Below the pieces are notes generated by a model that was not told the DNA's origin, ran no database searches, and saw nothing but the letters and a program-made list of their open reading frames with translations. Below, one piece after another: positions 1 through 64,000 of a stretch of DNA of 64,000 nt. Position 1 is the first letter of the stretch. The number at the start of each line of letters is the position of its first letter. This DNA is from an uncultured cyanobacterium (GTDB lineage: Bacteria > Cyanobacteriota > Cyanobacteriia > Cyanobacteriales > CAWCAG01). The stretch spans positions 32,001 through 96,000 of the forward strand of contig CAWDOD010000003.1 in the NCBI GenBank assembly GCA_963803805.1. Direction: 5' to 3'. The position numbers and the translations under genes are program-made.

Positions 1-1
1 T

Positions 2-646
2 TTAATATTACCAATAATCTTAATTTTTGTATTCAAATTTCTCACCCCCTTACTCATTGAAAAAATTCCAATACTTGAAGATTACCGAACTTTGATAGCC
101 ATGTTTGCCAGTATTCAAACAGCCATAATGTTTGGTTTTGTTACCTCTTTCCTCATATTAGATGAAAAGGATGAAAATGTGATGCAAGTGATTCGTGTAT
201 TGCCCATATCCAGTTCGTATTTTATTCTATACAGATTATTGTTTGCGACTGTTTTCTCTTCAACTGCAGCATTTTTCATGATTACCTATACTGGAATTGC
301 TAATCCGGGAATATTTAATGCACTATTACTTTCAATACTTTATGGTTTAACGGCACCCACAATTTCATTAATCATTGCGACTTATGCTAAAAACAAAGTA
401 GAAGGAATGGCCTATTTTAAAGGTGTTGACTTATTATTAATGTTACCGCTAGCCAGCTTTTTTGTAGGGTCTAGCATCTCTCTTGTCTTTTCAATATTAC
501 CAACGTATTGGACATTTAAGTTCTATGATCATTCATTTAATGGAGAACCCTCACTCAATTATTTTATTATTGGTGCGCTCTTTTTTATCTCTCTTATTTC
601 AATACTAATTATTCAATTTAAAAAGCGAGTTTTTGGTCGGTCGTGA
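2..646 (+). CDS. ABC-2-type exporter permease (fluoroquinolone-export-like), 5' end outside window
   Basis: Frame open from base 2; multi-TM protein with LDEKDE..IRVLP and AKNKVEGMAYFK motifs typical of this permease family; followed by hairpin site 1. Confidence 0.65.
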   Translation, partial: LILPIILIFVFKFLTPLLIEKIPILEDYRTLIAMFASIQTAIMFGFVTSFLILDEKDENVMQVIRVLPISSSYFILYRLLFATVFSSTAAFFMITYTGIANPGIFNALLLSILYGLTAPTISLIIATYAKNKVEGMAYFKGVDLLLMLPLASFFVGSSISLVFSILPTYWTFKFYDHSFNGEPSLNYFIIGALFFISLISILIIQFKKRVFGRS

Positions 647-677
647 TTCTCATAATAATTTATTGGTTATTAAAACA

Positions 678-753
678 GGCGCTAACAACGTGTAAATTTC
701 ATAGCTGTTTCGTACCTTACAGCAACGTAAATTTACACTAAACGTTGTGGCTA
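678..753 (+). repeat. attC-like cassette recombination site 1
   Basis: GGCGCTAAC(678-686)-AAC-GTGTAAATT...AATTTACAC-TAAAC-GTTGTGGCTA(744-753); imperfect hairpin. Confidence 0.8.
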
Positions 754-1350
754 ATACGAAACAAAATCATCGTATACCTTAAGTCCCTTTTGACTCAAAT
801 AATTTTTTAATAACTGATTAACAGTTTTACAATATTCTGTTTTATTGTACTGAGAGGTAGGCAACAATTGGAAATAGGATGAACGAATACTGCCGCTCAA
901 AAACATAAGATACATGAAGTCATCCTCAATAAGTGAATCAATTAAAAACCCTTCAGCATAAAGTTTTTTTAACAGTTTCAGCCAAATCTGCTTTCTCTCG
1001 TCTTGTGACATGACCATTTTTGAGTAAACCCTCGGAAAATTTCGTTTAATCTCGACAAAATCTACTGTAAAAAATAGGTACTTGAGGCTAATATCATAAC
1101 TCATTAGAGGTAATGTCAAAAAGTATGTTAGTAAATTTTCATAAGCTGCAGGCGACTGTAAATCGGTTAATTCAACATTCATTTCTTTATAGATTTCCAA
1201 CACTAAATCTTCCTTAGTAGGATAATGGTAGGTTAAATTACCATAGCTTCTTTTCAACTCCTTACCAACATCACGAAGGCTTACATTGGTGACTCCGCTT
1301 TGATTGAAAAGTATTCTACTTTTCTCTTTTATCATTTTTTTTGTACTCAT
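751..1350 (-). CDS. TetR/AcrR family transcriptional regulator
   Basis: N-terminal HTH LFNQSGVTNVSLRDVGKEL..SYGNLTYHYPTKEDL; divergent from the hydrolase gene. Confidence 0.9.
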   Translation of the reverse strand: MSTKKMIKEKSRILFNQSGVTNVSLRDVGKELKRSYGNLTYHYPTKEDLVLEIYKEMNVELTDLQSPAAYENLLTYFLTLPLMSYDISLKYLFFTVDFVEIKRNFPRVYSKMVMSQDERKQIWLKLLKKLYAEGFLIDSLIEDDFMYLMFLSGSIRSSYFQLLPTSQYNKTEYCKTVNQLLKNYLSQKGLKVYDDFVSY

Positions 1351-1386
1351 ATTGCAAATTTAGTCCAAATGACCTAAATTTGCAAT
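1351..1386. promoter_or_regulatory. Divergent promoter / probable TetR operator palindrome
   Basis: Perfect 13-bp inverted repeat ATTGCAAATTTAG-N10-CTAAATTTGCAAT; each arm contains TAAATTTG, matching the Bacteroidota sigmaA -7 box TAnnTTTG. Confidence 0.65.
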
Positions 1387-1405
1387 TAAATTATAATTCA
1401 ATTGA

Positions 1406-2269
1406 ATGAAAAGCATATATAAAACACCCAAGGATAAGGAAAGTGTACTTGCACTTTACGATCAAAAATTGAAAAGCCTTAATTTTCCTTTTATAGAAAA
1501 AGATGTTGAAACAGCTTTCGGTAGGACAAGAGTGCTAATCTCAGGTAATGAGAAGGGTAAAAAAATTGTACTTTTTCATGGAATACATGCTGGCTCGCCA
1601 CTTAGCCTTGAAAGCATCAAGAATCTGCAGAAATTCTATGAAATTTATGCGATAGATACGATTGGTCAGGCCACGAAAAGTGCAGAAACTACCATTAATA
1701 TAAAAGATAATTCTTTTGCGCTATGGGCAGATGAAGTTTTAATCAAGTTGTCGATTGCACAGGCAGATTTTATAGGTGTCTCTTATGGTTCTTATATCCT
1801 TCAAAAATTAATTACACATCGACCGCAAAAAGTTGGAAAATGCATTTTTATAGTTCCAAGTGGTTTAGCCAACGGGGAACTATGGACATCTTTTAAAAAC
1901 CTTTCATTACCATTAATAAGATTTCAAATCACTAAGAAGGATGAAGACTTGAGAAAATTTGTTCGTCACTTTATACCAAATGATGATGATTATATGTTCG
2001 CTTTTCAACGAGCCATTTTAACAGGGCTTCACATGGACTATAGAAGACCTCAAATTCTACAAAAAAAAGATGTTGAACATTTTACTAACCCTGTATATAT
2101 TATAGCTGCAGATGATGATATATTCTTCCCTGCAGACAAATCAATTGCAAGAGCTAAAAAAGTGTTTAATAATTTGAAAGAAGTACATCTTTTAAAAAAC
2201 TGTAAACATATGCCTGATAAATCTCATTTTATAGAAATTGAGGATAAATTAAAAAAATGGATAAATTAA
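1406..2269 (+). CDS. alpha/beta fold hydrolase
   Basis: VLFHG oxyanion loop, GVSYG nucleophile elbow, C-terminal Asp/His (ADDDIFF, CKHMP). Confidence 0.9.
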   Translation: MKSIYKTPKDKESVLALYDQKLKSLNFPFIEKDVETAFGRTRVLISGNEKGKKIVLFHGIHAGSPLSLESIKNLQKFYEIYAIDTIGQATKSAETTINIKDNSFALWADEVLIKLSIAQADFIGVSYGSYILQKLITHRPQKVGKCIFIVPSGLANGELWTSFKNLSLPLIRFQITKKDEDLRKFVRHFIPNDDDYMFAFQRAILTGLHMDYRRPQILQKKDVEHFTNPVYIIAADDDIFFPADKSIARAKKVFNNLKEVHLLKNCKHMPDKSHFIEIEDKLKKWIN

Positions 2270-2279
2270 GAAGTATAAA

Positions 2280-2798
2280 ATGATTCTAGAAACCAAACGC
2301 TTAAAAATTATTCAGTGTGATGTAGAGATTTTAGAAGAAGCTGTAAAAGGCAATTCCAATATTGCTACTAAATTGGATGTGAAAGTGCCAGTGAATTGGA
2401 CAGAATTTGGCAAAGAAGCCTTAGAATATGTGATTAATAAGTTGGATGAGGATCCCTCTGAAAGAGGATGGTGGACGTATTTACCAATACACAAATCTGA
2501 AAACAAATTAATAGGAAGTGGAGGATATAAAGGCAAGCCAACACAAGGAGATGAAATAGAAATTGGCTACGAAATTGCTCCAGAATATAGAAATCAAGGC
2601 TTTGCCACAGAATTCACTATAGCATTAATTGAAAATGCTTTTAAAGATAACTGCGTAAAGCTAATCTCTGCGCATACGCTAGGAGAATTTAATCCATCTA
2701 CAAAAGTGTTAATGAAATGTGGATTTGAAAAAGTTGCCGAACTAAATGATCCAGATGAAGGAACCATTTGGAAATGGGAGTTAAAAAAAATACATTAA
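2280..2798 (+). CDS. GNAT N-acetyltransferase (RimJ/RimL type)
   Basis: EIGYEIAPEYRNQGFATE acetyl-CoA motif; N..S..VL.KCGF. Confidence 0.9.
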   Translation: MILETKRLKIIQCDVEILEEAVKGNSNIATKLDVKVPVNWTEFGKEALEYVINKLDEDPSERGWWTYLPIHKSENKLIGSGGYKGKPTQGDEIEIGYEIAPEYRNQGFATEFTIALIENAFKDNCVKLISAHTLGEFNPSTKVLMKCGFEKVAELNDPDEGTIWKWELKKIH

Positions 2799-2801
2799 AT
2801 T

Positions 2802-2969
2802 ATGAACACTAAATCCAATTATTTTTTACTTGCAGGGCTTATATTAATTTTCTTTCTCGTAGTTCAATATACAGATATCTATGGGAATTCTACTTGGTTT
2901 AAAGCGTTTTTATTAATATTAGTTATCTCACTTATTGGAGGTGGGATATCACATAAGCCAAAAAGTTGA
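2802..2969 (+). CDS. Small 55-aa two-TM membrane protein (not in ORF track)
   Basis: ATG 2802 to TGA 2969: MNTKSNYFLLAGLILIFFLVVQYTDIYGNSTWFKAFLLILVISLIGGGISHKPKS; fills the gap between two GNAT genes. Confidence 0.55.
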   Translation: MNTKSNYFLLAGLILIFFLVVQYTDIYGNSTWFKAFLLILVISLIGGGISHKPKS

Positions 2970-2993
2970 AATGAATTCTAAAATGAAGAACTT

Positions 2994-3521
2994 GTGATAA
3001 AAACAAAAAGAACCTTAATAAGACCTATCAATCAAGAAGACGCAAACGCAGTTTTTAATTATAGATCTGATTCTAAAACAAACCAATTTCAGGGTTGGAT
3101 TCCAAAGACTTTAGAAGATGTAAACGAAATTATACTTAAAAACCCTGCTGAGTTTAATGTTCCTGAAACTTGGTTTCAACTTGTAATTATTGAAACTAAT
3201 TCTGATAAAATAATTGGAGATATTGGCATTCACTTTTCTGATGAAAGAAATTTACAATGTGAAATTGGATGTACTTTGAATAAAGCGTATCAAAAAAAGG
3301 GATTTGCGTCAGAAACACTTCAAGCTGTGATAGATCATTTGTTCACAAAATTAGAGAAGCATAGGATTTTCGCTTCATTAGATCCTAAAAATGAAAATTC
3401 TGTTAACCTATTAGAAAGGCTTGGATTTAGAAAGGAAGCACACTTCAAACAAAGTTTGTGGTTTAGAGGAAAATGGGTTGATGATATGGTATTTGCCATA
3501 TTAAAAATCGAATGGAAATAA
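2994..3521 (+). CDS. GNAT N-acetyltransferase (RimJ/RimL type)
   Basis: EIGCTLNKAYQKKGFASE; NENSVNLLERLGFRKEAHF...WVDD. Confidence 0.9.
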   Translation: MIKTKRTLIRPINQEDANAVFNYRSDSKTNQFQGWIPKTLEDVNEIILKNPAEFNVPETWFQLVIIETNSDKIIGDIGIHFSDERNLQCEIGCTLNKAYQKKGFASETLQAVIDHLFTKLEKHRIFASLDPKNENSVNLLERLGFRKEAHFKQSLWFRGKWVDDMVFAILKIEWK

Positions 3522-3528
3522 AAAGTAC

Positions 3529-3664
3529 TAGCCACAACATTGGCTAAGAAAACATAGGGCAGTAATTACTTTCAGAAAGGTTAGTTCATTTAGCAAGCTT
3601 TAGTTTCGGTGGATAAATAATCACTCCGAAAGCCCAACGTTTCTTAGCCTAAAGGTTGGCAATA
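3529..3664 (+). repeat. attC-like site 2
   Basis: TAGCCACAAC(3529-3538)..GGCTAAGAAA...TTTCTTAGCC-TAAAG-GTTGGCAATA(3655-3664); near-paralog of site 5. Confidence 0.85.
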
Positions 3665-3667
3665 ATT

Positions 3668-4924
3668 ATGAAGAAAATGACGAATAAAGTATTCTACCTT
3701 ACAATTTTCATATTGAGTTTTCTTTCTTGCAAAACAGAAATGAAACCTAAAACTGAGATTCTTGAAAGCGAAAAAGCTGAAAAAATTGATATTCTCGCAA
3801 ACCGCTATCTTGATTTAGGTCGTTTCAGTGGAGTTGTTTTGGTAACCAAAGGCGATACAATTCTTTACGAAAATAGTTTTGGTTTAGCGGATTATGAAAA
3901 CAATAGATCCTTTTCTAATAAAACCACTTTTAAAATTGGGGAAATTTCCGAAATAGTTACTGCGAATATTGTTAAAGAAATGGCTAAAAAGGAGAAATTC
4001 AAATTAACAGACAAAATTTCGAATTACATTCCAGAATTCAAATCAGACTTCACAATTAATGATTTGCTAAATCATAAAACTAATTTACCAAGCTTGCAAA
4101 CTATTCAAGAACAAAATCCAGAGCTGGAATATTCAACTATCGATTATGCGAACTTAGCACTTCAATCATCTGAAAAAACTAAACGAAGTGATTTAAACTA
4201 TAATATTTTGGGATTGCTGATAGAAAAAATAAGCGGTAAAACCTTTCAAGAAAATATAGAAAATTATAGCAAGGAATTGAGTTTAGAAAACACATATTTT
4301 CAAAAAACTGATTCATCCTTGGCAGTTGGCTATCTATATCATAACCATCAAGGCAATGGACTTGAATTACAAAAAGCACCTGTTTCTAATGATGATATTA
4401 CATTTAGTAGCAAAGGAATAAAATCAACAGCAAATGATTTGGCAAAAATCATAAGTTCAAATTTCTCGGATAAATTAGAAATTGATGGCTATTATGACGG
4501 TTTTAGTTATTCGGTAGTTAATAATTCACAGACCCAAATTGCAATTGTTGTTCTATCAAATCGCAGACATCCAGTTGCAAAGGAAATTTCAAATAGTATT
4601 GAATCGATACTTGAAAATAAAGAATACTCACTTCCTTTGGCAAGAGAACAAATTGGCATTGACAAAAATTTGTTAAAGGATTATTCGGGATTCTATTCTC
4701 TAAACGAAAATATGAATTTAGAAGTCATCAATGAAAATGATAGTCTATTTGTAATGATGGGGCCAAATAAAATACATTTATTGCCTCAATCGGAAAACCA
4801 ATTTTATATGAAACAAACAGATGGGGCTATGCGGTTTTTGAGAGATACAGATAATAAGGTAAAGGAAGTTGAATTATTAGATGGATTTTTAGAAGGCAAT
4901 AAAATTAAACGCGTGGAAAAATAA
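3668..4924 (+). CDS. Serine hydrolase/beta-lactamase-fold lipoprotein with C-terminal DUF3471-like domain, SxxK motif degenerate
   Basis: Lipobox FLSC; FSGVVLV, FKIGEISE (canonical F.I.SxxK), LLNHKTNL, SDLNYNILGLLIEKISG; ATG at 3668 preferred over TTG 3656, which lies inside the site. Confidence 0.8.
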   Translation: MKKMTNKVFYLTIFILSFLSCKTEMKPKTEILESEKAEKIDILANRYLDLGRFSGVVLVTKGDTILYENSFGLADYENNRSFSNKTTFKIGEISEIVTANIVKEMAKKEKFKLTDKISNYIPEFKSDFTINDLLNHKTNLPSLQTIQEQNPELEYSTIDYANLALQSSEKTKRSDLNYNILGLLIEKISGKTFQENIENYSKELSLENTYFQKTDSSLAVGYLYHNHQGNGLELQKAPVSNDDITFSSKGIKSTANDLAKIISSNFSDKLEIDGYYDGFSYSVVNNSQTQIAIVVLSNRRHPVAKEISNSIESILENKEYSLPLAREQIGIDKNLLKDYSGFYSLNENMNLEVINENDSLFVMMGPNKIHLLPQSENQFYMKQTDGAMRFLRDTDNKVKEVELLDGFLEGNKIKRVEK

Positions 4925-4925
4925 C

Positions 4926-5061
4926 TATTGCCAACAACGGCTATAAGCAATTGGGGTTTAGGTGCTTAACCTAAAATTAAAATATAAAACAAAGGTCTGT
5001 GCTAAACTGAAAAGTAAGAGCAAAAAATCCCCAACTGCTCATAGCCACGACCGTTAGCGGT
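4926..5061 (+). repeat. attC-like site 3
   Basis: TATTGCCAAC(4926-4935)-AAC-GGCTATAAGCAATTGGGG...CCCCAACTGCTCATAGCC-ACGACC-GTTAGCGGT(5053-5061). Confidence 0.85.
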
Positions 5062-5086
5062 CAGCTAAAAAACATTACGGTAAACA

Positions 5087-6077
5087 ATGAAAGTAGAAGA
5101 CATAAAATCATTTGACGGACAACATTGCGAGACAACAGCGACAGGAACATTGTTGCGACAACTCGACATTGAACTTTCCGAACCAATGCTTTTTGGTTTA
5201 GGTGAAGGACTTGGGTTCATCTTTTGGAATATGAAGACAATGGACTTTCCATTTATTGGTGGACGAGTAAAAACCGACCTTGTAACACAAAATATCGCAA
5301 GAAATCTGAACCTTGAATTGACCGTTAAGGAAACTTCATCAGTAAAAAAGGCTTGGGACAGCGTAAAAAAACTAATTAACAATGGAAAAGTAGTCGGTTT
5401 AAAATTGGACTGTTACCATTTGCAATATTTTTCTCGACCATTTCATTTTGCAGGACATTATGTTGCAATTTACAACTATGACAACGAAAATGCTTTTTTG
5501 GTGGACACCAAACAGCAAGGCGGACAAGTAAAAACAAGTTTGAAAAGTTTGGAGTTGGCAAGAGCAGAAAAAGGACCAATGTCCTCTAAAAATTTGTTTT
5601 ACACAATTAACAAGACTGACAAAGACTTTGCCCTGAAAGAAGCGATTATTACAGCAATAAGAAATAACGCAACTGATTATTTAAATCCACCAATTACAAA
5701 TATTGGTTATAAAGGGATTTTAAAAACAAGCAAAGAAATAATCAAGTGGTTTAATACCAGTAAAGACATTGAAAACGAATTTAGCGCTTCTGCAATGATT
5801 ATGGAAAAAGCAGGAACAGGCGGAGCGCTATAGAAACTTGTACAGAGACTTTTTAAAAGAAAGTTGCGACTTGCTTAAACTTGACGAACTAAAATCAGGA
5901 CACAAAGCATTTATTGAAATTGCTACACTTTGGACTACAGTTGCAGAACTCTTTGAGAAGGTGAGTAAAACGAATGACTTTAAGTATGTTCAACAAGCAG
6001 CAGACATTTTAAAAACAATATCTGACAAAGAAAAAAAGGCAATGGAAATGTTGAGTAAAATAAAGCCGAACCGCTAA
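5087..6077 (+). pseudogene. BtrH N-terminal / DUF4872 family protein, frameshifted near 5831
   Basis: GQHCETTA..MLFGLGEGLGF..HFAGHY; reading GGAL-[F]-RNLYRDFL continues in the next ORF (5838-6077) if 2 nt are restored; stop codon overlaps site 4. Confidence 0.75.
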
Positions 6078-6204
6078 CAATGTGTATAAAAATAGGCGAA
6101 ACAGTAATAAATTCAAGGCTTATGGCTCGTATCAAAGTTTGTGCTTCACCGAAAGTTTAGTGCTTCAAAATCGCCTACTTTTCATATATTAAACGTTGTG
6201 GCTA
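6070..6204 (+). repeat. attC-like site 4
   Basis: ACCGCTAAC(6070-6078)-AAT-GTGTATAAAAATAGGCGA...TCGCCTACTTTTCATATAT-TAAAC-GTTGTGGCTA(6195-6204); near-paralog of site 9. Confidence 0.85.
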
Positions 6205-6240
6205 ATACAAAACAGACATTCAACTAAAGAGACAGACTTT

Positions 6241-6786
6241 ATGAAAAAGATAATTTATTATGTAGCGAGTTCATTAGATGGATATATCGCAGGAGAAAAT
6301 GACGATATAAGCAAGTTTATTTTGCAGGGCAAAGGAGTTGAAAAATATCAATCCGATCTTGCAAACTTCGGAACAGTTATTATGGGGCGAAAAACTTATG
6401 AATTTGGTTTTCAATATGGACTTGAACCAGGACAACCTGCCTACCCGAATATGGAACATCACATTTTTTCCAATTCACTAAAAATCGATAACCTATCTGA
6501 ATCTGTGAAAATTGAAAAACTTAGCATTGAAAAAGTGAATAATATCCGACAAAATGCTAAGACAGACATTTATTTATGTGGTGGCGGCCAGTTAGCAGGT
6601 TGGCTATTAGAGAACGGACTGATTGACCAATTAAAACTTAAATTAAACCCAATAGTACTCGGAAAAGGAACGAAATTATTTGGTTTTTCAACTGCAAATG
6701 AAAATTGGGAACTAACTGAGACAGAATCCTTTTCAGATGGACTTCTAATATTGACTTACGACAAGAAAAAAATAAATAGTTACTAG
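6241..6786 (+). CDS. Dihydrofolate reductase-like / RibD C-terminal family protein
   Basis: YYVASSLDGYIA, VIMGRKTYE, IYLCGGGQLA, NPIVLGKGTKLF; ATG 6241; TAG stop lies within site 5. Confidence 0.9.
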   Translation: MKKIIYYVASSLDGYIAGENDDISKFILQGKGVEKYQSDLANFGTVIMGRKTYEFGFQYGLEPGQPAYPNMEHHIFSNSLKIDNLSESVKIEKLSIEKVNNIRQNAKTDIYLCGGGQLAGWLLENGLIDQLKLKLNPIVLGKGTKLFGFSTANENWELTETESFSDGLLILTYDKKKINSY

Positions 6787-6918
6787 CCACAACAATGGCT
6801 AAGAAAACATAGGGCAGATAAGGCTTTCAGAAAGGTTCGTGCACTTAACAAACTTCAGTTTCGGTGGACAGTAAAATCGCTTCGAAAGCCCTACGTTCCT
6901 TAGCCAAGCGTTAGCGGC
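6784..6918 (+). repeat. attC-like site 5
   Basis: TAGCCACAAC(6784-6793)-AAT-GGCTAAGAAAACATAGGGC...GCCCTACGTTCCTTAGCC-AAGC-GTTAGCGGC(6910-6918). Confidence 0.85.
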
Positions 6919-6930
6919 AATGATATTACC

Positions 6931-8021
6931 ATGAATAAAGCCAATTTTCTACTACTAATAATTGCAATTCTTTTTGGCCATACGTCAAAAGCACAGGAGA
7001 GATATTTAAAATTGGATTCCCTTCTAACCACTCGATATCAAAATCAAGAATTTTCAGGTGTTGTGATTGTTGCTGAAGGAGATGAAATTACCTATGCAAA
7101 TGCACTTGGATATGCAGATTATGAACAAAGAATTCCATTGAACCTTTCTACCCAGTTTGATCTATCATCCGGATCAAAACTTTTCACAGCCGTTGCAATA
7201 GCTCAACTGGTCGAACAAAATAAATTATCTTTTCATACAAAAGTCTCGGAATTTTTCCCGAACTATCTTTTGCTTCCAAGGTGGATGTACATCAGTTAAT
7301 GACCCATTCTTCTGGACTGGGAAACTTTCAAACGGTCAAAGGCTTCAGTTATCAAAATATTAATTCATGTATTGACGCCTTGCCATTTATAAAAGACGAA
7401 CTATTACTCTACGAACCAGGCGACAGTGCATATTATGCTACTTCCAACCTGCTGGTACTGGGGGCAATGGTTGAAAAAATCTCAGGACTTCCTTTTCCAG
7501 AATATGTCAAGAAAAACATCTCGGAAAAACTCGGTCTTGACAGAACAACCTTTGATACATACTTCTACATTCAGGATTATGCAGGACGCGATGGGCGATT
7601 TGCTAAGGGATATATTAAAAATGAAGAGGGGCAAATAGTCGAAAAGAACAGATACGAAAATGAAAGGACTCACTTAACTCTATCAGCCGGTGGAATGTGG
7701 GCGAGTGCCGCAGATTTGTTCAAATTTGACAGAGCTATCTTTTCAGGTAACTTATTTAATAAAGAACTCCTTAAACCGATGACTGCCCATCATGTTTTTA
7801 CCGGATGGGAAGGCACTTATTTCGGCTATGTTTTTAATATCATCAATGTGAAGACGCACAAGGAGGGTGTTGGTCATGCAGGAAATAGTTCGGGGCATCA
7901 CAGCTTTAACTTTCACTATGAAAACAAGGATACAACACTAATTATTTTGACCAACTATGGATTCATTGACATTTTTGAATTAGCACATAGCCAAATTGAA
8001 CCCATACTATTTGACGAATAA
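6931..8021 (+). pseudogene. Serine hydrolase (beta-lactamase class C-like), frameshifted near 7260
   Basis: Signal peptide, FDLSSGSK (SxxK), LMTHSSGL, YATSN, GHAGN; two ORFs join as FFP[E]LSFASKVDVHQL with one base restored. Confidence 0.8.
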
Positions 8022-8022
8022 A

Positions 8023-8143
8023 GCCGCTAACAAACGATATAGCATATGCCTCTATGAAGTTACTTGAAACTGTTCTGCAAAACCGCTAGATTGTAGATGT
8101 TAAAATAGTTCAGAGGCACATACCATATCTGGTCATTAGAGCC
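8023..8143 (+). repeat. attC-like site 6 (right core ATT instead of GTT)
   Basis: GCCGCTAAC(8023-8031)..GATATAGCATATGCCTCT...AGAGGCACATACCATATC-TGGTC-ATTAGAGCC(8135-8143). Confidence 0.8.
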
Positions 8144-8149
8144 AATACC

Positions 8150-8719
8150 ATGATTCGATATTTTCTACTAATTATCATAATGTCTGCATGCTCTCCTACT
8201 AACGAGGATTGTTTAGAAAAACTGAACAGCGAGCTTGGCTCTAAGTATTCTGAGCCTCTTGACGAGTTGACCCATGAATTCGAACGTATTGTGATGAAAT
8301 CAGACGGTTCAAGTTTCCCAGATAAATGTAGGAATTTCCTAAAACCTCTTGCATCTGGGAAGGATCAAGAATTCTTCTCAAAAATTGTCAAGAGAGAAGA
8401 GCTTGTGAACGCTGTTAGTGGATTGGACACTATGATTTTCAAGTATGAATACTATAAAACGGATAGCCTCTCAACTAAGAAATATATTTCGAACAAATGG
8501 AACGGTAACTTTATCAAAGCGCTATCAACCTTAACGGAATGTGACGAATTGATTTCCGGATATGTAGAAACTATAGTGGAAACTGGGGGAATAGGACCTG
8601 TTCTAGTGGCGAATGGAGCAATTGTTAATTACAGTGATGAAGAATTCAACAACCCAATTGTCAAGCGAATACTGGCAGTGGAAGTTCTTCTACCTTACTT
8701 GACATATTCTCCTGACTAA
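8150..8719 (+). CDS. Hypothetical lipoprotein
   Basis: Hydrophobic N-terminus ending MSAC (lipobox); single-gene cassette. Confidence 0.7.
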   Translation: MIRYFLLIIIMSACSPTNEDCLEKLNSELGSKYSEPLDELTHEFERIVMKSDGSSFPDKCRNFLKPLASGKDQEFFSKIVKREELVNAVSGLDTMIFKYEYYKTDSLSTKKYISNKWNGNFIKALSTLTECDELISGYVETIVETGGIGPVLVANGAIVNYSDEEFNNPIVKRILAVEVLLPYLTYSPD

Positions 8720-8723
8720 AAAA

Positions 8724-8942
8724 GGCTCTAACATTACCTAAAAATGCATTTGCTTACTGCTTCTAGCAAGTTGAGCATATAATTCTCCACAAAGCCAATC
8801 ACTTATCTTCCTTTAAAAAGAGGGTTGTCGAAGTGCTTCTCTCCTTTTACTGCTTTGCAATTGTAGTTACGGTTTGGCTTTGCTACTTTAGTACTTCGTC
8901 AGCGAATTGCGGCAAACGCATTTTAGCCGGGCGTTGTAGCAC
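8724..8942 (+). repeat. attC-like site 7 (long, ~220 bp)
   Basis: GGCTCTAAC(8724-8732)..CTAAAAATGCATTTGC...GCAAACGCATTTTAG..GTTGTAGCAC(8933-8942); inner AAAGCCAA/TTGGCTTT pair. Confidence 0.75.
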
Positions 8943-9012
8943 ATTTCTGAAAACTGCTTCATTTGAAATTTTGTAACTTGGAACCAACTAACAACCAACC
9001 GACTACATCAAT

Positions 9013-10008
9013 ATGAAACGATTTATTAGCTCAAAACCAATAATTAGCTATCTACTAATCGCATATTTAATCACATTCTCATTCTGGTTTGCACCAAATA
9101 TATTTGAAGTAACTACAGACATTAGATTTGGACTTTTTACTATTGGAGGATGTGGACCTTTAATTGCAGCATATCTGGTTATGCTCATTCAATCTGAAAG
9201 GAAAATTGAAATACCATCTTTGAAAATCTTCTTTCTCTTCTTCTTTCTCTCATTATTTTCTATCACTGCCCTAATGTACTCTATAGATTTAGGAAATATA
9301 AATGAAGAAGGCTTCACACCAAGATTACAGAATGTTAGTATCCTAGGTTGGCTACTAGTATTATTGTTTTGTTTTATTACCGGACTTAACGCTAGTAATG
9401 CAGCAAACACAAAATTAAAAGAGAATTATCTGAAAACATTCTTGTTTGAAAATCAAAAATTAAAATGGTACGCTATTGCCCTTTTAATATTCCCTACACT
9501 TTCAATGCTTGGGTATTTTCTCGGGGATTTTCTTGGATTCAAGTTGACTGATTTTTTTATAAAATATGAACCTTTTTGGCTGTTGACATTTCTGGGTACT
9601 TTCCTATACTTTGGCGGAAACGAGGAATTTGGATGGAGAGGATTTATGCAAAAGGAACTACAAAAGAAATACAGTCCATTAATTAGTGCTTTACTTATAA
9701 GTGTAGCTTGGAACTTTTGGCATCTACCAATGCATTATAATGGAATTTATTCAACAGGCGGGATTGCAGACCTTCTTCCAAGATTTTTATTGATAGTACC
9801 TCATACTATAATGCTAACTTGGTTATTCAATAAGTCAAAATATTCATTACTTGCCGTAGTTCTTTTACATACAATGCATAATAGTTTCACCAGTATATTT
9901 GGTGGAGCAAGAGAAAGTCTATTCATTCTTCAAATGCTATTTTGTGTCATTGTAATAATAAAAGAAAAAATGTGGAAAAAAATAGACTACAGTAAGGTAA
10001 TTGATTAA
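9013..10008 (+). CDS. CPBP (CAAX/Abi) family intramembrane metalloprotease
   Basis: EEFGWRG, WNFWHLP, HTMHN motifs; multi-TM. Confidence 0.9.
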   Translation: MKRFISSKPIISYLLIAYLITFSFWFAPNIFEVTTDIRFGLFTIGGCGPLIAAYLVMLIQSERKIEIPSLKIFFLFFFLSLFSITALMYSIDLGNINEEGFTPRLQNVSILGWLLVLLFCFITGLNASNAANTKLKENYLKTFLFENQKLKWYAIALLIFPTLSMLGYFLGDFLGFKLTDFFIKYEPFWLLTFLGTFLYFGGNEEFGWRGFMQKELQKKYSPLISALLISVAWNFWHLPMHYNGIYSTGGIADLLPRFLLIVPHTIMLTWLFNKSKYSLLAVVLLHTMHNSFTSIFGGARESLFILQMLFCVIVIIKEKMWKKIDYSKVID

Positions 10009-10016
10009 TAAAAAAC

Positions 10017-10154
10017 GTGCTACAACAATGTATAACCGCAATTACGGCGGATTCGACTGCGTCCGAATCCACTCGGAATTGCTAAGCCAGTGTTCAACCG
10101 AAAAAACAGTAACTTTAAACCCGTAACTGACGGTTATACCAACCGTTGGGCACA
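10017..10154 (+). repeat. attC-like site 8
   Basis: GTGCTACAAC(10017-10026)-AAT-GTATAACCGCAATTACGG...CCGTAACTGACGGTTATAC-CAACC-GTTGGGCACA(10145-10154). Confidence 0.85.
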
Positions 10155-10229
10155 ATTAAAACCGACTTCCGATTAAACCTTTTCAATTTTTGTGCATCTA
10201 ATTCTATATTGAACTTATAAACAGAAAAA

Positions 10230-12215
10230 ATGAAAAAAGTGTACCTCACAATTATAACCACTTTCTTAACGCTTGGAATTACTGCTCAAACTATTCAACA
10301 ACTCATAGATTCGGCAGCAACCTTTCCGCCTATGCCAAGGGGCACAGCAGATATGATTCCATTTGTTCAGGGCTTTCCAACTTTCGCTTCAGGAGCACCT
10401 TTCAACGATTTGGATTTTACACTTCTTGACACAGACTATATGGATGGCGAGAATAGTGGTGGAGATGTTTTTATGCCTGTTGACCCTTCAGACCAATTCC
10501 CAGGAGCCGATAAAGTAAAATATATCCGTTGCATTTTAAACACGGATTTAAATCAAGCCTATGGTAGTGCAGATATTGATAGAGTAATTCTTGGAACTCA
10601 CGAAATTAGCGTACCCTTTTTTTTACGTGGCGCTGACGGCATCGACAACGATTATGCTGTTATTCAGCACCTCGATTTTGAAGCGGGATATATTCAGCTT
10701 AAAGGTTCTGCCAATGACTACGATTTGGTATATTGTACTTTAGCTGATGGCTGCCAAACAGAAGGGTGGTATTTATTTTATACTGCCAATAACAGTATAG
10801 ACCTTATTGCATTCATCTATCCTTGCTGGGATATTGAACCTTCTGTAAGTGGTAATCCACCAAATAATCCCAACCCTATTTGTAACTCAGATAGTACCTT
10901 GAGCTTAACTAATCCTACTCATTTCAAATACGCCCAGCCCATTAACACGAATATCACTTTGACAAATGGGATTGCTCAATTTGGAAGCAATGGAAAAGAA
11001 GTCATTGGTGGAATGACAGTCGATAGCCAGGGCAATACATATTTATTTGGACTTACAGACGGCAACTTAGATGGGAATACTGATGCTGACAATGAAATCT
11101 TTGTCATCAAACTTGACATTAACGGAAACCGACAATGGGTGACAGAACTTCCAATGGCAGAAGGAACAATTTTGAAAGACGGAATTACAGACAATCAATT
11201 TTTGTATGTCTGTGGACGGACTTTGGGAAATTTGCCAGGCTTTACGAATGCAGGAAGATGGGACGGCATTATTTTAAAACTTGACCTCTCAAACGGACAA
11301 ATTATAGCGTCAGACCAATGGGGAAATGCAGGAATTGACGGTTATGGAAACATAGAACAAGACGATAACGGAAATATTTTTGTTTCAGCGCAAGGCTCGC
11401 CCGTTGGACAAGGCGGAACAGATGATGTGTATTTGGTTGCCAAACACAGCAAATCTGACCTATCCAACATTTGGCGTGAATTGAATGCACCGAACGCCAC
11501 AGGTTTTATTGCCTCTGCCGAAGCGTGGGGCGGTCTTACTTATGTTCCAAACCAAACCCCAGGTGATGGTAGGCTCATTGCTGGTGGTTGGTATTTTTCG
11601 AATTTAGGAGCTAATGCATTCGTTTCCGTATATGAAAATCTTAACTCTGCCAATCCTACTCGACCACATTCCGAAATAATCAATACACAAGGAATAAGAG
11701 CCGATTGGGTATTAGATAATGCGGTAGACAGTCAAGGAAATATATATGTAGCAGGTTTTACTACAGGCAATTTAGGTTCAACACCACTTGGCGAAGGAGA
11801 TGCCTATATTATCAAGTATTCCCCTCAACTGACAAATCCTGTTTATCTGCAATTTGGAACCAACAAATCAGACCTAATTAGGAAGTTGATTATTCAAAAT
11901 GACACACTCTACACTGTCGGCTACACTTATGGAAACTATATTGGGAATAATGCCGACCCAAATCTACTTTCAGGAGATGTATTTATTCAAAAGTTAGATG
12001 CTAACTTGAACCTTTTAAACGGAATTCAATTCGGAACACCACACGAAGACCGTGGCTTTGGTTATTTAAGAGATACGAATCTATGGATTGGCGGAATGAC
12101 CGAAGGCTATATGTCAGGAAACAATCTTGGTTCTTTTGACGGGTTTCTTGCTGCGGTAAATACGACAGACCTTTCATTGAATAACCGATTGAATAAGAAA
12201 ATTATAAAAGAATAA
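10230..12215 (+). CDS. Secreted SBBP-repeat (beta-propeller) protein
   Basis: Signal peptide; repeats VDSQGNTYLFGLTDG and AVDSQGNIYVAGFTTG, DAYIIKY, DVFIQK; ends in KKIIKE. Confidence 0.75.
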   Translation: MKKVYLTIITTFLTLGITAQTIQQLIDSAATFPPMPRGTADMIPFVQGFPTFASGAPFNDLDFTLLDTDYMDGENSGGDVFMPVDPSDQFPGADKVKYIRCILNTDLNQAYGSADIDRVILGTHEISVPFFLRGADGIDNDYAVIQHLDFEAGYIQLKGSANDYDLVYCTLADGCQTEGWYLFYTANNSIDLIAFIYPCWDIEPSVSGNPPNNPNPICNSDSTLSLTNPTHFKYAQPINTNITLTNGIAQFGSNGKEVIGGMTVDSQGNTYLFGLTDGNLDGNTDADNEIFVIKLDINGNRQWVTELPMAEGTILKDGITDNQFLYVCGRTLGNLPGFTNAGRWDGIILKLDLSNGQIIASDQWGNAGIDGYGNIEQDDNGNIFVSAQGSPVGQGGTDDVYLVAKHSKSDLSNIWRELNAPNATGFIASAEAWGGLTYVPNQTPGDGRLIAGGWYFSNLGANAFVSVYENLNSANPTRPHSEIINTQGIRADWVLDNAVDSQGNIYVAGFTTGNLGSTPLGEGDAYIIKYSPQLTNPVYLQFGTNKSDLIRKLIIQNDTLYTVGYTYGNYIGNNADPNLLSGDVFIQKLDANLNLLNGIQFGTPHEDRGFGYLRDTNLWIGGMTEGYMSGNNLGSFDGFLAAVNTTDLSLNNRLNKKIIKE

Positions 12216-12223
12216 CTGTGCCC

Positions 12224-12302
12224 AACAACTAAGCATTCGTGTGGTCGGTACGACCCAACATAGCCTGTCCCGCAATTCGGGAAATGCAGTGTTGAGCGAA
12301 TC
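12224..12302 (-). repeat. Hairpin att/ori site of the recombinase-transposase module (inverted attC-like site)
   Basis: Minus strand: GATTCGCTCAAC-ACT-GCATT...GGTCG/CGACC stem...AATGC-TTAGTT-GTT; same 3-nt/5-6-nt spacer asymmetry as array sites but on the opposite strand; contains a TCCCG-N5-CGGGA palindrome at 12268-12282. Confidence 0.65.
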
Positions 12303-12927
12303 AGTAGCTTGCTAGAAGTGCTGCACCCTTATGGGTAAACCGAAATGATTGAGTTTAATGTCAGGGCTTAAAAGTGTTTACTTTTAAGCTGGAAGGAGTA
12401 GTCAAATCAAGTATTTTAAGGCTTTATCATATGACTTTTAATATTTTCATTGATTGAGGAGCTATTTTTTCCTCATTTTAGCACATTTTGAGCGTAGTTT
12501 TTCCATTACGCCCATTGCCGTTTCATTTTTTAGTGTCCTTTTAGTTTATTGAGCCAATGAAGAGGTGGTCCCCTTTGATCAAAGACTGCCACGGTTTGAA
12601 GTTTTCCTTTTTTGCAGGTTGGGCAGATGCCCAAGCAGGTAGCGATTGATTCAGCAATAATAATTTCAAGCTTACCTATTTGGCTCTCTATTATCGCCTT
12701 ACATGCTTTTTTACGGCTGCCCGATAAAATACCAAAATGCCTGATTCGAGTAACACCTTTTGGCAGGATATGCATGGCAAACCTTCTGATAAATTCCTTT
12801 GTCTTTAAAGTCACCACATGCTTTTTGCCACCTCTCCTGTACTCTTTGGCAGAGAAGCTGACCCCGTCCTTGTCCACATCGATCAGCCGGTGGTTGCTGA
12901 TGGCCACTTTATGGGTATACCTGCCTA

Positions 12928-12947
12928 GCCCCGATAGCTATCGGGGC
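12928..12947. repeat. Perfect 20-bp palindrome GCCCCGATAGCTATCGGGGC in the transposase
   Basis: Read directly; frameshifts the gene at the inferred YxxRY motif. Confidence 0.85.
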
Positions 12948-13443
12948 CACTACTTGAGTAGGTCCATAAAATTGTTGCTTGCAATAGATCACCCAGTTCT
13001 TTTTAAACAACAGTTGGCCCTCCTGCTTGGTCAGCAGTTCTTCTTTTCTTAATGCGGCCACCATCTTTGCTCTAAATACTTTGCTCATGGCCTTTACAGG
13101 GAAAAGATATTTGCCCTTTCCCTTACCCTCTTTCCATTTTCCCGATCGGGTCAATCCCCCTGAAGGAATGATACAGTGAAGATGTGGGTGCAGGCTCAGG
13201 TTCTGCCCCCATGTATGGAGCACGGCAATCATGCCGTTGTGGGCGCCCATCAACTTGGGGTTAGCCGCAAAATCCTTTACCACTTGCCAAGCTGTTTTGA
13301 ACAATAGCGCATATAGCAATCCAGGCTGTTCCAAGGCCAAACCATTGAGGGTATCGGGCAGGGAAAACACCGTATGAAAATAGGAGGTGTTGAGTAAATC
13401 CTTTTCCCTTTCCTGCACCCACTTTTGCTGTAGGTGCCCTTGA

Positions 13444-13461
13444 TCCCGATAGCTATCGGGA
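13444..13461. repeat. Perfect 18-bp palindrome TCCCGATAGCTATCGGGA in the transposase
   Basis: Read directly; frameshifts the gene at the inferred HCPxC zinc-binding motif. Confidence 0.85.
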
Positions 13462-13665
13462 GGCAGTGCCTGTTGCGGCAGCTATTGTAGCTGAGGTGCA
13501 ATTTATTGCATTTAGGATTATCACAGCGATCAAGGTGACCTCCCATGGCAGACGTCCTGCATTTTGCCAATGCATACAGCGTCCTGCGCTTCCAGCTATT
13601 GCCGATAAGACTTGGCAGTTCATGTAGCTGTTGTTGCAGGATTTGCTGTACTTCAAAAGTGGGCT

Positions 13666-14526
13666 TCATGACCGGTAGAGTTTCTCTAAAGGAGAAAAAG
13701 GCAGTTGCCTGCCCACCCTTGCCACATGCAGGTAGCCCAAGGTGGTCTGGATGTCACCATGCCCGAGCAGATCTTTGAGGGTGATGATATCGGTGCCCAT
13801 TTCCAGCAGATGGGTGGCGTAGCTGTGACGAAGGGTATGGGCTGTGATTTGCTTCTTGATACCTGAGCGTTGCCTGGCTTCACGCATCACCCATTGCACT
13901 CCTCTGGTGGAAAGCCCGGTATATCCTCCTTCTTCATCGGATTGCCCGTTGAAAAGAAATTCAACAGGTTTTTCCGCTTCAAGATAGGTTTCAACGCCAC
14001 GGATCAGTAAGTCACAAAGCGGAACATAGCGGTCTTTCTTTCCTTTTCCCTCCCTCACATGGAGCTGTTTCCTGATTAAATCAAGATCAACAATTTTAAG
14101 CTTGCACAACTCGAAGTTCCTCAGCCCACAGCCATAGAGCAACGCCATCATTAATCGGTGCTTCAGTAGTTTTGGAGTCTTTAAAAGTAAGCGTACTTCT
14201 TGCTGACTTAATACAACGGGTAGTGCCTTCTGCCTTCCAATGGAGGGTAATATCACCCTGCTTTCTGTGCGGTCAAATATCCTGTAGAGGTAGCGAAGTC
14301 CGTAAACGGTGTGCTTGAAGAAGCTATCAGAAGGCGTCTTCCTTTTGGACTTTAACATGTGCAGATAATCCAGGATTTGCTCGTCATCCAGTTCCAGCAA
14401 ATCACATTGCAAGTGCAGACCCATATGTGCCAAACACCTCCCATAATTAGTGAGTGTGCTCTGGCTTTTGCCGGCAATATCAATACTTCTTCTTAGCCTT
14501 TTGTACTGTAGGCCGAAGCCTGGCAC
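13666..14526 (-). CDS. Tyrosine recombinase/integrase (IS91-associated type, not canonical IntI)
   Basis: Catalytic set GLR, REGKGKKDR, HTLRHSYATHLLE, LLGH, TTLGY; N-terminal SAM-like domain; an upstream ATG (14567-14569) is out of frame by one base in an A8 run. Confidence 0.92.
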   Translation of the reverse strand: MPGFGLQYKRLRRSIDIAGKSQSTLTNYGRCLAHMGLHLQCDLLELDDEQILDYLHMLKSKRKTPSDSFFKHTVYGLRYLYRIFDRTESRVILPSIGRQKALPVVLSQQEVRLLLKTPKLLKHRLMMALLYGCGLRNFELCKLKIVDLDLIRKQLHVREGKGKKDRYVPLCDLLIRGVETYLEAEKPVEFLFNGQSDEEGGYTGLSTRGVQWVMREARQRSGIKKQITAHTLRHSYATHLLEMGTDIITLKDLLGHGDIQTTLGYLHVARVGRQLPFSPLEKLYRS

Positions 14527-14659
14527 AGCTTGACAGGCTTTTTCAATTAGGGTATTACTTTTTTTTCATAACTTATAATTTAATGAATGAATACTCAACC
14601 TAAGTTACGGAAGTCTGAACAAATTGTCAGGCTTCCGCCCTTAGGCGGATTCGTTCAAC

Positions 14660-14784
14660 AATGTATATAAAAAATAGGCGATTTAGTAATAAATTCAAGG
14701 TTTTTGCTCATATCAAACTTTGTGTTTAACCGAGAGTTCAGTGATTCGATATCGCCTACTTTTCATATACTAAACGTTAGCGGT
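14660..14784 (+). repeat. attC-like site 9, right part (left core TGTGCCCAAC at 12217-12226)
   Basis: AAT-GTATATAAAAAATAGGCGAT...ATCGCCTACTTTTCATATAC-TAAAC-GTTAGCGGT(14776-14784); near-paralog of site 4. Confidence 0.85.
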
Positions 14785-14833
14785 AATGCAAAAAACACTC
14801 TACAAGAAAACAAAAATTCTAAAATAGAAAGAA

Positions 14834-15322
14834 ATGACAGAGTTAGAAGACAAATTTGAAATTTACGAATTGGCGTATAAGTTTGCTGATGCGGCCAATC
14901 GAAAAGACGGAAAAATGTTTCAATCCCTTTGGGCAGACGAAGGTGCTGAATGGATTATTGGAAAACCCATAAATAAAGAATTTAAAGGAAAAGAAAATAT
15001 GGGTGGGTATGTAACGCAAATGCTCGGGCTTTGGGAATTTTTTGTGCAGATGGTTACTGGCGGAGTTGTAATACTAAAAGGAAATGAGGCATATGCACGT
15101 TTTTATGTTCAAGAAATTGCAAATGGAAAGAATGAAACAGGGAACCATAACCTGAGTATGTACGAGGACGAATTGATAAAAAATGATGGTCTTTGGTACT
15201 TTAAAAAAAGAACATATCATACCATATTTCAATCAACGGAAAGACAAAAGGGAGAAGTTATACAAGTTCCAGATTTACCAGAATGGAGTAAAGAAAAATC
15301 GTTGAACACTAGAGCACAATAG
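14834..15322 (+). CDS. NTF2/SnoaL-like protein
   Basis: IYELAYKFADAANRKD..F.SLW; YEDEL...DGLWYFKKR. Confidence 0.8.
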   Translation: MTELEDKFEIYELAYKFADAANRKDGKMFQSLWADEGAEWIIGKPINKEFKGKENMGGYVTQMLGLWEFFVQMVTGGVVILKGNEAYARFYVQEIANGKNETGNHNLSMYEDELIKNDGLWYFKKRTYHTIFQSTERQKGEVIQVPDLPEWSKEKSLNTRAQ

Positions 15323-15348
15323 TCAATATAAACAAAAATTCTAAAAAT

Positions 15349-16068
15349 ATGAAAAAAGTTATTCATAAAGCAGAAACGAGAGGACACGCAAATCACGGCT
15401 GGTTAGACAGTTATCACACTTTTAGTTTTGCAAATTATCACAATCTTGAGCGAATGAATTTTGGTGTTTTAAGAGTTTTAAATGACGACACCGTATCTGG
15501 AGGAATGGGATTTGGGAAACATCCACATAGAGATATGGAAATAATAAGCATACCGCTTGAAGGAACTCTAAAACACGAAGATAGTATGGGTACGAAAAGT
15601 ATCATTGAAAGCGGTGATGTTCAAGTAATGAGTGCTGGTACAGGAGTAACACACAGCGAAAAAAATGCAAGTCAAACTGAAACCGTAAAATTTCTACAAA
15701 TATGGATTATTCCGAAAAAGTTGGGATTGGAACCACGCTATGGTGAAATCAACTTATCTGATGGTGCAAAACCCAACGATTTTCAACAGATAGTTTCACC
15801 CAATAAAGACGATGCCGGAACTTGGATTAATCAAGATGCTTGGCTCAACCTTGCTAATTTCGACAAAGGAACCACCAAAGAGTATTGTATTCAAAAGAAC
15901 ACAAATGGCATCTATGTTTTCATAATTGAGGGTAAGGCAAAAATAAATAATCAATTATTGGAAAAGCGTGACGGTTTAGGCATTTCAGAAACACAATCTT
16001 TCAAAGTTGAGGCGATAGAAAATTCACAGATACTTTTAATTGAAGTACCTATGGAATTGCCCGAATAA
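15349..16068 (+). CDS. Pirin family protein
   Basis: RGHANHGWLDSYHTFSF, GFGKHPHRDMEIIS, MSAGTGVTHSE, FLQIWI. Confidence 0.95.
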   Translation: MKKVIHKAETRGHANHGWLDSYHTFSFANYHNLERMNFGVLRVLNDDTVSGGMGFGKHPHRDMEIISIPLEGTLKHEDSMGTKSIIESGDVQVMSAGTGVTHSEKNASQTETVKFLQIWIIPKKLGLEPRYGEINLSDGAKPNDFQQIVSPNKDDAGTWINQDAWLNLANFDKGTTKEYCIQKNTNGIYVFIIEGKAKINNQLLEKRDGLGISETQSFKVEAIENSQILLIEVPMELPE

Positions 16069-16077
16069 ATTAAAATT

Positions 16078-17006
16078 ATGAAAAACTCAAGTAAACTAAA
16101 AACACTCCTCTACAAAGGAAACGAAAAAAGCAAATTGACCTTGCATCTGTTTTTGCAGATTATCGGCAAGATACGAATGAATAAAACCGAACGTAAAAAC
16201 CATTGGTGGTATATCACAGAATATATCGATACTAAAGGGATTTCATCGGGTGCTATTCCATACGATAACGGAAATAATACCTTCAAAATTACCATTAACG
16301 TTTTACAACACCTTTAGAAGTCGAAAACTCAAAAGGCGGTTTCAATTCTTTTGAATTATCATCAAGCTTGACCGTTGCAGAATTCTTCAAAAAAATATCC
16401 AATATTTTGAAAGAGCAAAACATCCCTTTTACAATTTTTGACAAACCGTTTGACTTAAGTATTGATAGCAAATTTGGACAGATTAATGATTTACATCATT
16501 ATGATAAAGACTATGTTTTTGAGCTTTGGAAAGCCTTGCTTTGGGTAGATACTGTATTTAAAGAATTTAGTGGCAGGTTTTACGGTAAAACCTGTCCAGT
16601 TCATTTATATTGGCACTCAATGGATTTAACGGTAACACGATTTTCTGGCAAAAAAGCACCACCAATGCCAAACGATGCAAGAATTTCCGATAAGGATGCC
16701 TATTCGCACGAGGTCATCAGTTTTGGTTTTTGGCCAGGCGATGAAAATGTACAGGAACCAGCCTTTTATTCTTACACATATCCTTCACCAAAAGGTATAG
16801 ACAAAGAGATTATTTTACCCCAACAAGCTAAGTGGGTCGAAGTCAACAACAGCCCGATGGCGATATTGAAATATAATGATTTAGTGAATGAAAAGAACCC
16901 ACGGAAATCATTGTTGGAATTTTTACAAACCACTTATCATGCAGGTGCTAAATTAGCAAAGTGGGATATAAAAGGTTTTGAAGTTCCAGACTTAAATAAA
17001 TTATAA
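16078..17006 (+). pseudogene. DUF5996-like protein, frameshifted near 16312
   Basis: TLHLFLQIIGKIR..NHWW; FYGKTCPVHLYWHSMDL, AYSHEVISFGFWPG, PAFYSYTYPSP; ORFs join with one base restored. Confidence 0.7.
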
Positions 17007-17018
17007 GAAGAAACAATT

Positions 17019-17085
17019 ATGGTTAAAATTGACATCGAAAATAACGGTAAGAAAGGTCGTTTTGCAATTTACGAAGATGATATAG
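17019..17085 (+). pseudogene. 5' fragment of a short GNAT (YjdJ-like) gene truncated at the junction
   Basis: MVKIDIENNGKKGRFAIYEDD resembles the N-terminus of this family; the expected AGEMTY continuation is absent. Confidence 0.55.
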
Positions 17086-17270
17086 AAACTGCTCAAAAAA
17101 GAAAACTTCAGAGTTCAAAACTCAGAGTTACTACAATAGCATTGAGTATAGGTACGGCATATAGAGGGAACTGCTATAAGCAAAAAATCAGGGTTATGTA
17201 TCTAAATCTTATATTTTCAAAACCAAGATGCTAGTACCGCCGTAAACATAAATAGTACGGGGTCAAAAGA

Positions 17271-17843
17271 ATGAGCACCAGTATGACAAAAGCACTGTTA
17301 ATATTAGGCGAACTTAATAACGATGATTTAGACTGGATAATTCAAAAAAGTAGAAAAGAAACTATCTTAGCTGGAGATACTTTAATCTACGAAGGACAAA
17401 AAATCAATGCTCTCTACATAGTTTTGAGCGGTACTTTCAGCGTTATTATCCAATCTTTAGGTAATCGGGAACTAGCTAAAATATCTAGTGGAGAGGTAGT
17501 AGGAGAAATTTCTTTTGTGGATATTCGTCCTCCTGTTGCTACTGTTAAAGCATTAGAAGATTCTACAATACTTGCTATTCCCAGATTACAATTAACCACT
17601 AAACTCGAACAAGATACAGGTTTTGCTTCACGATTTTTTCATGGTATTTCCCTTTGTTTAGCAAATCGGATGCGAGGAACAGTCAGACGTTTGGGTTATG
17701 GTATTGAACTAGAAAGGACTCAAGAAGAAAAGCAATCTTTTGCAGGGAAAGACGAACTTAATCCTAGAGCATTAGAACATTCTGAACTAGCTCAAACTCG
17801 ATTCAATTGGCTTAAACATATGTCCCATGAGTCTAAGGTTTAA
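17271..17843 (+). CDS. Cyclic-nucleotide-binding domain protein
   Basis: LIYEGQ..LYIVLSG, GEVVGEISFVD.RPPVATVKA. Confidence 0.85.
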   Translation: MSTSMTKALLILGELNNDDLDWIIQKSRKETILAGDTLIYEGQKINALYIVLSGTFSVIIQSLGNRELAKISSGEVVGEISFVDIRPPVATVKALEDSTILAIPRLQLTTKLEQDTGFASRFFHGISLCLANRMRGTVRRLGYGIELERTQEEKQSFAGKDELNPRALEHSELAQTRFNWLKHMSHESKV

Positions 17844-17918
17844 ATTATGAATTAGAAGAGGAGGAAATTTTCTCGCGATGAGTAATTGCTTCCTCGAAAC
17901 AAGAAATTATAAATATTA

Positions 17919-19223
17919 CTAATTTCTTATTTCGCCATAGAGTTTTTTCTTACTAAAAGAAGCTTGAGATATACCTAATAAAGCAGTTAATACAATCCAG
18001 ACAAAAGTATTAGCTCGAAAATCAAATAAACTGACATCAAATAAGTTAAATAAAACGCAGCTACTAAAAGCAACTAAATAAGTAAAAATAATTAATCTGT
18101 CTTGAGGTGGAAGATGATTATTAGAGTATGTTGTGAGTAAAAAAGTTGCTCTAGCCATAATCCAGCCAACTAGAGTACAGAACAAAATAGTAACAGGAAA
18201 ACCAGCCTCTGCTGCCAACATCAAAAAGAAATTATGGGGATGTCCCAACCAATATTGAGTTTGGGCTTCATAAAGAGGGGTAAAGTTACGCAGCCCCCAA
18301 CCACTCCAAGGGCGTTTTAGGGCTAAATCCCAAGCAAATTGCCATTGAGTTGCCCTCAAGGTGGGTAGGGGACGATTTGTAATAACTTGATCTGACAGTC
18401 TTCCCCAGATATAAAATGGGACAATTTGACGCAAAAACTTCTGTCCCCAAATGGGAACCCAAGAAGCCCAAGCTACTATAGTAGCGGCGGTTGTTGTTGC
18501 CAAAACTAACCAACGCCAACCCAGATATACAGCAAAAGCCAAAAAACTAATTCCCGCAATGCCCCAAGCGTTACGAGAATGGGTCAGAATAATGGCGATT
18601 CCATTGAAAATGAGTACAATAGTTAGAAACCCCAACTGTTTCCCTTGCCTTCTTTTGTACCAAACCTGAAAGGCTTCTACCCACAAACCCAAGTTGAGGT
18701 TGAAAACAATCAAAAGATAAATAGCTAGGATATTGGCGTACATAAATACAGAAGCCATTCTCCCGGTTGGATTGCCTTTAGTGGCTAACGTCCAACCTAC
18801 TATAGCTGAGAATTGTTCTGGGGTAGACCAACCGAAGAATAACTGTCCTAAACCTAAAATCCCGACGGGCAAAGAGGGAATCACCATCAACCAAGCCAAA
18901 CGACGCAACCGGTCTGGGGTTTTAATCAAAGTACTACAGGCAGCTAACAATAGGAAATAGGGAATTATATTAGCTAAACCGAGGAAAGCTTCTAGGGGTT
19001 GGTTAGCTAAGCAACAGCTAACTATTAATCCTAAAGTTAGGACAATGAGTCCCCAATTGAGACGACTGTATTTAATTTGGGGAAAATTATGCCATAAGCT
19101 ACCTAGCAAACTAATCCCAATGGCCACAACTCCTACAACAGGAATTAAAGGGAAGATTAGTACCCCTAGTTGCAGCGATCGCCAAAGCCACTCATACCAT
19201 TTTTTTTTAGTCATGGTTAACAA
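17919..19223 (-). CDS. O-antigen ligase family membrane protein
   Basis: RMASVFMYANILA, LTHSRNAW, RPWSGWGLRNF, HPHNFFLMLAAEAG. Confidence 0.85.
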   Translation of the reverse strand: MLTMTKKKWYEWLWRSLQLGVLIFPLIPVVGVVAIGISLLGSLWHNFPQIKYSRLNWGLIVLTLGLIVSCCLANQPLEAFLGLANIIPYFLLLAACSTLIKTPDRLRRLAWLMVIPSLPVGILGLGQLFFGWSTPEQFSAIVGWTLATKGNPTGRMASVFMYANILAIYLLIVFNLNLGLWVEAFQVWYKRRQGKQLGFLTIVLIFNGIAIILTHSRNAWGIAGISFLAFAVYLGWRWLVLATTTAATIVAWASWVPIWGQKFLRQIVPFYIWGRLSDQVITNRPLPTLRATQWQFAWDLALKRPWSGWGLRNFTPLYEAQTQYWLGHPHNFFLMLAAEAGFPVTILFCTLVGWIMARATFLLTTYSNNHLPPQDRLIIFTYLVAFSSCVLFNLFDVSLFDFRANTFVWIVLTALLGISQASFSKKKLYGEIRN

Positions 19224-19269
19224 AGAAAGCGGAGTAATTAGCAGTTAGCCACTAGCAGTTAGCCATTCC

Positions 19270-20691
19270 CTACCTTTTCAACCAATCTTTCCCTAACTGA
19301 ATTGTCACATCAGAACGTAGAGATCCTGTACTTTCCACCCGGATCTCCCCTATATCCAAATCAGCCTTAACCACCGCGGCCCCAGCATTATCACCGTTTT
19401 GAGCAATAATACGAGTCACTTTTAAAGGTTCCGGCCAATCTTTATCAATATAAACATCGTTATAACCTAATTCTTGTAGTTCTTCTACTAGTCTTCTTAC
19501 CGCCCTGGAACTACCAGTAGAATCCTGAATTGCTACAGTAATATTGGCAGGATCTGTAGTATTTTCTTTTTCGTTTTCTTCCTCATCCCTGTCCCTATCA
19601 CGATCAAAATATTGAGTCGCTAAATCTCTAATCTCATTTTCGTGGGGAATCCAGTAACTAACTCCCTCTCTCCCTGTACCATTAAACTCTCCTGGTAACA
19701 TCATCATTTGTACCTTGGAACGGTCTGTTTGGGAAGCAAAACCTGTTAAAGCTACTAATTCTTCTACACTCAAATTAGTATCAATGTGAGACTTAATTAC
19801 CTCAATAATCTTTGGGACTCTAACTATTACCCCAGGATTAAGACTTTGTTCTACAATTGCCCGCATTAAGGTTTGTTGCCTTTGTACCCTACCGATATCT
19901 CCATATTCATCGTAGCGGAAGCGGAGAAACTGCATCGCTTCTTCCCCATCCAAATGCTGTTTCCCTTTTTTTAGGTTAATGTAGAGGTGTTGACTATCAT
20001 CTTGATACTTCATATCCTTGGGGACATAAACTGTCACTCCTCCCAAGGCATCAATCAGCTTTTCTACCCCTTGAACGTTGACCCTGATATAGCGGTCAAT
20101 CTCGACTCCTCCAACTAGTTCGCTAATAGCTTTTGCGGCTAAAGCTGGGCCACCATGATAATTCGCTTCATTAATTTTCGTCGTGCCATGATCTTCAATA
20201 TAAGCGCGAGTATCACGGGGAATTGATAAGACAGTGAGGTTTTCTTCCTTGGGGTCAAACCTCAACAAAAGCATGGTATCCGATAGCCCATCAAAAGAAT
20301 TAACTAAAGCGTGGTAGCCTTCTTTTTCTTCTGGAGGTTCATCTAAATCTGAGGTTAGCACTTTAGTACCCAGCAGCAAGATATTAACTGGCCGCGTCAA
20401 CTCCGGCAAGCGCAAACTCTTGCGAGAAATAGAGCCGCCTTTGCCAAAAATAGCCTCTTCCTCCGGAGTTAATTCAGTTTGTAGCAAAGGGGTAGCATTA
20501 ATCGAAACAGCCAAAATTGCTCCAGCAGTCGCTGAAAGCATGGCAACTCCTGTTAAACCAAGCCAAATCCACAACCAACGGGCTTTAGGAGGTTGCTTTC
20601 TTTTCACATAGTGAGTTGTTTTCTTGGCACGGGCGCTTCTCGGCGCTTTACCCGAAATCTTATTTGCTGGCACTGGCTTCCTCACACACAA
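19270..20691 (-). CDS. LCP (LytR/CpsA/Psr) family protein with LytR C-terminal domain
   Basis: SDTMLL, SIPRDT, KINEA, RFRYDEYGDIGRVQRQQ. Confidence 0.92.
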   Translation of the reverse strand: MCVRKPVPANKISGKAPRSARAKKTTHYVKRKQPPKARWLWIWLGLTGVAMLSATAGAILAVSINATPLLQTELTPEEEAIFGKGGSISRKSLRLPELTRPVNILLLGTKVLTSDLDEPPEEKEGYHALVNSFDGLSDTMLLLRFDPKEENLTVLSIPRDTRAYIEDHGTTKINEANYHGGPALAAKAISELVGGVEIDRYIRVNVQGVEKLIDALGGVTVYVPKDMKYQDDSQHLYINLKKGKQHLDGEEAMQFLRFRYDEYGDIGRVQRQQTLMRAIVEQSLNPGVIVRVPKIIEVIKSHIDTNLSVEELVALTGFASQTDRSKVQMMMLPGEFNGTGREGVSYWIPHENEIRDLATQYFDRDRDRDEEENEKENTTDPANITVAIQDSTGSSRAVRRLVEELQELGYNDVYIDKDWPEPLKVTRIIAQNGDNAGAAVVKADLDIGEIRVESTGSLRSDVTIQLGKDWLKR

Positions 20692-20736
20692 AAATAAAGT
20701 TTGAAGGCGGTTGAGTCGTTAGGGGCAAAAGCATCC

Positions 20737-21117
20737 CTATGATGATAAATATTTACGGACAAAACCCTCAGCAATCCTACTAAAAAGAGGAAGGCGAGGA
20801 GATTTACGCTTCCACAGACGCACCATCAAACCCAGACATACCAAAAAGTAACCAGAGGTTAACATACTATTGATAAATAATAAACGCATTGTGGCAAATT
20901 CTGTCGTTTGGGCTGACCCTATCCATAACAAAGAGTAAGCAATGAGCCAACTTAAGGCTAAGGTTACAGATAAGCGACTAACTTTTTTTTGCTCCTTGCT
21001 TCCCTTGCTACTGTACAGTGTCCACAAAGAAGGTAGAAGACCTAGCACAGGGACTAAATAAATAAAGAGTTGTAATTGCTTGAGATTTTCTTCTTGAAAA
21101 GGGTCTTTATCTGCCAT
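20737..21117 (-). CDS. Conserved cyanobacterial membrane protein
   Basis: Three hydrophobic segments; compact ORF co-oriented with LCP gene. Confidence 0.65.
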   Translation of the reverse strand: MADKDPFQEENLKQLQLFIYLVPVLGLLPSLWTLYSSKGSKEQKKVSRLSVTLALSWLIAYSLLWIGSAQTTEFATMRLLFINSMLTSGYFLVCLGLMVRLWKRKSPRLPLFSRIAEGFVRKYLSS

Positions 21118-21210
21118 AGTTGATCAAAGGTCAAAGGCTGGCTAACCAAAGTCTAGCAACTAAGGGGCAAAATCGTCTCTATCCAGTTCAAATTTCCCTG
21201 ATCTGCCATT

Positions 21211-21819
21211 ATGGAATCTCCATTAGTCCCCTCTCTTACTGCTCTAATTTTAGCTGGAGGGAAAAGTTCTCGTTTGGGTCAAGATAAAGCTCTTCTCCTT
21301 GTAGATAATGAACCAATGTTGCACTGCATTTGTCAGGTTGCTAAGGGATGTAGTCATCAAGTTTATGTGGTTACTTCTCGGCCAGAAAAATACCAAGAAA
21401 TTGTTCCAGAAGATTGTGATTTTATTCAAGAAAAATCTCCCGATGGCCCTTTGGTTGCCTTTGGACAAGCTTTGCCCCAAGTAAAGACGGATTGGGTGTT
21501 GGTACTTGCCTGTGATCTCCCTAAATTAACAGCAACAATATTAAATAAATGGGCTACCAATTTAACTAGTATCTCCTCAGAAATAATTGCCTTTCTCCCG
21601 CGATATAACAAGGGTTGGCAACCTTTAAGCGGTTTTTATCGTTCTAGCTGTTTGCCTGGGCTACAAGCTTATTTACAAGCAGGTGGGAGGTCTTTTCAAG
21701 GTTGGTTGGAGCAGCATCCTGTTCAAGAAATACCTGTTGAGGATAGTGAAGTTTTATTCAACTGCAACACTCCCGAAGATTTAGCCAACTTAAGGAAGGG
21801 GCAATGTCTCGAACTCTAG
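21211..21819 (+). CDS. mobA: Molybdenum cofactor guanylyltransferase
   Basis: [32 protein letters not shown]. Confidence 0.92.
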
Positions 21820-22910
21820 TAGTTAAAATTGGTACATCTAGCCTAACTCATCCAGACACAGGACAATTAGCCCTAGCTACCATCGGTTCATTAGTAGAAA
21901 CCCTAAGTCATTTGCGCTCAGCAGGGGACCGCCTTATCCTAGTTTCTTCCGGGGCAGTGGGGGTTGGTTGCACCCGTCTCGGACTAAAAGAAAGACCAAA
22001 AACAATGGCTGTTAAGCAAGCTGTAGCTGCCGTAGGACAAGGAAGGCTAATGCGAGTATACGATGATTTGTTCACCACCTTGCAACAACCCATTGCTCAA
22101 GTTCTACTCACTCGCCGCGATTTTATAGATAGAAGTTGTTATGTTAATGCTCGCAATACTTTTCAAGAATTGCTGCAATTAGGGGTGATTCCCATTGTTA
22201 ATGAAAACGATACAGTCGCTGTAGAAGAGCTTAAATTTGGCGATAACGACACCCTCTCAGCATTGGTTGCTAGCTTAGTAGAAGCAGATTGGCTCTTTCT
22301 TCTAACTGATGTTGACGGACTTTACGCTGCTGATCCCCGTCAATTTCCTCAAGCCCTTCCTATTAGCTTAGTTAGTGCAGAAGAATTAGCTCAGTTAAAA
22401 GTAGAGGTGGGTTCTAGCGGCTCCCAATGGGGAACTGGAGGGATGGTAACTAAATTAGCAGCAGCCCGCATTGCTACTGGTACAGGAGTAAGAACAGTAA
22501 TTACTAAAGGTTCTCGCCCTCACCAAATTGCTCAAATTTTGCAAGGTAACCTCATCGGCACTCAATTTGAGCCTCAACCCCGTAATGAAAAAGCTCGTAA
22601 GCGCTGGATTGCCCATGGTTTAGTACCTGTAGGCAAACTTTACCTCGACTCAGGAGCGGTAAAAGCTATTTGCCAAGGTGGGAAGTCTTTACTAGCCCCA
22701 GGAGTCACCCAAGTAGAAGGGGATTTCCAAGCTTCCGAGGCAGTACAGTTAATTAACGGGCAAAATCAAGAAATTGCCAGAGGCATTGTTAATTATAGTA
22801 GTGCAGAAATTAAACTTATTAAAGGACATCGTTCCGAAGAAATCCCCGAAATTCTGGGTTATGTAGGAGCAGAAACCGTAATTCACCGCGATAATCTGGT
22901 GGTAGGTTAA
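21804..22910 (+). CDS. proB: Glutamate 5-kinase with PUA domain
   Basis: [44 protein letters not shown]. Confidence 0.97.
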
Positions 22911-23068
22911 AAGATTTAGTTAGGGAGATTTAGTTAGGGAGATTGAGAAATTAAGGAGCAAATGTTAGTAGGAACAATAACTATCAAGGTGGTTAACAAC
23001 AGAAACACAGTCATCAATAATAAAAACAATCTTTTCTCTCTTTTTACCCTAACCTCACCTTCAACTAA

Positions 23069-24017
23069 TTAAAATCCTCTTAAAGTTTCTGGCGGTGCAA
23101 CATTGGTTTCCGGTTCAGGGGTAGTATTGCTATACCTTGAAGAAGAAGATATAGATTCTTCTGAAGTGGTGGAAATATCTGGTTCTACAGAAACATTAGA
23201 AGCTCCTTGGTTGCCCATCCAAGCTAAACCTCCTAAAGAACCCGCCACCATAGCAGTGTAGCCGATATAAAGGTGAGCTAATTTAATATCCATTCCCGAA
23301 CCAGACTTAGAGCAGTTCCAAGAAGGAAGAACGGAATCCTCTTTTGGTTCTGGTAAAGAGGAAACAAGCTTAACTCCATTTAAACCTAAAGCATTACCAA
23401 GGCGGCGCACAAAACCCCGAACATAAATATCCTCTGCTGGGTTATGAGCTATCCCTGCTTCAATTGCTTCAATTTGATGGATAGGAACTAAGGTTTGGTT
23501 GTTTAGCTGTCTAATAGAAATAGACTGGGCTTGGCGAGTTTCTTTTAAAAGATGACCGACTTTGCGGAACTGTTGCTCTCTGTTTTGTATTTCTTCTTGT
23601 CTTGCCAATTTCTTTACTTTGGTATGTTTTTTCGGTAAAGGTATGGTTGCGCCAATCAGGCCTTTCTAAGCGTTTAGTTGACGCATTTGATTCCTCTGAA
23701 AAGGATGGTTCAGAAGGAAATAAAGATACCGGCGCTTCAGGAATTTGGCTAGGAGAAGTTTCTTGAGCCAAAGTTTGACTCTGGGCCGCGACTTGCTTGA
23801 TAGTCAGCTTAATTGCCTCTCGCCCTACCGTTTGAACCACGGTTTCGGCTAGTTGGCTATTTTTACCAAATAGAGGTTTTAACTTAGCTATCGCTTGGCG
23901 ACAAACTTCACTTTCTAGCAGTTGGGATTCTATTTTGTTCAGGATTGAGAGCAATCCTGTCTCAGGGATGGCTATTTTTGATGTTTGGTTCATTTTGACA
24001 AAAGACGATGAGTACAA
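23069..24017 (-). pseudogene. RodZ-like HTH protein, apparently frameshifted near 23660
   Basis: C-terminal ORF has an XRE-type HTH (IHQIEAIEAG..YVRGFVRRLGNALGL) plus TM; overlapping upstream ORF in another frame. Confidence 0.6.
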
Positions 24018-24158
24018 ATCCCATAGCTTTCTGTTGTTAACACCAGCTTAGGTGTGTCCGATACTCTTTCCTGGGATAGGGGAAACATTCCGGATCGATA
24101 GACTAGAGATTAGCTTTTTTTACTGGCATTTCCTGGTTATTACTTAATTTACTTCAAC

Positions 24159-24194
24159 AAAAATGCGCCTTGCATCAGTAAAAGCAAAGCGCAT
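24159..24194 (-). terminator. Probable terminator downstream of ssrA
   Basis: ATGCGC..TTGC/GCAA..GCGCAT stem followed by a T-run on the minus strand. Confidence 0.5.
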
Positions 24195-24211
24195 CCAGTA
24201 TTTATAAGTAA

Positions 24212-24606
24212 TGGAGCCGAGCAGAGTCGAACTGCTGTCCAAATTGGCTATTGACTTTCTATTCGTTCACAGGCTTAGCCCTTTTAACCCTTAAGGCGGG
24301 GATCGACCTTTATCCCGGACGATAGGATTCTCTAGTAAGTTCTTAGGTTTTTACTTGACCAGAGGCAGAGTAAAAACAGCATCCGTTGGGGTTATATCCG
24401 CAGCCCTTAACGGAGTCAGACTACAGATGCTCGGACCTATAAGAGGTTTTTTTTAGGCAACAGCAACAGCAGTTGTCTTACGAGCAAAAGGAACGATGTT
24501 GTTCGCATTTACATTGTTTTTGAATCTTGTATTTACGAGAGGAGATTCACTCTCGACCTGAATCACAGATAAGTTTTCACCAACTTGTCGAAACCGTGAC
24601 GGCCCC
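24212..24606 (-). ncRNA. ssrA: tmRNA; tag peptide ANNIVPFARKTTAVAVA* (24506-24453)
   Basis: 5' GGGGCCGTCACGGTTTCGAC, 3' GGACAGCAGTTCGACTCTGCTCGGCTCCA; cyanobacterial-type tag reading frame. Confidence 0.97.
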
Positions 24607-24767
24607 TTGGGTAGGTTGTGCTTACTAGTATAACAAGATTATTTGTTAGTGAACTTTGTTCCCGACTCCAAAATTAGCAAATGTTTCAACACAAAACCTA
24701 TAATTGAAACTCAGTAGTAAAATAGAACTCAGAATTTAAACAATCCGGTGTTGTGGAGGGAAAAACG

Positions 24768-25622
24768 TTGGATGAACTCAGACCCGCGCTGGAATTAGGC
24801 ACTGAAGAAGAATTACAACAGCTTACCCATATTCTTTTCTGTCGTAAATTTAATCCCCTCGATTATTTCCAGAGCGTAGATCCTTTAGATGTCCAGAGCA
24901 AGGATAGAGAAATTTGGTTAGACAGCCTAGAACAGCGATTTCGCTACTTAGCTGCTGACGGCTTGACTGTTTTGCGAGGGCAAGCCCAAGAAGTCAGTTA
25001 TAGACAAATACTTATTCAAGTTTGTCGTTACCTAAAAATTCCCTATTCTGAACAATTATCTACTACAGATATTGAAGCAGAAATATTTTTACATTTAGTG
25101 GGTAAAGCTTGGCAAAAATTACCACCACAGGAGAAGCGTTGTTTAACAGCTAAGGTACAGAAATCCTTAGCTCAGTCTAAGTTCCCTGAACCTCTACCTA
25201 TACAATTGCAACATAACCCCATTAATATTTTCCTCAAAGGTAGTAGTGTTGTCGCTGTTAGTTCAGTGCTTAAACCTTTGATACTACAGCAAATCGCCCG
25301 CCAGTTTGCCATCCATTTTGCTAGTTATCAAGTGGCTAGGAACGCTATGATTAAAGGCGGTGCGGCTGCGACTGCTCAGTTTCAGAGCCATCTAGCGATG
25401 CAAGCAGCAAGGAGAGGTATGGCTATAACCACAGCCCGCCACGCAGCAATGAGAGGAGTTTTTGCCATGGTAGGGCCTTTGTTATGGGGCTGTTTTATGG
25501 CTGATTTAGGCTGGCGGGCGATCGCCACTAATTATGGGCGGATTATTCCGACTATTTTCGCCTTAGCACAAATACGTTTGATTCGCGGCGCTGCTTGGGA
25601 AACAGTAGATGTGCTTTGCTGA
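24768..25622 (+). CDS. YaaW family protein
   Basis: DELR.ALEL.TEEELQQL, RFRYLAADG, IATNYGRIIP; TTG start after GGAGG. Confidence 0.8.
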   Translation: MDELRPALELGTEEELQQLTHILFCRKFNPLDYFQSVDPLDVQSKDREIWLDSLEQRFRYLAADGLTVLRGQAQEVSYRQILIQVCRYLKIPYSEQLSTTDIEAEIFLHLVGKAWQKLPPQEKRCLTAKVQKSLAQSKFPEPLPIQLQHNPINIFLKGSSVVAVSSVLKPLILQQIARQFAIHFASYQVARNAMIKGGAAATAQFQSHLAMQAARRGMAITTARHAAMRGVFAMVGPLLWGCFMADLGWRAIATNYGRIIPTIFALAQIRLIRGAAWETVDVLC

Positions 25623-25714
25623 TCAATGATGCTTAAAGGCAACGGTAAAGCCGTACAGTTATCAGTTATTATCTGTTTCTACGGCGACTGGCAATAGTTA
25701 TCGGCTTTTTAATA

Positions 25715-26539
25715 ATGACTTCTTCAGCTTCGTTTCCTAACTTAAACCAACAGATTCTCACTTCTCAAAATGGTCTACCGACGATGTACGATCTTCCGAG
25801 TGAAAATCCAGAGGAACCCGGTTTGCCTGACGAATTTCATTTCTTCCAACCCCTACTACTTTATTTAACCTTTCTCCCCACCACTTGGGCTAAAGATTCA
25901 ATCTACAGTGCCACAGATATGAATCTTTACTACGATCTTCAGCATACTCAATGGTACAAACGCCCTGACTGGTTTGGGGTTGTGGGTGTGTCGAGATTGT
26001 ATAAAGGGGAAGATATGCGCTTAAGTTATGTAACTTGGCAAGAGGAAGCTAACCCCTTGGTGGTAGTAGAATTGTTATCTCCTGGTACAGAAGCTGAAGA
26101 TTTAGGAGAAACGACTAGTAAACGAGGGGAACCACCCACAAAATGGGAAGTATACGAACAGATATTACAAGTTCCTTACTACATCGTCTTTAGCCGTTAT
26201 ACAAACCAAATTAAAGCCTTTCAACTTAGGGAAGGAAAATACCAGGAAGTTGACTTAAACCAAGGGCGTTTAGTTGTACCAGAGTTGGGTTTAAGTTTGG
26301 GTACTTGGCGAGGAGAATTTAGGGGCATAGAAAGGTTATGGCTACGCTGGTTGACCTGGGAAGGAGAGTTGATTCCTGTACCCACAGAAGAGATAATTGA
26401 GGCTCAACAAGAGGCGATCGAGGCGCGACAGGAAGCTTTTGAAGCTAAACAGAGAGCCTTTGAAGCCCAATTAAAAGCAGAACAATTCGCTGCTAAATTA
26501 AGGGAGTTGGGAATAGATCCTGATAAGCTGAATTTATAA
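25715..26539 (+). CDS. Uma2 family endonuclease-like protein
   Basis: LPTMYDLPSE, KRPDWFGVVG, VELLSPGT; heptad C-terminal tail ending LRELGIDPD. Confidence 0.9.
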   Translation: MTSSASFPNLNQQILTSQNGLPTMYDLPSENPEEPGLPDEFHFFQPLLLYLTFLPTTWAKDSIYSATDMNLYYDLQHTQWYKRPDWFGVVGVSRLYKGEDMRLSYVTWQEEANPLVVVELLSPGTEAEDLGETTSKRGEPPTKWEVYEQILQVPYYIVFSRYTNQIKAFQLREGKYQEVDLNQGRLVVPELGLSLGTWRGEFRGIERLWLRWLTWEGELIPVPTEEIIEAQQEAIEARQEAFEAKQRAFEAQLKAEQFAAKLRELGIDPDKLNL

Positions 26540-26575
26540 GTACAAGAGTATTCCTGGCAGGTTAGTATTATTCCT

Positions 26576-28279
26576 ATGATTAATTCCGATCAACCCCTTG
26601 GTTCAGTAATTCAAGGTTCCCTTAGCCAGGGCTTAGAAATACGCTTGCACCCAGATGTATTGGTAGAAGATATGCGGGTGGGTAAATTCCTGGTTGTACA
26701 GGGGATGCGATCGAGGTTTTTTTGTCTCCTTACCGATGTTACTTTAGGAACTGCCAGTCAAAGGATCATGGCAAATCCTCCCAGTCCCCAAGATGACTTT
26801 TTGCGGGAAGTTTTAGCAGGTAGTGGAACCTATGGCATGGTGAATCTTTCGCCGATGTTGATGTTTACTCCCACCACAGGCAATTCTCAAGCAACACCAA
26901 TAGATACCTCTCTAGCTTCCTTTCAAGCCCAAACCAGCAGCGAAATAGAATTACTACCAGTTAAAACTATCCCCAGCCATTTTAGTCAAGTTTATGAAGC
27001 TAGTGAAGGGGACTTTCGGGCTGTTTTTGGTTGGGAAGATGACCCTACCAGGAAAAACTTCTCCATTGGCAAACCTTTAGACATGGATGTGCCAGTTTGT
27101 TTAGATTTAGACCGTTTTATTGAGCGTAGTAACGGAGTTTTTGGTAAATCTGGTACGGGTAAATCCTTCCTCACTCGCCTGTTAATTTCCGGCATCATTC
27201 GCAAGCAAGCAGCAGTTAATTTGATGTTTGATATGCACTCGGAATATGGTTGGGAGGCCGTTAGTGAAGGGAAGCAATTTAGTACTGTTAAGGGGTTGCG
27301 ACAGCTTTTTCCAGGACAGGTAGAAATTTATACCTTAGACCCGGAAGCTACCAAAAGGCGAGGAGTGAGAGATGCTCAAGAACTTTATCTTGGTTACGAT
27401 CAAATTGAACTTGAAGATCTACGATTAGTTAGTCGTGAGCTAAGTTTATCCGATGCTAGTATCGACAATGCGAATATTCTCCTGGCAGAATATGGTAAAC
27501 ATTGGATTATTAGCCTCTTGAATATGACCAATGAGGATATTGAGATGTTTTGTGAGGAAAAGCAAGGACATAAAGGTTCGATCATGGCACTGCAACGTAA
27601 GTTGATGCGCCTCGATAGTTTGAAGTATCTGCGTTCGAGTTGTCCTCGTAATTACATTGATCAAATCCTGCAATCCCTTGATGCTGGGAAGCACGTTGTG
27701 GTTGAGTTTGGTTCCCAATCCAATCTGCTTTCTTATATGTTAGTCACCAATATGATGACTAGGCGCATTCATTACAATTACGTTAGGAAAGCAGACAAAT
27801 TTCTCCAAAGCAAGAATCCTCAAGATCGTCCTCGCCCTTTAGTAATTACCATTGAAGAAGCCCATCGTTTCCTCGATTCAGCGATTGTTAACCAAACTAT
27901 CTTTGGTACTATTGCTAGGGAAATGCGTAAATATTTTGTCACCCTGTTAATTGTAGATCAGCGTCCTTCTGGTATTGATAATGAGGTGATGTCCCAAGTA
28001 GGTACTCGCATCACCTGTTTGCTTAATGATGATAAAGACATTGATGCTATCTTCACAGGAGTTTCCGGGGCTAGTAGTTTGCGTTCTGTGTTAGCTAAAC
28101 TTGATTCTAAGCAACAGGCTTTAGTATTGGGTCATGCTGTCCCCATGCCAGTTGTGGTACGCACCCGTCCTTATGACCAAACTTTTTACGCTGAAATTGG
28201 TGATACAGATTGGGGAGAAATGCCGGATGAGGAAGTTTTTGCAGCCGCTGAAATAGGTAAGGCAGATTTAGGATTTTAG
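26576..28279 (+). CDS. HerA-like ATPase (HAS-barrel + DUF87)
   Basis: GKSGTGKS Walker A, FDMHSEYG, IEEAH Walker B, IAREMRKY, DQRPS. Confidence 0.9.
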   Translation: MINSDQPLGSVIQGSLSQGLEIRLHPDVLVEDMRVGKFLVVQGMRSRFFCLLTDVTLGTASQRIMANPPSPQDDFLREVLAGSGTYGMVNLSPMLMFTPTTGNSQATPIDTSLASFQAQTSSEIELLPVKTIPSHFSQVYEASEGDFRAVFGWEDDPTRKNFSIGKPLDMDVPVCLDLDRFIERSNGVFGKSGTGKSFLTRLLISGIIRKQAAVNLMFDMHSEYGWEAVSEGKQFSTVKGLRQLFPGQVEIYTLDPEATKRRGVRDAQELYLGYDQIELEDLRLVSRELSLSDASIDNANILLAEYGKHWIISLLNMTNEDIEMFCEEKQGHKGSIMALQRKLMRLDSLKYLRSSCPRNYIDQILQSLDAGKHVVVEFGSQSNLLSYMLVTNMMTRRIHYNYVRKADKFLQSKNPQDRPRPLVITIEEAHRFLDSAIVNQTIFGTIAREMRKYFVTLLIVDQRPSGIDNEVMSQVGTRITCLLNDDKDIDAIFTGVSGASSLRSVLAKLDSKQQALVLGHAVPMPVVVRTRPYDQTFYAEIGDTDWGEMPDEEVFAAAEIGKADLGF

Positions 28280-28390
28280 TTATTAGACATCTCCACCCTA
28301 TTTTTCTCTTTTAACTATTCAAGTTAATTAATCTACCACCAATGAAAAAGTTTGACTTTCTAGGAAGTTAGTGTTAGATTGCTATGACAC

Positions 28391-28443
28391 AAAAAAAGGA
28401 GAGCCACTTACGTAACTCTCCCAGTCATCAGGGTGCATCTACT
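28391..28443 (-). ncRNA. Candidate ~53-nt sRNA with NsiR1-like 5' motif
   Basis: TATTAT -10 box 7 nt upstream of AGTAGATGCACCCTGATGACTG, then GGAGAGTTAC-GTAA-GTGGCTCTCC-T7 terminator. Confidence 0.55.
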
Positions 28444-28558
28444 AAAATACATAATATCATAGGGGGAGAGGTATGTCACCCCCTATGTGCATTTTTAACT
28501 AAGTTTTTTAGGAAGAAAAAGAAAGTAATAGTTCTAAGGCTGCGTAAATTCTAGTAGT

Positions 28559-29380
28559 TCAGAGATTTTTACTTGTAGAACTTTCGTGCCATTCCCCTAA
28601 TAAAAAATCTGATAATTTGGTCAAAATCACAAAAATGAGAATACCAAGGGTGGCAATCATCACCAAAGCAGCAAACATACGAGGAATTTGTAAGTTATAG
28701 CTAGCGATTAAGATTTGGTAGGCAATTCCTGAATTTGCCCCCCCAGTCCCCGCTACAAATTCCGCGACTACCGCCCCAATTAAAGCTAAACTACCGCTAA
28801 TCCTTAATCCTGATAGGAAATAGGGTAAAGCACTTGGTAAGCGTAGATAGAACATAGTTTGCCAGGGAGAGGCTTTATAGAGACGGAAGAGATCCTTGAG
28901 GTTAGGATCAAGACTATTTAAGCCAAAGGTAGTGTTAGAGATGATGGGAAATAGGGCGACAATCCAGGCACAGAGAACTAATGCACCGAAAGTATTATTC
29001 TTAAACCAAATAACAATTAAAGGGGCGATCGCAGCGATGGGTGTGGTTTGTAAGACGATGGCATAGGGATAAAGGCTTTTTTCAATCCATTTGCTTTGAG
29101 CCATCAAAATTGCTAGGACTAATCCTGATATAGTTGCAATGAGGAAAGCGGCGACGGTAATTTTTAAGGTGATTAATAAGGCAGGAAAAAGGAGCGAGAA
29201 ATCCTCGATTAAAGTTTTAGCAATTAAGGAAGGAGTTGGTAAAAGATAAGCTGGGGTATGGGTGAGGCGTACTGCTATTTCCCAAACCAGTAAGACGAAA
29301 ATTCCCACGGCAAGAGGGGCAAGGGTATCGATGGATAATAAACTCTTTTGTTGCAGCTTGGTTTTCTGTTTCATAATCAA
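28559..29380 (-). CDS. NitT/TauT family ABC transporter permease
   Basis: LQTTPIAAIAPL, LRLPSALPYFLSGLRIS, GAVVAEF. Confidence 0.9.
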   Translation of the reverse strand: MIMKQKTKLQQKSLLSIDTLAPLAVGIFVLLVWEIAVRLTHTPAYLLPTPSLIAKTLIEDFSLLFPALLITLKITVAAFLIATISGLVLAILMAQSKWIEKSLYPYAIVLQTTPIAAIAPLIVIWFKNNTFGALVLCAWIVALFPIISNTTFGLNSLDPNLKDLFRLYKASPWQTMFYLRLPSALPYFLSGLRISGSLALIGAVVAEFVAGTGGANSGIAYQILIASYNLQIPRMFAALVMIATLGILIFVILTKLSDFLLGEWHESSTSKNL

Positions 29381-29389
29381 CGATCAATT

Positions 29390-30181
29390 TTACATAAAGG
29401 TCATGGCTTTTGATAATTGCTGAGCAACTTGACGATAATATTTGCTATATAGAGGAGAAGAACGAAACTTTTCTGTACGTGGGTATGGTTCTGGGATGGG
29501 AACCTCAGCTACTACTCTACCTGGATTAGCACCCATCACAACAACTCGATGGGAGAGGTATACTGCTTCATAAATGTTGTGAGTCACAAAAACTACTGTC
29601 CAATGTTTTTGCTTCCATAAAGCAAGTAAGTCATCATTGAGTTGGTTACGGGTGATGTCATCTAAAGCCCCGAATGGCTCATCCATAAGCAACACTTGAG
29701 GATTAGTAACTAATGCCCTAGCAATGGAAACACGCATTTTCATGCCACCAGAGAGTTGCCGGGGATAGGAATCAGAAAAACTTGCTAAGTTTACTAAATC
29801 CAGGACTTCTTTAATAGTTTCCTCAGCTTTTCTTTTTGATTTGCCGGCAAGTTTTAGAGGTAAATAAATATTGTCTTTAACATTAGCCCAAGGCATCAAA
29901 GCTGGTTCTTGAAAAACGAAGGCAATATCTTTTTCTAAGCTGGGATTGTGCCATTGTATGTTTCCTGAACTTAAGCTACTCAATCCGGCTATGAGTCGCA
30001 ATACAGTACTTTTACCACATCCAGAGGGGCCAACTAAACTGACAAATTCTGATTCAGCAACCCGAAGGCTAAAATCTCTTAAGGCGATAGTACCATTGTC
30101 AAAAGTTTTATTAATATGGCTAAGGTTAATAGCCTGTTTGAGATGATTGCTCATACTTAAATAATGGGGAGTAGTAATCAA
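29390..30181 (-). CDS. NitT/TauT family ABC transporter ATP-binding protein
   Basis: GPSGCGKST, LSGGMKMRVSIARAL, LLMDEPFGALD. Confidence 0.93.
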   Translation of the reverse strand: MITTPHYLSMSNHLKQAINLSHINKTFDNGTIALRDFSLRVAESEFVSLVGPSGCGKSTVLRLIAGLSSLSSGNIQWHNPSLEKDIAFVFQEPALMPWANVKDNIYLPLKLAGKSKRKAEETIKEVLDLVNLASFSDSYPRQLSGGMKMRVSIARALVTNPQVLLMDEPFGALDDITRNQLNDDLLALWKQKHWTVVFVTHNIYEAVYLSHRVVVMGANPGRVVAEVPIPEPYPRTEKFRSSPLYSKYYRQVAQQLSKAMTFM

Positions 30182-30264
30182 AATATAGCGGTTCCCAAGC
30201 TGCTGAGATTTGTTTCAATTAGCCATTAGCCATTAACTATTAGCAAAAACCTGATTACTTCTTA

Positions 30265-31833
30265 CTAAATCTGCCTCCCCAGACATTGCCCCACAGCAGT
30301 TAAAGCAGAATAACTTACTCCTGCTGTTCCTTCACCAGGATGGGTAGAGTCTCCTACTAACCAAAGGTTATTAATGGGAGTGCGATTGGCAAAACCGAAA
30401 GGGCCAAAGGTAGAAACTCGTTGCCCAATTCCTCCGACGTAGCCTTGTTCGCGGACAGTAAAATTAGCAAAGGTGCGGGGTGTGGCAGCTTCGGTATGGA
30501 TAATGGTTTCAGGAGTGAGGTGAAAATATTCTCCTAAATGGGCGATCGCCTCTTTTGTAAACTGTTGTTTTAGCTGTTCGTATTCTTCCTGGCTTCCTTG
30601 CCACCAAGGAGAAGTTTCTACAAAGGAAGAAGCAATAATGGTTGCTTGACCTTTAGGGGCCCTACCATCCCCTGGTTTGCTGACAGAAACGAATAAGGAG
30701 TTGTTCTCGCCAATGGAATCATCATAGTTGTAGAGGAATTGGAGGTGGGGAGGGCAGTGAGGGGGAATTGCTTGGCTATCTACTCCTAAATAAACGACAA
30801 AAGCCCCAGAAGGGTTTGGTAGTTTCTGAACACGCTTTTGATAATTTTTCATGCCTAGTAGGGAGGTAGGGTTTTGTAAGGCTTTAGACAGAGGAGGTTT
30901 AGACTGTTGTTGCGGTAGTAACTTAACTAGGTTGTGAACCGTTACATTAGCAAAAATATCATCAGCGACTTCGGTATGTACTTTCCCAGTTTTTTGGTTG
31001 CGTACTTTAACTCCAATCACTCTTCCTGCTTCGGTACAAATTTCTTCTACACTATGGCGCATCAATAATTTACCGCCATATTTTTCTAACCCCGTTACCA
31101 AGCGATCGCTTAATACTTGCATACTGCCTTGGAGGTGAAATAAACCTTGGGGTTCTTGAGAAACTCCTAGTGCTGTAGCAGCGTAGAGTAAGGCCGTTTC
31201 TTCGGCGTTAACTTGAGAATATAGTTTAAGTTGTAAGTCTAAAAAGGTTCGCAAACGCTTATCTTCAGCGATGCCGTACAACCGTAGGGCATCCCCTACC
31301 GTCATGAAGGTAAAAGGAAAGGTAATTAGAGTATCAGGGCGTAAGGCAGATAGTAGTTTCCCTAAATCCCATAAATTGCGCGGTGGTAAGACAGGTTCAC
31401 GGGCTTGAAATTTCCAACTCGCTTTAAAAAGCTTCCCCAACAATTGCCAAAAAGGTTCGCTTCCAGGGAACTGTTTTTGCCTTTCTTTTACCCATTTTTG
31501 AGGATCACGCCAAACGTTAATGGGTTCTTTTTCTCCAGGTAAAAACACAGCACAAGCTGGATCGCAAGGGGTAGCTGCGGGGATATCTATTTCTAAATAA
31601 TCAAAGATTTTTTTATGAATGCCCCCAGATTCTAAACCAGCTACCTGGGTTGCCCCCACATCGAAGGTAAATCCTCGTCTTTTGAAAGTGGAAGCACAAC
31701 CTCCAGGGACTAATGCTTGGTCAAAGATTAATACTTCGCAACCTTGACAGGCTAATAATGCCCCGGCTGTTAAGCCGCCAATGCCTGCACCAATAACTAT
31801 TACTCGCCTGGTTTTTCTGAGGCTACTTGCCAT
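30265..31833 (-). CDS. crtD: Carotenoid C-3',4' desaturase
   Basis: GAGIGG FAD motif, GGCASTFKRRGFTFDVGATQVAG, GDSTHPGEGTAGVSYSA. Confidence 0.85.
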   Translation of the reverse strand: MASSLRKTRRVIVIGAGIGGLTAGALLACQGCEVLIFDQALVPGGCASTFKRRGFTFDVGATQVAGLESGGIHKKIFDYLEIDIPAATPCDPACAVFLPGEKEPINVWRDPQKWVKERQKQFPGSEPFWQLLGKLFKASWKFQAREPVLPPRNLWDLGKLLSALRPDTLITFPFTFMTVGDALRLYGIAEDKRLRTFLDLQLKLYSQVNAEETALLYAATALGVSQEPQGLFHLQGSMQVLSDRLVTGLEKYGGKLLMRHSVEEICTEAGRVIGVKVRNQKTGKVHTEVADDIFANVTVHNLVKLLPQQQSKPPLSKALQNPTSLLGMKNYQKRVQKLPNPSGAFVVYLGVDSQAIPPHCPPHLQFLYNYDDSIGENNSLFVSVSKPGDGRAPKGQATIIASSFVETSPWWQGSQEEYEQLKQQFTKEAIAHLGEYFHLTPETIIHTEAATPRTFANFTVREQGYVGGIGQRVSTFGPFGFANRTPINNLWLVGDSTHPGEGTAGVSYSALTAVGQCLGRQI

Positions 31834-32018
31834 GGTTGGGTTGAAGGTAAAGATTAAGAAACATTAATCTATTGTAAACTTTTGTTGTGAAAAATTGCCA
31901 ATCCCTAACGCAAAGTTGTTATGTTTGTTTTGTATTCAAGTTCTTGCTTCGATGGTTTGGATACAAAATAAAAAGTTTTTATTTGCTCAATATTTCACCA
32001 AGTTCTCAGCAATATTAT

Positions 32019-32182
32019 GGGAGCATCTCAAATTGGTAAATACAGGCTTTAGCCGTCAACTTGATATTAGCTTCACTGAAGCAGCAAGAAATGTATTCTT
32101 AAAGCTAACAGCTACAGCTAATAGCTAATAGCTAATAGCTAACTTCACAGACAAACTATTTCTGCAAAACTGAGATGCTCCC
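32019..32182. mobile_element. 164-bp MITE with 12-bp TIRs and 8-bp target-site duplication
   Basis: GGGAGCATCTCA(32019-32030)/TGAGATGCTCCC(32171-32182) flanked by AATATTAT at 32011-32018 and 32183-32190; internal GCTAATA tandem heptamers. Confidence 0.85.
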
Positions 32183-32758
32183 AATATTATCTTGGTAAGA
32201 CAAATTATAGCTATTTTTAAATTCTTTAATTTAGAACTATTTAGTAGGTTATTAGTTCAAGGCTTATTAAAACCAGAAAACCCCTAAAACAACTAATATC
32301 ATAGCTCTCAATTAGCTTTTGTAGTTATTGATATATTTTCTCGGATGACTGATGAAAAGTTTATACTGAGATTTAGCAGTGATAGCTAGCTACTTTAGCC
32401 TTAAACTCCTTCTAGACAAAGATTAAAACCTGAAATTATCAAAATATATGAATTAGTAAAAAAGCTTTTTCCCTCTCTTTAAAAAGCTAAGTATAGGAAA
32501 AGAATATATAAATCACTCTTATTCATATAAGAAAGTTTTTTAATAAACTGAGTCAATAAGATACTCAATTTTTAGTTGGCTAACCTGATAGGTATTTATT
32601 ACTTTTTAGCTCAAAATAAGGAAATTTTAAGTGTATTCATCCATTCATTTCCTAAACAATAAATAAAAAACACAAATAAAAAACCTCGATTCTACGGGTG
32701 TATTTTTAAAATAGCTTTGTTAGTTTCTTGATAGATAAGAAATTAAGGATAGATACAA

Positions 32759-33076
32759 ATGGACATACAACAAAAAGCAAAATTACTCATAGATTGGGGC
32801 AATTATCAACAAGCTACAAATATTGACAAAGCTCCCCATTATCCTCAACTTGTAGAAACAACTCAACCGACTATAAAAGGCCGTTATAAAATTAACCAGT
32901 TTCACTTTGAAGAGGGTATTGCTGTTGAAGTAAAGGCAGATGTTAATGCGGATAAGCTTGCTCAGTACTATCCAGAAATAAGCTGGGTATCCGGTACTGT
33001 TGTTGACGAAAGCAATCCCGCTTTGGGAAAAATTGACTGGCAACAAATCCAAAGCCACTTAGTTAAGTCTAGTTAG
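32759..33076 (+). CDS. Hypothetical protein
   Basis: 105-aa ATG ORF with AAGGA upstream, followed by hairpin 33109-33133. Confidence 0.55.
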   Translation: MDIQQKAKLLIDWGNYQQATNIDKAPHYPQLVETTQPTIKGRYKINQFHFEEGIAVEVKADVNADKLAQYYPEISWVSGTVVDESNPALGKIDWQQIQSHLVKSS

Positions 33077-33318
33077 TTTGGTATTAATATCTTGTTGATT
33101 AAACTTTGCAGAGGCAAGAAATTCTTGCCTCTGGGATTAATGATACTAATGCTATAAATATGGGTAAATATTTATAGCTCATTATGTAGATATTCTTGGG
33201 GTGAGAGTTGAAGTTTGCCTTGAGCAATTATGGTCAAATATAACTAAGGAGTGAGGGATAATATTTAATAATAAATGGTATAAACTGGAGTTGGTAAACC
33301 CCTTTTCTCAAGAATGCA

Positions 33319-35877
33319 GTGGCTATTGTCGCTATCGATTTTGGTACTAGCAATACTATCGTTTGTTGCCAAGACTCTACAACTCAAGCTGCTAGGGTAC
33401 TGCAATTCTCTGATATTTCCCGTAGTTTTGTAGTTGCTTCTGGTGCAGTTAATGTTGTACCCAGCTTGATATTTGTGCAACAAAACGGAAACCTCTTGTT
33501 TGGGGAAGCGGCGCGATCGCAATGGTTACAAACGGGTCAAACAGAGAGATTATTTACTGATTTTAAAAGAGATATTGCGGCAGAATACCGTTCTCCAGAC
33601 AGGCAGATTAATGGTCAGGTTTATACCCCGGATTATCTCAGCGAGGTATTTTTAGGGTATCTTTGGCAACAAATAATTGCTCAAAATATTGCACCAACTC
33701 AGGTCATTCTCACTGCACCTATAGGTAATTTTGAGCGCTATGTTAATTTGTGGGAAACCATTGCTAAAAAGCTTGATTTTCCACCACTACAGGTTGTTGA
33801 TGAAGCTAGTGCCGCAGCTTGGGGTTATGGCATAACTCAACCCCAGGCAACTATCTTAGCTATAGATTTTGGTGGCGGAACTCTAGATGCCAGCTTAGTA
33901 ACCACAGATACTCTTAATCAAGGCAAAATAATCACTACAGCAGAGACATATTTAGGGGGAGTAGATATTGACACTTGGATAGCGAAAGATTATCTAGCTA
34001 AAATTGCTTCATCCCGCCAACAACTTAACCAAGGTAGTTGGTACAGCTTATTATCAGCTACAGAAAAGTTAAAAATACAACTTTCCTTATCTGAGGAAGC
34101 AGAGGTTGCTTGGCAAGAAGGAAAAATTAGTTTAACTCAAGAAGAATTAGGACAAGTTTTTCACAAAGAAGGGCTATTTAAGCAAATACAACAAGTCTTA
34201 GACGAAGTAAGAGAAACTGCCCTACGCAAAGGCATTAGCCAAGATAAGATTGGCAGCATTCTTTTAGTTGGGGGTAGCTGTCAAATTCCTGGAGTGCAAG
34301 AGTTTATAGCCAATTACTTGGGGGCAAATCTAATTAAGGGATATAAACCCCTGGAAGCAGTTGTTAGAGGTGCATTGGCTGTCGCCGGGCAAAGTACTGC
34401 TACAAATAATACCCTAAGCTACGGCTATGGTATACGCCTCTGGCAACCGGAAGCTCAAAATTATTCTTACCTCAGTTTATTTAAACCAGGAACCCCATAT
34501 CCTTGTCGCTTGCGAAAACCTCTTAACTTACAAGTAGCCACAGCAGGGCAGCAAGAAATTCGTCTAGAGATTGGGGAAATGAGGGAGATAGTACAGGGAG
34601 AAGTTATCTTCAATTCCAACAACCAAATGATGCAAAGCCAGTCTCATAAACAAATTGCATTCACTTCCCTGGTAAATTCGCAGCAGCAGCCCTACCTGAT
34701 TTCTTTACAACCATCAGGAGAATTGGAGAGAAATCGACTTCAAGTCAGATTTGAAGTGACTGCTAACCATGAGTTGGTTATAACAATTACTGATTTAGCT
34801 ATAAGGCGAGTGATTGTTTACAAAGAAATTACCCAACCCTTAACTTCTGCTTCCCTAAATCCAGAAGCTGGAATTTTGCCTCTGGATGCAGCAGTTTTGG
34901 GGACTATGGAAGCAGAGATTCCGGTAATCGAATCCCCCATTGAAGTTGAACCTGTAGTTCAGCAGACACCAAAGCAATCTCAACATTACTTTGACTTTGC
35001 CATCCTTGCTACCCTCACAGGACATTCAGCAGGAGTAACTTCTTTGGCCATTAGTCCCGACAGCAAAACCTTGGTTAGTGGCAGTCAGGATAACACCTTG
35101 CGTTTCTGGCAACTACCTGGTGGGGCATGGTTGCGTAGTGTTGCCGTTCATACTGATGCTGTTACGTCTTTAGCTATGAGTGGCGATGGTAAGATGTTAG
35201 CTAGTGCTAGTAAGGATAAAACTGTTCGCCTTTGGCATCTGGGTAGTGGTGTAGGGTTAAAAACTTTTTCTAGTAATGATGAGGGTATCTTCAATGTGGT
35301 TTTTAGTCCTGATAGTCAAGCTATTGCTTGGGGAGGTTGGGACAACTACATCACTCTCAAACAGCTTTTTAGCAATTCAAGTATCCTTCGTTTACCTGGA
35401 CATCAAGGAGGTACAGCCGCGATCGCCTTTAGTCCTGATGGAGAAAGTTTGATTAGCTGTGGCGATAAAAATATTAATGCCTGGAATCTTAATCCCCAAG
35501 AGTTAATTTATAGCGTACCGGGGCATTTGGATCTCGCCCTCACCTTAGCTACTAATCCCGATAGCCAAACCTTAGCGACTAGCGGGGGTATCCAAGACAA
35601 AACCATTAAACTCTGGTATTTGAGTACAGGGGAATTAAGGCAAACCCTATCGGGCAATTTAGATGGGGCATTATCCCTCGCTTTTAGTCCCAATGGGCAG
35701 ATTTTAGCTAGTACCAGTATGGATAAGATTAACCTTTGGGACTTGGAAACAGGAGAGTTACGCCATAGCCTTTCTGGGCATTCACAGGATGTACTTGCCC
35801 TAGCTTTTACTCCTGATGGTAAGACTTTAATTAGTGGTAGTGCTGATGGGACAATTAAGCTTTGGGGAAATAAATAA
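33319..35877 (+). CDS. Hsp70-like ATPase fused to WD40 beta-propeller
   Basis: AIDFGTSNT, AIDFGGGTLD, LLVGGSCQIP; C-terminal GH..V..LA.SPDG..L.SGS.D.TIKLW repeats. Confidence 0.9.
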   Translation: MAIVAIDFGTSNTIVCCQDSTTQAARVLQFSDISRSFVVASGAVNVVPSLIFVQQNGNLLFGEAARSQWLQTGQTERLFTDFKRDIAAEYRSPDRQINGQVYTPDYLSEVFLGYLWQQIIAQNIAPTQVILTAPIGNFERYVNLWETIAKKLDFPPLQVVDEASAAAWGYGITQPQATILAIDFGGGTLDASLVTTDTLNQGKIITTAETYLGGVDIDTWIAKDYLAKIASSRQQLNQGSWYSLLSATEKLKIQLSLSEEAEVAWQEGKISLTQEELGQVFHKEGLFKQIQQVLDEVRETALRKGISQDKIGSILLVGGSCQIPGVQEFIANYLGANLIKGYKPLEAVVRGALAVAGQSTATNNTLSYGYGIRLWQPEAQNYSYLSLFKPGTPYPCRLRKPLNLQVATAGQQEIRLEIGEMREIVQGEVIFNSNNQMMQSQSHKQIAFTSLVNSQQQPYLISLQPSGELERNRLQVRFEVTANHELVITITDLAIRRVIVYKEITQPLTSASLNPEAGILPLDAAVLGTMEAEIPVIESPIEVEPVVQQTPKQSQHYFDFAILATLTGHSAGVTSLAISPDSKTLVSGSQDNTLRFWQLPGGAWLRSVAVHTDAVTSLAMSGDGKMLASASKDKTVRLWHLGSGVGLKTFSSNDEGIFNVVFSPDSQAIAWGGWDNYITLKQLFSNSSILRLPGHQGGTAAIAFSPDGESLISCGDKNINAWNLNPQELIYSVPGHLDLALTLATNPDSQTLATSGGIQDKTIKLWYLSTGELRQTLSGNLDGALSLAFSPNGQILASTSMDKINLWDLETGELRHSLSGHSQDVLALAFTPDGKTLISGSADGTIKLWGNK

Positions 35878-36146
35878 TTAACTTTATATACCTTGAGACA
35901 TAAAAAAATCTTTTTTTAAAAGCTAGAGTTTCTGTCTTTTCATAGAAGCAGGAGAAACCTGGCTTAGGTTATGCTTAGCAAAGCTTAATTACTGCTCGTT
36001 AGTAAAAGTGATGTCAAGAGGTATTAGATGATAGCCAAGCAAGACTTTATTAAGATTGAAGTTAGTAATTTAATCAACTGCCATAAATAAAAATAGCCAA
36101 TTTTGTATGTAGCAGTTCCTGAAATAACTATCAATAAAATATTGAC

Positions 36147-36869
36147 TTGCCTATGCCTTTTAAAAAGCCTATTTTCTCTTTGAGTGAAAAGATAACCCAA
36201 ACTTGGAAAGAAAAAATTAGTCCTAGAATAGCCCCTTTGCTTTCAACAGTAATTATAGCTGGTTTAGTTGCTGCTGCCCTAGCTATTTGGGGATTTGCTG
36301 AAATTGCCGAAGAAGTTTTGGAGCAAGAAACTCAAGCTTTAGATACTTCTATATTATTAGCTGTCAAGCAAATTCATACACCTTTGCTTAACAAAATTGT
36401 TATAGGCATCACCACATTAGGAGATCCCTTTATACTAATGATTTTAAGCTTATTATTTGGGGCATTTTTATTTTGGAAGCAGAAGTGGGCTGATTCTTTA
36501 ACACTGGTGATAACCGCAGTGGGTGCTTTAGGGTTAAATTTTTTACTCAAAGACCTATTTGCTAGGGAAAGACCTGCTCTTTGGGAACGGATTATTGATG
36601 TTAGTTATCAAAGTTTTCCTAGTGGTCATGCTATGATTTCTTTGGTGATTTATGGTTTCATTGGCTATTGGTTAATGCGTCGCTTTCAAGGTTGGCGAAA
36701 TACCATTATCACTATTACTTTCTTGTTAGTAATTGCCATAGGTTTCACTCGTCTCTATTTAGGAGTTCACTGGCCTACTGACATTGTAGCTGGCTATGCT
36801 GCGGGTTTGGTTTGGCTGTCAACTTGTATTATTAGTTTAGAGATAGCTGAGAAAATTAAAACTTCATAG
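36147..36869 (+). CDS. PAP2 family phosphatase
   Basis: KDLFARERP, SFPSGHAM, TRLYLGVHWPTDI. Confidence 0.92.
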   Translation: MPMPFKKPIFSLSEKITQTWKEKISPRIAPLLSTVIIAGLVAAALAIWGFAEIAEEVLEQETQALDTSILLAVKQIHTPLLNKIVIGITTLGDPFILMILSLLFGAFLFWKQKWADSLTLVITAVGALGLNFLLKDLFARERPALWERIIDVSYQSFPSGHAMISLVIYGFIGYWLMRRFQGWRNTIITITFLLVIAIGFTRLYLGVHWPTDIVAGYAAGLVWLSTCIISLEIAEKIKTS

Positions 36870-36911
36870 CAGTTTTTTATTTAAGCAATCAAATTTAGGA
36901 GTATTCATTAA

Positions 36912-37181
36912 ATGAGTAATCAAAGCAAAAAAGGAAAAGATGCCCCCATTAATCCCGGTGATCGCATTAAAGAAGAACCTCAAACAGTAGAAGAAAAATC
37001 TCAACAACTCGCTGTAGATACAGGAGATATTACCGGAGAACATTTAGAAGTGCCAGCTTACGTAAAAGTCAAAGATGAAGACGGGGAAGAAAAAGCTTTA
37101 CATCACATCAAAGATGATGAAGAGATTTCTGATGTTATTCGCCAAGCTAGGGTTGATGAAGATGGCGATCGCAAGTGGTAG
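36912..37181 (+). CDS. Hypothetical acidic protein
   Basis: 89-aa ATG ORF with AGGAG RBS. Confidence 0.65.
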   Translation: MSNQSKKGKDAPINPGDRIKEEPQTVEEKSQQLAVDTGDITGEHLEVPAYVKVKDEDGEEKALHHIKDDEEISDVIRQARVDEDGDRKW

Positions 37182-37302
37182 TTACAAGATAAGTAACTAA
37201 ATTAAAAACCCATATAGTTCAATAAGCCGGATTTTTAAAAGCTTCTTTATACATAAAAAAAAAGCTGATCATAAATCCGGTTTACTTATGGGCAATCATA
37301 AT

Positions 37303-37334
37303 AAAAAAGGCCAGAAGTACGTACTTCTAGCCTT
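37303..37334 (-). terminator. Intrinsic terminator of the PEP-CTERM gene
   Basis: AAGGCTAGAAGTAC/GTACTTCTGGCCTT stem followed by T6 on the minus strand. Confidence 0.6.
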
Positions 37335-37400
37335 GACTGCTAATACCATATTTCAAATTTGGTATAAATGCTATTTATAATGATTCGAGGGAAAAGTTTC

Positions 37401-38387
37401 TTAACTAAACTGATGGCGACGGCGAGAGGCAATCGCACCTCCGGCAGTTAATAGTAAAGTACCCATCATACCTGGTTCAGGAATATCTTGAGGATTGTTA
37501 CCATCAGTGAAAGATTCAGGTAATTCACCAGTGAAAGTAGGCAAGTGTACTTCACCACGTTGGTTAAAGGACTTGACGACAACAGTACCTTCTATTTCAG
37601 TCTGATTAGTTAAATGAGCCAAAGGTGCTAACAAAGAGCCGTGGAGGGCGTTGTTGAAGGTTAGTGTTTCCGCTTCATAAAAGTTCCACAACACCTTTTG
37701 CTGAATAGAGTCTCCGGTTAAACCACCAACGATGTTACCTTGAGTCCAGTTAGCAGAAGTACCGCTAACATTAATAATAGCAGTTCCTGAACCATTCAGG
37801 TTTAGTTCAATTTGCTGGGTTTTATTGCTGAAAAGATCGGCAGCATTAATGTTGAATATAGCAATTTCATCTCCAGAACCATTAAATCTAACCGCACCAG
37901 GTTGAGTCCCAGGAACAACTACACTACTGTTGCTTGCTAAACCAGAAAGTTGGGTAGAAGTGCCTGTAAGGAAATTTTTCAGATCGTTAAACTCATTGGC
38001 AAGATCACTATTTTGAGTTTTACTGCCACCGCCATTCATATTGACGATTGAATTCAGATTACCACCATACTCTAAATCAGCACCATTATTGACTTGTTTA
38101 GGGTTTCCCTCTATGTTACCAACAACCTTTAAACCAACGCCATCAAAGGGATTGAAACTACCACCTGGAGAACATTTGATGCAGTAATTGGAAGAACTTC
38201 CCAACAGGTTGCCACCGACAAAGGTACTACCTTCCACCTCGGAGTTGCTAGTTAAATCCTCGAATACTACCAGATTGTAGTCACCGAGAGTAAAAGCTGA
38301 AGCTATGGTAGGAAAAGCTACTGCTGCTAAGGATGTGGCTATAGCTGAGACTGCTATTGTAGCAATTGGTTTAAAATTTAATGTCAT
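37401..38387 (-). CDS. Choice-of-anchor A domain protein with PEP-CTERM sorting signal
   Basis: YNLVVFEDL..SEVEG..FVGGNL, VLWNFYEA, GSLLAPLA, GEVH; C-terminal IPEP-TM-RRR. Confidence 0.85.
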   Translation of the reverse strand: MTLNFKPIATIAVSAIATSLAAVAFPTIASAFTLGDYNLVVFEDLTSNSEVEGSTFVGGNLLGSSSNYCIKCSPGGSFNPFDGVGLKVVGNIEGNPKQVNNGADLEYGGNLNSIVNMNGGGSKTQNSDLANEFNDLKNFLTGTSTQLSGLASNSSVVVPGTQPGAVRFNGSGDEIAIFNINAADLFSNKTQQIELNLNGSGTAIINVSGTSANWTQGNIVGGLTGDSIQQKVLWNFYEAETLTFNNALHGSLLAPLAHLTNQTEIEGTVVVKSFNQRGEVHLPTFTGELPESFTDGNNPQDIPEPGMMGTLLLTAGGAIASRRRHQFS

Positions 38388-39035
38388 AGGATAACCCTTA
38401 TTTATATCTAGTTAATAGTTATCTCTAAGCTATTAAATTTTTCCCAGTGATGTCAACAGGCTAATATGAAGTTTTGAAGAAGAATTTCTACGTCTTATTA
38501 CTATACTGATGCATGGATAGAGATGAATCACTTATATTGGTTAAGTATTTATCCTGTTTAAGCTTATTTTTGACTTCAATAGTAGCCAACTTTTATTTTG
38601 GATTTGGTCTATATTACTTAAGTCAGACCAAAGAATATTATTGATATCTTTTTTATTAGAAACTATTTTCTTAAAGTAATTGTTTAAGATATAACAACTG
38701 TTTGAGCTTTCAAGCTTAGATTTGTATTAAATGAATTTGGTTTTAATTTAGCAAATTTGGTGATGAGAGGTTGTTTTGAGTTAATAAATTGAGTTATGCA
38801 GGAGCAGCGTCTGCTCCATACTTTTTCCTTCGGGGAAAACCAACAGAATGGAAACACTTCTTTGTGTGTACTTACTGTTAACCAGTTTGCAACGCTTTTC
38901 TCTTCGGAGAAAACTAGCAAAATAAAAATCCTTAAAACCCATCAAAGACACATTCAATGTGATGTGTTTTTTTATGCTGATAGCCAAAGTCAATTAAAAA
39001 TACTAAATCTAGCTAAGCTGTAGCAAAAAAAATAT

Positions 39036-40274
39036 TTATGAGCGACTATACATCCTCTCCAAACTAATAGCAATCACAGCGACAGTAACCAACAAAACTC
39101 CCCAAACTTGCTTACCTAAACCTTGTCCTAAAACAAACCACCCCAAACAAGCAGTTAAACCAGGATTTATTGCCCCAATAATTGAAGAATGCCCTGCCTT
39201 AATAAAACGAATACTAACGTTGCTTAAAAGATAGCTGAGTAAGGTTAGCATCCCTAACAACAAACCACTAAAAATTAGTTTCCTCCATATTTCTGTTGTA
39301 ATACTAAATTGACTATCAAAAGGCAGAATAATTAGTAAAGCCAAAAAAGAAAAAATCAATATGCTAATGAAATTAAGTACACTGAATGGTACAGGGTGTA
39401 GTTTCCTACTACAGAGTTGAGTTAAAACAATATAAATAGCAAAAGTAATACCCGAACTAATAGCGGCGGTTACACCCAACCAAGAAACATCAACCTCTCC
39501 TTGTTTCCCTAAAAATAGAGTTAACAAAAGCCCTACTATCGCAACTACCATAACTACAGTACGAATTTTATTCGGAGGTTCCCTGAATAAAAACCAACCA
39601 AACAAAATAGTTGCCACAGGGAAAATAAAAAAGCTAGTTACTGCTACTCCAACGGGAAGGAAACCTAATGATAAACAAATGAGTAGTTGAGAAAGGAAAA
39701 GAAAGAAACCACTAACAAATACTTTGCTTGTCAAACCCCAATCTTGGCAATCAATTACTTTTTTAATAACTTGCCAACTTGGAGGATAAATAAAACGGGA
39801 AAGTACAAATAGTAAGGGGACTACTACCAACATTCTTAACCATAGAATTAACAGAGAATGTTCTATTGTTGGATTAATATATCCTCCTGTGGCAAATCTA
39901 CCAAAAAGAGAGGATGGATTGAGAATAATAGCAATTACTATATTTTGGCAGGATAAACATAAGGTAGATAAGAAAGCTAGTAAGAAACCTAGTTGGATCA
40001 GGAATGAATTCTGAGGCTGAGGTTTGCCTGGAGGAGTTATGACTTCTTCTTGTGATGTAGTTTCTACTTGTTCTACTGTTGTTTTGTGCTTTTGTAATTC
40101 AAGCTGTTTGATTTCTGCTAACAAGCAAGCTTTCTTTTCCTCAAGTTGTGTAATTTCTTCGTATAAAGGTTGAATCAACTCTTTTCTAAGTTCATCTATT
40201 TCTGCGTTTAAATCTTCAAGATAGCTTTGCCCCTTCTCCAGTTCTCGATCCGGTTGATTATCTTGTTGCACCAT
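39036..40274 (-). CDS. EamA/DMT family transporter with N-terminal coiled coil
   Basis: About ten TM segments in two repeats; coiled-coil N-terminus. Confidence 0.8.
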   Translation of the reverse strand: MVQQDNQPDRELEKGQSYLEDLNAEIDELRKELIQPLYEEITQLEEKKACLLAEIKQLELQKHKTTVEQVETTSQEEVITPPGKPQPQNSFLIQLGFLLAFLSTLCLSCQNIVIAIILNPSSLFGRFATGGYINPTIEHSLLILWLRMLVVVPLLFVLSRFIYPPSWQVIKKVIDCQDWGLTSKVFVSGFFLFLSQLLICLSLGFLPVGVAVTSFFIFPVATILFGWFLFREPPNKIRTVVMVVAIVGLLLTLFLGKQGEVDVSWLGVTAAISSGITFAIYIVLTQLCSRKLHPVPFSVLNFISILIFSFLALLIILPFDSQFSITTEIWRKLIFSGLLLGMLTLLSYLLSNVSIRFIKAGHSSIIGAINPGLTACLGWFVLGQGLGKQVWGVLLVTVAVIAISLERMYSRS

Positions 40275-40343
40275 TATTTATAACCGAACGATTTTTAGTT
40301 AAAATAAGCTGTAACTCTTTCCTCTTAACTGTTCCCTATTCCC

Positions 40344-41216
40344 TTAGCCATCAACATCAAAAGGAGGCAGTTTAGGATAACTTAGATTATGTTTATTGAA
40401 AGCCCGCTTCGCTCTTTTAATCAAATCTGTTTTATAAATAAACTCTTCCCTAGCATCCATAGGATAACTTTTAAGTTCAAAGCGCGTTGCCCAAGCTTTC
40501 TCTTCTACTAAAACTAAAATTGGCAACTTTAATTGAGTGTATTTGCTAGTGTAGGCAACTCGATACAAAATCCCCATCACTAACTGTACATCAACATAAA
40601 AATCTAAATAAAAATGTGTTACTACCTGGGCTTCTAACTGTCCGGCATTCGCATTAGAAATAGGTTCAGTCCAAATCTTATTGTGGGGAATAGTCACCAT
40701 ATTATCTTCAGGAGTTTGTAAACGTAAGCCCCTTAAACCATAACTAATAATCTCCCCGTAATGTTCCCCAATTTGAATGCGATCGCCGACTTGATAAGGA
40801 GCTTCAAATAAACCAATTAAACCAGCAATAACGGAACTAGCATAATCTTTAAAAGCAAAACCTAAAGCCACAGCTATAGTGCCAGTTAGGGCTAAAAGGT
40901 TGTTACGGGAAAGATTAAAAAATAGGTTCATCAGCATCGAAATAGTCACTACAAATATCACCATCCGCCAAAAAGGAAGAGACTGTTTGATACGCAAACG
41001 CCATTCGCGATCCACTTGTTCAGAAAACCAATTAATTACCTTATCAATAATAAAAATTAAGCCATAGGCAAGAATTAAGATCAGCAAGGCTTGAGCAATT
41101 TTGCCAGTGGTAATCTCAGCAATCAACTCTTTTGCATTATCTGCGGTTTCTTTAGCTGTATCTTGAGTTGATTGGGCAAAAAGAAAACTATTAAAAGGAA
41201 GATTCATTTTTAACAA
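40344..41216 (-). CDS. MscS family mechanosensitive channel
   Basis: ALGFAFKD..SVIAG, PYQVGDRIQIG..GEI, VTIPHN. Confidence 0.9.
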   Translation of the reverse strand: MLKMNLPFNSFLFAQSTQDTAKETADNAKELIAEITTGKIAQALLILILAYGLIFIIDKVINWFSEQVDREWRLRIKQSLPFWRMVIFVVTISMLMNLFFNLSRNNLLALTGTIAVALGFAFKDYASSVIAGLIGLFEAPYQVGDRIQIGEHYGEIISYGLRGLRLQTPEDNMVTIPHNKIWTEPISNANAGQLEAQVVTHFYLDFYVDVQLVMGILYRVAYTSKYTQLKLPILVLVEEKAWATRFELKSYPMDAREEFIYKTDLIKRAKRAFNKHNLSYPKLPPFDVDG

Positions 41217-41219
41217 GTA

Positions 41220-42206
41220 CTAATTTGCTTCAACTAACTGAGAAGGAGTAACATCAAAAACCACTTTAAAAGGTTGCTTGATTTCGTTTTCCAAAAATGT
41301 TTCTACTTGCTTAACTTCCTCTGGATTAATACCTTTTTCTGCCCGAACTAATAATTTCAAAGAAGGAGGTTTATCTCTCCACACAACTTCCGAATCAGTA
41401 ATAATAATATCTGTCCTGTTAATCAACGAATCACTGGTCAGAATACGCCTAATCGAAGCTTCAGCCTGAGTTTGCCGGGTTAACTTCCAGAAACTTGCCC
41501 CTAAAGGAATAATCAGCATAACAATTAAGGCAAAAGAAACTCCCCAAGATAGAGTTCTTGTTAACTCGTTGCTGCGGGCATAACCACTCAGTACATAAAC
41601 AGCTATACAAGCCAAGTTAATGCCAATTAAGTTAGTGATGTAAAGTAAAGCTGCACCCCCAGCAGCCCCCCAGTTTCCTTGAGACAAGCACAAACCAACA
41701 ACACATAGAGGAGGCATCAAAGCAACAGCAATAGCAGTTCCGGGGATAGCATCTCCCATTGCCGGACGAATCTTCGCATAACCACTCACTCCCCCGGCGG
41801 TAACCGCAATGAGTAAGTCAATTAAAGTAGGCTGAGTACGAGAAAGAACTTCTGATCCAAATTCCGGCAGATCAATAACTAAACCCACTAATCCAGAACA
41901 GATTAAAGCTAATCCTGTCCCTATGGCAATAGAAATAGTACTATAGCGGAGTAACTTTAGATCTCCTTCTAAGGTAGCGAAAGAAAAACCCCGTAAAGGT
42001 AACATCAAAGGTGCAATAATCATCGCCCCAATGATTACCGCCGCACTATTAATCAATAAGCCAAAAGTGGCAATTAAACAAGAACTAACAATTAGGACAA
42101 CATAGTTTTTGGTTGGTTTAGAGTCTTTTGTGAGGGAGTCTTGAAGTTGCAGAATCGGAATAGCACCCAATCCGAGATTTTTTACCAGTTGCCATTTTTG
42201 TTGCAT
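41220..42206 (-). CDS. DUF389 family membrane protein
   Basis: SAAVIIGAMIIAPLMLP, SRTQPTLIDL, GTAIAVALMPPL. Confidence 0.9.
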   Translation of the reverse strand: MQQKWQLVKNLGLGAIPILQLQDSLTKDSKPTKNYVVLIVSSCLIATFGLLINSAAVIIGAMIIAPLMLPLRGFSFATLEGDLKLLRYSTISIAIGTGLALICSGLVGLVIDLPEFGSEVLSRTQPTLIDLLIAVTAGGVSGYAKIRPAMGDAIPGTAIAVALMPPLCVVGLCLSQGNWGAAGGAALLYITNLIGINLACIAVYVLSGYARSNELTRTLSWGVSFALIVMLIIPLGASFWKLTRQTQAEASIRRILTSDSLINRTDIIITDSEVVWRDKPPSLKLLVRAEKGINPEEVKQVETFLENEIKQPFKVVFDVTPSQLVEAN

Positions 42207-42377
42207 GACAATTTAATAAGTATAGGAATTATCTCTATTTAGGTTATCATCGAACCCACATTCCACAGGTTGGCAAGGCTAATAAATAATATTAAGGCTA
42301 ATTCTTCGCCTCGGTTTGTGGTAGCCAGTGTGTTACCAGAAATAGTAGTATTGCTAATGGTGCTTCTAGCGTAAGAT

Positions 42378-43322
42378 TCAAGTTGTATGGGATGGTCTTC
42401 GTCTGGGAGGCCTTTGCTGTCCTGGTGGGGAACCAGGAGGTCTTCTTTGCAGTAAATTAGAAGCAACACTACCCCGGAAGCAGCCTATGGTATAGGGGTA
42501 CTCTTTAGTGAAGTGATAGTGATACATCGAGACTGTTTTGCCATCTAGAACAATATTGTGGGTGTGTCCGTGGCATTCATCAAGGTCGTTGTTGGTAACA
42601 GCAACCCCCCCTTCACCCTTGGGCCCGAAGATGGGGAAACCATCAAGCATAAACCCAGCAATATCGCTATGACCTCCTGCATCACCAGATTTATCGGGTA
42701 TACAATCGGACCAGTCATGGTAGTGGTAGGTTCCTCCCCTTTCTGGGTGGGCGTTGCAATGGTCTTGAATTTCATAAGCAGGCGCATCTCGCCCTCCATT
42801 ATCAAAAGCATTGAAAATTGCTGCCCCTGTGAGAGAATAGCCAATCAGTCCCAAGGGTATACAGGTTGGTGTTGCTGCTACTGTAGGTCTAGCTGGTAAT
42901 TTTAAGACGAGGCTTTGTTCCTGAATAGAATTGGGATTGCGATCGTATTTATATGCTTCAGTCCCCGGCTGAATGGGAAACTTACCAGTTGAATGCCTAG
43001 GTAATTTATTAGAACGAAAAACGCGATCATTTCCCTCTACAGAAACCGAAGTTAAGGCATTAGGCCAGTTAACATTCCCTTCAACAACGGGCTTTTCTTC
43101 CGGATACCAATAGCCATTCCTGACCCACTCCCCAACTCGATGGGCCCCTCCTCTACCAGGAAACCTAGAATTGCAAGCCATAACACTACCACGTTTAGGC
43201 TGGTTGCTAATCTTCCCATCTCCGAGGGGAAAAGCCGCACTACTATTACCATTAGCCAAGACTGGCGAGAAAATCAATAGTAGCAGCAGAGTCGCCATAA
43301 ATAGCAGCAGTATTTTGCGCAT
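42378..43322 (-). CDS. YHYH domain protein
   Basis: DHCNAHP..GTYHYH, GFMLDGFPIFGP, LDECHGH, YHYHFT..YPYTIGCF. Confidence 0.9.
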   Translation of the reverse strand: MRKILLLFMATLLLLLIFSPVLANGNSSAAFPLGDGKISNQPKRGSVMACNSRFPGRGGAHRVGEWVRNGYWYPEEKPVVEGNVNWPNALTSVSVEGNDRVFRSNKLPRHSTGKFPIQPGTEAYKYDRNPNSIQEQSLVLKLPARPTVAATPTCIPLGLIGYSLTGAAIFNAFDNGGRDAPAYEIQDHCNAHPERGGTYHYHDWSDCIPDKSGDAGGHSDIAGFMLDGFPIFGPKGEGGVAVTNNDLDECHGHTHNIVLDGKTVSMYHYHFTKEYPYTIGCFRGSVASNLLQRRPPGSPPGQQRPPRRRPSHTT

Positions 43323-43674
43323 TTTTTGTCCCCAAAGATTGCTTTGCTTACAGCTTAAGCGACCTTATTAAGAGGGAGCATGATACTATTTTCCTAAAAT
43401 GAATAGTCCTAAAGTACCTTTTGCTGTTAGTACCTAGGAACTATATATAGCAATACTAAGAGTGAGATGTAAAAAAATCCTTGGGTTTTAGGGAACAAGG
43501 TTTCTCCTTACAAAGACGCTGCGTATTTGCGGAGCATTGTGTTTAGACTACGGGTTAGCCTTGCCGTGTTTGCTACAGGCAATAGTGGAGTTTCCAATTC
43601 AATGGGAATCTCTATAGACAGCTTCTTGGATTGTTTCCTCTCCTAGCAGGAGAGGGCTAGGGAAAGGTGAGCAG

Positions 43675-45329
43675 CTACATGGGACAATGCAACTCTCCTG
43701 CAACCTTAGATAAACGCAGGTTTTCTTTATAATCCACAGGACAATCTATCACTGAAGGAACATCTTGTTCTAAAGCGGTTTTTAAAGTAGGAATCAAATC
43801 TTGGGCTGCTTCAACGCGATAACCTTTCAAACCCATACTTTCAGCAAATTTAACAAAATCAGGATTGCCAAAATCCACAAAAGCTGACTTACCAAATTGG
43901 TTGATTTGTTTCCATTCAATTAAACCGTAAGCATTATCGTTGAAAATTAAAGTTACAAAAGGAGTACCTACCCGCAAGGCTGTTTCTAATTCTTGGCAGT
44001 TCATCATAAAACCACCATCCCCTGTTACCGCAACTACCTTTTTATGGGGATGCACTAACTTGGCTGCTAAAGCCCCAGGAATAGCAATACCCATAGCTGC
44101 AAAGCCGTTAGAAATAATACAAGTATTGGGGCGATCGCCGTGGTAATGTCTAGCCATCCACATTTTATGGGCCCCAACATCGCTAATAACAATATCTTCT
44201 GGCCCCATTACCTGCCGGAGATCGTAAATAATTTTTTGGGGTTTGACAGGAAATCCTTCATCGTTGGCGTAGCGTTCGTATTCTTCACGAATTTCTACCC
44301 GCAACTCCCCTGCTTCTGGGGTAGGTTTACCTTGGCGATCTGCACGCTTAACAATATTATCAAGGGAATCAGCAATATCCCCCACAATCTCTACTAAGGG
44401 AATATAGCTACTATCAATCTCTGCTGGAGTTGCGCCAACATGGATAATGGGAATATCCCCTTCTGGGTTCCATTTCTTCGGGGAATATTCAATTAAGTCA
44501 TAGCCAATGGCAATTACCAGATCAGTTTTATCAAAGGCACAGCTAATGCGATCCCTCTGTTGCAAACCAATTGTCCAAAGGGCTAGGGGGTGGGTGTAAG
44601 GAATGATTCCTTTGCCCATAAAGGTATTAACAACAGGGATATTTAAGGTAGTGGCAAACTCCGTTAAGGCTTCTGCAGCATCAGCCCTAATGGTACCGTT
44701 ACCCACTAAGATAAGAGGATTCTTAGCTTTAGAAATAGATTCAGCAGCAATGTTGAAACTACGAAAGGAAGCGTAGGTAGTTTCCCTGCTATCTTTGTTG
44801 AGGGGAGTTGTATTTGCCACAGGCATTGCCGCAATATTTTCTGGCAAATCGATATGAACAGCCCCTGGTTTTTCTGCTTGGGCAATTTTAAAAGCTTTAC
44901 GGATGATTTCTGAAGTGTTGCTAGGGCGAACTATTTGAGTATTCCATTTAGTAACAGGGGAGAACATGGCTACTAAATCGAGATATTGATGAGACTCAAT
45001 GTGCATCCGATCAGTCCCTACCTGGCCAGTAATAGCTACCAAGGGGCCCCATCAAGATTGGCATCAGCTACCCCCGTCATTAGGTTAGTCGCACCAGGGC
45101 CAAGGGTAGAAAGGCAAACTCCAGCTTTGCCCGTTAACCGACCATAAACATCAGCCATGAAGGCTGCCCCTTGTTCGTGGCGGGTAGTAATGAATTTAAT
45201 TGAGGAATTTCTCAGGGCTTCTAGGATATGTAGATTTTCCTCTCCTGGTAGCCCAAAAACATATTCCACTTCTTCATTTTCTAGGCATTTAACTAATAGT
45301 TCCGCCGCATTCATTTCCCCCATTACCAT
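43675..45329 (-). pseudogene. ThDP-dependent acetolactate-synthase-like enzyme, probably 2-oxoglutarate decarboxylase; 1-nt frameshift near 45045
   Basis: FGLPGEENL, RHEQGAAFMAD, GDGGFMM..NDNAYG; LDGAP[L]VAITGQ restored by one C in a C-run; clustered with SSADH. Confidence 0.8.
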
Positions 45330-45574
45330 CTCCCCTAAGACTGATGTTTAAATGATCTTTTTATTGTTTTCTGCTTGCTATTACGAAAATTTTCCCTAAC
45401 TTAACAGCTAAGGAAAATTTTCAGCGCAATGTTAATTTACCCTTTTTAACATAAGTTATGCCGAATTTGGTTCACAAATAAGTCTTTATGAACCGGCGTT
45501 GATAATTGAACGTATGAAATAGAAGATGTTTAAAGTTAGTAGCTATTGGCTGTTAGCTGTTAGCTTTCCGCAAT

Positions 45575-46925
45575 CTAAAACAAAAAGCAAACAGCAATAT
45601 ATAAAGCTGCAACTACAAGCTGTACCAACATTACAGGGATACCGTATTTTAGAAATCTGCCAAAACCAAGGCGACCACCATGGAGTTCAGCAACTCCTGC
45701 TGCGACAATATTAGAGGATGCACCCATCAAAGTACCATTACCCCCTAATGTCGCTCCAAACATCATCGCATAAAACAGAGGTAGCACTTCTGGGGGTAGT
45801 TGTCCTGTGAAATCAGGGTTCAATACTTCTGCCCCGACTAAACCGACATTAACTAAATACTGCTTCAGTAAGGGAACCATCGCCACTACTAAAGGAATAT
45901 TCGGTACTATACTAGACAACAAACCCACCAAAATTAGTAATACTATCGAACCTAAAGCAATATTCTTACCTAGAATAACCGCCAAAATGCTAGAAATACT
46001 ATTTAATACTCCGGTTTTTTCTAGTCCGCCAATGAGAACAAAAGTAGACATAAAAAACAATAGAGTACTCCAGTCAACGTCTTTGAAAATATTGTTAACC
46101 GTATCAATTTTACTTCTATCCGCTAGAAATAAAGCTACTGCTGCCCCCAACAAAGCCACAGCAGCAGGAGGAATAGGTGTAGGTAGAGAGTCACCAATAA
46201 CAAAAAAGGTTAGCACGAGGATAATTAATAATCCCCCTAACATCAATACTCTAGGATGATTGATTTTTGGCTCAGGTAAACTACTCACATCTGCTAGTTT
46301 CTTGTGCCAAATATTACGAAACAACCAAGGAGCCATAATTAAAATCGAACCAACGGCGATCGCCCCACCTAAGCTTAATTTCATTAAGTAGTCGTTGAAG
46401 CTTAAGTTAACTGCATCTCCCACAATAAAAGTGGCAGGATCTCCTACTAAAGTTAATAACCCTGCGCTGTTAGCTACAAATACCATCAAAATTAATAACG
46501 GGACAAAATCTATGCCAATTTCTCCAGCAATAGGGGGAATCAGAGGAGCAAGCAACATGACTGTTGTCGCATTAGGCAGTACCGCACAAATTGGGGTAGT
46601 AATCGCAATTACTCCCAACACTAAACGCTTCCCTTCTCCTTTAGCGAGAACGACCATTTGCGTAGCTAAATAGGCAAAAATATTAGTCGGCTCAAAAGCT
46701 CTCACTAAGAATCATTACCCCTAAAAATAAAGCCAGAGTAGCATAACTTTGACTAATATATTCGACCGCCTCGTTGAGGGTCATCACATGGGCGAAAACT
46801 AATACTAATGCTCCTAAAAAAGCAGCAACAGTTAGGTGTAGTCTTTCTGTTAGGATAGCTATAGTTACTACCGTAAAAGTAACAGCAGCTATCATTGCTG
46901 GAAGATTTGTCAAACTCATTCCCAT
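45575..46925 (-). pseudogene. ArsB/NhaD/SLC13-type ion transporter; 1-nt frameshift near 46708
   Basis: LPNATT, LTLVGDP, DWSTLLFF, NIP, LGGNGTLMGASSNIV; GVMI|LVRAFEP joins if one base is removed. Confidence 0.8.
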
Positions 46926-47104
46926 AATTGTTCCCCTGTTGTTTAGCTATTAGCTGTTCATCAAATTGGTGTAGTTGATGAGGTGTTTACCCTCAAATCA
47001 CCAATTTAAAAATCAATTAAAGCAATTACGCTTTAAACGTAGAGAGCAGCAAGAAACTAAGGATTGTGAGAAAAACAATAATAGGATAAATATTGCTTTA
47101 AACA

Positions 47105-47255
47105 CTCACCTCTCAATGCCGACGAAGTTAGCTGACGGGCTAGGACTAAGAGGTGTCCTTTTAGAAGAAATGTTTTCTCCCAAATACGCCCCAATAAGTG
47201 GTTCCTCCGCTCCTAAAATCTGATCTTTTCCCTACGCAAGATTCAGACAGTTGGA
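47105..47255 (-). promoter_or_regulatory. c-di-AMP (ydaO/yuaA) riboswitch
   Basis: Minus strand CTGAATC...GGAGGAACCACTTATTGGGGCGTAT...CCTAGCCCGTCAGCTAACTTCGTCGGC matches the ydaO consensus motifs; lies 5' of the transporter. Confidence 0.88.
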
Positions 47256-47422
47256 TTAGGCTAAGCTAGTGTTAATAATCTATTTGACTATTTTTTCTTC
47301 CTTTTAAAAATTTGTCATATATCTTTGGATATATAGCAATCTTGCTTAAGATGTGGTAAGCAATTCAGTTTGGTTGCATAGCTATGGTTAAACTGTGAGG
47401 ATAGCTAACAGCTAACAGCTTT

Positions 47423-48793
47423 TTATTCCTTAACCCAAACTGTTTTAATATTGACAAATTCCCGAATCCCTTCAACACTCAATTCTCGACCATAGCCAGA
47501 ACGTTTAATACCACCAAAGGGAAGACGGGGATCAGATTTAACAAAGCCGTTGATAAAAACAGCCCCCGCTTCGAGTTCGTTAATTAAGAGATTCCACTCA
47601 GCACTATTCTTCGTCCAGGCACTAGCCCCCAAGCCTAAAGGAGTTGAGTTAGCTAATTTAATAGCAGAGTCAATATCCTTAACCTTAAATAGTAAAGCCA
47701 CAGGACCAAAAAACTCTTCGGTATCGGCTGGAGTGCCAGGGGGAATAGCAGTGATCAGGGTTGGAGGATAGAAGTTACCCGGTTTATCAGCTATGGGCTT
47801 GCCACCAATGAGAATTTTAGCTCCTTTGTTAGCACAGGCTTGGACTAGCTGGTCTAATTCTGTCAAAATACTAGGGGTAGCTAAGGGGCCAATATCGGTG
47901 TCTTCTTGGAAAGGATCACCTATTTTCAAACTTTTAAATTTAGCTAACAATCTTTCTTCAAATTCTGCGGCGATCGCCTCATGGAGAATAAAGCGTTTAG
48001 CAGCGATGCAAGATTGACCATTATTTAACATCCTCGCTGTTACAGCAGCTTCTACTGCTGCGTCGAGATCAGCACTTTCAAGGACGATAAAAGGGTCACT
48101 TCCCCCTAATTCTAAAACCGTCTTCTTAATATGTTTCCCCGCCGCCGCCGCTAAACTAGCCCCCGCAGCTTCGCTTCCGGTTAAGGTGGCTGCCTTGACT
48201 CTCTCATCACTAATAATTGCTTCTACTTGATTTGAACCCACCAAAAGAGTTTGGAATACTCCCGGTGGAAAACCGGCTTCAGTAATAATCTCTTCAATAG
48301 CTAAGGCACACTGAGGGACATTAGAAGCGTGTTTGAGTAAACCCACATTTCCCGCCATTAAAGCTGGGGCAGCGAAGCGAAATACCTGCCAAAAAGGGAA
48401 ATTCCAAGGCATCACTGCCAGAATTGTCCCCAAGGGTTGGTAGCGAACAAAACTACGGGTTGCATCGGTAGCAGCAGGTTCATCAGCGAGAAATTCCTCG
48501 GCTTTTTCACTATAGTAGCGACAAACCAAAGCACATTTATTCGCTTCGGCGATCGCACTTTTGAGAGTTTTGCCCATTTCTGTGGTCATAATTTTGGCAA
48601 ACTCTGCACTCCTATCTATCAAAATATCTGCCGCTTTATTTAACCACTCTTGACGCTGAGCCATGGTGGTTTGGCGATAATTAAGGAAAGTTTCCTGTGC
48701 TAAGGCTAATTTCTGTTCAATTTCTTCGGTAGTTAAGGCAGTAAATGCCTTAAGTGTTTCTCCCGTAGCTGGATTAACTGTTGCGATGCCCAT
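47423..48793 (-). CDS. gabD: NAD(P)-dependent succinate-semialdehyde dehydrogenase
   Basis: [52 protein letters not shown]. Confidence 0.92.
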
Positions 48794-48959
48794 GTTCCCT
48801 CCTTGTTTTCAATCCAGAGGCTTTCTATACTTCATAACTTCACTCTAACTCTATTGTTAACTTCTTAAACAATTAATTTCCCAGCGTTGCACCCTTAATT
48901 AGGACTTACGCCTTGACGTGGTGATAAAATTCAGGACTTACGCACCCAGATAAGTATAA

Positions 48960-49838
48960 ATGTCTGAAACAAATATTACCTTAGAGCCAGGGACTTTATG
49001 GCCTAAAGTTATACAACAAACAGATCATGCCCTTAAAAGCGGCGCACTTCATTCTTTGCCTACAGAGTATGAGTTAATTGAGCAAGATGGGGTAACTTTT
49101 TTGGTTCGCATTCTGGCTAATCTTGCCCATAAAGATCAAGCTAAACAGCGACAGAAGCAAAAATCTCCTTCGGAGCAAGATTTTAATCCTTTTCTTCCCT
49201 ACGAAGAAGATTTATTCGTGGCTGATATTTCTGATACCCATTTATGTTTACTGAATAAATTCAATGTGGTTGATTATCACATTCTGATAGTAACGCGGCA
49301 GTTTGAAGCTCAGGAAAATCTCCTTACTCAACAAGATTTTGTCGCTATGCAAGCTTGCTTAAAAGAAATAGATGGTTTAGCTTTTTATAATGGTGGCAAA
49401 AAAGCTGGTGCAAGTCAGGCTCATAAGCATCTACAACTGGTTCCTTTCCCTTTAATGCCAGAAAGAGAAACAATTAATTTTCCTTTAGAAACAGCTATTG
49501 CTGCGGTGCAGTGGCAAGATGCTTTAGGTCAAATACCCGCCTTTGGTTTTCCCCACGCTATTGCTAAGCTAGATTTTCTGGCCTCTAGCCAAGTAATTTG
49601 GGAATGCTATCATCATCTTCTGCAAACTTTAGATTTGCAGAAAAATCATCAACCTCAAGCTTATAATCTTCTGGCGACTCGACAGTGGTTATTAGTTGTG
49701 CCGCGATCGCAAGAAAGTTTTCAGTCTATTTCAGTTAATTCTTTAGGATTTGCTGGCTCTTTTTTTGTCCGCAATGAGCAACAAAAGCAGATTTTACAAA
49801 AATCTGGCCCCCTTCATGTTCTTAGTCAGGTTGTTTAG
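48960..49838 (+). CDS. ATP adenylyltransferase / Ap4A phosphorylase II family
   Basis: FNPFLPYE, LLNKFNVV, FYNGG..AGASQAHKHLQ, NSLGFAG. Confidence 0.88.
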   Translation: MSETNITLEPGTLWPKVIQQTDHALKSGALHSLPTEYELIEQDGVTFLVRILANLAHKDQAKQRQKQKSPSEQDFNPFLPYEEDLFVADISDTHLCLLNKFNVVDYHILIVTRQFEAQENLLTQQDFVAMQACLKEIDGLAFYNGGKKAGASQAHKHLQLVPFPLMPERETINFPLETAIAAVQWQDALGQIPAFGFPHAIAKLDFLASSQVIWECYHHLLQTLDLQKNHQPQAYNLLATRQWLLVVPRSQESFQSISVNSLGFAGSFFVRNEQQKQILQKSGPLHVLSQVV

Positions 49839-49872
49839 TGTTTCTATAAGTAATGGGTAAAGAATAAAAACT

Positions 49873-50397
49873 ATGGAAGAAATCGAAGTCAAAATTCTGG
49901 AAGTTGACCAAGTTGCCATTGAAAATAAACTGCAAGAGCTTGGGGCTACTCAATCCTTTGCCGGGGAGCTTCATGCGATTTTTTATGACTTTCCTGATGG
50001 TAATATTCGCGAGCAAAAAGATGTCTTAAGATTGCGTAAAGAGGGAGAGGAGACTGTTTTAGCTTATAAAAAGCACATTGTTCAAACAAAAGCTAAAGTT
50101 ATGGAAGAATGCGAAACTTTAGTTTCTAACTTAGATAATATGAAAATTATTTTAGAAAGATTGGGGCTAAAAGTAATTAAAGAAACTCGTAAGTTCCGTA
50201 CCGAATACATTTTAGGAAAGACAAAAATTGTCATTGATGATTATCAAGATGCTTTAGAACATATTCCTGTATTTATCGAAATTGAAGCACCAAGCATAGA
50301 GCGGATGTACGAAGTGGCTAAACTTTTAGGCTATGAGCCACAAGACTGTCACAGTTGGAATACCTACGATTTAGCTCAACATTATGGGCAAAAATAA
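49873..50397 (+). CDS. CYTH domain / class IV adenylate cyclase-like protein
   Basis: EIEVK N-terminal motif, LRLR, FIEIE. Confidence 0.85.
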   Translation: MEEIEVKILEVDQVAIENKLQELGATQSFAGELHAIFYDFPDGNIREQKDVLRLRKEGEETVLAYKKHIVQTKAKVMEECETLVSNLDNMKIILERLGLKVIKETRKFRTEYILGKTKIVIDDYQDALEHIPVFIEIEAPSIERMYEVAKLLGYEPQDCHSWNTYDLAQHYGQK

Positions 50398-50681
50398 TCA
50401 AGCTGTTAATTGTTATCCCTCTTAGGTCAGACTCCTGTTTTTCCTATTATTTGAACTTTCTGAACAAGAGCTATACTAAAGAATACAGAGTTTACTGATC
50501 TGATTTTGGTGATTTTGCTATCCACAAGAATTTTTAGTTAGAACAAAGCTTGCGATCACATAATATATATAAGCCCCAGAAATCAGAAATGACTTTTGTT
50601 TTCGGAAAGTAACAGAAGAGGGTTACTCAAAGTTCTGAGGAAAAAGCTTAACATTTTGAGAAAAATACTTGAGTTCATACA

Positions 50682-51242
50682 ATGACAATCGCCCCTGCCA
50701 AACCATTAACCTTAGAAGAGTTTCTACAACTTCCTGAAACTAAGCCACCCCAAGAATATATTAATGGAGAAATCAACCTCAAACCAATGCCCAAAGGAAG
50801 ACATAGCCGCTTACAGGGAAAACTTTGTACTGTGATCAATCAAGTAACAGAAGAAGAGAAAATAGCCTATGGCTTTCCTGAATTGCGCTGCACATTTGGC
50901 AATCGCTCAATCGTACCAGATGTCGCAATATTTCAGTGGCAACAGATTCCTTTTAACGAAAATGGAGAAGTACCTGATGACTTTAAATCTCCTCCAGATT
51001 GGACAATTGAAATACTTTCTCCTCAACAAAAGTCTAACAAAGTAATTGGTAATATTCTCCATTGTTTAAACCATGGCTGTCAATTAGGATGGTTCATTGA
51101 GCCTGATGATTATAGTATCTTAGCCTTTCTCCCTAGACAACAACCCCAACTTCTACAAGGAAGCGATTATCTACCTGTTTTAGAATCCATTCCCTTAAAC
51201 TTAACCGTTTCACAGGTGTTTAATTGGTTGAAAATGAATTGA
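50682..51242 (+). CDS. Uma2 family endonuclease-like protein
   Basis: LTLEEFLQLPETKP..EYING, VPDVA, PDWTIEILSP. Confidence 0.9.
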   Translation: MTIAPAKPLTLEEFLQLPETKPPQEYINGEINLKPMPKGRHSRLQGKLCTVINQVTEEEKIAYGFPELRCTFGNRSIVPDVAIFQWQQIPFNENGEVPDDFKSPPDWTIEILSPQQKSNKVIGNILHCLNHGCQLGWFIEPDDYSILAFLPRQQPQLLQGSDYLPVLESIPLNLTVSQVFNWLKMN

Positions 51243-51392
51243 TTAAAAGAGAGCCAAGAAAAGATTTATCCAAAAGCGATAAGCTAATGGCTAGTTGCTA
51301 GTCGCTAAAATCTTATACTTGGTGAGGATATTTTATTTATTGGAGTTCTCTAAAAGAGGTTATTACTCAATAGATAATTATCTAATTATCAA

Positions 51393-52478
51393 TTACTTCC
51401 AACCCACCTTATCCATCAACTTAACCGCTTCAGGATTCTCTTTTCCATATGCTGCAACGTTTAACTCAGATTCTTTAAAATCACCAAAACCAGCAACCGT
51501 CGGGTTAGATTTCACAGTCTCAATCATCGGGATTTCATTATTACCATTAGCAAAAATTTCTTGGGCTTCTGGAGTCGTTAAAAATTCTATAAACTCAATA
51601 GCATTTTCTTTGTGGGGGGCATTCGCCACCACCCCCGCACCACTAATATTAACGTGAGTACCTCCCTGTTTTTGGTTAGGGAAAAACACACCAATATTAG
51701 CCACAACCTCTTGATCTTCGGATTTTTCCGACTGCATCATCCGGGCAACATAATAATGATTCACAATCGCCACATCGCATTCTCCCGCCGCGATCGCCTG
51801 TACCTGAGAAATGTCTCCCCCTTCTGGTTCACGGGCAAAATTACTAACCAAACCTTTAAGCCACTCTTCGGTTTCCTTTTCCCCTTTTTCAGCAATCTTA
51901 GCAGCAACAAGGGATTGATTATAAACATTACCAGAACTACGAACGCAAACACGCCCTTTCCATTCCGGTTTTGCTAAATCTTCATAACTAGAAAGTTCTT
52001 CTGGCTTAACTCTTTCTTTATCATAAGCAATAACCCTCGCCCGCTTAGATAAACCAAACCAATAACCCTCCGGATTACGCAGATTTTCTGGTATCGCCGT
52101 CTCCAAAACTTCTGAAGAAACTGGTTGGAAAATTCCCTCTTGTTCCGCTTGCCAAAGATTGCCCACATCCACAGTAATCAAAACATCGGCGGGGGTATTT
52201 TCACCTTCATTTTTGATTTTTTCAATCAATTCTGTAGCCTTACCCTCAATTAAATTAACCTCAATGCCTGTCTTGTCAGTAAAAGCTTCATACAAAGCCT
52301 CATCAGTGTCATAGTGACGAGAAGAATAAAGGTTTACTTCTCCTCCTTCCTGCAATTCTCCTGCTTCAGGGCTACTAGTTTCAGTTGTTTGTTCTGAGGT
52401 GGTTGGAGAACAACTAGTCGTTCCTAAAAGGGCTAACCCGGTTAAAATACTGATTAAACTACGTTGAGACGTTTTCAT
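51393..52478 (-). CDS. futA: Fe(3+) ABC transporter substrate-binding lipoprotein (FutA/IdiA)
   Basis: Lipobox TTSC; VNLYSSRHY, RARVI, YNQSL, NHYY, GTHVNISG. Confidence 0.92.
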   Translation of the reverse strand: MKTSQRSLISILTGLALLGTTSCSPTTSEQTTETSSPEAGELQEGGEVNLYSSRHYDTDEALYEAFTDKTGIEVNLIEGKATELIEKIKNEGENTPADVLITVDVGNLWQAEQEGIFQPVSSEVLETAIPENLRNPEGYWFGLSKRARVIAYDKERVKPEELSSYEDLAKPEWKGRVCVRSSGNVYNQSLVAAKIAEKGEKETEEWLKGLVSNFAREPEGGDISQVQAIAAGECDVAIVNHYYVARMMQSEKSEDQEVVANIGVFFPNQKQGGTHVNISGAGVVANAPHKENAIEFIEFLTTPEAQEIFANGNNEIPMIETVKSNPTVAGFGDFKESELNVAAYGKENPEAVKLMDKVGWK

Positions 52479-52525
52479 GGCTTAAAGTAATGTCTGAGTT
52501 TATGCTGCCGTCGTATTTTACACTT

Positions 52526-52544
52526 AATGCTATTAATTCTCAAT
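52526..52544 (-). promoter_or_regulatory. Fur-box-like site upstream of futA
   Basis: Minus strand ATTGAGAATTAATAGCATT resembles the 7-1-7 TGATAATnATTATCA consensus, ~50 bp upstream of an iron-binding gene. Confidence 0.6.
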
Positions 52545-52593
52545 ACTATCAAGAAAGTTATCATCGTAATTTATTAATTTAAGGAGAACTATT

Positions 52594-53703
52594 TTGACAG
52601 AAGAACGTGCCTATTGGCTGGCATGGTCTAAAATACAGAATGTAGGGCCAATCTTAGTTAATCGCTTGCAAGAACGCTTTGGAAGCCTTGCACAAGCTTG
52701 GCTTGCACCCCAAGAATATTTAAGACAAATTAATGGTATTGGCGACAAGTCAATAGAGGAGATTGAACAAAAGCGTTCTCAAATCAACCCCGAACAACTC
52801 TTAGAACAACATCAGCAACAGAACATCAATTTTTGGACACCGTTAGATGAAGATTATCCACGCTTATTAAAAGAAATTCCTAGCCCTCCCACGGTTTTAT
52901 ATTATCGTGGCAAAGTTAATTTACCAGAAAACCAAGGACTTACTCCCTTAATAGGCATTGTTGGTACTCGCAACTTAACAGAATATGGCCGTCGTTGGAC
53001 TCGTAAAATCGCTCAAACCCTTACTAAACATGGCTTTACCATTGTCTCTGGGATGGCAGCAGGCATTGATAAAGAAGCCCACAGTAGCTGTCTAGCCGCA
53101 GGAGGGCGTACCCTAGCGGTTTTAGGGACAGGAGTGGATATAATTTATCCTCAAAGCAATAGCCAACTCTATCAACGCATCCAAAAACAGGGTTTGGTTT
53201 TGAGTGAATACGACTTAGGTACTAAACCGAACAAACAAAACTTTCCCCCTCGCAACCGCATTATTGCAGGTTTATGTCGAGCGGTATTAGTCACAGAAGC
53301 CCCTAGCCGTTCAGGAGCATTGATTACAGCCCGTTATGGTAACGAATTTGGCAGAGATGTTTATGCTTTACCGGGTTCTTTAGATAATCCCCAATCTTTG
53401 GGTTGCTTAGAGTTAATCCATAAAGGGGGGCAAGTAATCTTAAGCGAAAGTCATTTATTAGAAATGTTGGGAACTATACCTCAGCTAGATCAAGTCCATA
53501 CTTCTACTGTGAAAATACCTGCTGATTTAGCTCCAGATTTAGCCCAAGTTTTAAGGGCAATTACTTCTGAATCCATGCCTTTTGATCTGATTGTAGAAAA
53601 GGCAAATTCAGCTTCTAGTGATGTTTCCAGTGCTTTACTGCAATTGGAATTATTAGGCTTAGTTACTCAACTGCCAGGGATGCGCTATCAGAAAATATCT
53701 TAA
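52594..53703 (+). CDS. dprA: DNA-processing protein
   Basis: IVGTR, IVSGMAAGID, FPPRNRIIAGL, EAPSRSGALITA. Confidence 0.95.
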   Translation: MTEERAYWLAWSKIQNVGPILVNRLQERFGSLAQAWLAPQEYLRQINGIGDKSIEEIEQKRSQINPEQLLEQHQQQNINFWTPLDEDYPRLLKEIPSPPTVLYYRGKVNLPENQGLTPLIGIVGTRNLTEYGRRWTRKIAQTLTKHGFTIVSGMAAGIDKEAHSSCLAAGGRTLAVLGTGVDIIYPQSNSQLYQRIQKQGLVLSEYDLGTKPNKQNFPPRNRIIAGLCRAVLVTEAPSRSGALITARYGNEFGRDVYALPGSLDNPQSLGCLELIHKGGQVILSESHLLEMLGTIPQLDQVHTSTVKIPADLAPDLAQVLRAITSESMPFDLIVEKANSASSDVSSALLQLELLGLVTQLPGMRYQKIS

Positions 53704-53802
53704 AGTTAGGGAACGACGGGGAACTAAATTACCGTCAAGTTTGTTACAAAGCCATTGGTCAAAATCACAAACTTTGTACCTCACAAATACAAGAAATACT
53801 AT

Positions 53803-54222
53803 ATGCGATTTAGAGAAGAAAGAGAACTAGGAAAAATCCCAGAAGTAGACTTAACTCCTTTGCTAGATGTGTTAATGTCGGTGCTAACTTTTTTCATCAT
53901 TAGTTCTATGACTCTTACGGGTACAAATGTCGCTAATATTGAATTACCTAGAATTAATAATAGTTCAGAAATTGGTAACACGAAAGAAAAGCTGGTAATT
54001 GGCTTAGATCAAGACGAGAAAATCACTGTTGATGGTAAAGAACTTAATCAAGCCCAATTAGCGACAAAGATTAAAACTTACCTTAAAGAAAAGCCAGAAA
54101 GTTCAATTCACATCGAAGCACATCGTTCCCTTCCCTATGTAAAAATAACCCGACTCGCAGAAGAAGTAATGAAAGCAGGAGGCAAAAAAGTAACTTTCAA
54201 GACTCAAAAAAATCAACCATAA
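53803..54222 (+). CDS. exbD: ExbD/TolR family protein
   Basis: EVDLTPLLDVLMSVLTFFII. Confidence 0.88.
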   Translation: MRFREERELGKIPEVDLTPLLDVLMSVLTFFIISSMTLTGTNVANIELPRINNSSEIGNTKEKLVIGLDQDEKITVDGKELNQAQLATKIKTYLKEKPESSIHIEAHRSLPYVKITRLAEEVMKAGGKKVTFKTQKNQP

Positions 54223-54251
54223 AGATAACTCATTTTGATTAATCTATAGCT

Positions 54252-54740
54252 ATGGGCTTCAAAACTCGTCGGCGACGGCAACAATTTTCTCAGTTACCAG
54301 CAATTAATCTTATTCCTATGCTTAATGTGATGATTGCTGTACTCGGTTTTTTCGTGGTAGTTTCCACAAGCCTTTCTAATGAACAAGGAATTCAAACAGA
54401 TTTATCAGGTAGTGAAGAAGAGTCAGGGGGCAAAGATTCAACAGACATAGCCAATGATCTAATCATCAAACTTGATCAAGAGCAATTTTTAGTTGACAAC
54501 AAAGCAGTAACTGAACAACAAGTATTAGTAGAAGCGAAAGCTTATTTAGCCAAAAATCAAGAAGGTAAGGTTTTGCTTGGTGCTAGTAATCAAGTACCCT
54601 ATGAAAAAGTTATGCAGTTATTGGGAGAACTAAGGGCTTTAGACAAAACTAGAGTTGTCTTAAATATTGATTCAGATGGTGAACAAGCTACAACCCCAGA
54701 AACAGAAGGAAGTTTTGCAGAAGAAGACTTTGAAGATTGA
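54252..54740 (+). CDS. exbD: ExbD/TolR family protein
   Basis: AINLIPMLNVMIAVLGFFVV; VPYEKVMQLL. Confidence 0.82.
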   Translation: MGFKTRRRRQQFSQLPAINLIPMLNVMIAVLGFFVVVSTSLSNEQGIQTDLSGSEEESGGKDSTDIANDLIIKLDQEQFLVDNKAVTEQQVLVEAKAYLAKNQEGKVLLGASNQVPYEKVMQLLGELRALDKTRVVLNIDSDGEQATTPETEGSFAEEDFED

Positions 54741-54965
54741 GCCGCTTTTAAGTATTTCTGCTCAAGCTATGTAACTAGGAAATCATATCCTAGTGACTTT
54801 TTTTTGGCTATTAGTACGGAGGTCAAATTAGTGGTCGCGCCCTTAAAATTTTGGTAGTAGAAAAATTAATTTTTCTACCAATTTTGTGGGTGAGTGAAAG
54901 CTTAACCTTAAAATTAAAAGAAATTATTAAGATTTACTCCAGTAAAAGGACTAAAATAGGGCATT

Positions 54966-55208
54966 ATGAATTTATACCAGGGTGAATTTGATTGGTTATA
55001 TACATGGTTCAATCGAGCTTTAGTCGAAGAAGCTTATGCAGAAAAAGCTAAATTGTGCCAATGGATGTGGAAACATCCCAAAGAGCTGGCGATCGCCTTT
55101 CAAGGGCTTAAAGAAATAAGAACAGAACCAGAAAAAGCGACAGCATATGTTAATAACTTAGAGCCACAGTTACAAAAATCTTTGGTATTAGCAATTATTG
55201 CTAGTTAG
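54966..55208 (+). CDS. Hypothetical protein
   Basis: 80-aa ATG ORF containing a HIP1 site. Confidence 0.5.
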   Translation: MNLYQGEFDWLYTWFNRALVEEAYAEKAKLCQWMWKHPKELAIAFQGLKEIRTEPEKATAYVNNLEPQLQKSLVLAIIAS

Positions 55209-55267
55209 CGAAGGATAAATACTGAAGCACAATAGGTAGGGCTGATTTGCTTACCTTATTACCAAGA

Positions 55268-56434
55268 CTATTCTTTGTTTATTCTTGGTAATCGATGCTT
55301 GAAACCACAAAGAATTTCCCAAGAAATAGTTCCTAAACTTGTTGCCCAATCATCAGCAGAAATTTCTTCTTCACCATCTTTCCCTAAGAGAGTAACAACT
55401 TCTCCTACTTGCAAATTCTCAATTTTACTAACATCAAGCATAATTTGATCCATAGTAATTGCCCCAATTTGAGGTACTCGTTGCCCACGAATTAATACTT
55501 GCAAACGATTAGATAAATTGCGCGGTACACCATCAGCATAACCAATACCAATTACCCCAAGGCGTAACTCTTTTTCGCTCACAAATTTATGCCCGTAACT
55601 AACTCCTGTACCAGGAGGGATGGTTTTGATTTGGGTAATTCTCGCTTTAACTTGCAAAGCTGGTTGTAATTCGAGGCGAGAAGTTAAATGGGGGGCAGGA
55701 TACAAACCATAAAGTGCTAAACCCACCCGCACTAAATCGTAATGTAAGTCTGCATCAATGAGGGTAGCAGCAGAATTTGCTAAATGTAAACAGGGGGAAA
55801 CTATGCCATTAGTCTTGAGTTGAGCGATCGCACTGTTAAATCTTTGTTGTTGCAATTTCATAAAAGTTGGATCAAGATCATCAGCAGTAGCCAAGTGAGA
55901 ATAAATACTCTCTATTTGCAAGTGAGGCAATTGTTGCACTAACTGGGCAAACTCTATTGCCGATTCCCATCTTGTTCCTAAGCGAGACATTCCTGTATCT
56001 AGCTTAAGATGCACTGGTAAATTATCTTCCAAGCTAGATAAGGTTTCGCTAAAAATTAATGCCTGTTGAGGAGTACCAATAGTAGGTTGCAAATTCCACT
56101 TTGCGATCGCCTTTATTTCTTGGGGAGTATTAATTGCTCCTAAGATCAAGATTGGCGCTGTAATTTCTGCCTGTCGCAATTCCACCCCTTCTGTTAGGGT
56201 AGCAACCGCTAACCAACTAGCCCCAGCCTTTAAAACCGTTTTAGCTACCTCTACCGCCCCATGTCCATAGGCATCTGCTTTTACCACAGCCATCAATGCG
56301 GTTTGAGACTTTAATATACCTTTAATTTGCCCCACATTAAAAGCCAAAGCTGCTTGATCAACTTCTACCCAAGCCCTTTGCAGCTTATTGACTGTCCTAA
56401 AATTCATGGTTGCATTGTTTTCTTGACTAAGCAA
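55268..56434 (-). CDS. alr: Alanine racemase
   Basis: AVVKADAYGHG, HLKLDTGMSRLG, VSYG, GYADG, MDQ. Confidence 0.97.
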   Translation of the reverse strand: MLSQENNATMNFRTVNKLQRAWVEVDQAALAFNVGQIKGILKSQTALMAVVKADAYGHGAVEVAKTVLKAGASWLAVATLTEGVELRQAEITAPILILGAINTPQEIKAIAKWNLQPTIGTPQQALIFSETLSSLEDNLPVHLKLDTGMSRLGTRWESAIEFAQLVQQLPHLQIESIYSHLATADDLDPTFMKLQQQRFNSAIAQLKTNGIVSPCLHLANSAATLIDADLHYDLVRVGLALYGLYPAPHLTSRLELQPALQVKARITQIKTIPPGTGVSYGHKFVSEKELRLGVIGIGYADGVPRNLSNRLQVLIRGQRVPQIGAITMDQIMLDVSKIENLQVGEVVTLLGKDGEEEISADDWATSLGTISWEILCGFKHRLPRINKE

Positions 56435-56573
56435 AATAAACCTCTCCTCAGATCATTTATCACTTGTTGTTGCCTGCACCCTACTCCCTTACTCCAGCAA
56501 GAAATTCTTTATACCTAAAGGCTTAATTCACAATAACCAAAGCCTTACTCAGATATTTAAGAAAGCTGAATAC

Positions 56574-57206
56574 CTAGTATAATTCCTCATTTCTTTCAAT
56601 AGAAAGGGCATAGGAACGACTGTAAACAGGACTTTTTCCTTGCTTAAGTTTGACAAACATAAACTCCCTGCCATTAACTAAAAAGCCATAGCTAATTTCT
56701 TGATGATTGGGGCTAGCTAACATATAAGTTAAAGCTTGAGGTAAAGCTACCGTGACATCAAACTGACTTTGCTTCGTTTCAACAACTAAAACCCACAACT
56801 GTTGATTAATTACCAAAATATCAATCTTTCCCCTCACTAAAATCCCTTCGTTTTCGGCAACTATTTCTACAGAAGTTTCTGATTTAGTTTGAAAAGGTAG
56901 TTGATAGAAATCAGCCAAATCTAACAGAGGAGAAAGGACAACCATTTTCACCATCTCTTCTGAGAAAAAGTTGGTTTCACTAAGACTTAAATAGTTACTT
57001 TTAACCCAATCTAAAGATTGTTTTTCCCTCTCGGTTAAATCAGGTAAATTAGCTTGCCATTCCGGGAAAAAATCAGGGGCTTTAGTTTTGTAAAGATGGA
57101 ATTGTTTTTGGAGTTGTTCAAGACTTATTTGCTTGGCTGCTAAAGTTTCTGCCATTGTCTTCAATTCCCCTTCCTTACTTAATTGTGCTACTATCTTTGA
57201 TAACAA
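56574..57206 (-). CDS. HsdR N-terminal-like (PD-(D/E)XK) restriction-fold protein; last ~17 codons possibly cut by a premature TAG
   Basis: VKMVVLSPLL, GKIDILV, VETK, ALPQALTYM, GREFMF; frame stays open after the TAG (VFSFLKYLSKALVIVN). Confidence 0.7.
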   Translation of the reverse strand: MLSKIVAQLSKEGELKTMAETLAAKQISLEQLQKQFHLYKTKAPDFFPEWQANLPDLTEREKQSLDWVKSNYLSLSETNFFSEEMVKMVVLSPLLDLADFYQLPFQTKSETSVEIVAENEGILVRGKIDILVINQQLWVLVVETKQSQFDVTVALPQALTYMLASPNHQEISYGFLVNGREFMFVKLKQGKSPVYSRSYALSIERNEELY

Positions 57207-57226
57207 TCTTTAAATTTCTTACCTAA

Positions 57227-57724
57227 ATGAGTAAGGTTCTAGTACTCAACGCTTCCTACGAACCGCTCAATATTACTAGTTGGCGGCGGGCGATTGTTTT
57301 ATTGCTTAAAGGGAAAGCAGAACAGGTTGAACATAATGGGCTGTATATCTATGCCCATTTCCCTCTACCTACGGTAATTAGACTGCGTTACTATGTTCGA
57401 GTCCCCTATAAAGAAATTCCCTTAACCCGTCGTAATATTTTGGAACGAGACAGACAAACCTGTCAATACTGTAATTACAAAGGTGACACTTTAACCATAG
57501 ATCACATTATTCCCCGTTCTCGTGGTGGGGGAGATACCTGGGAAAATCTTGTTGCTGCTTGTGTGCGCTGTAATGTCAAAAAAGGTAGCCGCACTCCTAA
57601 AGAGGCAGAAATGCCTTTATTAACTAAACCTCGTCGTCCTTACAGTAGCCTCCATTTTGAAATAATCAAACATACCAAAGGAGGACGCAATCAGGAGTGG
57701 AAAAAATACGTCATCGGCATTTAA
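57227..57724 (+). CDS. HNH endonuclease (McrA-like, conserved cyanobacterial type)
   Basis: VLVLNASYEPL, RD..TCQYC, TIDHIIPRSRGG..WENLVAACVRCNVKKG. Confidence 0.93.
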   Translation: MSKVLVLNASYEPLNITSWRRAIVLLLKGKAEQVEHNGLYIYAHFPLPTVIRLRYYVRVPYKEIPLTRRNILERDRQTCQYCNYKGDTLTIDHIIPRSRGGGDTWENLVAACVRCNVKKGSRTPKEAEMPLLTKPRRPYSSLHFEIIKHTKGGRNQEWKKYVIGI

Positions 57725-57778
57725 CTTTACCTGCTACTTAATTAATAGAGCAGGTTTTTATTTAAGTATTAATAAACT

Positions 57779-59032
57779 ATGGATAAATCTCTCGATTCTC
57801 ACGATAAAGAGTTGCCAGTTAAATCTTCCTTAAATTCAGCAGCAACCAAAAGACAAAATGGTAAAGGCAAAAAAGAGAAAAGTCAATCCAATTCCCAGAA
57901 TCAACAAGATACAGATTTATCTCCCGAAGAAAGATTAAATAAACTGCGACAAGTTTTGGAAAGACATCGTGGCGAAAGACAAATTTTGGTTATTCAAGAT
58001 TTCCCTGATCCTGATGCCCTTTCTAGTGCCTGGGCATATCAACTAATTGCTCAAAAATATGAAATTGATTGCGATATTGTCTATGCCGGTACTCTTTCTC
58101 ATCAAGAAAATATTGCTTTAGTGAAACTTACTGGCTTGCCAGCTAAACGCTTAAGTATCCAAGATGTTAATCAGCAATATTTGTCGGTTTATCAAGGCTG
58201 TGTTTTAGTGGACAATCAAGGTACAACTAGTCAGCTTATGCCCTTTGTTAAACAAGCTGAAATTCCCCTGATTGTAGTTATTGATCACCATAGTAGTCAG
58301 GGGGAAATTGAAGCAGAATTTGTTGATTTACGTCCCCATGTAGGAGCCACAGCAACAATTTTATGCGAATATCTTCAAGGGAATATACTCAAATTAGATA
58401 GAAATGTTAAAAAACACGTTAGATGTGCCACAGCTTTGATGCACGGTTTACGTTCCGATACTAACCACCTCCTTCAAGCCCAGGAAGAGGATTTTTTGGC
58501 TGCTGGCTATTTGAGCCGTTTTTATGATAATCAAATCTTGAGCGCTGTGCTACATACCTCTCGCTCAAAAAGAGTGATGGATGTGATTGAACAATCATTA
58601 AGAAATCGCTTGGTACAAAATAACTTTTCTTTAGCTGGGGTGAGTTATTTACGTTATGAAGATAGAGATGCTATACCTCAAGCGGCTGACTTTTTAGTCA
58701 CAGAAGAAAATGTTCATACAGCTATGGTTTATGGTATTGTTCATGATGAAGATGAGGAAATAGAGTTATTAATTGGCTCTTTAAGAACTAACAAAATCAC
58801 TTTAGATCCTGATGAATTTATTAAAGCAGCTTTAGGAAAAGACCCCCAGGGACGCTATTTTGGTGGGGGTAGAAATCGAGCCGGAGGATTTGAAATTCCC
58901 ATCGGCTTTTTGTCAGGGTATAATGATGATTCTCATTTTGCTAAAATGAAATGGGAAACTTTTGATACGCAAATTAAGCAAAAGTTTCTGCGTTTAGTTA
59001 ATCCGAAGAACAATTTGTTGAGTATTGATTGA
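57779..59032 (+). CDS. DHH/DHHA1 phosphoesterase (NrnA-like)
   Basis: PDPDALSS, LVDNQ, VIDHH, RSDT, GGG..AGG. Confidence 0.9.
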   Translation: MDKSLDSHDKELPVKSSLNSAATKRQNGKGKKEKSQSNSQNQQDTDLSPEERLNKLRQVLERHRGERQILVIQDFPDPDALSSAWAYQLIAQKYEIDCDIVYAGTLSHQENIALVKLTGLPAKRLSIQDVNQQYLSVYQGCVLVDNQGTTSQLMPFVKQAEIPLIVVIDHHSSQGEIEAEFVDLRPHVGATATILCEYLQGNILKLDRNVKKHVRCATALMHGLRSDTNHLLQAQEEDFLAAGYLSRFYDNQILSAVLHTSRSKRVMDVIEQSLRNRLVQNNFSLAGVSYLRYEDRDAIPQAADFLVTEENVHTAMVYGIVHDEDEEIELLIGSLRTNKITLDPDEFIKAALGKDPQGRYFGGGRNRAGGFEIPIGFLSGYNDDSHFAKMKWETFDTQIKQKFLRLVNPKNNLLSID

Positions 59033-59065
59033 TCTCCTTTATTAGTATTTCCCATAGGGCAGCTA

Positions 59066-60550
59066 ATGGCCAAAAACGAACCTAAAGCAGATATTCTGGT
59101 AATTGATGATACACCAGAAAACCTTGCTCTCCTTTCTAATATGCTAACAGAGAGGGGTTATAAGGTTCGTAGCGTTACTAAAGGTTCGACGGGGTTGCGG
59201 GGGGCGACAGCAGCACCTCCGGACTTGATTTTGCTTGATGTGAATATGCCTCAAATGAATGGTTATGAGGTTTGTGAAAAACTGAAAGCTCAAGAAATAA
59301 CTAAAAATATTCCTGTCATCTTTATTAGTGCTTTAGGAGATACCATTGATAAAGTTAAAGCCTTTCAGGTTGGTGGTGTAGACTATATTACTAAACCTTT
59401 TCAAGTCGAAGAAGTCTTAGCCCGCATCGATACTCACCTGACTATTTGTCGTTTGCAACAACAACTACAACAACAAAATACACAACTGCAACAGGAAATA
59501 AGCGATCGCACCGCAGCAGAGGAAAAATTTACCAAAGCCTTTCGTTCCAGCCCTCATCCTATCGCCATTGCTACCCTTTCCGGAGGGCGTTTTTTAGAAG
59601 TTAATCATAGTTTTTTGAGTATTACTGGTTATCAACCAGAGGAAATTATTGCACGTACGGCTACTGAGTTGAACTTGTGGTTGCCTTCAGAAACTTACCT
59701 CAAGGCAATACGCCAACTCCTACAACATGGTTCTCTTTATAACCAAGAAGTACAAATTCGTAGTAGAACTGGGGAAACTAGAGTTGTGCTACTATCGGTT
59801 GAATTAATTGAACTAGATGGGGTTCAATGCACCCTGAATATTATTAACGATATTACCGAACGTAAGCGCCTGGAAAACGAATTTATTTCCCTAGTTAGCC
59901 ATGAATTGCGTACACCAATGTCTTCAATTATTGGCGCTTTGGATTTACTTGGTACGGGGCAATTAGGTAACTTAAATGCTAAGGGAGAACAAGTTCTTGA
60001 TATTGCTATAACTAATACCGAACGTTTGATGCGTTTGGTTAACGATATCCTTGACTTAGAACGCATCAAAGCAGGAAAAATTCAGATGCAAAAGGTAAGA
60101 TGCAATGGGGCGAATCTCCTTAGCCAAGCTTTAGAAACCATGCAACCCTTAGCTAATAATTCTCAGCTAAGGCTAGAGTTAGAAACTACTTCTGTAATTC
60201 TCTGGGCAGATCCTGACCGGATTTTGCAAACCCTGACTAACCTATTGAGTAATGCTATCAAATTCTCAGAACCAGGACAAACAATTTGGCTGCGATCGCG
60301 CCTTTATGGAGATTATCTACAAGTAGAAGTAGAAGACGAAGGTAGAGGTATTCCGGCTGATAAATTACAATTAATTTTTGAGCGTTTCCAACAAGTAGAT
60401 GCTTCTGACTCTCGTAGGAAGGGGGGAACAGGTTTAGGACTTTCTATTTGTCGTAATATTGTTGAACAACATAACGGTAAGATTTGGACAGAAAGTATTT
60501 TAGATCAAGGTAGTACTTTCTATTTTACTTTGCCTTTAACACCTAGCTAA
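59066..60550 (+). CDS. Hybrid sensor kinase (receiver-PAS-HisKA-HATPase)
   Basis: VIDD, LLDVNMP, DYITKPF; PAS; SHELRTP, NLLSNAIKFS, DEGRGIP, GTGLGL. Confidence 0.95.
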   Translation: MAKNEPKADILVIDDTPENLALLSNMLTERGYKVRSVTKGSTGLRGATAAPPDLILLDVNMPQMNGYEVCEKLKAQEITKNIPVIFISALGDTIDKVKAFQVGGVDYITKPFQVEEVLARIDTHLTICRLQQQLQQQNTQLQQEISDRTAAEEKFTKAFRSSPHPIAIATLSGGRFLEVNHSFLSITGYQPEEIIARTATELNLWLPSETYLKAIRQLLQHGSLYNQEVQIRSRTGETRVVLLSVELIELDGVQCTLNIINDITERKRLENEFISLVSHELRTPMSSIIGALDLLGTGQLGNLNAKGEQVLDIAITNTERLMRLVNDILDLERIKAGKIQMQKVRCNGANLLSQALETMQPLANNSQLRLELETTSVILWADPDRILQTLTNLLSNAIKFSEPGQTIWLRSRLYGDYLQVEVEDEGRGIPADKLQLIFERFQQVDASDSRRKGGTGLGLSICRNIVEQHNGKIWTESILDQGSTFYFTLPLTPS

Positions 60551-60596
60551 CAGGTAAAATAATCAAAGTAATCTACCAAAAGGATATTGTTTAACT

Positions 60597-60965
60597 TTGC
60601 ATAAAACTATCTTAGTAGTTGATGACGAAGAAGACGTGCGATCGCTCATTAAGTTAGGGCTAGAAATGGCTGCTGGTTGGCAGGTGCTAACCGCTAATTC
60701 TGGTCAAGAAGCCATTAATGTGGCTACAATTAAACAACCGGATATCATTTTACTAGATATGATGATGCCGGATCTTGATGGCAAGGAAACTATTGGCCAG
60801 TTAAAAGCAAATTCTGCAACGAAGCAGATTCCGGTTATTCTCATGACAGCGAAAATTGCTTCTTCCCTAGAAGAAACTTTAGCCGGGTTAGATATTGCTG
60901 CTGTTTTTACCAAGCCTTTGCGCCCTCTACAATTACCGAAACAAATTCTTGATGCCTTGAAATGA
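60597..60965 (+). CDS. Single-domain response regulator
   Basis: VVDDE, LLDMMMPDLDG, MTA, KP. Confidence 0.92.
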   Translation: MHKTILVVDDEEDVRSLIKLGLEMAAGWQVLTANSGQEAINVATIKQPDIILLDMMMPDLDGKETIGQLKANSATKQIPVILMTAKIASSLEETLAGLDIAAVFTKPLRPLQLPKQILDALK

Positions 60966-61008
60966 GATAAATACTTGGCAATTACAACTTCTTTAGTACC
61001 TGTAATTT

Positions 61009-61674
61009 TTAGCTTTTTTCAACCTCCAAAACTTCAACTTGAGACGGTTCTTCTACTTGAATTTTCTTCTTCCGATACTCTAACCAAATAGATACACCAA
61101 CAATAATAACTATTACAATTAAGGTTAGAAAACCAAATTTTGTCATCCAATAAATTACTTCTTCTAAAGGAAGAAAGCGACCCAGGAAAAATGATAAACT
61201 AATAGTAACTGTAGCCCAAAGAGTAGCACCTCCTAAGTTACACCACAGAAATTGTTGATAGGGCATATCAGCAATTCCTGCTAAAGGCCCAGCAAAAATT
61301 CTTAATAGAGCAACAAAGCGACCAAAAAAAACTGCCCTTGGGGCATTTTTGCTAAACTGTTCTCTTAACTCTTCTAATTGACTTTGAGGGATTTTAAAGA
61401 AGTTTCCTAACTTAACTAAAAAGTTCCAGCCGCCAATTTTTCCAATCCAATAACCAAAATTATCGCCGAGAACTGCTCCAGCGATCGCGCTTCCCAAAAC
61501 TTGCCAATAACCCAAGTCTCCACTACCTGCCAAAAAACCGCCCACAAGGGTGATGGTTTCTCCAGGTAAGGGGATTCCAGTATTTTCTAGGGCGATACCA
61601 ATAAATACTGCCCAATAGCCATACTGACTAGCGATCTCCTGGATAGTCTCCAGTGGTATAAGCTCAAAAGACAT
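61009..61674 (-). CDS. DedA family protein
   Basis: LENTGIPLPGE, GDNFGYWIG, FFGRFVALLR. Confidence 0.93.
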   Translation of the reverse strand: MSFELIPLETIQEIASQYGYWAVFIGIALENTGIPLPGETITLVGGFLAGSGDLGYWQVLGSAIAGAVLGDNFGYWIGKIGGWNFLVKLGNFFKIPQSQLEELREQFSKNAPRAVFFGRFVALLRIFAGPLAGIADMPYQQFLWCNLGGATLWATVTISLSFFLGRFLPLEEVIYWMTKFGFLTLIVIVIIVGVSIWLEYRKKKIQVEEPSQVEVLEVEKS

Positions 61675-61871
61675 CCAGTATCGTCTTCAATATAATTAAG
61701 TTCTCTTCTTGATCTTGGCGCGTTTTAGGGAAAAGTGTCAATGATTCAGTTATCAATGATCATTGTTTGATGTACGGATTGCCGTTGCCATTAGGCATCA
61801 GTTATCAGTTTGAGGTTTGCTGTTGTTGTCAATTAGCCACTAGCCACTAGCGATTAGCCATTAGTCATTAT

Positions 61872-62129
61872 TTAGGTTGGTACAGCTTCTCCGGGGCGTA
61901 ATTTAAGCCATTTACCGTCTTCTCTAAGGAAACTTTGGCAACCAACTACGTCCCATTCCATTTCTACATAATCTTGGTGAGGACGGATGTTAACATTAAT
62001 AGTTGGTTCCTTTGGCTCAAAGTCAGGTTCTTCAGTAAGGTGAAGTTGTTGGTGTTGAGTTTCTACCGCATGGTATGTTTCACAACGGTCAACAAAGTAG
62101 CAGTTAACACAAATACACATGACAGACAA
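61872..62129 (-). CDS. ycf34: Ycf34 family protein
   Basis: MCICVNC..VDRC.TYH.VE.QH, EWDVVGC.SF. Confidence 0.9.
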   Translation of the reverse strand: MSVMCICVNCYFVDRCETYHAVETQHQQLHLTEEPDFEPKEPTINVNIRPHQDYVEMEWDVVGCQSFLREDGKWLKLRPGEAVPT

Positions 62130-62299
62130 AAAATTAGGGCATTTTTATTAATGTAGCTCAGATAAGATGAAGTGTGATGCTAAATTCGGACTTTTGTCAA
62201 CACAGAAGAAGTAGGGGTTGGTTCGATTCAATACTATGGTCATCATCAAAAATACCAATAAACCTGCCCTCAATTGATTGTTTTACTAGCGATTAGCCC

Positions 62300-63490
62300 T
62301 TGACCTTTGAGTTTATAAATTCCTACTGCGATTTAAACCTGTTGCCTCAACCTATTTATTTAGTTGGCGGTGCGGTGCGAGATGCTTTGTTGGGAAGAAA
62401 GAGAGAGTATTTTGACTTAGACTTTGTTGTACCGGAAAATTCCATAGAGACGGCGAAGAAAATAGCTAATTATTACCAAGCTGGGTTTGTGGTATTAGAT
62501 GCCAACAGATGTATTGCCAGAGTGGTTTTGCCTCAAGGAACATTGGATTTTGCTCAACAGGGAGGAGATATTTTAGAAACAGACTTGCGGCGTAGAGATT
62601 TTACCATTAATGCGATCGCCTATAATCCTCAAACAGAAGAATTAATTGATCCCCTACAAGGACAAAAAGATTTAGATCAAGGTTGGCTAAAGATGATTTC
62701 CATTGGCAACCTTGCTGATGATCCTTTACGCCTGCTACGTGCCTATCGTCAAGCTTCCCAGTTGAATTTTACCATTGAACCAGAAACTCGCTCAACTATT
62801 CGTTCCCTCGTACCTAAGTTAGCTGATGTTGCCCCGGAAAGGGTGCAAGCTGAGTTAAATTACTTGTTGAATAGTTCCCAGGCAAGTTATTGGTTAGAAG
62901 CGGCGGCTGAAGATGGTTTGCTTTCTTTTTGGTTAGGAGATATCCATCAGGATAACTTTGCTCGTTTAGAAAGAGTTGATGAAGCAGCCCAGCTATGCCA
63001 AGAATTACCCCAAGCCCAACTCTCCTTAGCTAAGTTAGCTTGTCTGGTTTCTCCTCAACCCCAAAAAGCACAAGCACAGTTGCAACGCCTCAAATATTCC
63101 CGTGATGAGACTAAAACTATTTGTGTAACCATCAAGTATTTGCCTCCCCTACTTACCCTAAAAAGTTCCCCCATGCCTCCTAAAAAGCAGTATTTCTTCT
63201 TTCGTGAAGTAGAAGATGTTTTTCCTACTTTGGTGGTGCTAGCAGTAGCAACAGGGGCAAGTAAAGAGGCGATCGCACCTTTGATTGCTGCTTATCTTAA
63301 TCCAGAAAATCAAGCGGCTCATCCTACCCCTTTAGTCACAGGGACTGATATTATGGAATCGCTTAATCTTGCCCCTAGTCGTCAAATTGGCCAACTTTTA
63401 ACCGCAATTCAAGTTGCGAGGGTAGAAGGTAAGATTAAAACTCAACAAGAAGCTTTACAATTAGCTCTTGCTTTGATAGGCAAAAATTAA
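62300..63490 (+). CDS. tRNA nucleotidyltransferase (CCA/poly(A) polymerase family)
   Basis: VGGAVRD, DLDF, DLRRRDFTINA, DDPLRLLRAYR, ERV. Confidence 0.92.
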   Translation: MTFEFINSYCDLNLLPQPIYLVGGAVRDALLGRKREYFDLDFVVPENSIETAKKIANYYQAGFVVLDANRCIARVVLPQGTLDFAQQGGDILETDLRRRDFTINAIAYNPQTEELIDPLQGQKDLDQGWLKMISIGNLADDPLRLLRAYRQASQLNFTIEPETRSTIRSLVPKLADVAPERVQAELNYLLNSSQASYWLEAAAEDGLLSFWLGDIHQDNFARLERVDEAAQLCQELPQAQLSLAKLACLVSPQPQKAQAQLQRLKYSRDETKTICVTIKYLPPLLTLKSSPMPPKKQYFFFREVEDVFPTLVVLAVATGASKEAIAPLIAAYLNPENQAAHPTPLVTGTDIMESLNLAPSRQIGQLLTAIQVARVEGKIKTQQEALQLALALIGKN

Positions 63491-63499
63491 AGGCTACTA

Positions 63500-63514
63500 T
63501 GAGAATTAATAGCA
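63500..63514 (+). promoter_or_regulatory. Fur-box-like site identical to the futA site
   Basis: TGAGAATTAATAGCA, exact reverse complement of 52528-52542. Confidence 0.45.
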
Positions 63515-63540
63515 AGCAGCTTTGAAGTTTATAGCAAGTA

Positions 63541-63849
63541 ATGAAAGTTATCTTTTTAATCGTTATTCTTGTTCTTGCAACTGTCATCTTTATTAATTAT
63601 GTCAATCCATCAACCTCTTCTCAGAATGGAATCCTTAGCAAATTGTCATCTTTCCTTACCAGTTTTAGGGGTAAATTTAGGCGAGTAAAAACTCGTAGCA
63701 AAGCCAGTCCCTTACGTCGAGAATTACTCAAAAGAGTAGATCCTGCTACAGCAGACAGGTTAATTTCTTCAGCTAGAAGAAGAACACCTGGTAAGTCAGA
63801 ACATTGGTATTTGGAAAAAGTACTTTATGATCTGAGGCGAGGAAGGTAA
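63541..63849 (+). CDS. Small membrane-anchored hypothetical protein
   Basis: N-terminal TM helix; C-terminal TADRLI....PGKSEHWYLEKVLYDL.R.R. Confidence 0.7.
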   Translation: MKVIFLIVILVLATVIFINYVNPSTSSQNGILSKLSSFLTSFRGKFRRVKTRSKASPLRRELLKRVDPATADRLISSARRRTPGKSEHWYLEKVLYDLRRGR

Positions 63850-64000
63850 GCTGTCAGGCATTTAATTTACTTATTAGCCATGCATTTGAGAACCACTATA
63901 TAACTTTTTTCGACTCCACACTCCCTGCTCCCTTTAGTAATTTATAAACATTAGTTTCTTGATTTGTAAAAACTTGTTCAAAAGCTTTATTATTCCCCAG

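Follow-up and report, generated by a model that had tools for sequence, protein, structure and literature searches.

Sedentary chromosomal integrons, such as the VCR array of Vibrio cholerae, comprise the gene of a tyrosine recombinase (IntI), an adjoining docking site (attI), and a one-directional array of mostly promoter-less gene cassettes. Each cassette ends in a hairpin site (attC) with R''/L''...L'/R' symmetry, AAC/GTT cores, a boundary at G|TT, and a large variable loop, and the cassettes carry acetyltransferases, hydrolases, and anti-phage genes, among others. In "inverted integrase" integrons of the Treponema denticola type, the integrase is co-directional with the cassettes, and both the attC sites and IntI, with its additional domain, are canonical. 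CALINs, a category of IntegronFinder, are attC clusters without an integron integrase. Archaeal XerA and bacterial XerC/D, which act at dif, are simple recombinases without the IntI insertion; dif and pdif are short, double-stranded, 28-bp sites that do not form arrays with a closure rule, and Xer-dependent pdif modules occur on Acinetobacter plasmids. Integrons are defined by the extra domain of IntI, the part of the protein that recognizes extrahelical bases in folded attC sites; the available text of one study states that strand choice by IntI needs these bases and that the G of L'' is "absolutely conserved" (PMC2727003). Surveys using the IntI definition found almost no integrons in Bacteroidetes, according to the accessible part of their report (PMC9024848).

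Here, we analyzed a 64,000-nt stretch (the window) of contig C3 from a cyanobacterial assembly. The window holds the distal part of a genuine array of exchangeable gene cassettes organized on integron principles, headed by a recombinase without the hallmark domain of integrons, and its bacterial host group is one thought to be nearly integron-free. Our literature search found no description of such a system. The locus shares with sedentary integrons a tyrosine recombinase gene beside a docking site and the traits listed above for their array, hairpins, and cassette contents (the anti-phage genes here being PDC-S28 and RT_UG14).

Extent and origin of the array

Positions 1 to 17082 probably represent the distal 17 kb of a ~38-kb sedentary, integron-like gene-capture array of Flavobacteriales type (Bacteroidota), misjoined to a cyanobacterial contig. 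The array spans C3:11165 to C3:49082 (window position 17082) and contains 27 closed cassettes. The original prediction had placed its start at 678 and its end at about 17085; the true start lies 21 kb upstream of the window, and the end is not biological but an assembly breakpoint at 17082|17083. The assignment to Bacteroidota-type DNA held up, with homologues of the array recombinase (51 to 53% identity) found in Crocinitomicaceae/Bacteroidota metagenome-assembled genomes.

The remainder of the window (17083 to 64000, no strand assigned; GC 0.40) is cyanobacterial chromosome with HIP1 octamers and lies outside the element. The junction is a chimeric join. The final 884 bp of another contig, C9, are identical to C3:49083-49966 (window 17083-17966), and the identity ends at 49083. 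A same-genus genome tracks the C9 path for 51 bp beyond the breakpoint, C9-type sequence precedes 17083 in metagenome contigs of runs X1 and X2, and a metagenome contig of X9 diverges from C3 after 17083. The array is contiguous with cyanobacterial DNA in C3 and might instead be an island that the cyanobacterial chromosome truly gained by horizontal transfer. This reading is highly improbable: C3 begins in foreign DNA, its first 50 kb contain 0 HIP1 octamers (2-kb bins) versus 300 in the whole 668-kb contig, and C9, whose path is followed by the related genome and by two metagenome runs, supplies an alternative cyanobacterial left neighbor that ends exactly at the breakpoint. The case also flags a chimeric contig within a cyanobacterial assembly.

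Cassettes and their closure

All cassettes in the window lie on the plus strand, and their products were assigned with Pfam unless noted. The window opens inside the last permease-like open reading frame (ORF) of cassette 19 (1..686; whole cassette C3:29494-32686, 3.2 kb), which encodes TetR and an ABC transporter, as judged from Pfam matches of the upstream ORFs, and closes at 9/10 positions (GTTAGCGCC/GGCGCTAAC). Cassette 20 (744..3538; closure 10/10) carries a TetR gene on the minus strand, an alpha/beta hydrolase, two GNAT acetyltransferases, and a small membrane ORF. Cassette 21 (3655..4935; 10/10) encodes a serine hydrolase of the PF00144 "Beta-lactamase" fold with DUF3471, and in cassette 22 (5053..6078; 9/10) a stop splits the gene of a BtrH_N/DUF4872 protein into ORFs 5087-5833 and 5838-6077. 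A RibD_C-domain reductase occupies cassette 23 (6195..6793; 10/10), and a PF00144 serine hydrolase in two frames (6931-7299 and 7281-8021) occupies cassette 24 (6910..8031; 9/10). The 189-amino-acid protein of cassette 25 (8135..8732; 8/10) had no family match in Pfam or PADLOC. Cassettes 26 (8933..10026; 10/10) and 27 (10145..12226; 10/10) encode an Rce1-like (CPBP) membrane protease and a 661-amino-acid secreted beta-propeller (SBBP repeat) protein, respectively. The last, unclosed cassette (14776..17082) carries genes for a SnoaL-like protein, a pirin, and a split DUF5996 protein and the start of a small ORF; no closing core precedes 17082, and the cassette is cut by the assembly breakpoint. 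Bacteroidota promoters differ from the sigma-70 consensus.

The start of each cassette is complementary to its own end. All eight start/end pairs put forward originally proved correct: the 16 motifs lie exactly where predicted, seven pairs are perfect reverse complements over 9 to 10 nt, and the eighth (ATTAGAGCC/GGCTCTAAC) has a mismatch at the first base only. The two outer boxes within one site, predicted not to match, agree much less well (1-6/10 positions in the window's seven complete sites, by a fixed-offset count that is off by one base for 9-mer sites). Over the whole array, closure was 10/10 in 15 cassettes, 9/10 in 10, and at most 8/10 in 2, so that 25 of 27 close at 9/10 positions or better; of the two poorest, one has a 1-nt insertion and the other has ATT for GTT. 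In the properly aligned whole-array control, the two outer boxes of the same site matched at a mean of 5.3/10 positions and reached at least 9/10 in 1 of 26 cases. Non-adjacent pairs did so in 19 of 676, reflecting core sequences that are used repeatedly.

The unit of mobility is revealed by a near-duplicate cassette (C3:11854-13300 versus C3:20118-21558; 99.2% identical over 1,447 nt) whose two copies have different neighbors within the array. Identity begins 1 nt left of the G and on the right runs through GTTG (4 nt), indicating that the attC travels with the upstream gene. This duplicate is direct evidence for the proposed cassette logic, in which the start of a unit is complementary to the end of that unit, G|TT is the crossover point, and the attC is carried at the unit's 3' end. 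Boundaries at G|TT, with the R' bases coming from the downstream cassette, were found both here and in other genomes. Together with the intact catalytic set of the array recombinase, the duplicate suggests that the array may be active or recently active, as had been proposed; breaks in several cassette genes mean that much of it may be inert. The public runs that we found are assembled contigs, in which rare circles are invisible.

Alternatively, immobile intergenic repeats of REP-like or terminator-like type could account for the hairpins, with start/end complementarity as a by-product of repeat families. The hairpins do follow directly after stop codons (some stops overlap the left core, and the most distant precede it by 8 nt), fold stably, and fall into classes that recur many times. 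However, the outer 6 to 7 bases pair across the gene rather than inside the site, a whole unit was duplicated with its limits at the cores, and in other genomes 17 loci obey the closure rule when compared with direction controls. Rfam, which has no attC family, yielded 0 matches at an E value of ≤1 for positions 1-17100. We regard immobile repeats as extremely unlikely and treat the hairpins as attC-like sites.

Structure of the hairpin sites

The sites of the window, all on the plus strand, were delimited by their cores and scored with model R1. Site 0 (677..753) is short (71 nt from R'' to R'; 30.2 bits; bottom-strand fold z score, -3.7). It is followed by site 1 (3529..3664; 99.8 bits, with a supporting fold), site 2 (4926..5062; 98 bits), site 3 (6069..6204; 126.4 bits), which belongs to the commonest class, and site 4 (6784..6919; 98.2 bits). 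Site 5 (8022..8144; 65.7 bits) has ATT for GTT as its R' core. Site 6 (8723..8942), a long site of 214 nt identified from core positions, had no R1 match at an E value of ≤1; its bottom strand is 3.1 kcal/mol more stable than the top. Sites 7 (10017..10154; 78.3 bits; fold z score, -3.9) and 8 (14650..14785; 131.4 bits) complete the set; the true R'' of site 8, at 12217-12226, has been split off by an IS91-type insertion. Positions 4932-5047 of site 2 are present in a metagenome contig (X9, record 24) whose flanks are unlike those here on both sides.

Covariation supports the hairpin structure. In an alignment of 16 sites, 88.8% of the cells pair, compared with 71.7% in shuffles (0 of 500 reached the observed value) and 39 to 51% in a slid-partner control. 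Compensatory changes occur in 15 of 22 pairs, and the AAC/GTT cores are invariant in 15 of the 16 sites. The bottom strand is more stable than the top in 23 of 27 sites. The sites thus display the inverted repeats R''-L''...L'-R', the AAC/GTT cores, and the unpaired spacer of attC. At 60 to 210 nt, these hairpins are also unlike the short dif and pdif sites. They diverge from the standard attC model, as predicted, and do so in a specific manner. The spacer is asymmetric, with 5/3 nt in 37 of 91 sites, versus 5/5 in sedentary integrons. Furthermore, unlike in sedentary integrons, there is no conserved extrahelical G or T on the R''-L'' arm: among the 91 sites, 51 have no extrahelical base in the L stem, 23 have them on the canonical arm only, 12 on the opposite arm only, and 5 on both (unmatched bases counted over at most the first 20 bp of the stem in minimum free energy folds).

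The recombinase heading the array

The platform (C3:9501-11171, upstream of the window) consists of a small zinc-ribbon protein gene, the divergent gene of a 377-amino-acid tyrosine recombinase, and an attI-like site. The recombinase heads the array 21 kb upstream of the window and is co-oriented with the cassettes. Its catalytic set, R-K-H-R-H-Y, is intact and invariant in 17 of 17 homologues, and it bears an extra N-terminal domain of ~105 amino acids. It is most closely related to integron integrases and archaeal XerA. Among structures, V. cholerae IntIA (2A3V; E value, 1.2e-16) matches best, followed by XerA, and the best NCBIfam match is recomb_XerA_Arch (NF040815; 212.9 bits versus a cutoff of 220). 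Two further Xer profiles also stay below their cutoffs (TIGR02225, 189.8 versus 329.6; TIGR02224, 176.9 versus 335), so none of the XerA, XerC, and XerD equivalog cutoffs is reached. Of the integron integrase families, NF011946 scored 122 bits against a cutoff of 435 and TIGR02249 scored 196.1 bits against 265, its match broken in two around unmatched profile positions 179-239. The alignment to 2A3V likewise falls into two pieces, with residues 280-302 of the recombinase (23 amino acids) opposite residues 179-244 (66 amino acids). The additional domain that IntI carries between catalytic patches II and III is thus absent, and the prediction of no canonical IntI in the window holds.

The attI-like site, which adjoins the recombinase gene as attI does in integrons, is an imperfect palindrome followed by TT|GTT, 44 nt past the recombinase stop codon, where the first cassette opens; across the 12 loci (this one and 11 others) where that opening was located, the distance is 32 to 136 nt. 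Unlike in sedentary integrons, the recombinase gene points into the array, with the docking site after its 3' end (a position that also differs from that in class 1 integrons), the divergent zinc-ribbon gene is conserved (29 loci), and an extra domain extends the N terminus in long forms of the recombinase. "Inverted integrase" integrons share the co-orientation, a likeness by description only.

Taken alone, the window is an attC-type cluster with no IntI, and the array might be an ordinary integron remnant (CALIN) whose canonical IntI lies elsewhere or was lost and whose neighboring recombinase is an unrelated Xer-type gene. The recombinase does score below the integron integrase cutoffs, many genomes have sites and no detected recombinase homologue, and the known sequence of this organism is limited to the array contig; with the rest of the Bacteroidota genome absent from the assembly, a canonical IntI elsewhere in it is possible. 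In contrast to CALINs, however, the contig has a dedicated recombinase heading the array, and at 12 loci the first cassette boundary lies within the distance given above and the gene is always co-oriented. Most sites also have none of the extrahelical bases on which strand choice by IntI depends, according to the available text of PMC2727003, and in the accessible part of PMC9024848, IntegronFinder surveys of Bacteroidetes list nothing beyond In0 elements and a single complete integron, from Salinibacter. We therefore consider a CALIN unlikely and favor an array served by its own platform recombinase.

Occurrence in other genomes

The same layout occurs beside homologous recombinases in other Flavobacteriales genomes, the synteny being conserved. 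As had been proposed, a new model was built from the sites and scanned over genomes; it matched in 115 of 151 sampled Flavobacteriales genomes. In the host assembly, all 19 matches fell inside the array, with 0 in the remaining 5.26 Mb of cyanobacterial DNA. Elsewhere, 16 recombinase homologues had 3 kb or more of sequence downstream, and 14 of these loci had at least one match, all on the expected strand; L043 and L057 have the homologue and no site match. Among 70 sites at other-genome loci, the R'' partner was found upstream in 58 (control, 3), and R' closed downstream in 42 (control, 5). A palindrome precedes the first cassette in the closer recombinase homologues, and in two short-form platforms the first cassette likewise opens after the recombinase stop. 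Site matches were present in 64 of 74 genomes in which the recombinase was matched (E value, ≤1e-60) and in 51 of 77 in which it was not, if the 151 site-scanned genomes are a subset of the 301 scanned for the recombinase; the genome-level link between recombinase and sites is modest.

Proposed recombination pathway and implications

Each cassette has the form TT...gene(s)...attC-like hairpin...G. We propose that the platform recombinase would excise it as a circle via folded, single-stranded hairpin sites, recombining at G|TT; in the manner of IntI, it would then return the circles to the array through the attI-like site or through a different hairpin site. The choice of strand and orientation probably comes from the asymmetric unpaired spacer (5 nt versus 3 nt), together with G.T pairs favoring the bottom strand. 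Extrahelical bases probably have no role, an idea that would agree with the lack of the insertion through which IntI reads them. The N-terminal domain of the long-form recombinase possibly senses structure.

The integron cassette logic is found here without the extra domain and largely without extrahelical bases, beside one recombinase family, in many Flavobacteriales genomes. On balance, we lean toward a separate lineage of integron-like gene capture, independent of extrahelical bases, common in Flavobacteriales, and probably wider in Bacteroidota, with a recombinase that is a sister of IntI without the insertion and has a conserved zinc-ribbon partner. If so, it would represent either the ancestral state of classical integrons or a parallel invention, and a large stock of mobile cassettes, some with anti-phage genes, would escape current integron finders. 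If the recombinase works on these sites, the system would offer a natural test of strand and orientation choice in single-strand recombination, would bear on the Xer-to-IntI transition (discussed in the available text of PMC4792948), and would open a large, unsurveyed cassette pool.

An IS91-type insertion in the array

A 2.4-kb IS91-type element on the minus strand (12227..14659; Pfam Y2_Tnp, Zn_Tnp_IS91, and Phage_integrase, with limits from junction sequences) is inserted at AA|C of the R'' core of site 8, and its in silico deletion restores a class-A site. Its genes encode an IntI/Xer-like tyrosine recombinase of 286 amino acids (13666-14526) and, in broken form, a Y2 (HUH) transposase (12530-13669); the Y2 domain (PF04986) and the N-terminal zinc-binding domain (PF14319) typical of the family are spread over three broken frames. 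IS91 family members with an upstream tyrosine recombinase share the arrangement of Zn_Tnp_IS91 and Y2_Tnp preceded by a recombinase gene; the insert differs in its target, AA|C of an attC-type core, occupied in a single orientation here and in L063, another genome with the same module at the same target position.

The cassettes might instead be moved by the recombinase of this element, which lies inside the array, belongs to the same broad family as the platform recombinase (36% identity), and is part of an element that targets hairpin sites. We consider this very unlikely: arrays with full closure exist where no such element is seen (e.g., L009), the transposase of the element is broken here, and the attI-like site goes together with the platform gene. 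The platform recombinase remains the best candidate for cassette movement. As a separate observation, the end of the IS91-type insert resembles a hairpin site with a closing core (11/12 by eye).

Origin of the array-bearing DNA

The array breaks off in the window at a point where the contig itself was misassembled. Position 17082|17083 of the window (C3:49082|49083, C3 being the contig that carries the window at 32001-96000) is a chimeric join between 49 kb of Bacteroidota DNA and a cyanobacterial contig. The octamer GCGATCGC, which we take to be a mark of cyanobacteria, occurs 300 times in all 668 kb of C3 but not once in its first 50 kb (2-kb bins), where GC is 0.32-0.38 as against 0.40. The final 884 bp of C9, another contig of the assembly, are identical to C3:49083-49966, and this identity ends exactly at 49083; the end of C9 supplies the true, cyanobacterial left neighbor of C3:49083 onward. 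A genome of the same genus as the host keeps the C9 path for 51 bp past the breakpoint. Contigs from two sediment-metagenome runs that cover window 17083 onward have C9-type sequence before that position, and an 858-nt contig from a macroalgal-metagenome run matches window 16547-17083 and then diverges. Taken together, the octamer and GC contrast, the C9 overlap, the related genome, and the metagenome contigs assign window 1-17082 to a Bacteroidota associate. The original prediction placed the array at 678..17085; a cassette array is indeed present, but neither limit holds, since sites continue 21 kb upstream and the right-hand limit is an assembly artifact. The last cassette is cut off by the join at 17082. 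The cyanobacterial part of the window contains a tmRNA gene (24209-24606) and a c-di-AMP riboswitch (47102-47259), both at Rfam gathering thresholds.

Cassette closure and the mobile unit

In a closed cassette, the start is the reverse complement of the cassette's own end. All of the core motifs first noted were found in place; in seven of the eight pairs, the 9-10-nt motifs are exact reverse complements, and the eighth differs by a single mismatch at the first base, ATT instead of GTT. With all sites placed, 27 closed cassettes extend from C3:11165 to C3:44226. Their first and last ten bases match at 10 of 10 positions in 15 cassettes and at 9 of 10 in another 10; the remaining two have a 1-nt core insertion and ATT for GTT, respectively. 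As controls, both ends of one site reached 9/10 in 1 of 26 cases and non-adjacent end combinations in 19 of 676, the latter because core sequences are re-used. Stop codons range in position from overlap with the left core to 8 nt before it. A first automatic detector, based on a hairpin and closure of at least 8 nt, called 5-13 spurious cassettes per 52 kb of cyanobacterial sequence and was dropped in favor of a covariance model combined with 9-10-nt closure and direction controls.

The closure rule is by itself symmetrical, and crossover at the left core would satisfy it equally. The array itself decides between the two: the cassettes at C3:11854-13300 and C3:20118-21558 share 99.2% identity over 1447 nt and differ in their neighbors on either side, in line with the predicted G|TT cassette boundary. 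This identity starts 1 nt to the left of the G in the upstream GTT and extends through the GTTG of the downstream core; what was copied is therefore a cassette of the classical form, TT-gene-hairpin-G. Frame breaks have arisen later in one of the copies. Two ORF-less cassettes of ~500 nt lie in tandem around C3:17852-18854 (units C3:17851-18358 and 18353-18858); they share 90.6% identity, and the site of each is 204-205 nt long.

Structure of the hairpin sites

Each site in the window folds into a long hairpin. When bottom-strand folds of eight window sites were compared with 200 shuffles each, five were more stable than every shuffle (z -3.3 to -4.8), one further site (z -2.2) was equaled by 4 shuffles, and two sites, either short or of class A (one of the related site classes), were indistinguishable from shuffles as single sequences. 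The bottom strands of 16 sites (117-132 nt) were then aligned and scored with a hand-written structure in which the 3-bp AAC/GTT pairing is followed by a spacer and an L stem of 19 bp. In this alignment, 88.8% of cells pair compared with 71.7% in shuffles, none of 500 of which reached 88.8%; pairing falls to 39-51% when the partners are slid, and both partners vary in 15 of the 22 pairs. At two positions, 12 of the 16 sites have a bottom-strand G.T pair, which corresponds to an A.C mismatch on the top strand. Folding with DNA parameters favors the bottom strand over the top in 23 of 27 sites, by a mean of 1.7 kcal/mol, these sites falling into related classes and being non-independent. RNAalifold predicted zero pairs from the top-strand alignment, Rfam returned no family for the sites at gathering thresholds or at E<=1, and a gapless inverted-repeat search overlooks most of them.

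The sites were expected to diverge from the standard attC model, and most of them lack its classical extrahelical-base hallmark. In minimum-energy folds of 91 sites (27 from the array and 64 from other genomes), the L stem is free of unmatched bases in 51; unmatched bases lie only on the R''-L'' arm in 23, only on the opposite arm in 12, and on both in 5. The unpaired spacer is asymmetric, most commonly 5 nt versus 3 nt (37/91 of the same folds). A class of 194-195-nt sites (C3:13115-13297, 21374-21555, 25216-25398, and 25957-26138) carries a further perfect hairpin (CAATCCGCAGGATTG...CAATCCTGCGGATTG) nested in its loop.

The platform recombinase

No ORF of the window is an integron integrase, as originally noted, and a TIGR02249 profile search of the assembly gave two sub-threshold matches, both on C3. 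One is the platform recombinase, a 377-aa tyrosine recombinase encoded at C3:9988-11121 on the cassette strand, where its gene heads the array. Its TIGR02249 score is 196 bits (cut-off, 265), from two pieces between which profile positions 179-239 are skipped, and its best NCBIfam match is recomb_XerA_Arch at 212.9 bits (cut-off, 220). Residues 114-279 and 303-371 align with VchIntIA (2A3V), with 23 residues opposite IntI's 66. For the AlphaFold model (pLDDT 84, 17-sequence alignment), the best structural match is 2A3V (E 1.2e-16), with XerA next. All 17 homologues compared retain R236, K261, H325, R328, H351, and Y360.

Residues ~1-105 are predicted to form an extra alpha/beta domain (pLDDT 86 when modeled alone); Pfam has no match to the first 108 residues. 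A fold search with this domain gave weak matches (Z 5-6, caution level Z 8) to the UvsW N-domain, the XPB damage-recognition domain, and a CASTOR ACT-like fold, which we treat as a possible lead rather than a finding.

The first cassette opens 44 nt past the recombinase stop codon, immediately after an imperfect palindrome and TT|GTT, which together form an attI-like candidate docking site. Upstream of and divergent from the recombinase lies a gene for a 128-aa zinc-ribbon protein that has zero Pfam or NCBIfam matches; a protein atlas search returned only unnamed Bacteroidota clusters, with a score of 0.85, below the trusted level. The 100 nt between the two genes (C3:9887-9988) contain a palindrome (GTAGATTTTGACGTTTA / TATACGTTTAAATCTAC), possibly an operator or promoter region, and a similar palindrome occupies the matching position in L009, a locus of another genome.

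Linkage of recombinase and arrays in other genomes

Homologues with 51-53% full-length identity to the recombinase occur in Crocinitomicaceae and other Bacteroidota MAGs, and a match at E<=1e-60 was found in 126 of 301 sampled Flavobacteriales genomes, many at contig ends. A covariance model, R1, was built from 16 array sites and searched against 40 sources. Linkage was counted in 16 loci of other genomes in which 3 kb or more of sequence follows a recombinase homologue: at E<=0.01, R1 found at least one site in 14 and two or more in 13, and every match had the strand expected from the orientation of the recombinase gene. No R1 match at this threshold was found in L043 or L057, each of which adjoins a recombinase homologue. 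Among 70 such sites, 58 have the R'' 9-mer partner upstream (wrong-direction control, 3) and 42 have R' closure downstream (control, 5). In all 12 loci where the first cassette was located, the one studied here included, it begins 32-136 nt past the recombinase stop, and in the loci of closer homologues it is preceded by a palindrome. The zinc-ribbon gene adjoins the recombinase in 29 loci and was not found beside recombinases of a more distant subfamily (36-41% identity). Shorter recombinases without the N-terminal domain likewise head arrays at L060 and L061.

In the host assembly, all 19 R1 matches fall within the array, the remaining 5.26 Mb yielding none. The covariance-model scan proposed at the outset found matches (E<=0.001) in 115 of 151 sampled Flavobacteriales genomes, often on many contigs. 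If these 151 are a subset of the 301, as we assume, sites occur in 64 of the 74 genomes that have a recombinase match and in 51 of the 77 that have none; the sites are thus more widespread than the recombinase detected by this query. One Flavobacteriales genome, G050, has 22 strong site matches over many short contigs and no recombinase match at E<=1e-60; either its array was fragmented in assembly or a more distant recombinase is used.

Cassette content and comparison with integrons

The cassette genes encode GNAT acetyltransferases, PF00144 serine hydrolases, a RibD_C reductase, a CPBP protease, TetR-regulated units, an Imm33-like protein, and an Mrr-like nuclease. PDC-S28 (1097 bits) and RT_UG14 (657 bits) are the two clear anti-phage candidates of the array. 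Known here from sequence alone, the array is integron-like in every feature that can be read that way, but it lacks two defining features of integrons, the IntI insertion and conserved extrahelical bases. The insertion is described as "not fully conserved" within an integron-like recombinase subgroup in PMC8138268. Full-text searches and passages of PMC9024848, PMC8618304, PMC8138268, PMC4889954, and PMC2727003 yielded no published description of such arrays in Flavobacteriales; supplementary tables of the IntegronFinder papers may list Bacteroidetes elements. For Bacteroidetes, the only elements given in PMC9024848 are In0 elements and a single complete integron, in Salinibacter.

An IS91-type insert in the array

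A 2.4-kb insert at window 12227-14659 encodes a recombinase of 286 aa, which shares 36% identity with the platform recombinase, and a broken IS91-type transposase. It lies between AA and C of an R'' core, and its removal restores a class-A site. We considered that it might be a reverse-oriented cassette, its start matching an internal core at 11 of 12 positions by eye. However, the array at L063, in another genome, has this module with identical position and orientation; the cassette reading was dropped, and the insert is therefore read as a site-specific IS. A 16-nt palindrome (CCCGATAGCTATCGGG) occurs twice inside the broken transposase frames, at window 12925-12945 and 13440-13460; an abundant metagenome version of the element is without ~11 nt at 13444-13460, so at least that copy looks inserted.

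Apparent "joints" in contigs of the metagenome run X5 were rejected as evidence of excision: their sides are only 20-24 nt long, and the runs are assembled contigs. The IS91-type element is very abundant in hypersaline-lake metagenome contigs (runs X5-X8), where it and class-A sites occur at word depths of hundreds with 90-95% identity, which suggests a bloom-forming carrier in these lakes.

Follow-up and report, generated by a model that had tools for sequence, protein, structure and literature searches.

The window, a stretch of 64,000 nucleotides, contains a 2433-bp IS91-family element at positions 12227–14659 of the minus strand, with a tyrosine recombinase gene (int) followed by a transposase gene (tnp). 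Metagenome contigs depart from the window at 14656–14661 and 12222–12223, matching these limits, which with an integron-style G|TT cut would instead be 12226–14658. The element is present in one copy in the genome and lies, inverted relative to the cassettes, in an integron-like cassette array (G000:C3:11165-46784, 27 attC sites), where it interrupts attC site 9 precisely at its 5'-core AAC. This split and the complementarity of the element ends had been pointed out in a sequence-only reading of the window, and both were re-derived here; that reading placed site 9 in mid-array, but it is actually the last of the 27 sites. In silico removal of 12227–14659 rejoins GTGCCCAAC|AATGTATATAAAAAATAGGCG, with 81–86% identity to six intact ~131-bp sites of the same array. 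The features of the locus are, by window coordinates and strand:

12218–12226, plus strand: 5' core (R'', GTGCCCAAC) of attC site 9, which the element splits; the cassette of this site begins with the exact reverse complement (GTTGGGCAC, window 10145)
12227–14659, minus strand: whole element; homology to the related loci L016 and L017 starts and stops at exactly these bases
12227–12290, minus strand: ori-like or attC-like hairpin at the right end (ACT, GCATT stem, 20-nt insert, inner stem, AATGC stem, TTAGTT spacer)
12291–12302, minus strand: right inverted repeat GATTCGCTCAAC (12302–12291) with an R''-like core, 11/12 with the left end
12530–12907, minus strand: tnp fragment 3, C-terminal part, regaining the frame of fragment 1 (PF04986, 1.4e-18; NF033538 positions 248–355)
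12909–13418, minus strand: tnp fragment 2, read in a shifted frame, the catalytic core including the HUH motif HPHLH (PF04986, 6.1e-24; NF033538 positions 76–238, 186.9 bits)
12930–12945, no strand: palindrome 2, a 16-mer identical to palindrome 1; net +13 nt, replacing the E-Y codons of EYLGRY
13277–13669, minus strand: tnp fragment 1, N-terminus and zinc-binding domain, entering palindrome 1 and then out of frame (PF14319, 4.9e-12; NF033538 positions 1–63)
13445–13460, no strand: palindrome 1, CCCGATAGCTATCGGG; net +11 nt, replacing the P-K-C codons of the second CxxC
13666–14526, minus strand: int, intact tyrosine recombinase of 286 aa (Pfam PF00589, 1e-33)
14555–14569, minus strand: mini-ORF ATG-AAA-AAA-AAG-TAA just 5' of the int GTG start, identical in L016 and L017
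14634–14649, minus strand: subterminal hairpin beside the left end, TCCGCC-CTTA-GGCGGA on the plus strand, by direct reading of the sequence
14648–14659, minus strand: left terminal repeat GTTGAACGAATC, the ter-like end and element start (14659–14648), with homologous left ends in relatives
14660–14784, plus strand: rest of attC site 9 (L''...L', R' GTTAGCG), the array's last site, delimited by comparison of the array sites

The int gene, which the sequence-only reading held to be in need of repair, is intact; its start codon is GTG, as in the 286-aa database relatives, and its TGA stop codon overlaps the ATG of tnp (ATGA). The catalytic set R-K-H-R-H-Y is complete (R136, K161/163, H230, R233, H256 and Y265), and the IntI-specific insertion of ~38 residues (at ...EAEKP|VEFLF..., between the K and H-x-x-R regions) is absent, as an alignment with four canonical Bacteroidota IntI, out of ten collected, shows. 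The models that fit best are those of XerA and the integron integrases, and all scores fall below the curated cut-offs: TIGR02249, 166.9 bits versus 265; XerA, 177.7 versus 220; XerD, 142.9 versus 329.6; and XerC, 140 versus 335.15. The TIGR02249 match consists of two stretches flanking a gap. The alignment confirms the earlier description of the catalytic residues and of the missing insertion. In a quick tree of 67 rows, ten IntI and two unlabelled rows form a clade of their own (SH-aLRT 100) and the element recombinase belongs to a separate 10-row clade (100), while the short array-head integrases of Bacteroidota and the IS-borne ones form a common group apart from the IntI clade with weak support (SH-aLRT 80). 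As judged by these comparisons, the element recombinase is not an IntI.

The reading frame of tnp is broken twice, and the three pieces score 51.7, 186.9 and 81.4 bits against NF033538 (IS91 family; cut-off 125). The 11 nt of palindrome 1 are missing from a ~93%-identical metagenome contig, and the counterpart in L016 is an intact gene of 371 aa. HPHLH is retained, and palindrome 2 has removed the first tyrosine of YxxxY, the catalytic tyrosine motif of the IS91 family. Because the two 16-nt palindromes destroy the CxxC and this first tyrosine, and because the genome has no second IS91 transposase gene, leaving the broken tnp as the sole one, the HUH route is closed to this copy in this genome. 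Its sequence marks it as a dead, decayed copy of an IS91-family member.

The ends of the element follow the boundary rule of gene cassettes, running from TTGAAC to TTAGTTG with an R'' core GCTCAAC facing an R' core GTTGAAC. The latter is the left terminus in both Bacteroidota and Planctomycetota relatives, and would serve as the R' core once the element is circular. When the ends are joined, a 12-bp R''/R' stem with AAC/GTT is followed in order by an asymmetric 3-nt/6-nt bubble, a 6-bp L stem and an inner stem-loop; the terminal inverted repeat of 12 bp is complementary at 11 positions, the sole mismatch being a G-T pair on the plus strand. The right-end hairpin contains a private 20-nt insert (12262–12281) and an inner stem (plus strand GGTCG-TAC-CGACC, 12243–12255), and just outside it the DNA reads GTTGGGC, the reverse complement of the interrupted site's GCCCAAC. 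At the left end, a hairpin is kept at the same position in relatives with different letters: CCCC-AAAA-GGGG (L126), ACCT-AA-AGGT (L131) and GCCGC-TGC-GCGGC (L052). For the right-end hairpin, 95.1% of pair cells are paired in the right ends of 13 relatives, representing only about five lineages, versus 30–42% in slid controls, and 9 of the 14 pairs have changed on both sides; by this comparative measure the structure is not due to chance.

In all 14 family members compared, the more stable fold of the end-to-end junction is that of the antisense and not of the sense strand, and in the array the bottom strand folds better at 22 of 27 sites; the sequence-only reading had already seen the strand bias of the array mirrored in the plus-strand G-T mismatch. 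The sequence-only reading of the module as a discrete mobile unit, inverted and with the R''/L''/L'/R' layout and spacer asymmetry of a cassette, is thus borne out by the sequence and by the relatives, and the end layout is compatible with the IS91 ori/ter scheme, as described in PMC13181058.

Matching ends are found in L016, L017, L123–L127 and L131, in 16 Saccharicrinis copies (one chromosome has at least eight loci with identical ends), and in the Arenibacter plasmid pSMS7. Pairs of int and tnp, labelled by PGAP as 'tyrosine-type recombinase/integrase' and 'IS91 family transposase', also occur in Clostridia, Planctomycetota, a delta-proteobacterium and a spirochaete. The expectation that homologous pairs share these ends and accompany arrays holds in part: the Bacteroidota relatives have the same ends and ties to attC, whereas the clostridial ends begin GAAC..., lack the GTT and were seen in no attC context, and four Planctomycetota copies are inserted at CTAAC/ACAAC sites with no obvious attC. 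Neither a circle junction nor an empty site was found in metagenome contigs from relatives ~90–99% alike, a set that covers the locus partially, as the best-matching sequencing run shares no more than 0.17 of its sequence words with the window's total.

In 24 of 24 insertions, TT directly follows the element and T directly precedes it, giving an ..AA|C-A junction. The target rule is RYYYAA|C-A, usually the 5' core of an attC site, entered antisense to the cassettes; among the flanks that hold ORFs, these are antisense to int and tnp in 18 of 22 on the right, the other four not being antisense-dominated, and in 15 of 20 on the left. The attC-type arm pairing of 16 of the 24 rebuilt targets ranks in the best 5% of 512 background AAC sites, and the remaining eight are not recognizable as attC hairpins by this crude metric. 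Given these eight targets and the four Planctomycetota copies without recognizable attC, the core target rule may be a short sequence and not the attC structure.

The flank beside the right end reads (G/A)TTR in all 24 insertions, and the left terminus is GTTG. Five elements have G as their terminal base and 19 have A, the left end always begins with G, and a tandem pair in L021 reads TTAGTT-A-TTGAAC. From the G/A polymorphism and the tandem junction we infer that the crossover lies between bases 1 and 2 of (G/A)TT, the position known from integrons; a tyrosine recombinase and an HUH nick at AA|Y would each account for the polymorphism just as well. Beside AAC, the recombining strand has the 3-nt spacer in the target and the 6-nt spacer in the element, an arrangement not expected of two equivalent attC-type partners.

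Based on the genes, ends and targets, we propose, with a probability of about 80%, that the element is a decayed, attC-homing member of the IS91 family that mimics a cassette and has int translationally coupled upstream of tnp.

One alternative is a plain gene cassette with int and tnp as cargo, which attC x attC recombination moves passively, the enzyme being the integrase of the array or an IntI. The cassette formalism is indeed perfect, with respect to both the TTGAAC...TTAGTTG bounds with their R''/R' pair and the G|TT insertion, and in this genome the transposase is dead while the recombinase at the array head is intact. We nevertheless consider this improbable, since (i) a resident integrase would give array orientation at the R' core or attI, whereas the family is mostly antisense at the R'' core, (ii) the family is multi-copy with identical ends within single genomes, unlike ordinary cassettes, and (iii) the same ends are found outside evident arrays. 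A usual cassette has one promoterless ORF in array orientation; here there are two mobility genes, antisense, at the R'' core.

A recombinase belonging to the array itself is present. A co-oriented tyrosine recombinase of 377 aa (C3:9988-11121) is located at its head, 22 kb upstream of the window; the array begins 44 nt past it with an attI-like start, and this recombinase likewise lacks the IntI insertion. In P0001, of the head-recombinase family, Pfam detects no HARP domain at E <= 1. The sequence-only reading had regarded a canonical intI at the array end as incompatible with its proposal: an integrase does stand at the head, but it is not canonical, and no canonical IntI was found in the genome. 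The head-recombinase family leads cassette chains in 4 of 4 relatives having enough downstream flank, and all 8,000 scored candidate relatives lie at E <= 1e-20, the named ones belonging to several Bacteroidota genera. Chains were called by a cassette-chain rule, three attC scanners having been dropped as noisy (6–11 hits per 43-kb control); as the rule gives chance chains of 1–3 in AT-rich control DNA, those counted have four or more members or start directly after an integrase. Both the element and close homologues of the head recombinase are absent from a same-genus genome and from 29 other relatives. One possible reason for entry into the attC top strand would be a position on the lagging-strand template; the 668-kb contig displays no replication-scale GC-skew trend.

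The sequence-only reading had gone further and put forward the Int/HUH pair as a candidate engine of the array, with the cassettes as its non-autonomous units. IS91 and ISCR relatives can take neighboring DNA along when they read through terIS, the site architecture is common to element and cassettes, and the genome is without a canonical IntI. The first of these points is covered in part by the account of one-ended transposition in PMC13181058. Against this stand the head recombinase and attI-like start of the array, a pairing that recurs in relatives, and the state of the element, a single, inverted copy at the distal end with a dead transposase. The 14 Saccharicrinis copies have no shared flanks adjoining the element, and therefore give no sign that neighboring cassettes are carried along. 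Among 401 sampled Bacteroidota genomes, only the window's own contains the element recombinase at E <= 1e-70, compared with the 8,000 head-recombinase candidates. This part of the earlier proposal is thus not upheld, and we regard it as highly improbable. Most likely the array is served by its own head recombinase rather than by the int-tnp element, which is a guest of the array and not the machine that built it; an 'integron-analogous' system without IntI may be a property of the array itself, and not of the element.

For the attC-homing element, we envisage a mechanism by analogy with IS91, in which the HUH transposase would copy the antisense ('bottom') strand out as a single-stranded circle, the circle would fold into an attC-like hairpin, and it would be joined at AA|C to the folded, single-stranded top strand of an attC site. 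That the IntI-like recombinase performs the joining step has, in our estimate, close to an even chance. Alternatively, the transposase could do so, with the recombinase aiding end recognition or termination as Orf121 does in IS91; to this we give slightly lower odds, somewhat less than even.

A stricter version is pure IS91-type transposition, whereby HUH alone nicks, copies and inserts, attC is a target as an exposed YAAC on ssDNA hairpins, and Int is an accessory (termination, regulation or multimer resolution) like Orf121. The wide occurrence of int-tnp pairs and the Planctomycetota insertions without evident attC would suit it. So would three correspondences with the IS91 family as described in PMC13181058: the end layout and tetranucleotide logic; the left GTTG and flanking GTTR, which mirror terIS and the target GTTC; and the position of int, which takes the place of orf121 with the same ATGA overlap. 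It fits less well with the junction, whose R and L stems and asymmetric bubble recall the sites bound by recombinase dimers and whose stems covary, with the scores that place the recombinase nearest to the XerA and integron-integrase models, and with the crossover one base inside (G/A)TT, as opposed to after the four-base target of IS91 (PMC13181058). We take pure IS91-type transposition as a real contender, with a chance below one half.

At its most far-reaching, the attC-homing reading would make the family a two-enzyme single-strand transposon, in which HUH produces the ssDNA circle and a pared-down, IntI-like recombinase inserts this circle into folded attC, a living link between IS91 and integrons. 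We consider this doubtful; if true, ends of this type may have given rise to cassettes and attC sites, or have arisen from them. To our knowledge, IntI is taken to be the sole editor of integron arrays, with a few IS1111-type elements and group IIC introns as their sole parasites, and we found in the literature no description of such an element or of attC targeting by IS91-type elements. An IS91 relative that homes to attC and mimics a cassette would add a novel class to the parasites or editors of cassette arrays, and would provide a first plausible job for the unexplained integrase gene of some IS91-family elements. It would also offer a natural setting in which to study how folded single-stranded sites could be handled by a recombinase lacking the IntI-specific domain, and would bear on the function of Bacteroidota arrays, as the one here is headed by no canonical IntI.

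Among known systems, IS1111-attC elements and group IIC-attC introns also home to attC in one orientation and exploit the folded site; their enzymes are unrelated (an IS110-type transposase, and a reverse transcriptase with a ribozyme, respectively), and we know of none that imitates a cassette with its own ends. With integron cassettes the element shares the RYYYAAC/GTTRRRY cores, the paired L boxes with spacer asymmetry, one better-folding strand, the G|TT crossover and a circular form with a rebuilt site. It differs from them in bringing its own recombinase and transposase, in its antisense insertion at the R'' core and the multiple copies of its family, and in a recombinase without the IntI-specific insertion, whose TIGR02249 score stays under the cut-off.

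The closest relatives are the HUH/Y2 rolling-circle insertion sequences of the IS91 family (IS91, IS801 and IS1294, with their ISCR relatives), with which the element shares the HUH/Y2 transposase (NF033538, PF04986, PF14319). ISfinder and TnPedia list IS91-family entries with an upstream 'phage integrase' ORF, the same gene pair in the same order, for which, as far as we know, neither an integrase role nor an attC target rule is stated. According to PMC13181058, IS91 produces no target duplication, a 5'-GTTC-type tetranucleotide adjoins oriIS and also marks terIS, subterminal palindromes are present at both ends (that of terIS beside the cleavage site), only the bottom-strand ssDNA circle inserts, and the upstream ORF overlaps tnpA as TGA|ATG. 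The element resembles this in its lack of a target duplication, in the GTT-type tetranucleotide and palindromes at both ends, in the ATGA overlap and, presumably, in the bottom-strand single-stranded circle. It departs from IS91 in its apparent crossover inside (G/A)|TT, in having a full tyrosine recombinase in place of the 121-aa Orf121, and in that its joined ends form an attC-type site and its targets are attC 5' cores.

The module is a mobile genetic element, and its ends are conserved and structured. Its anatomy, first described from the sequence alone, was confirmed by a reading of window positions 11900-15100 together with the ORF list.

Features of the element (window positions)
14659-14648, minus strand: left end, GTTGAACGAATC (direct reading)
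14634-14649: small hairpin after the left end, plus-strand TCCGCC-CTTA-GGCGGA (direct reading)
14526-13666, minus strand: int, gene for a 286-aa tyrosine recombinase (ORF list, Pfam/NCBIfam)
13669-13277, 13418-12909 and 12907-12530, minus strand: tnp, IS91-type transposase gene in three frames (ORF list, Pfam/NCBIfam)
12302-12291, minus strand: right inverted end, GATTCGCTCAAC (direct reading)
12290-12227, minus strand: right-end stretch ACT-GCATT...AATGC-TTAGTT (direct reading)

Read on the minus strand, the flank directly past the right end is GTTGGGC, and the int stop codon and tnp ATG overlap in ATGA. Int matches PF00589 (Pfam, E = 1e-33) and falls below the NCBIfam cut-offs of the integron integrase model TIGR02249 (166.9 bits; cut-off 265), the XerA/integron-integrase model (177.7 bits; cut-off 220) and XerD (142.9 bits; cut-off 329.6). 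The gene had been taken to be broken, which is not the case: its GTG start and 286-aa length agree with database relatives. The transposase matches PF14319 and PF04986 (Pfam), and its match to NF033538 (IS91 transposase; NCBIfam) is split into three pieces. Just 5' of the int GTG lies a five-codon ORF with an A8 run, ATG-AAA-AAA-AAG-TAA (14555-14569, minus strand). It is conserved in the loci L016 and L017 and may act as a leader or as a tract prone to frameshifting. The G+C content of the 2-kb bin 12000-14000, in the element, is 0.457 versus 0.32-0.40 in adjacent cassettes, which fits a foreign origin.

Relatives of the int-tnp pair carry the same ends. The homology shared with L016 and L017, whose Int proteins are 90% identical to the window's, begins exactly at GTTGAAC and stops at TTAGTT, and the same ends are present in loci L123-L127 and L131, in 16 copies from three Saccharicrinis genomes, and in the Arenibacter plasmid pSMS7. 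Four Planctomycetota copies have the same layout in other letters (GTTGAACTAAGCCGC ... GCGGCATAGTTCAAC, hairpin, GTTRRRY flank), and contigs of relatives from four metagenome runs part from the window at 14656-14661 and 12222-12223. Hypersaline-lake metagenome runs contain relatives 90-99% alike at high contig depth (window 12194-14825; runs X1, X2, X3 and X6), and such relatives also occur among the contigs of one RNA library, where presence is not proof of transcription.

An alignment of 13 right ends shows pairing in 95.1% of the cells of the L stem and inner stems, versus 30-42% with the partners slid; both sides have changed in 9 of the 14 pairs of this alignment, and none of 500 shuffles reaches the observed covariation score. 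Because only about five lineages contribute, we consider this covariation to be solid but not deep. A subterminal hairpin is also kept at the left end, with letters that differ among lineages. When the ends are joined, the antisense strand has the more stable fold in 14 of 14 elements, by 1.2-5.1 kcal/mol relative to the sense strand; this advantage includes the G-T pair pointed out earlier at the element ends. Three GC-rich mini-hairpins are private to the window's copy, being absent from L016, L017, L123 and L124.

Private mini-hairpin inserts (window positions)
13445-13460: palindrome 1, 16-nt CCCGATAGCTATCGGG, net +11 nt, in place of the zinc-finger P-K-C codons
12930-12945: palindrome 2, identical 16-nt CCCGATAGCTATCGGG, net +13 nt, replaces the E-Y codons of EYLGRY
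12262-12281: 20-nt insert in the loop of the right-end hairpin

The 16-mer occurs in just these two copies in the 5.3 Mb genome, and the 11 nt of palindrome 1 are absent from a metagenome contig ~93% identical to the surrounding stretch. Similar hairpins of 20 nt are found inside the L017 tnp gene and, in locus L032, upstream of int.

The array interrupted by the element is an ordinary attC-type cassette array. Its intergenic stretches contain RYYYAAC...GTTRRRY sites with paired inner arms, and the cassettes were chained by the rule that each cassette opens with bases (TTNNNNNN) reverse-complementary to its own 5' core. The chain of 27 cassettes extends from GTTGTACAC at position 11165 of contig C3 as far as the site at C3:46778 (window 14778; the window itself is G000:C3:32001-96000), with exact 8-mers in 26 of the 27 links. 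Nine array sites lie inside the window, the interrupted one being the array's last; its 5' core GTGCCCAAC (12218-12226) is exactly complementary to the bases that open its own cassette (window 10145), and its remainder (14660-14784) is 81-86% identical to six intact array sites. The bottom strand is the more stable fold in 22 of the 27 sites. At one site (window 8135, ATTAGAGCC) the 3' core is ATT in place of GTT, the same first-base variation as at the ends of A-type elements. A strongly paired structure of ~171 nt is present in two copies with identical arms, at L014:11949-12120 and in L015 (G000:C3:20211-20381), and the nearly equal lengths of the surrounding cassettes (1250 and 1247 bp) suggest that a cassette was duplicated within the array.

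This array has a head recombinase of its own:

C3:9988-11121 (= L014:9988-11121), outside the window, co-oriented with the cassettes: P0001, gene for a 377-aa tyrosine recombinase

The gene ends 44 nt upstream of the array's first GTT (C3:11165). P0001 aligns to VchIntIA (2a3v) only at residues 12-178 and 245-313, and therefore lacks the IntI-specific insertion; its best solved-structure relative is XerA, and its N-terminal extension of ~105 aa has no Pfam match. No protein of the window's genome reaches the TIGR02249 cut-off; of the 401 Bacteroidota genomes sampled, 22 contain canonical IntI. The P0001 family is widespread in Bacteroidota: all 8,000 candidate relatives scored match at E <= 1e-20, the best 120 of these 8,000 are 363-400 aa long, the named ones belong to Marivirga, Aureibaculum, Aquimarina, Arenibacter and Pricia, and some carry the source label 'site-specific tyrosine recombinase/integron integrase'. 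In the four P0001-clade relatives having enough downstream DNA (L060, L067, L069 and L070), a cassette chain begins 51-52 nt past the stop codon, with 5, 2, 4 and 5 links, respectively; chance chains in control DNA have 1-3.

The sequence-only reading cast the module as a candidate engine of the array, and the presence of this head recombinase argues against that role, as do the following: (i) the element is a single copy in its genome, inverted and located in the last site; (ii) its tnp, the genome's only IS91 transposase gene, is broken; (iii) no shared flank adjoins the element among 14 Saccharicrinis copies, and thus there is no trace of cassettes carried by read-through; and (iv) of the 401 Bacteroidota genomes sampled, a single one, that of the window, yielded the element family.

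Across 205 residues, P0001 is 37% identical to the element's Int. In a quick maximum-likelihood tree of 67 rows, with a single, very long Xer branch as outgroup, the ten canonical IntI group in a clade of their own (SH-aLRT 100), the window's Int falls in a separate ten-row clade (SH-aLRT 100) with six rows known to adjoin an IS91 tnp, and the P0001-type head recombinases form a third (SH-aLRT 98-99); the non-IntI groups are joined weakly (SH-aLRT 80). The element recombinase is distinct from IntI, as had been supposed. An IS91 tnp lies downstream of the int relative in 35 of 79 genome loci, including Clostridia, Planctomycetota, a delta-proteobacterium and a spirochaete. ISfinder contains IS91 entries that have an integrase upstream.

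The target rule was derived by in-silico removal of the element from 24 independent insertions. TT directly follows and T directly precedes the element in all 24, and the target is therefore ...YWAA|C-A. In 16 targets, the arm past AAC pairs with a partner 80-160 nt off, followed by (G/A)TT, at a strength that matches the top 5% of 512 background AAC sites; the remaining eight, three of which have short flanks, show no clear attC-type pairing. Among flanks with ORFs, the ORFs are antisense to int and tnp on the right in 18 of 22 and on the left in 15 of 20; for the window's copy, the cassette chain makes this orientation certain.

The element terminates in G in 5 copies and in A in the other 19, and the left end always begins with G. 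At L021:2676-7400, two Saccharicrinis copies follow each other head to tail and meet in TTAGTT-A-TTGAAC; either one copy integrated into the other's end, or a circle junction became fixed. The G/A split and this junction indicate that the right end brings the triplet's first base with it, which places the exchange between (G/A) and TT, where integrons also recombine.

Alongside the observed limits, conserved folded ends, site and orientation rule, crossover position and strand asymmetry, we propose a mechanism in which the HUH transposase would strip off the antisense strand as a circle, the 12-bp repeat and L stems of the circle would fold into an attC-like hairpin, and the circle would be joined at AA|C to the folded top strand of an attC site. 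The spacer beside the cut AAC is 6 nt on the element's recombining strand versus 3 nt on the target's, which argues against two equivalent partner sites. The joining may be performed by the recombinase (probability about 0.45) or, almost as probably, by the transposase.

In the literature searched, no account was found of IS91-type elements that target attC sites. As described in PMC13181058, IS91-family members make no target duplication, insert adjoining 5'-CTTG or 5'-GTTC at the oriIS end (downstream of tnp), which has one or two subterminal palindromes, and undergo cleavage at terIS, the upstream end, next to a subterminal palindrome (for three of the four members studied, at 5'-GTTC). By the same account, insertion proceeds by a bottom-strand single-stranded circle only, and IS91 orf121, upstream of tnpA with a TGA|ATG overlap, is required for precise terIS cleavage and reduces transposition. 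In comparison, the present family resembles IS91 in its GTTG left terminus, GTTR flank, palindromes at both ends, and upstream ORF with an ATGA overlap onto the transposase gene; unlike in IS91, this ORF is a complete recombinase, the joined ends resemble attC, and the cut apparently falls one base inside the triplet.
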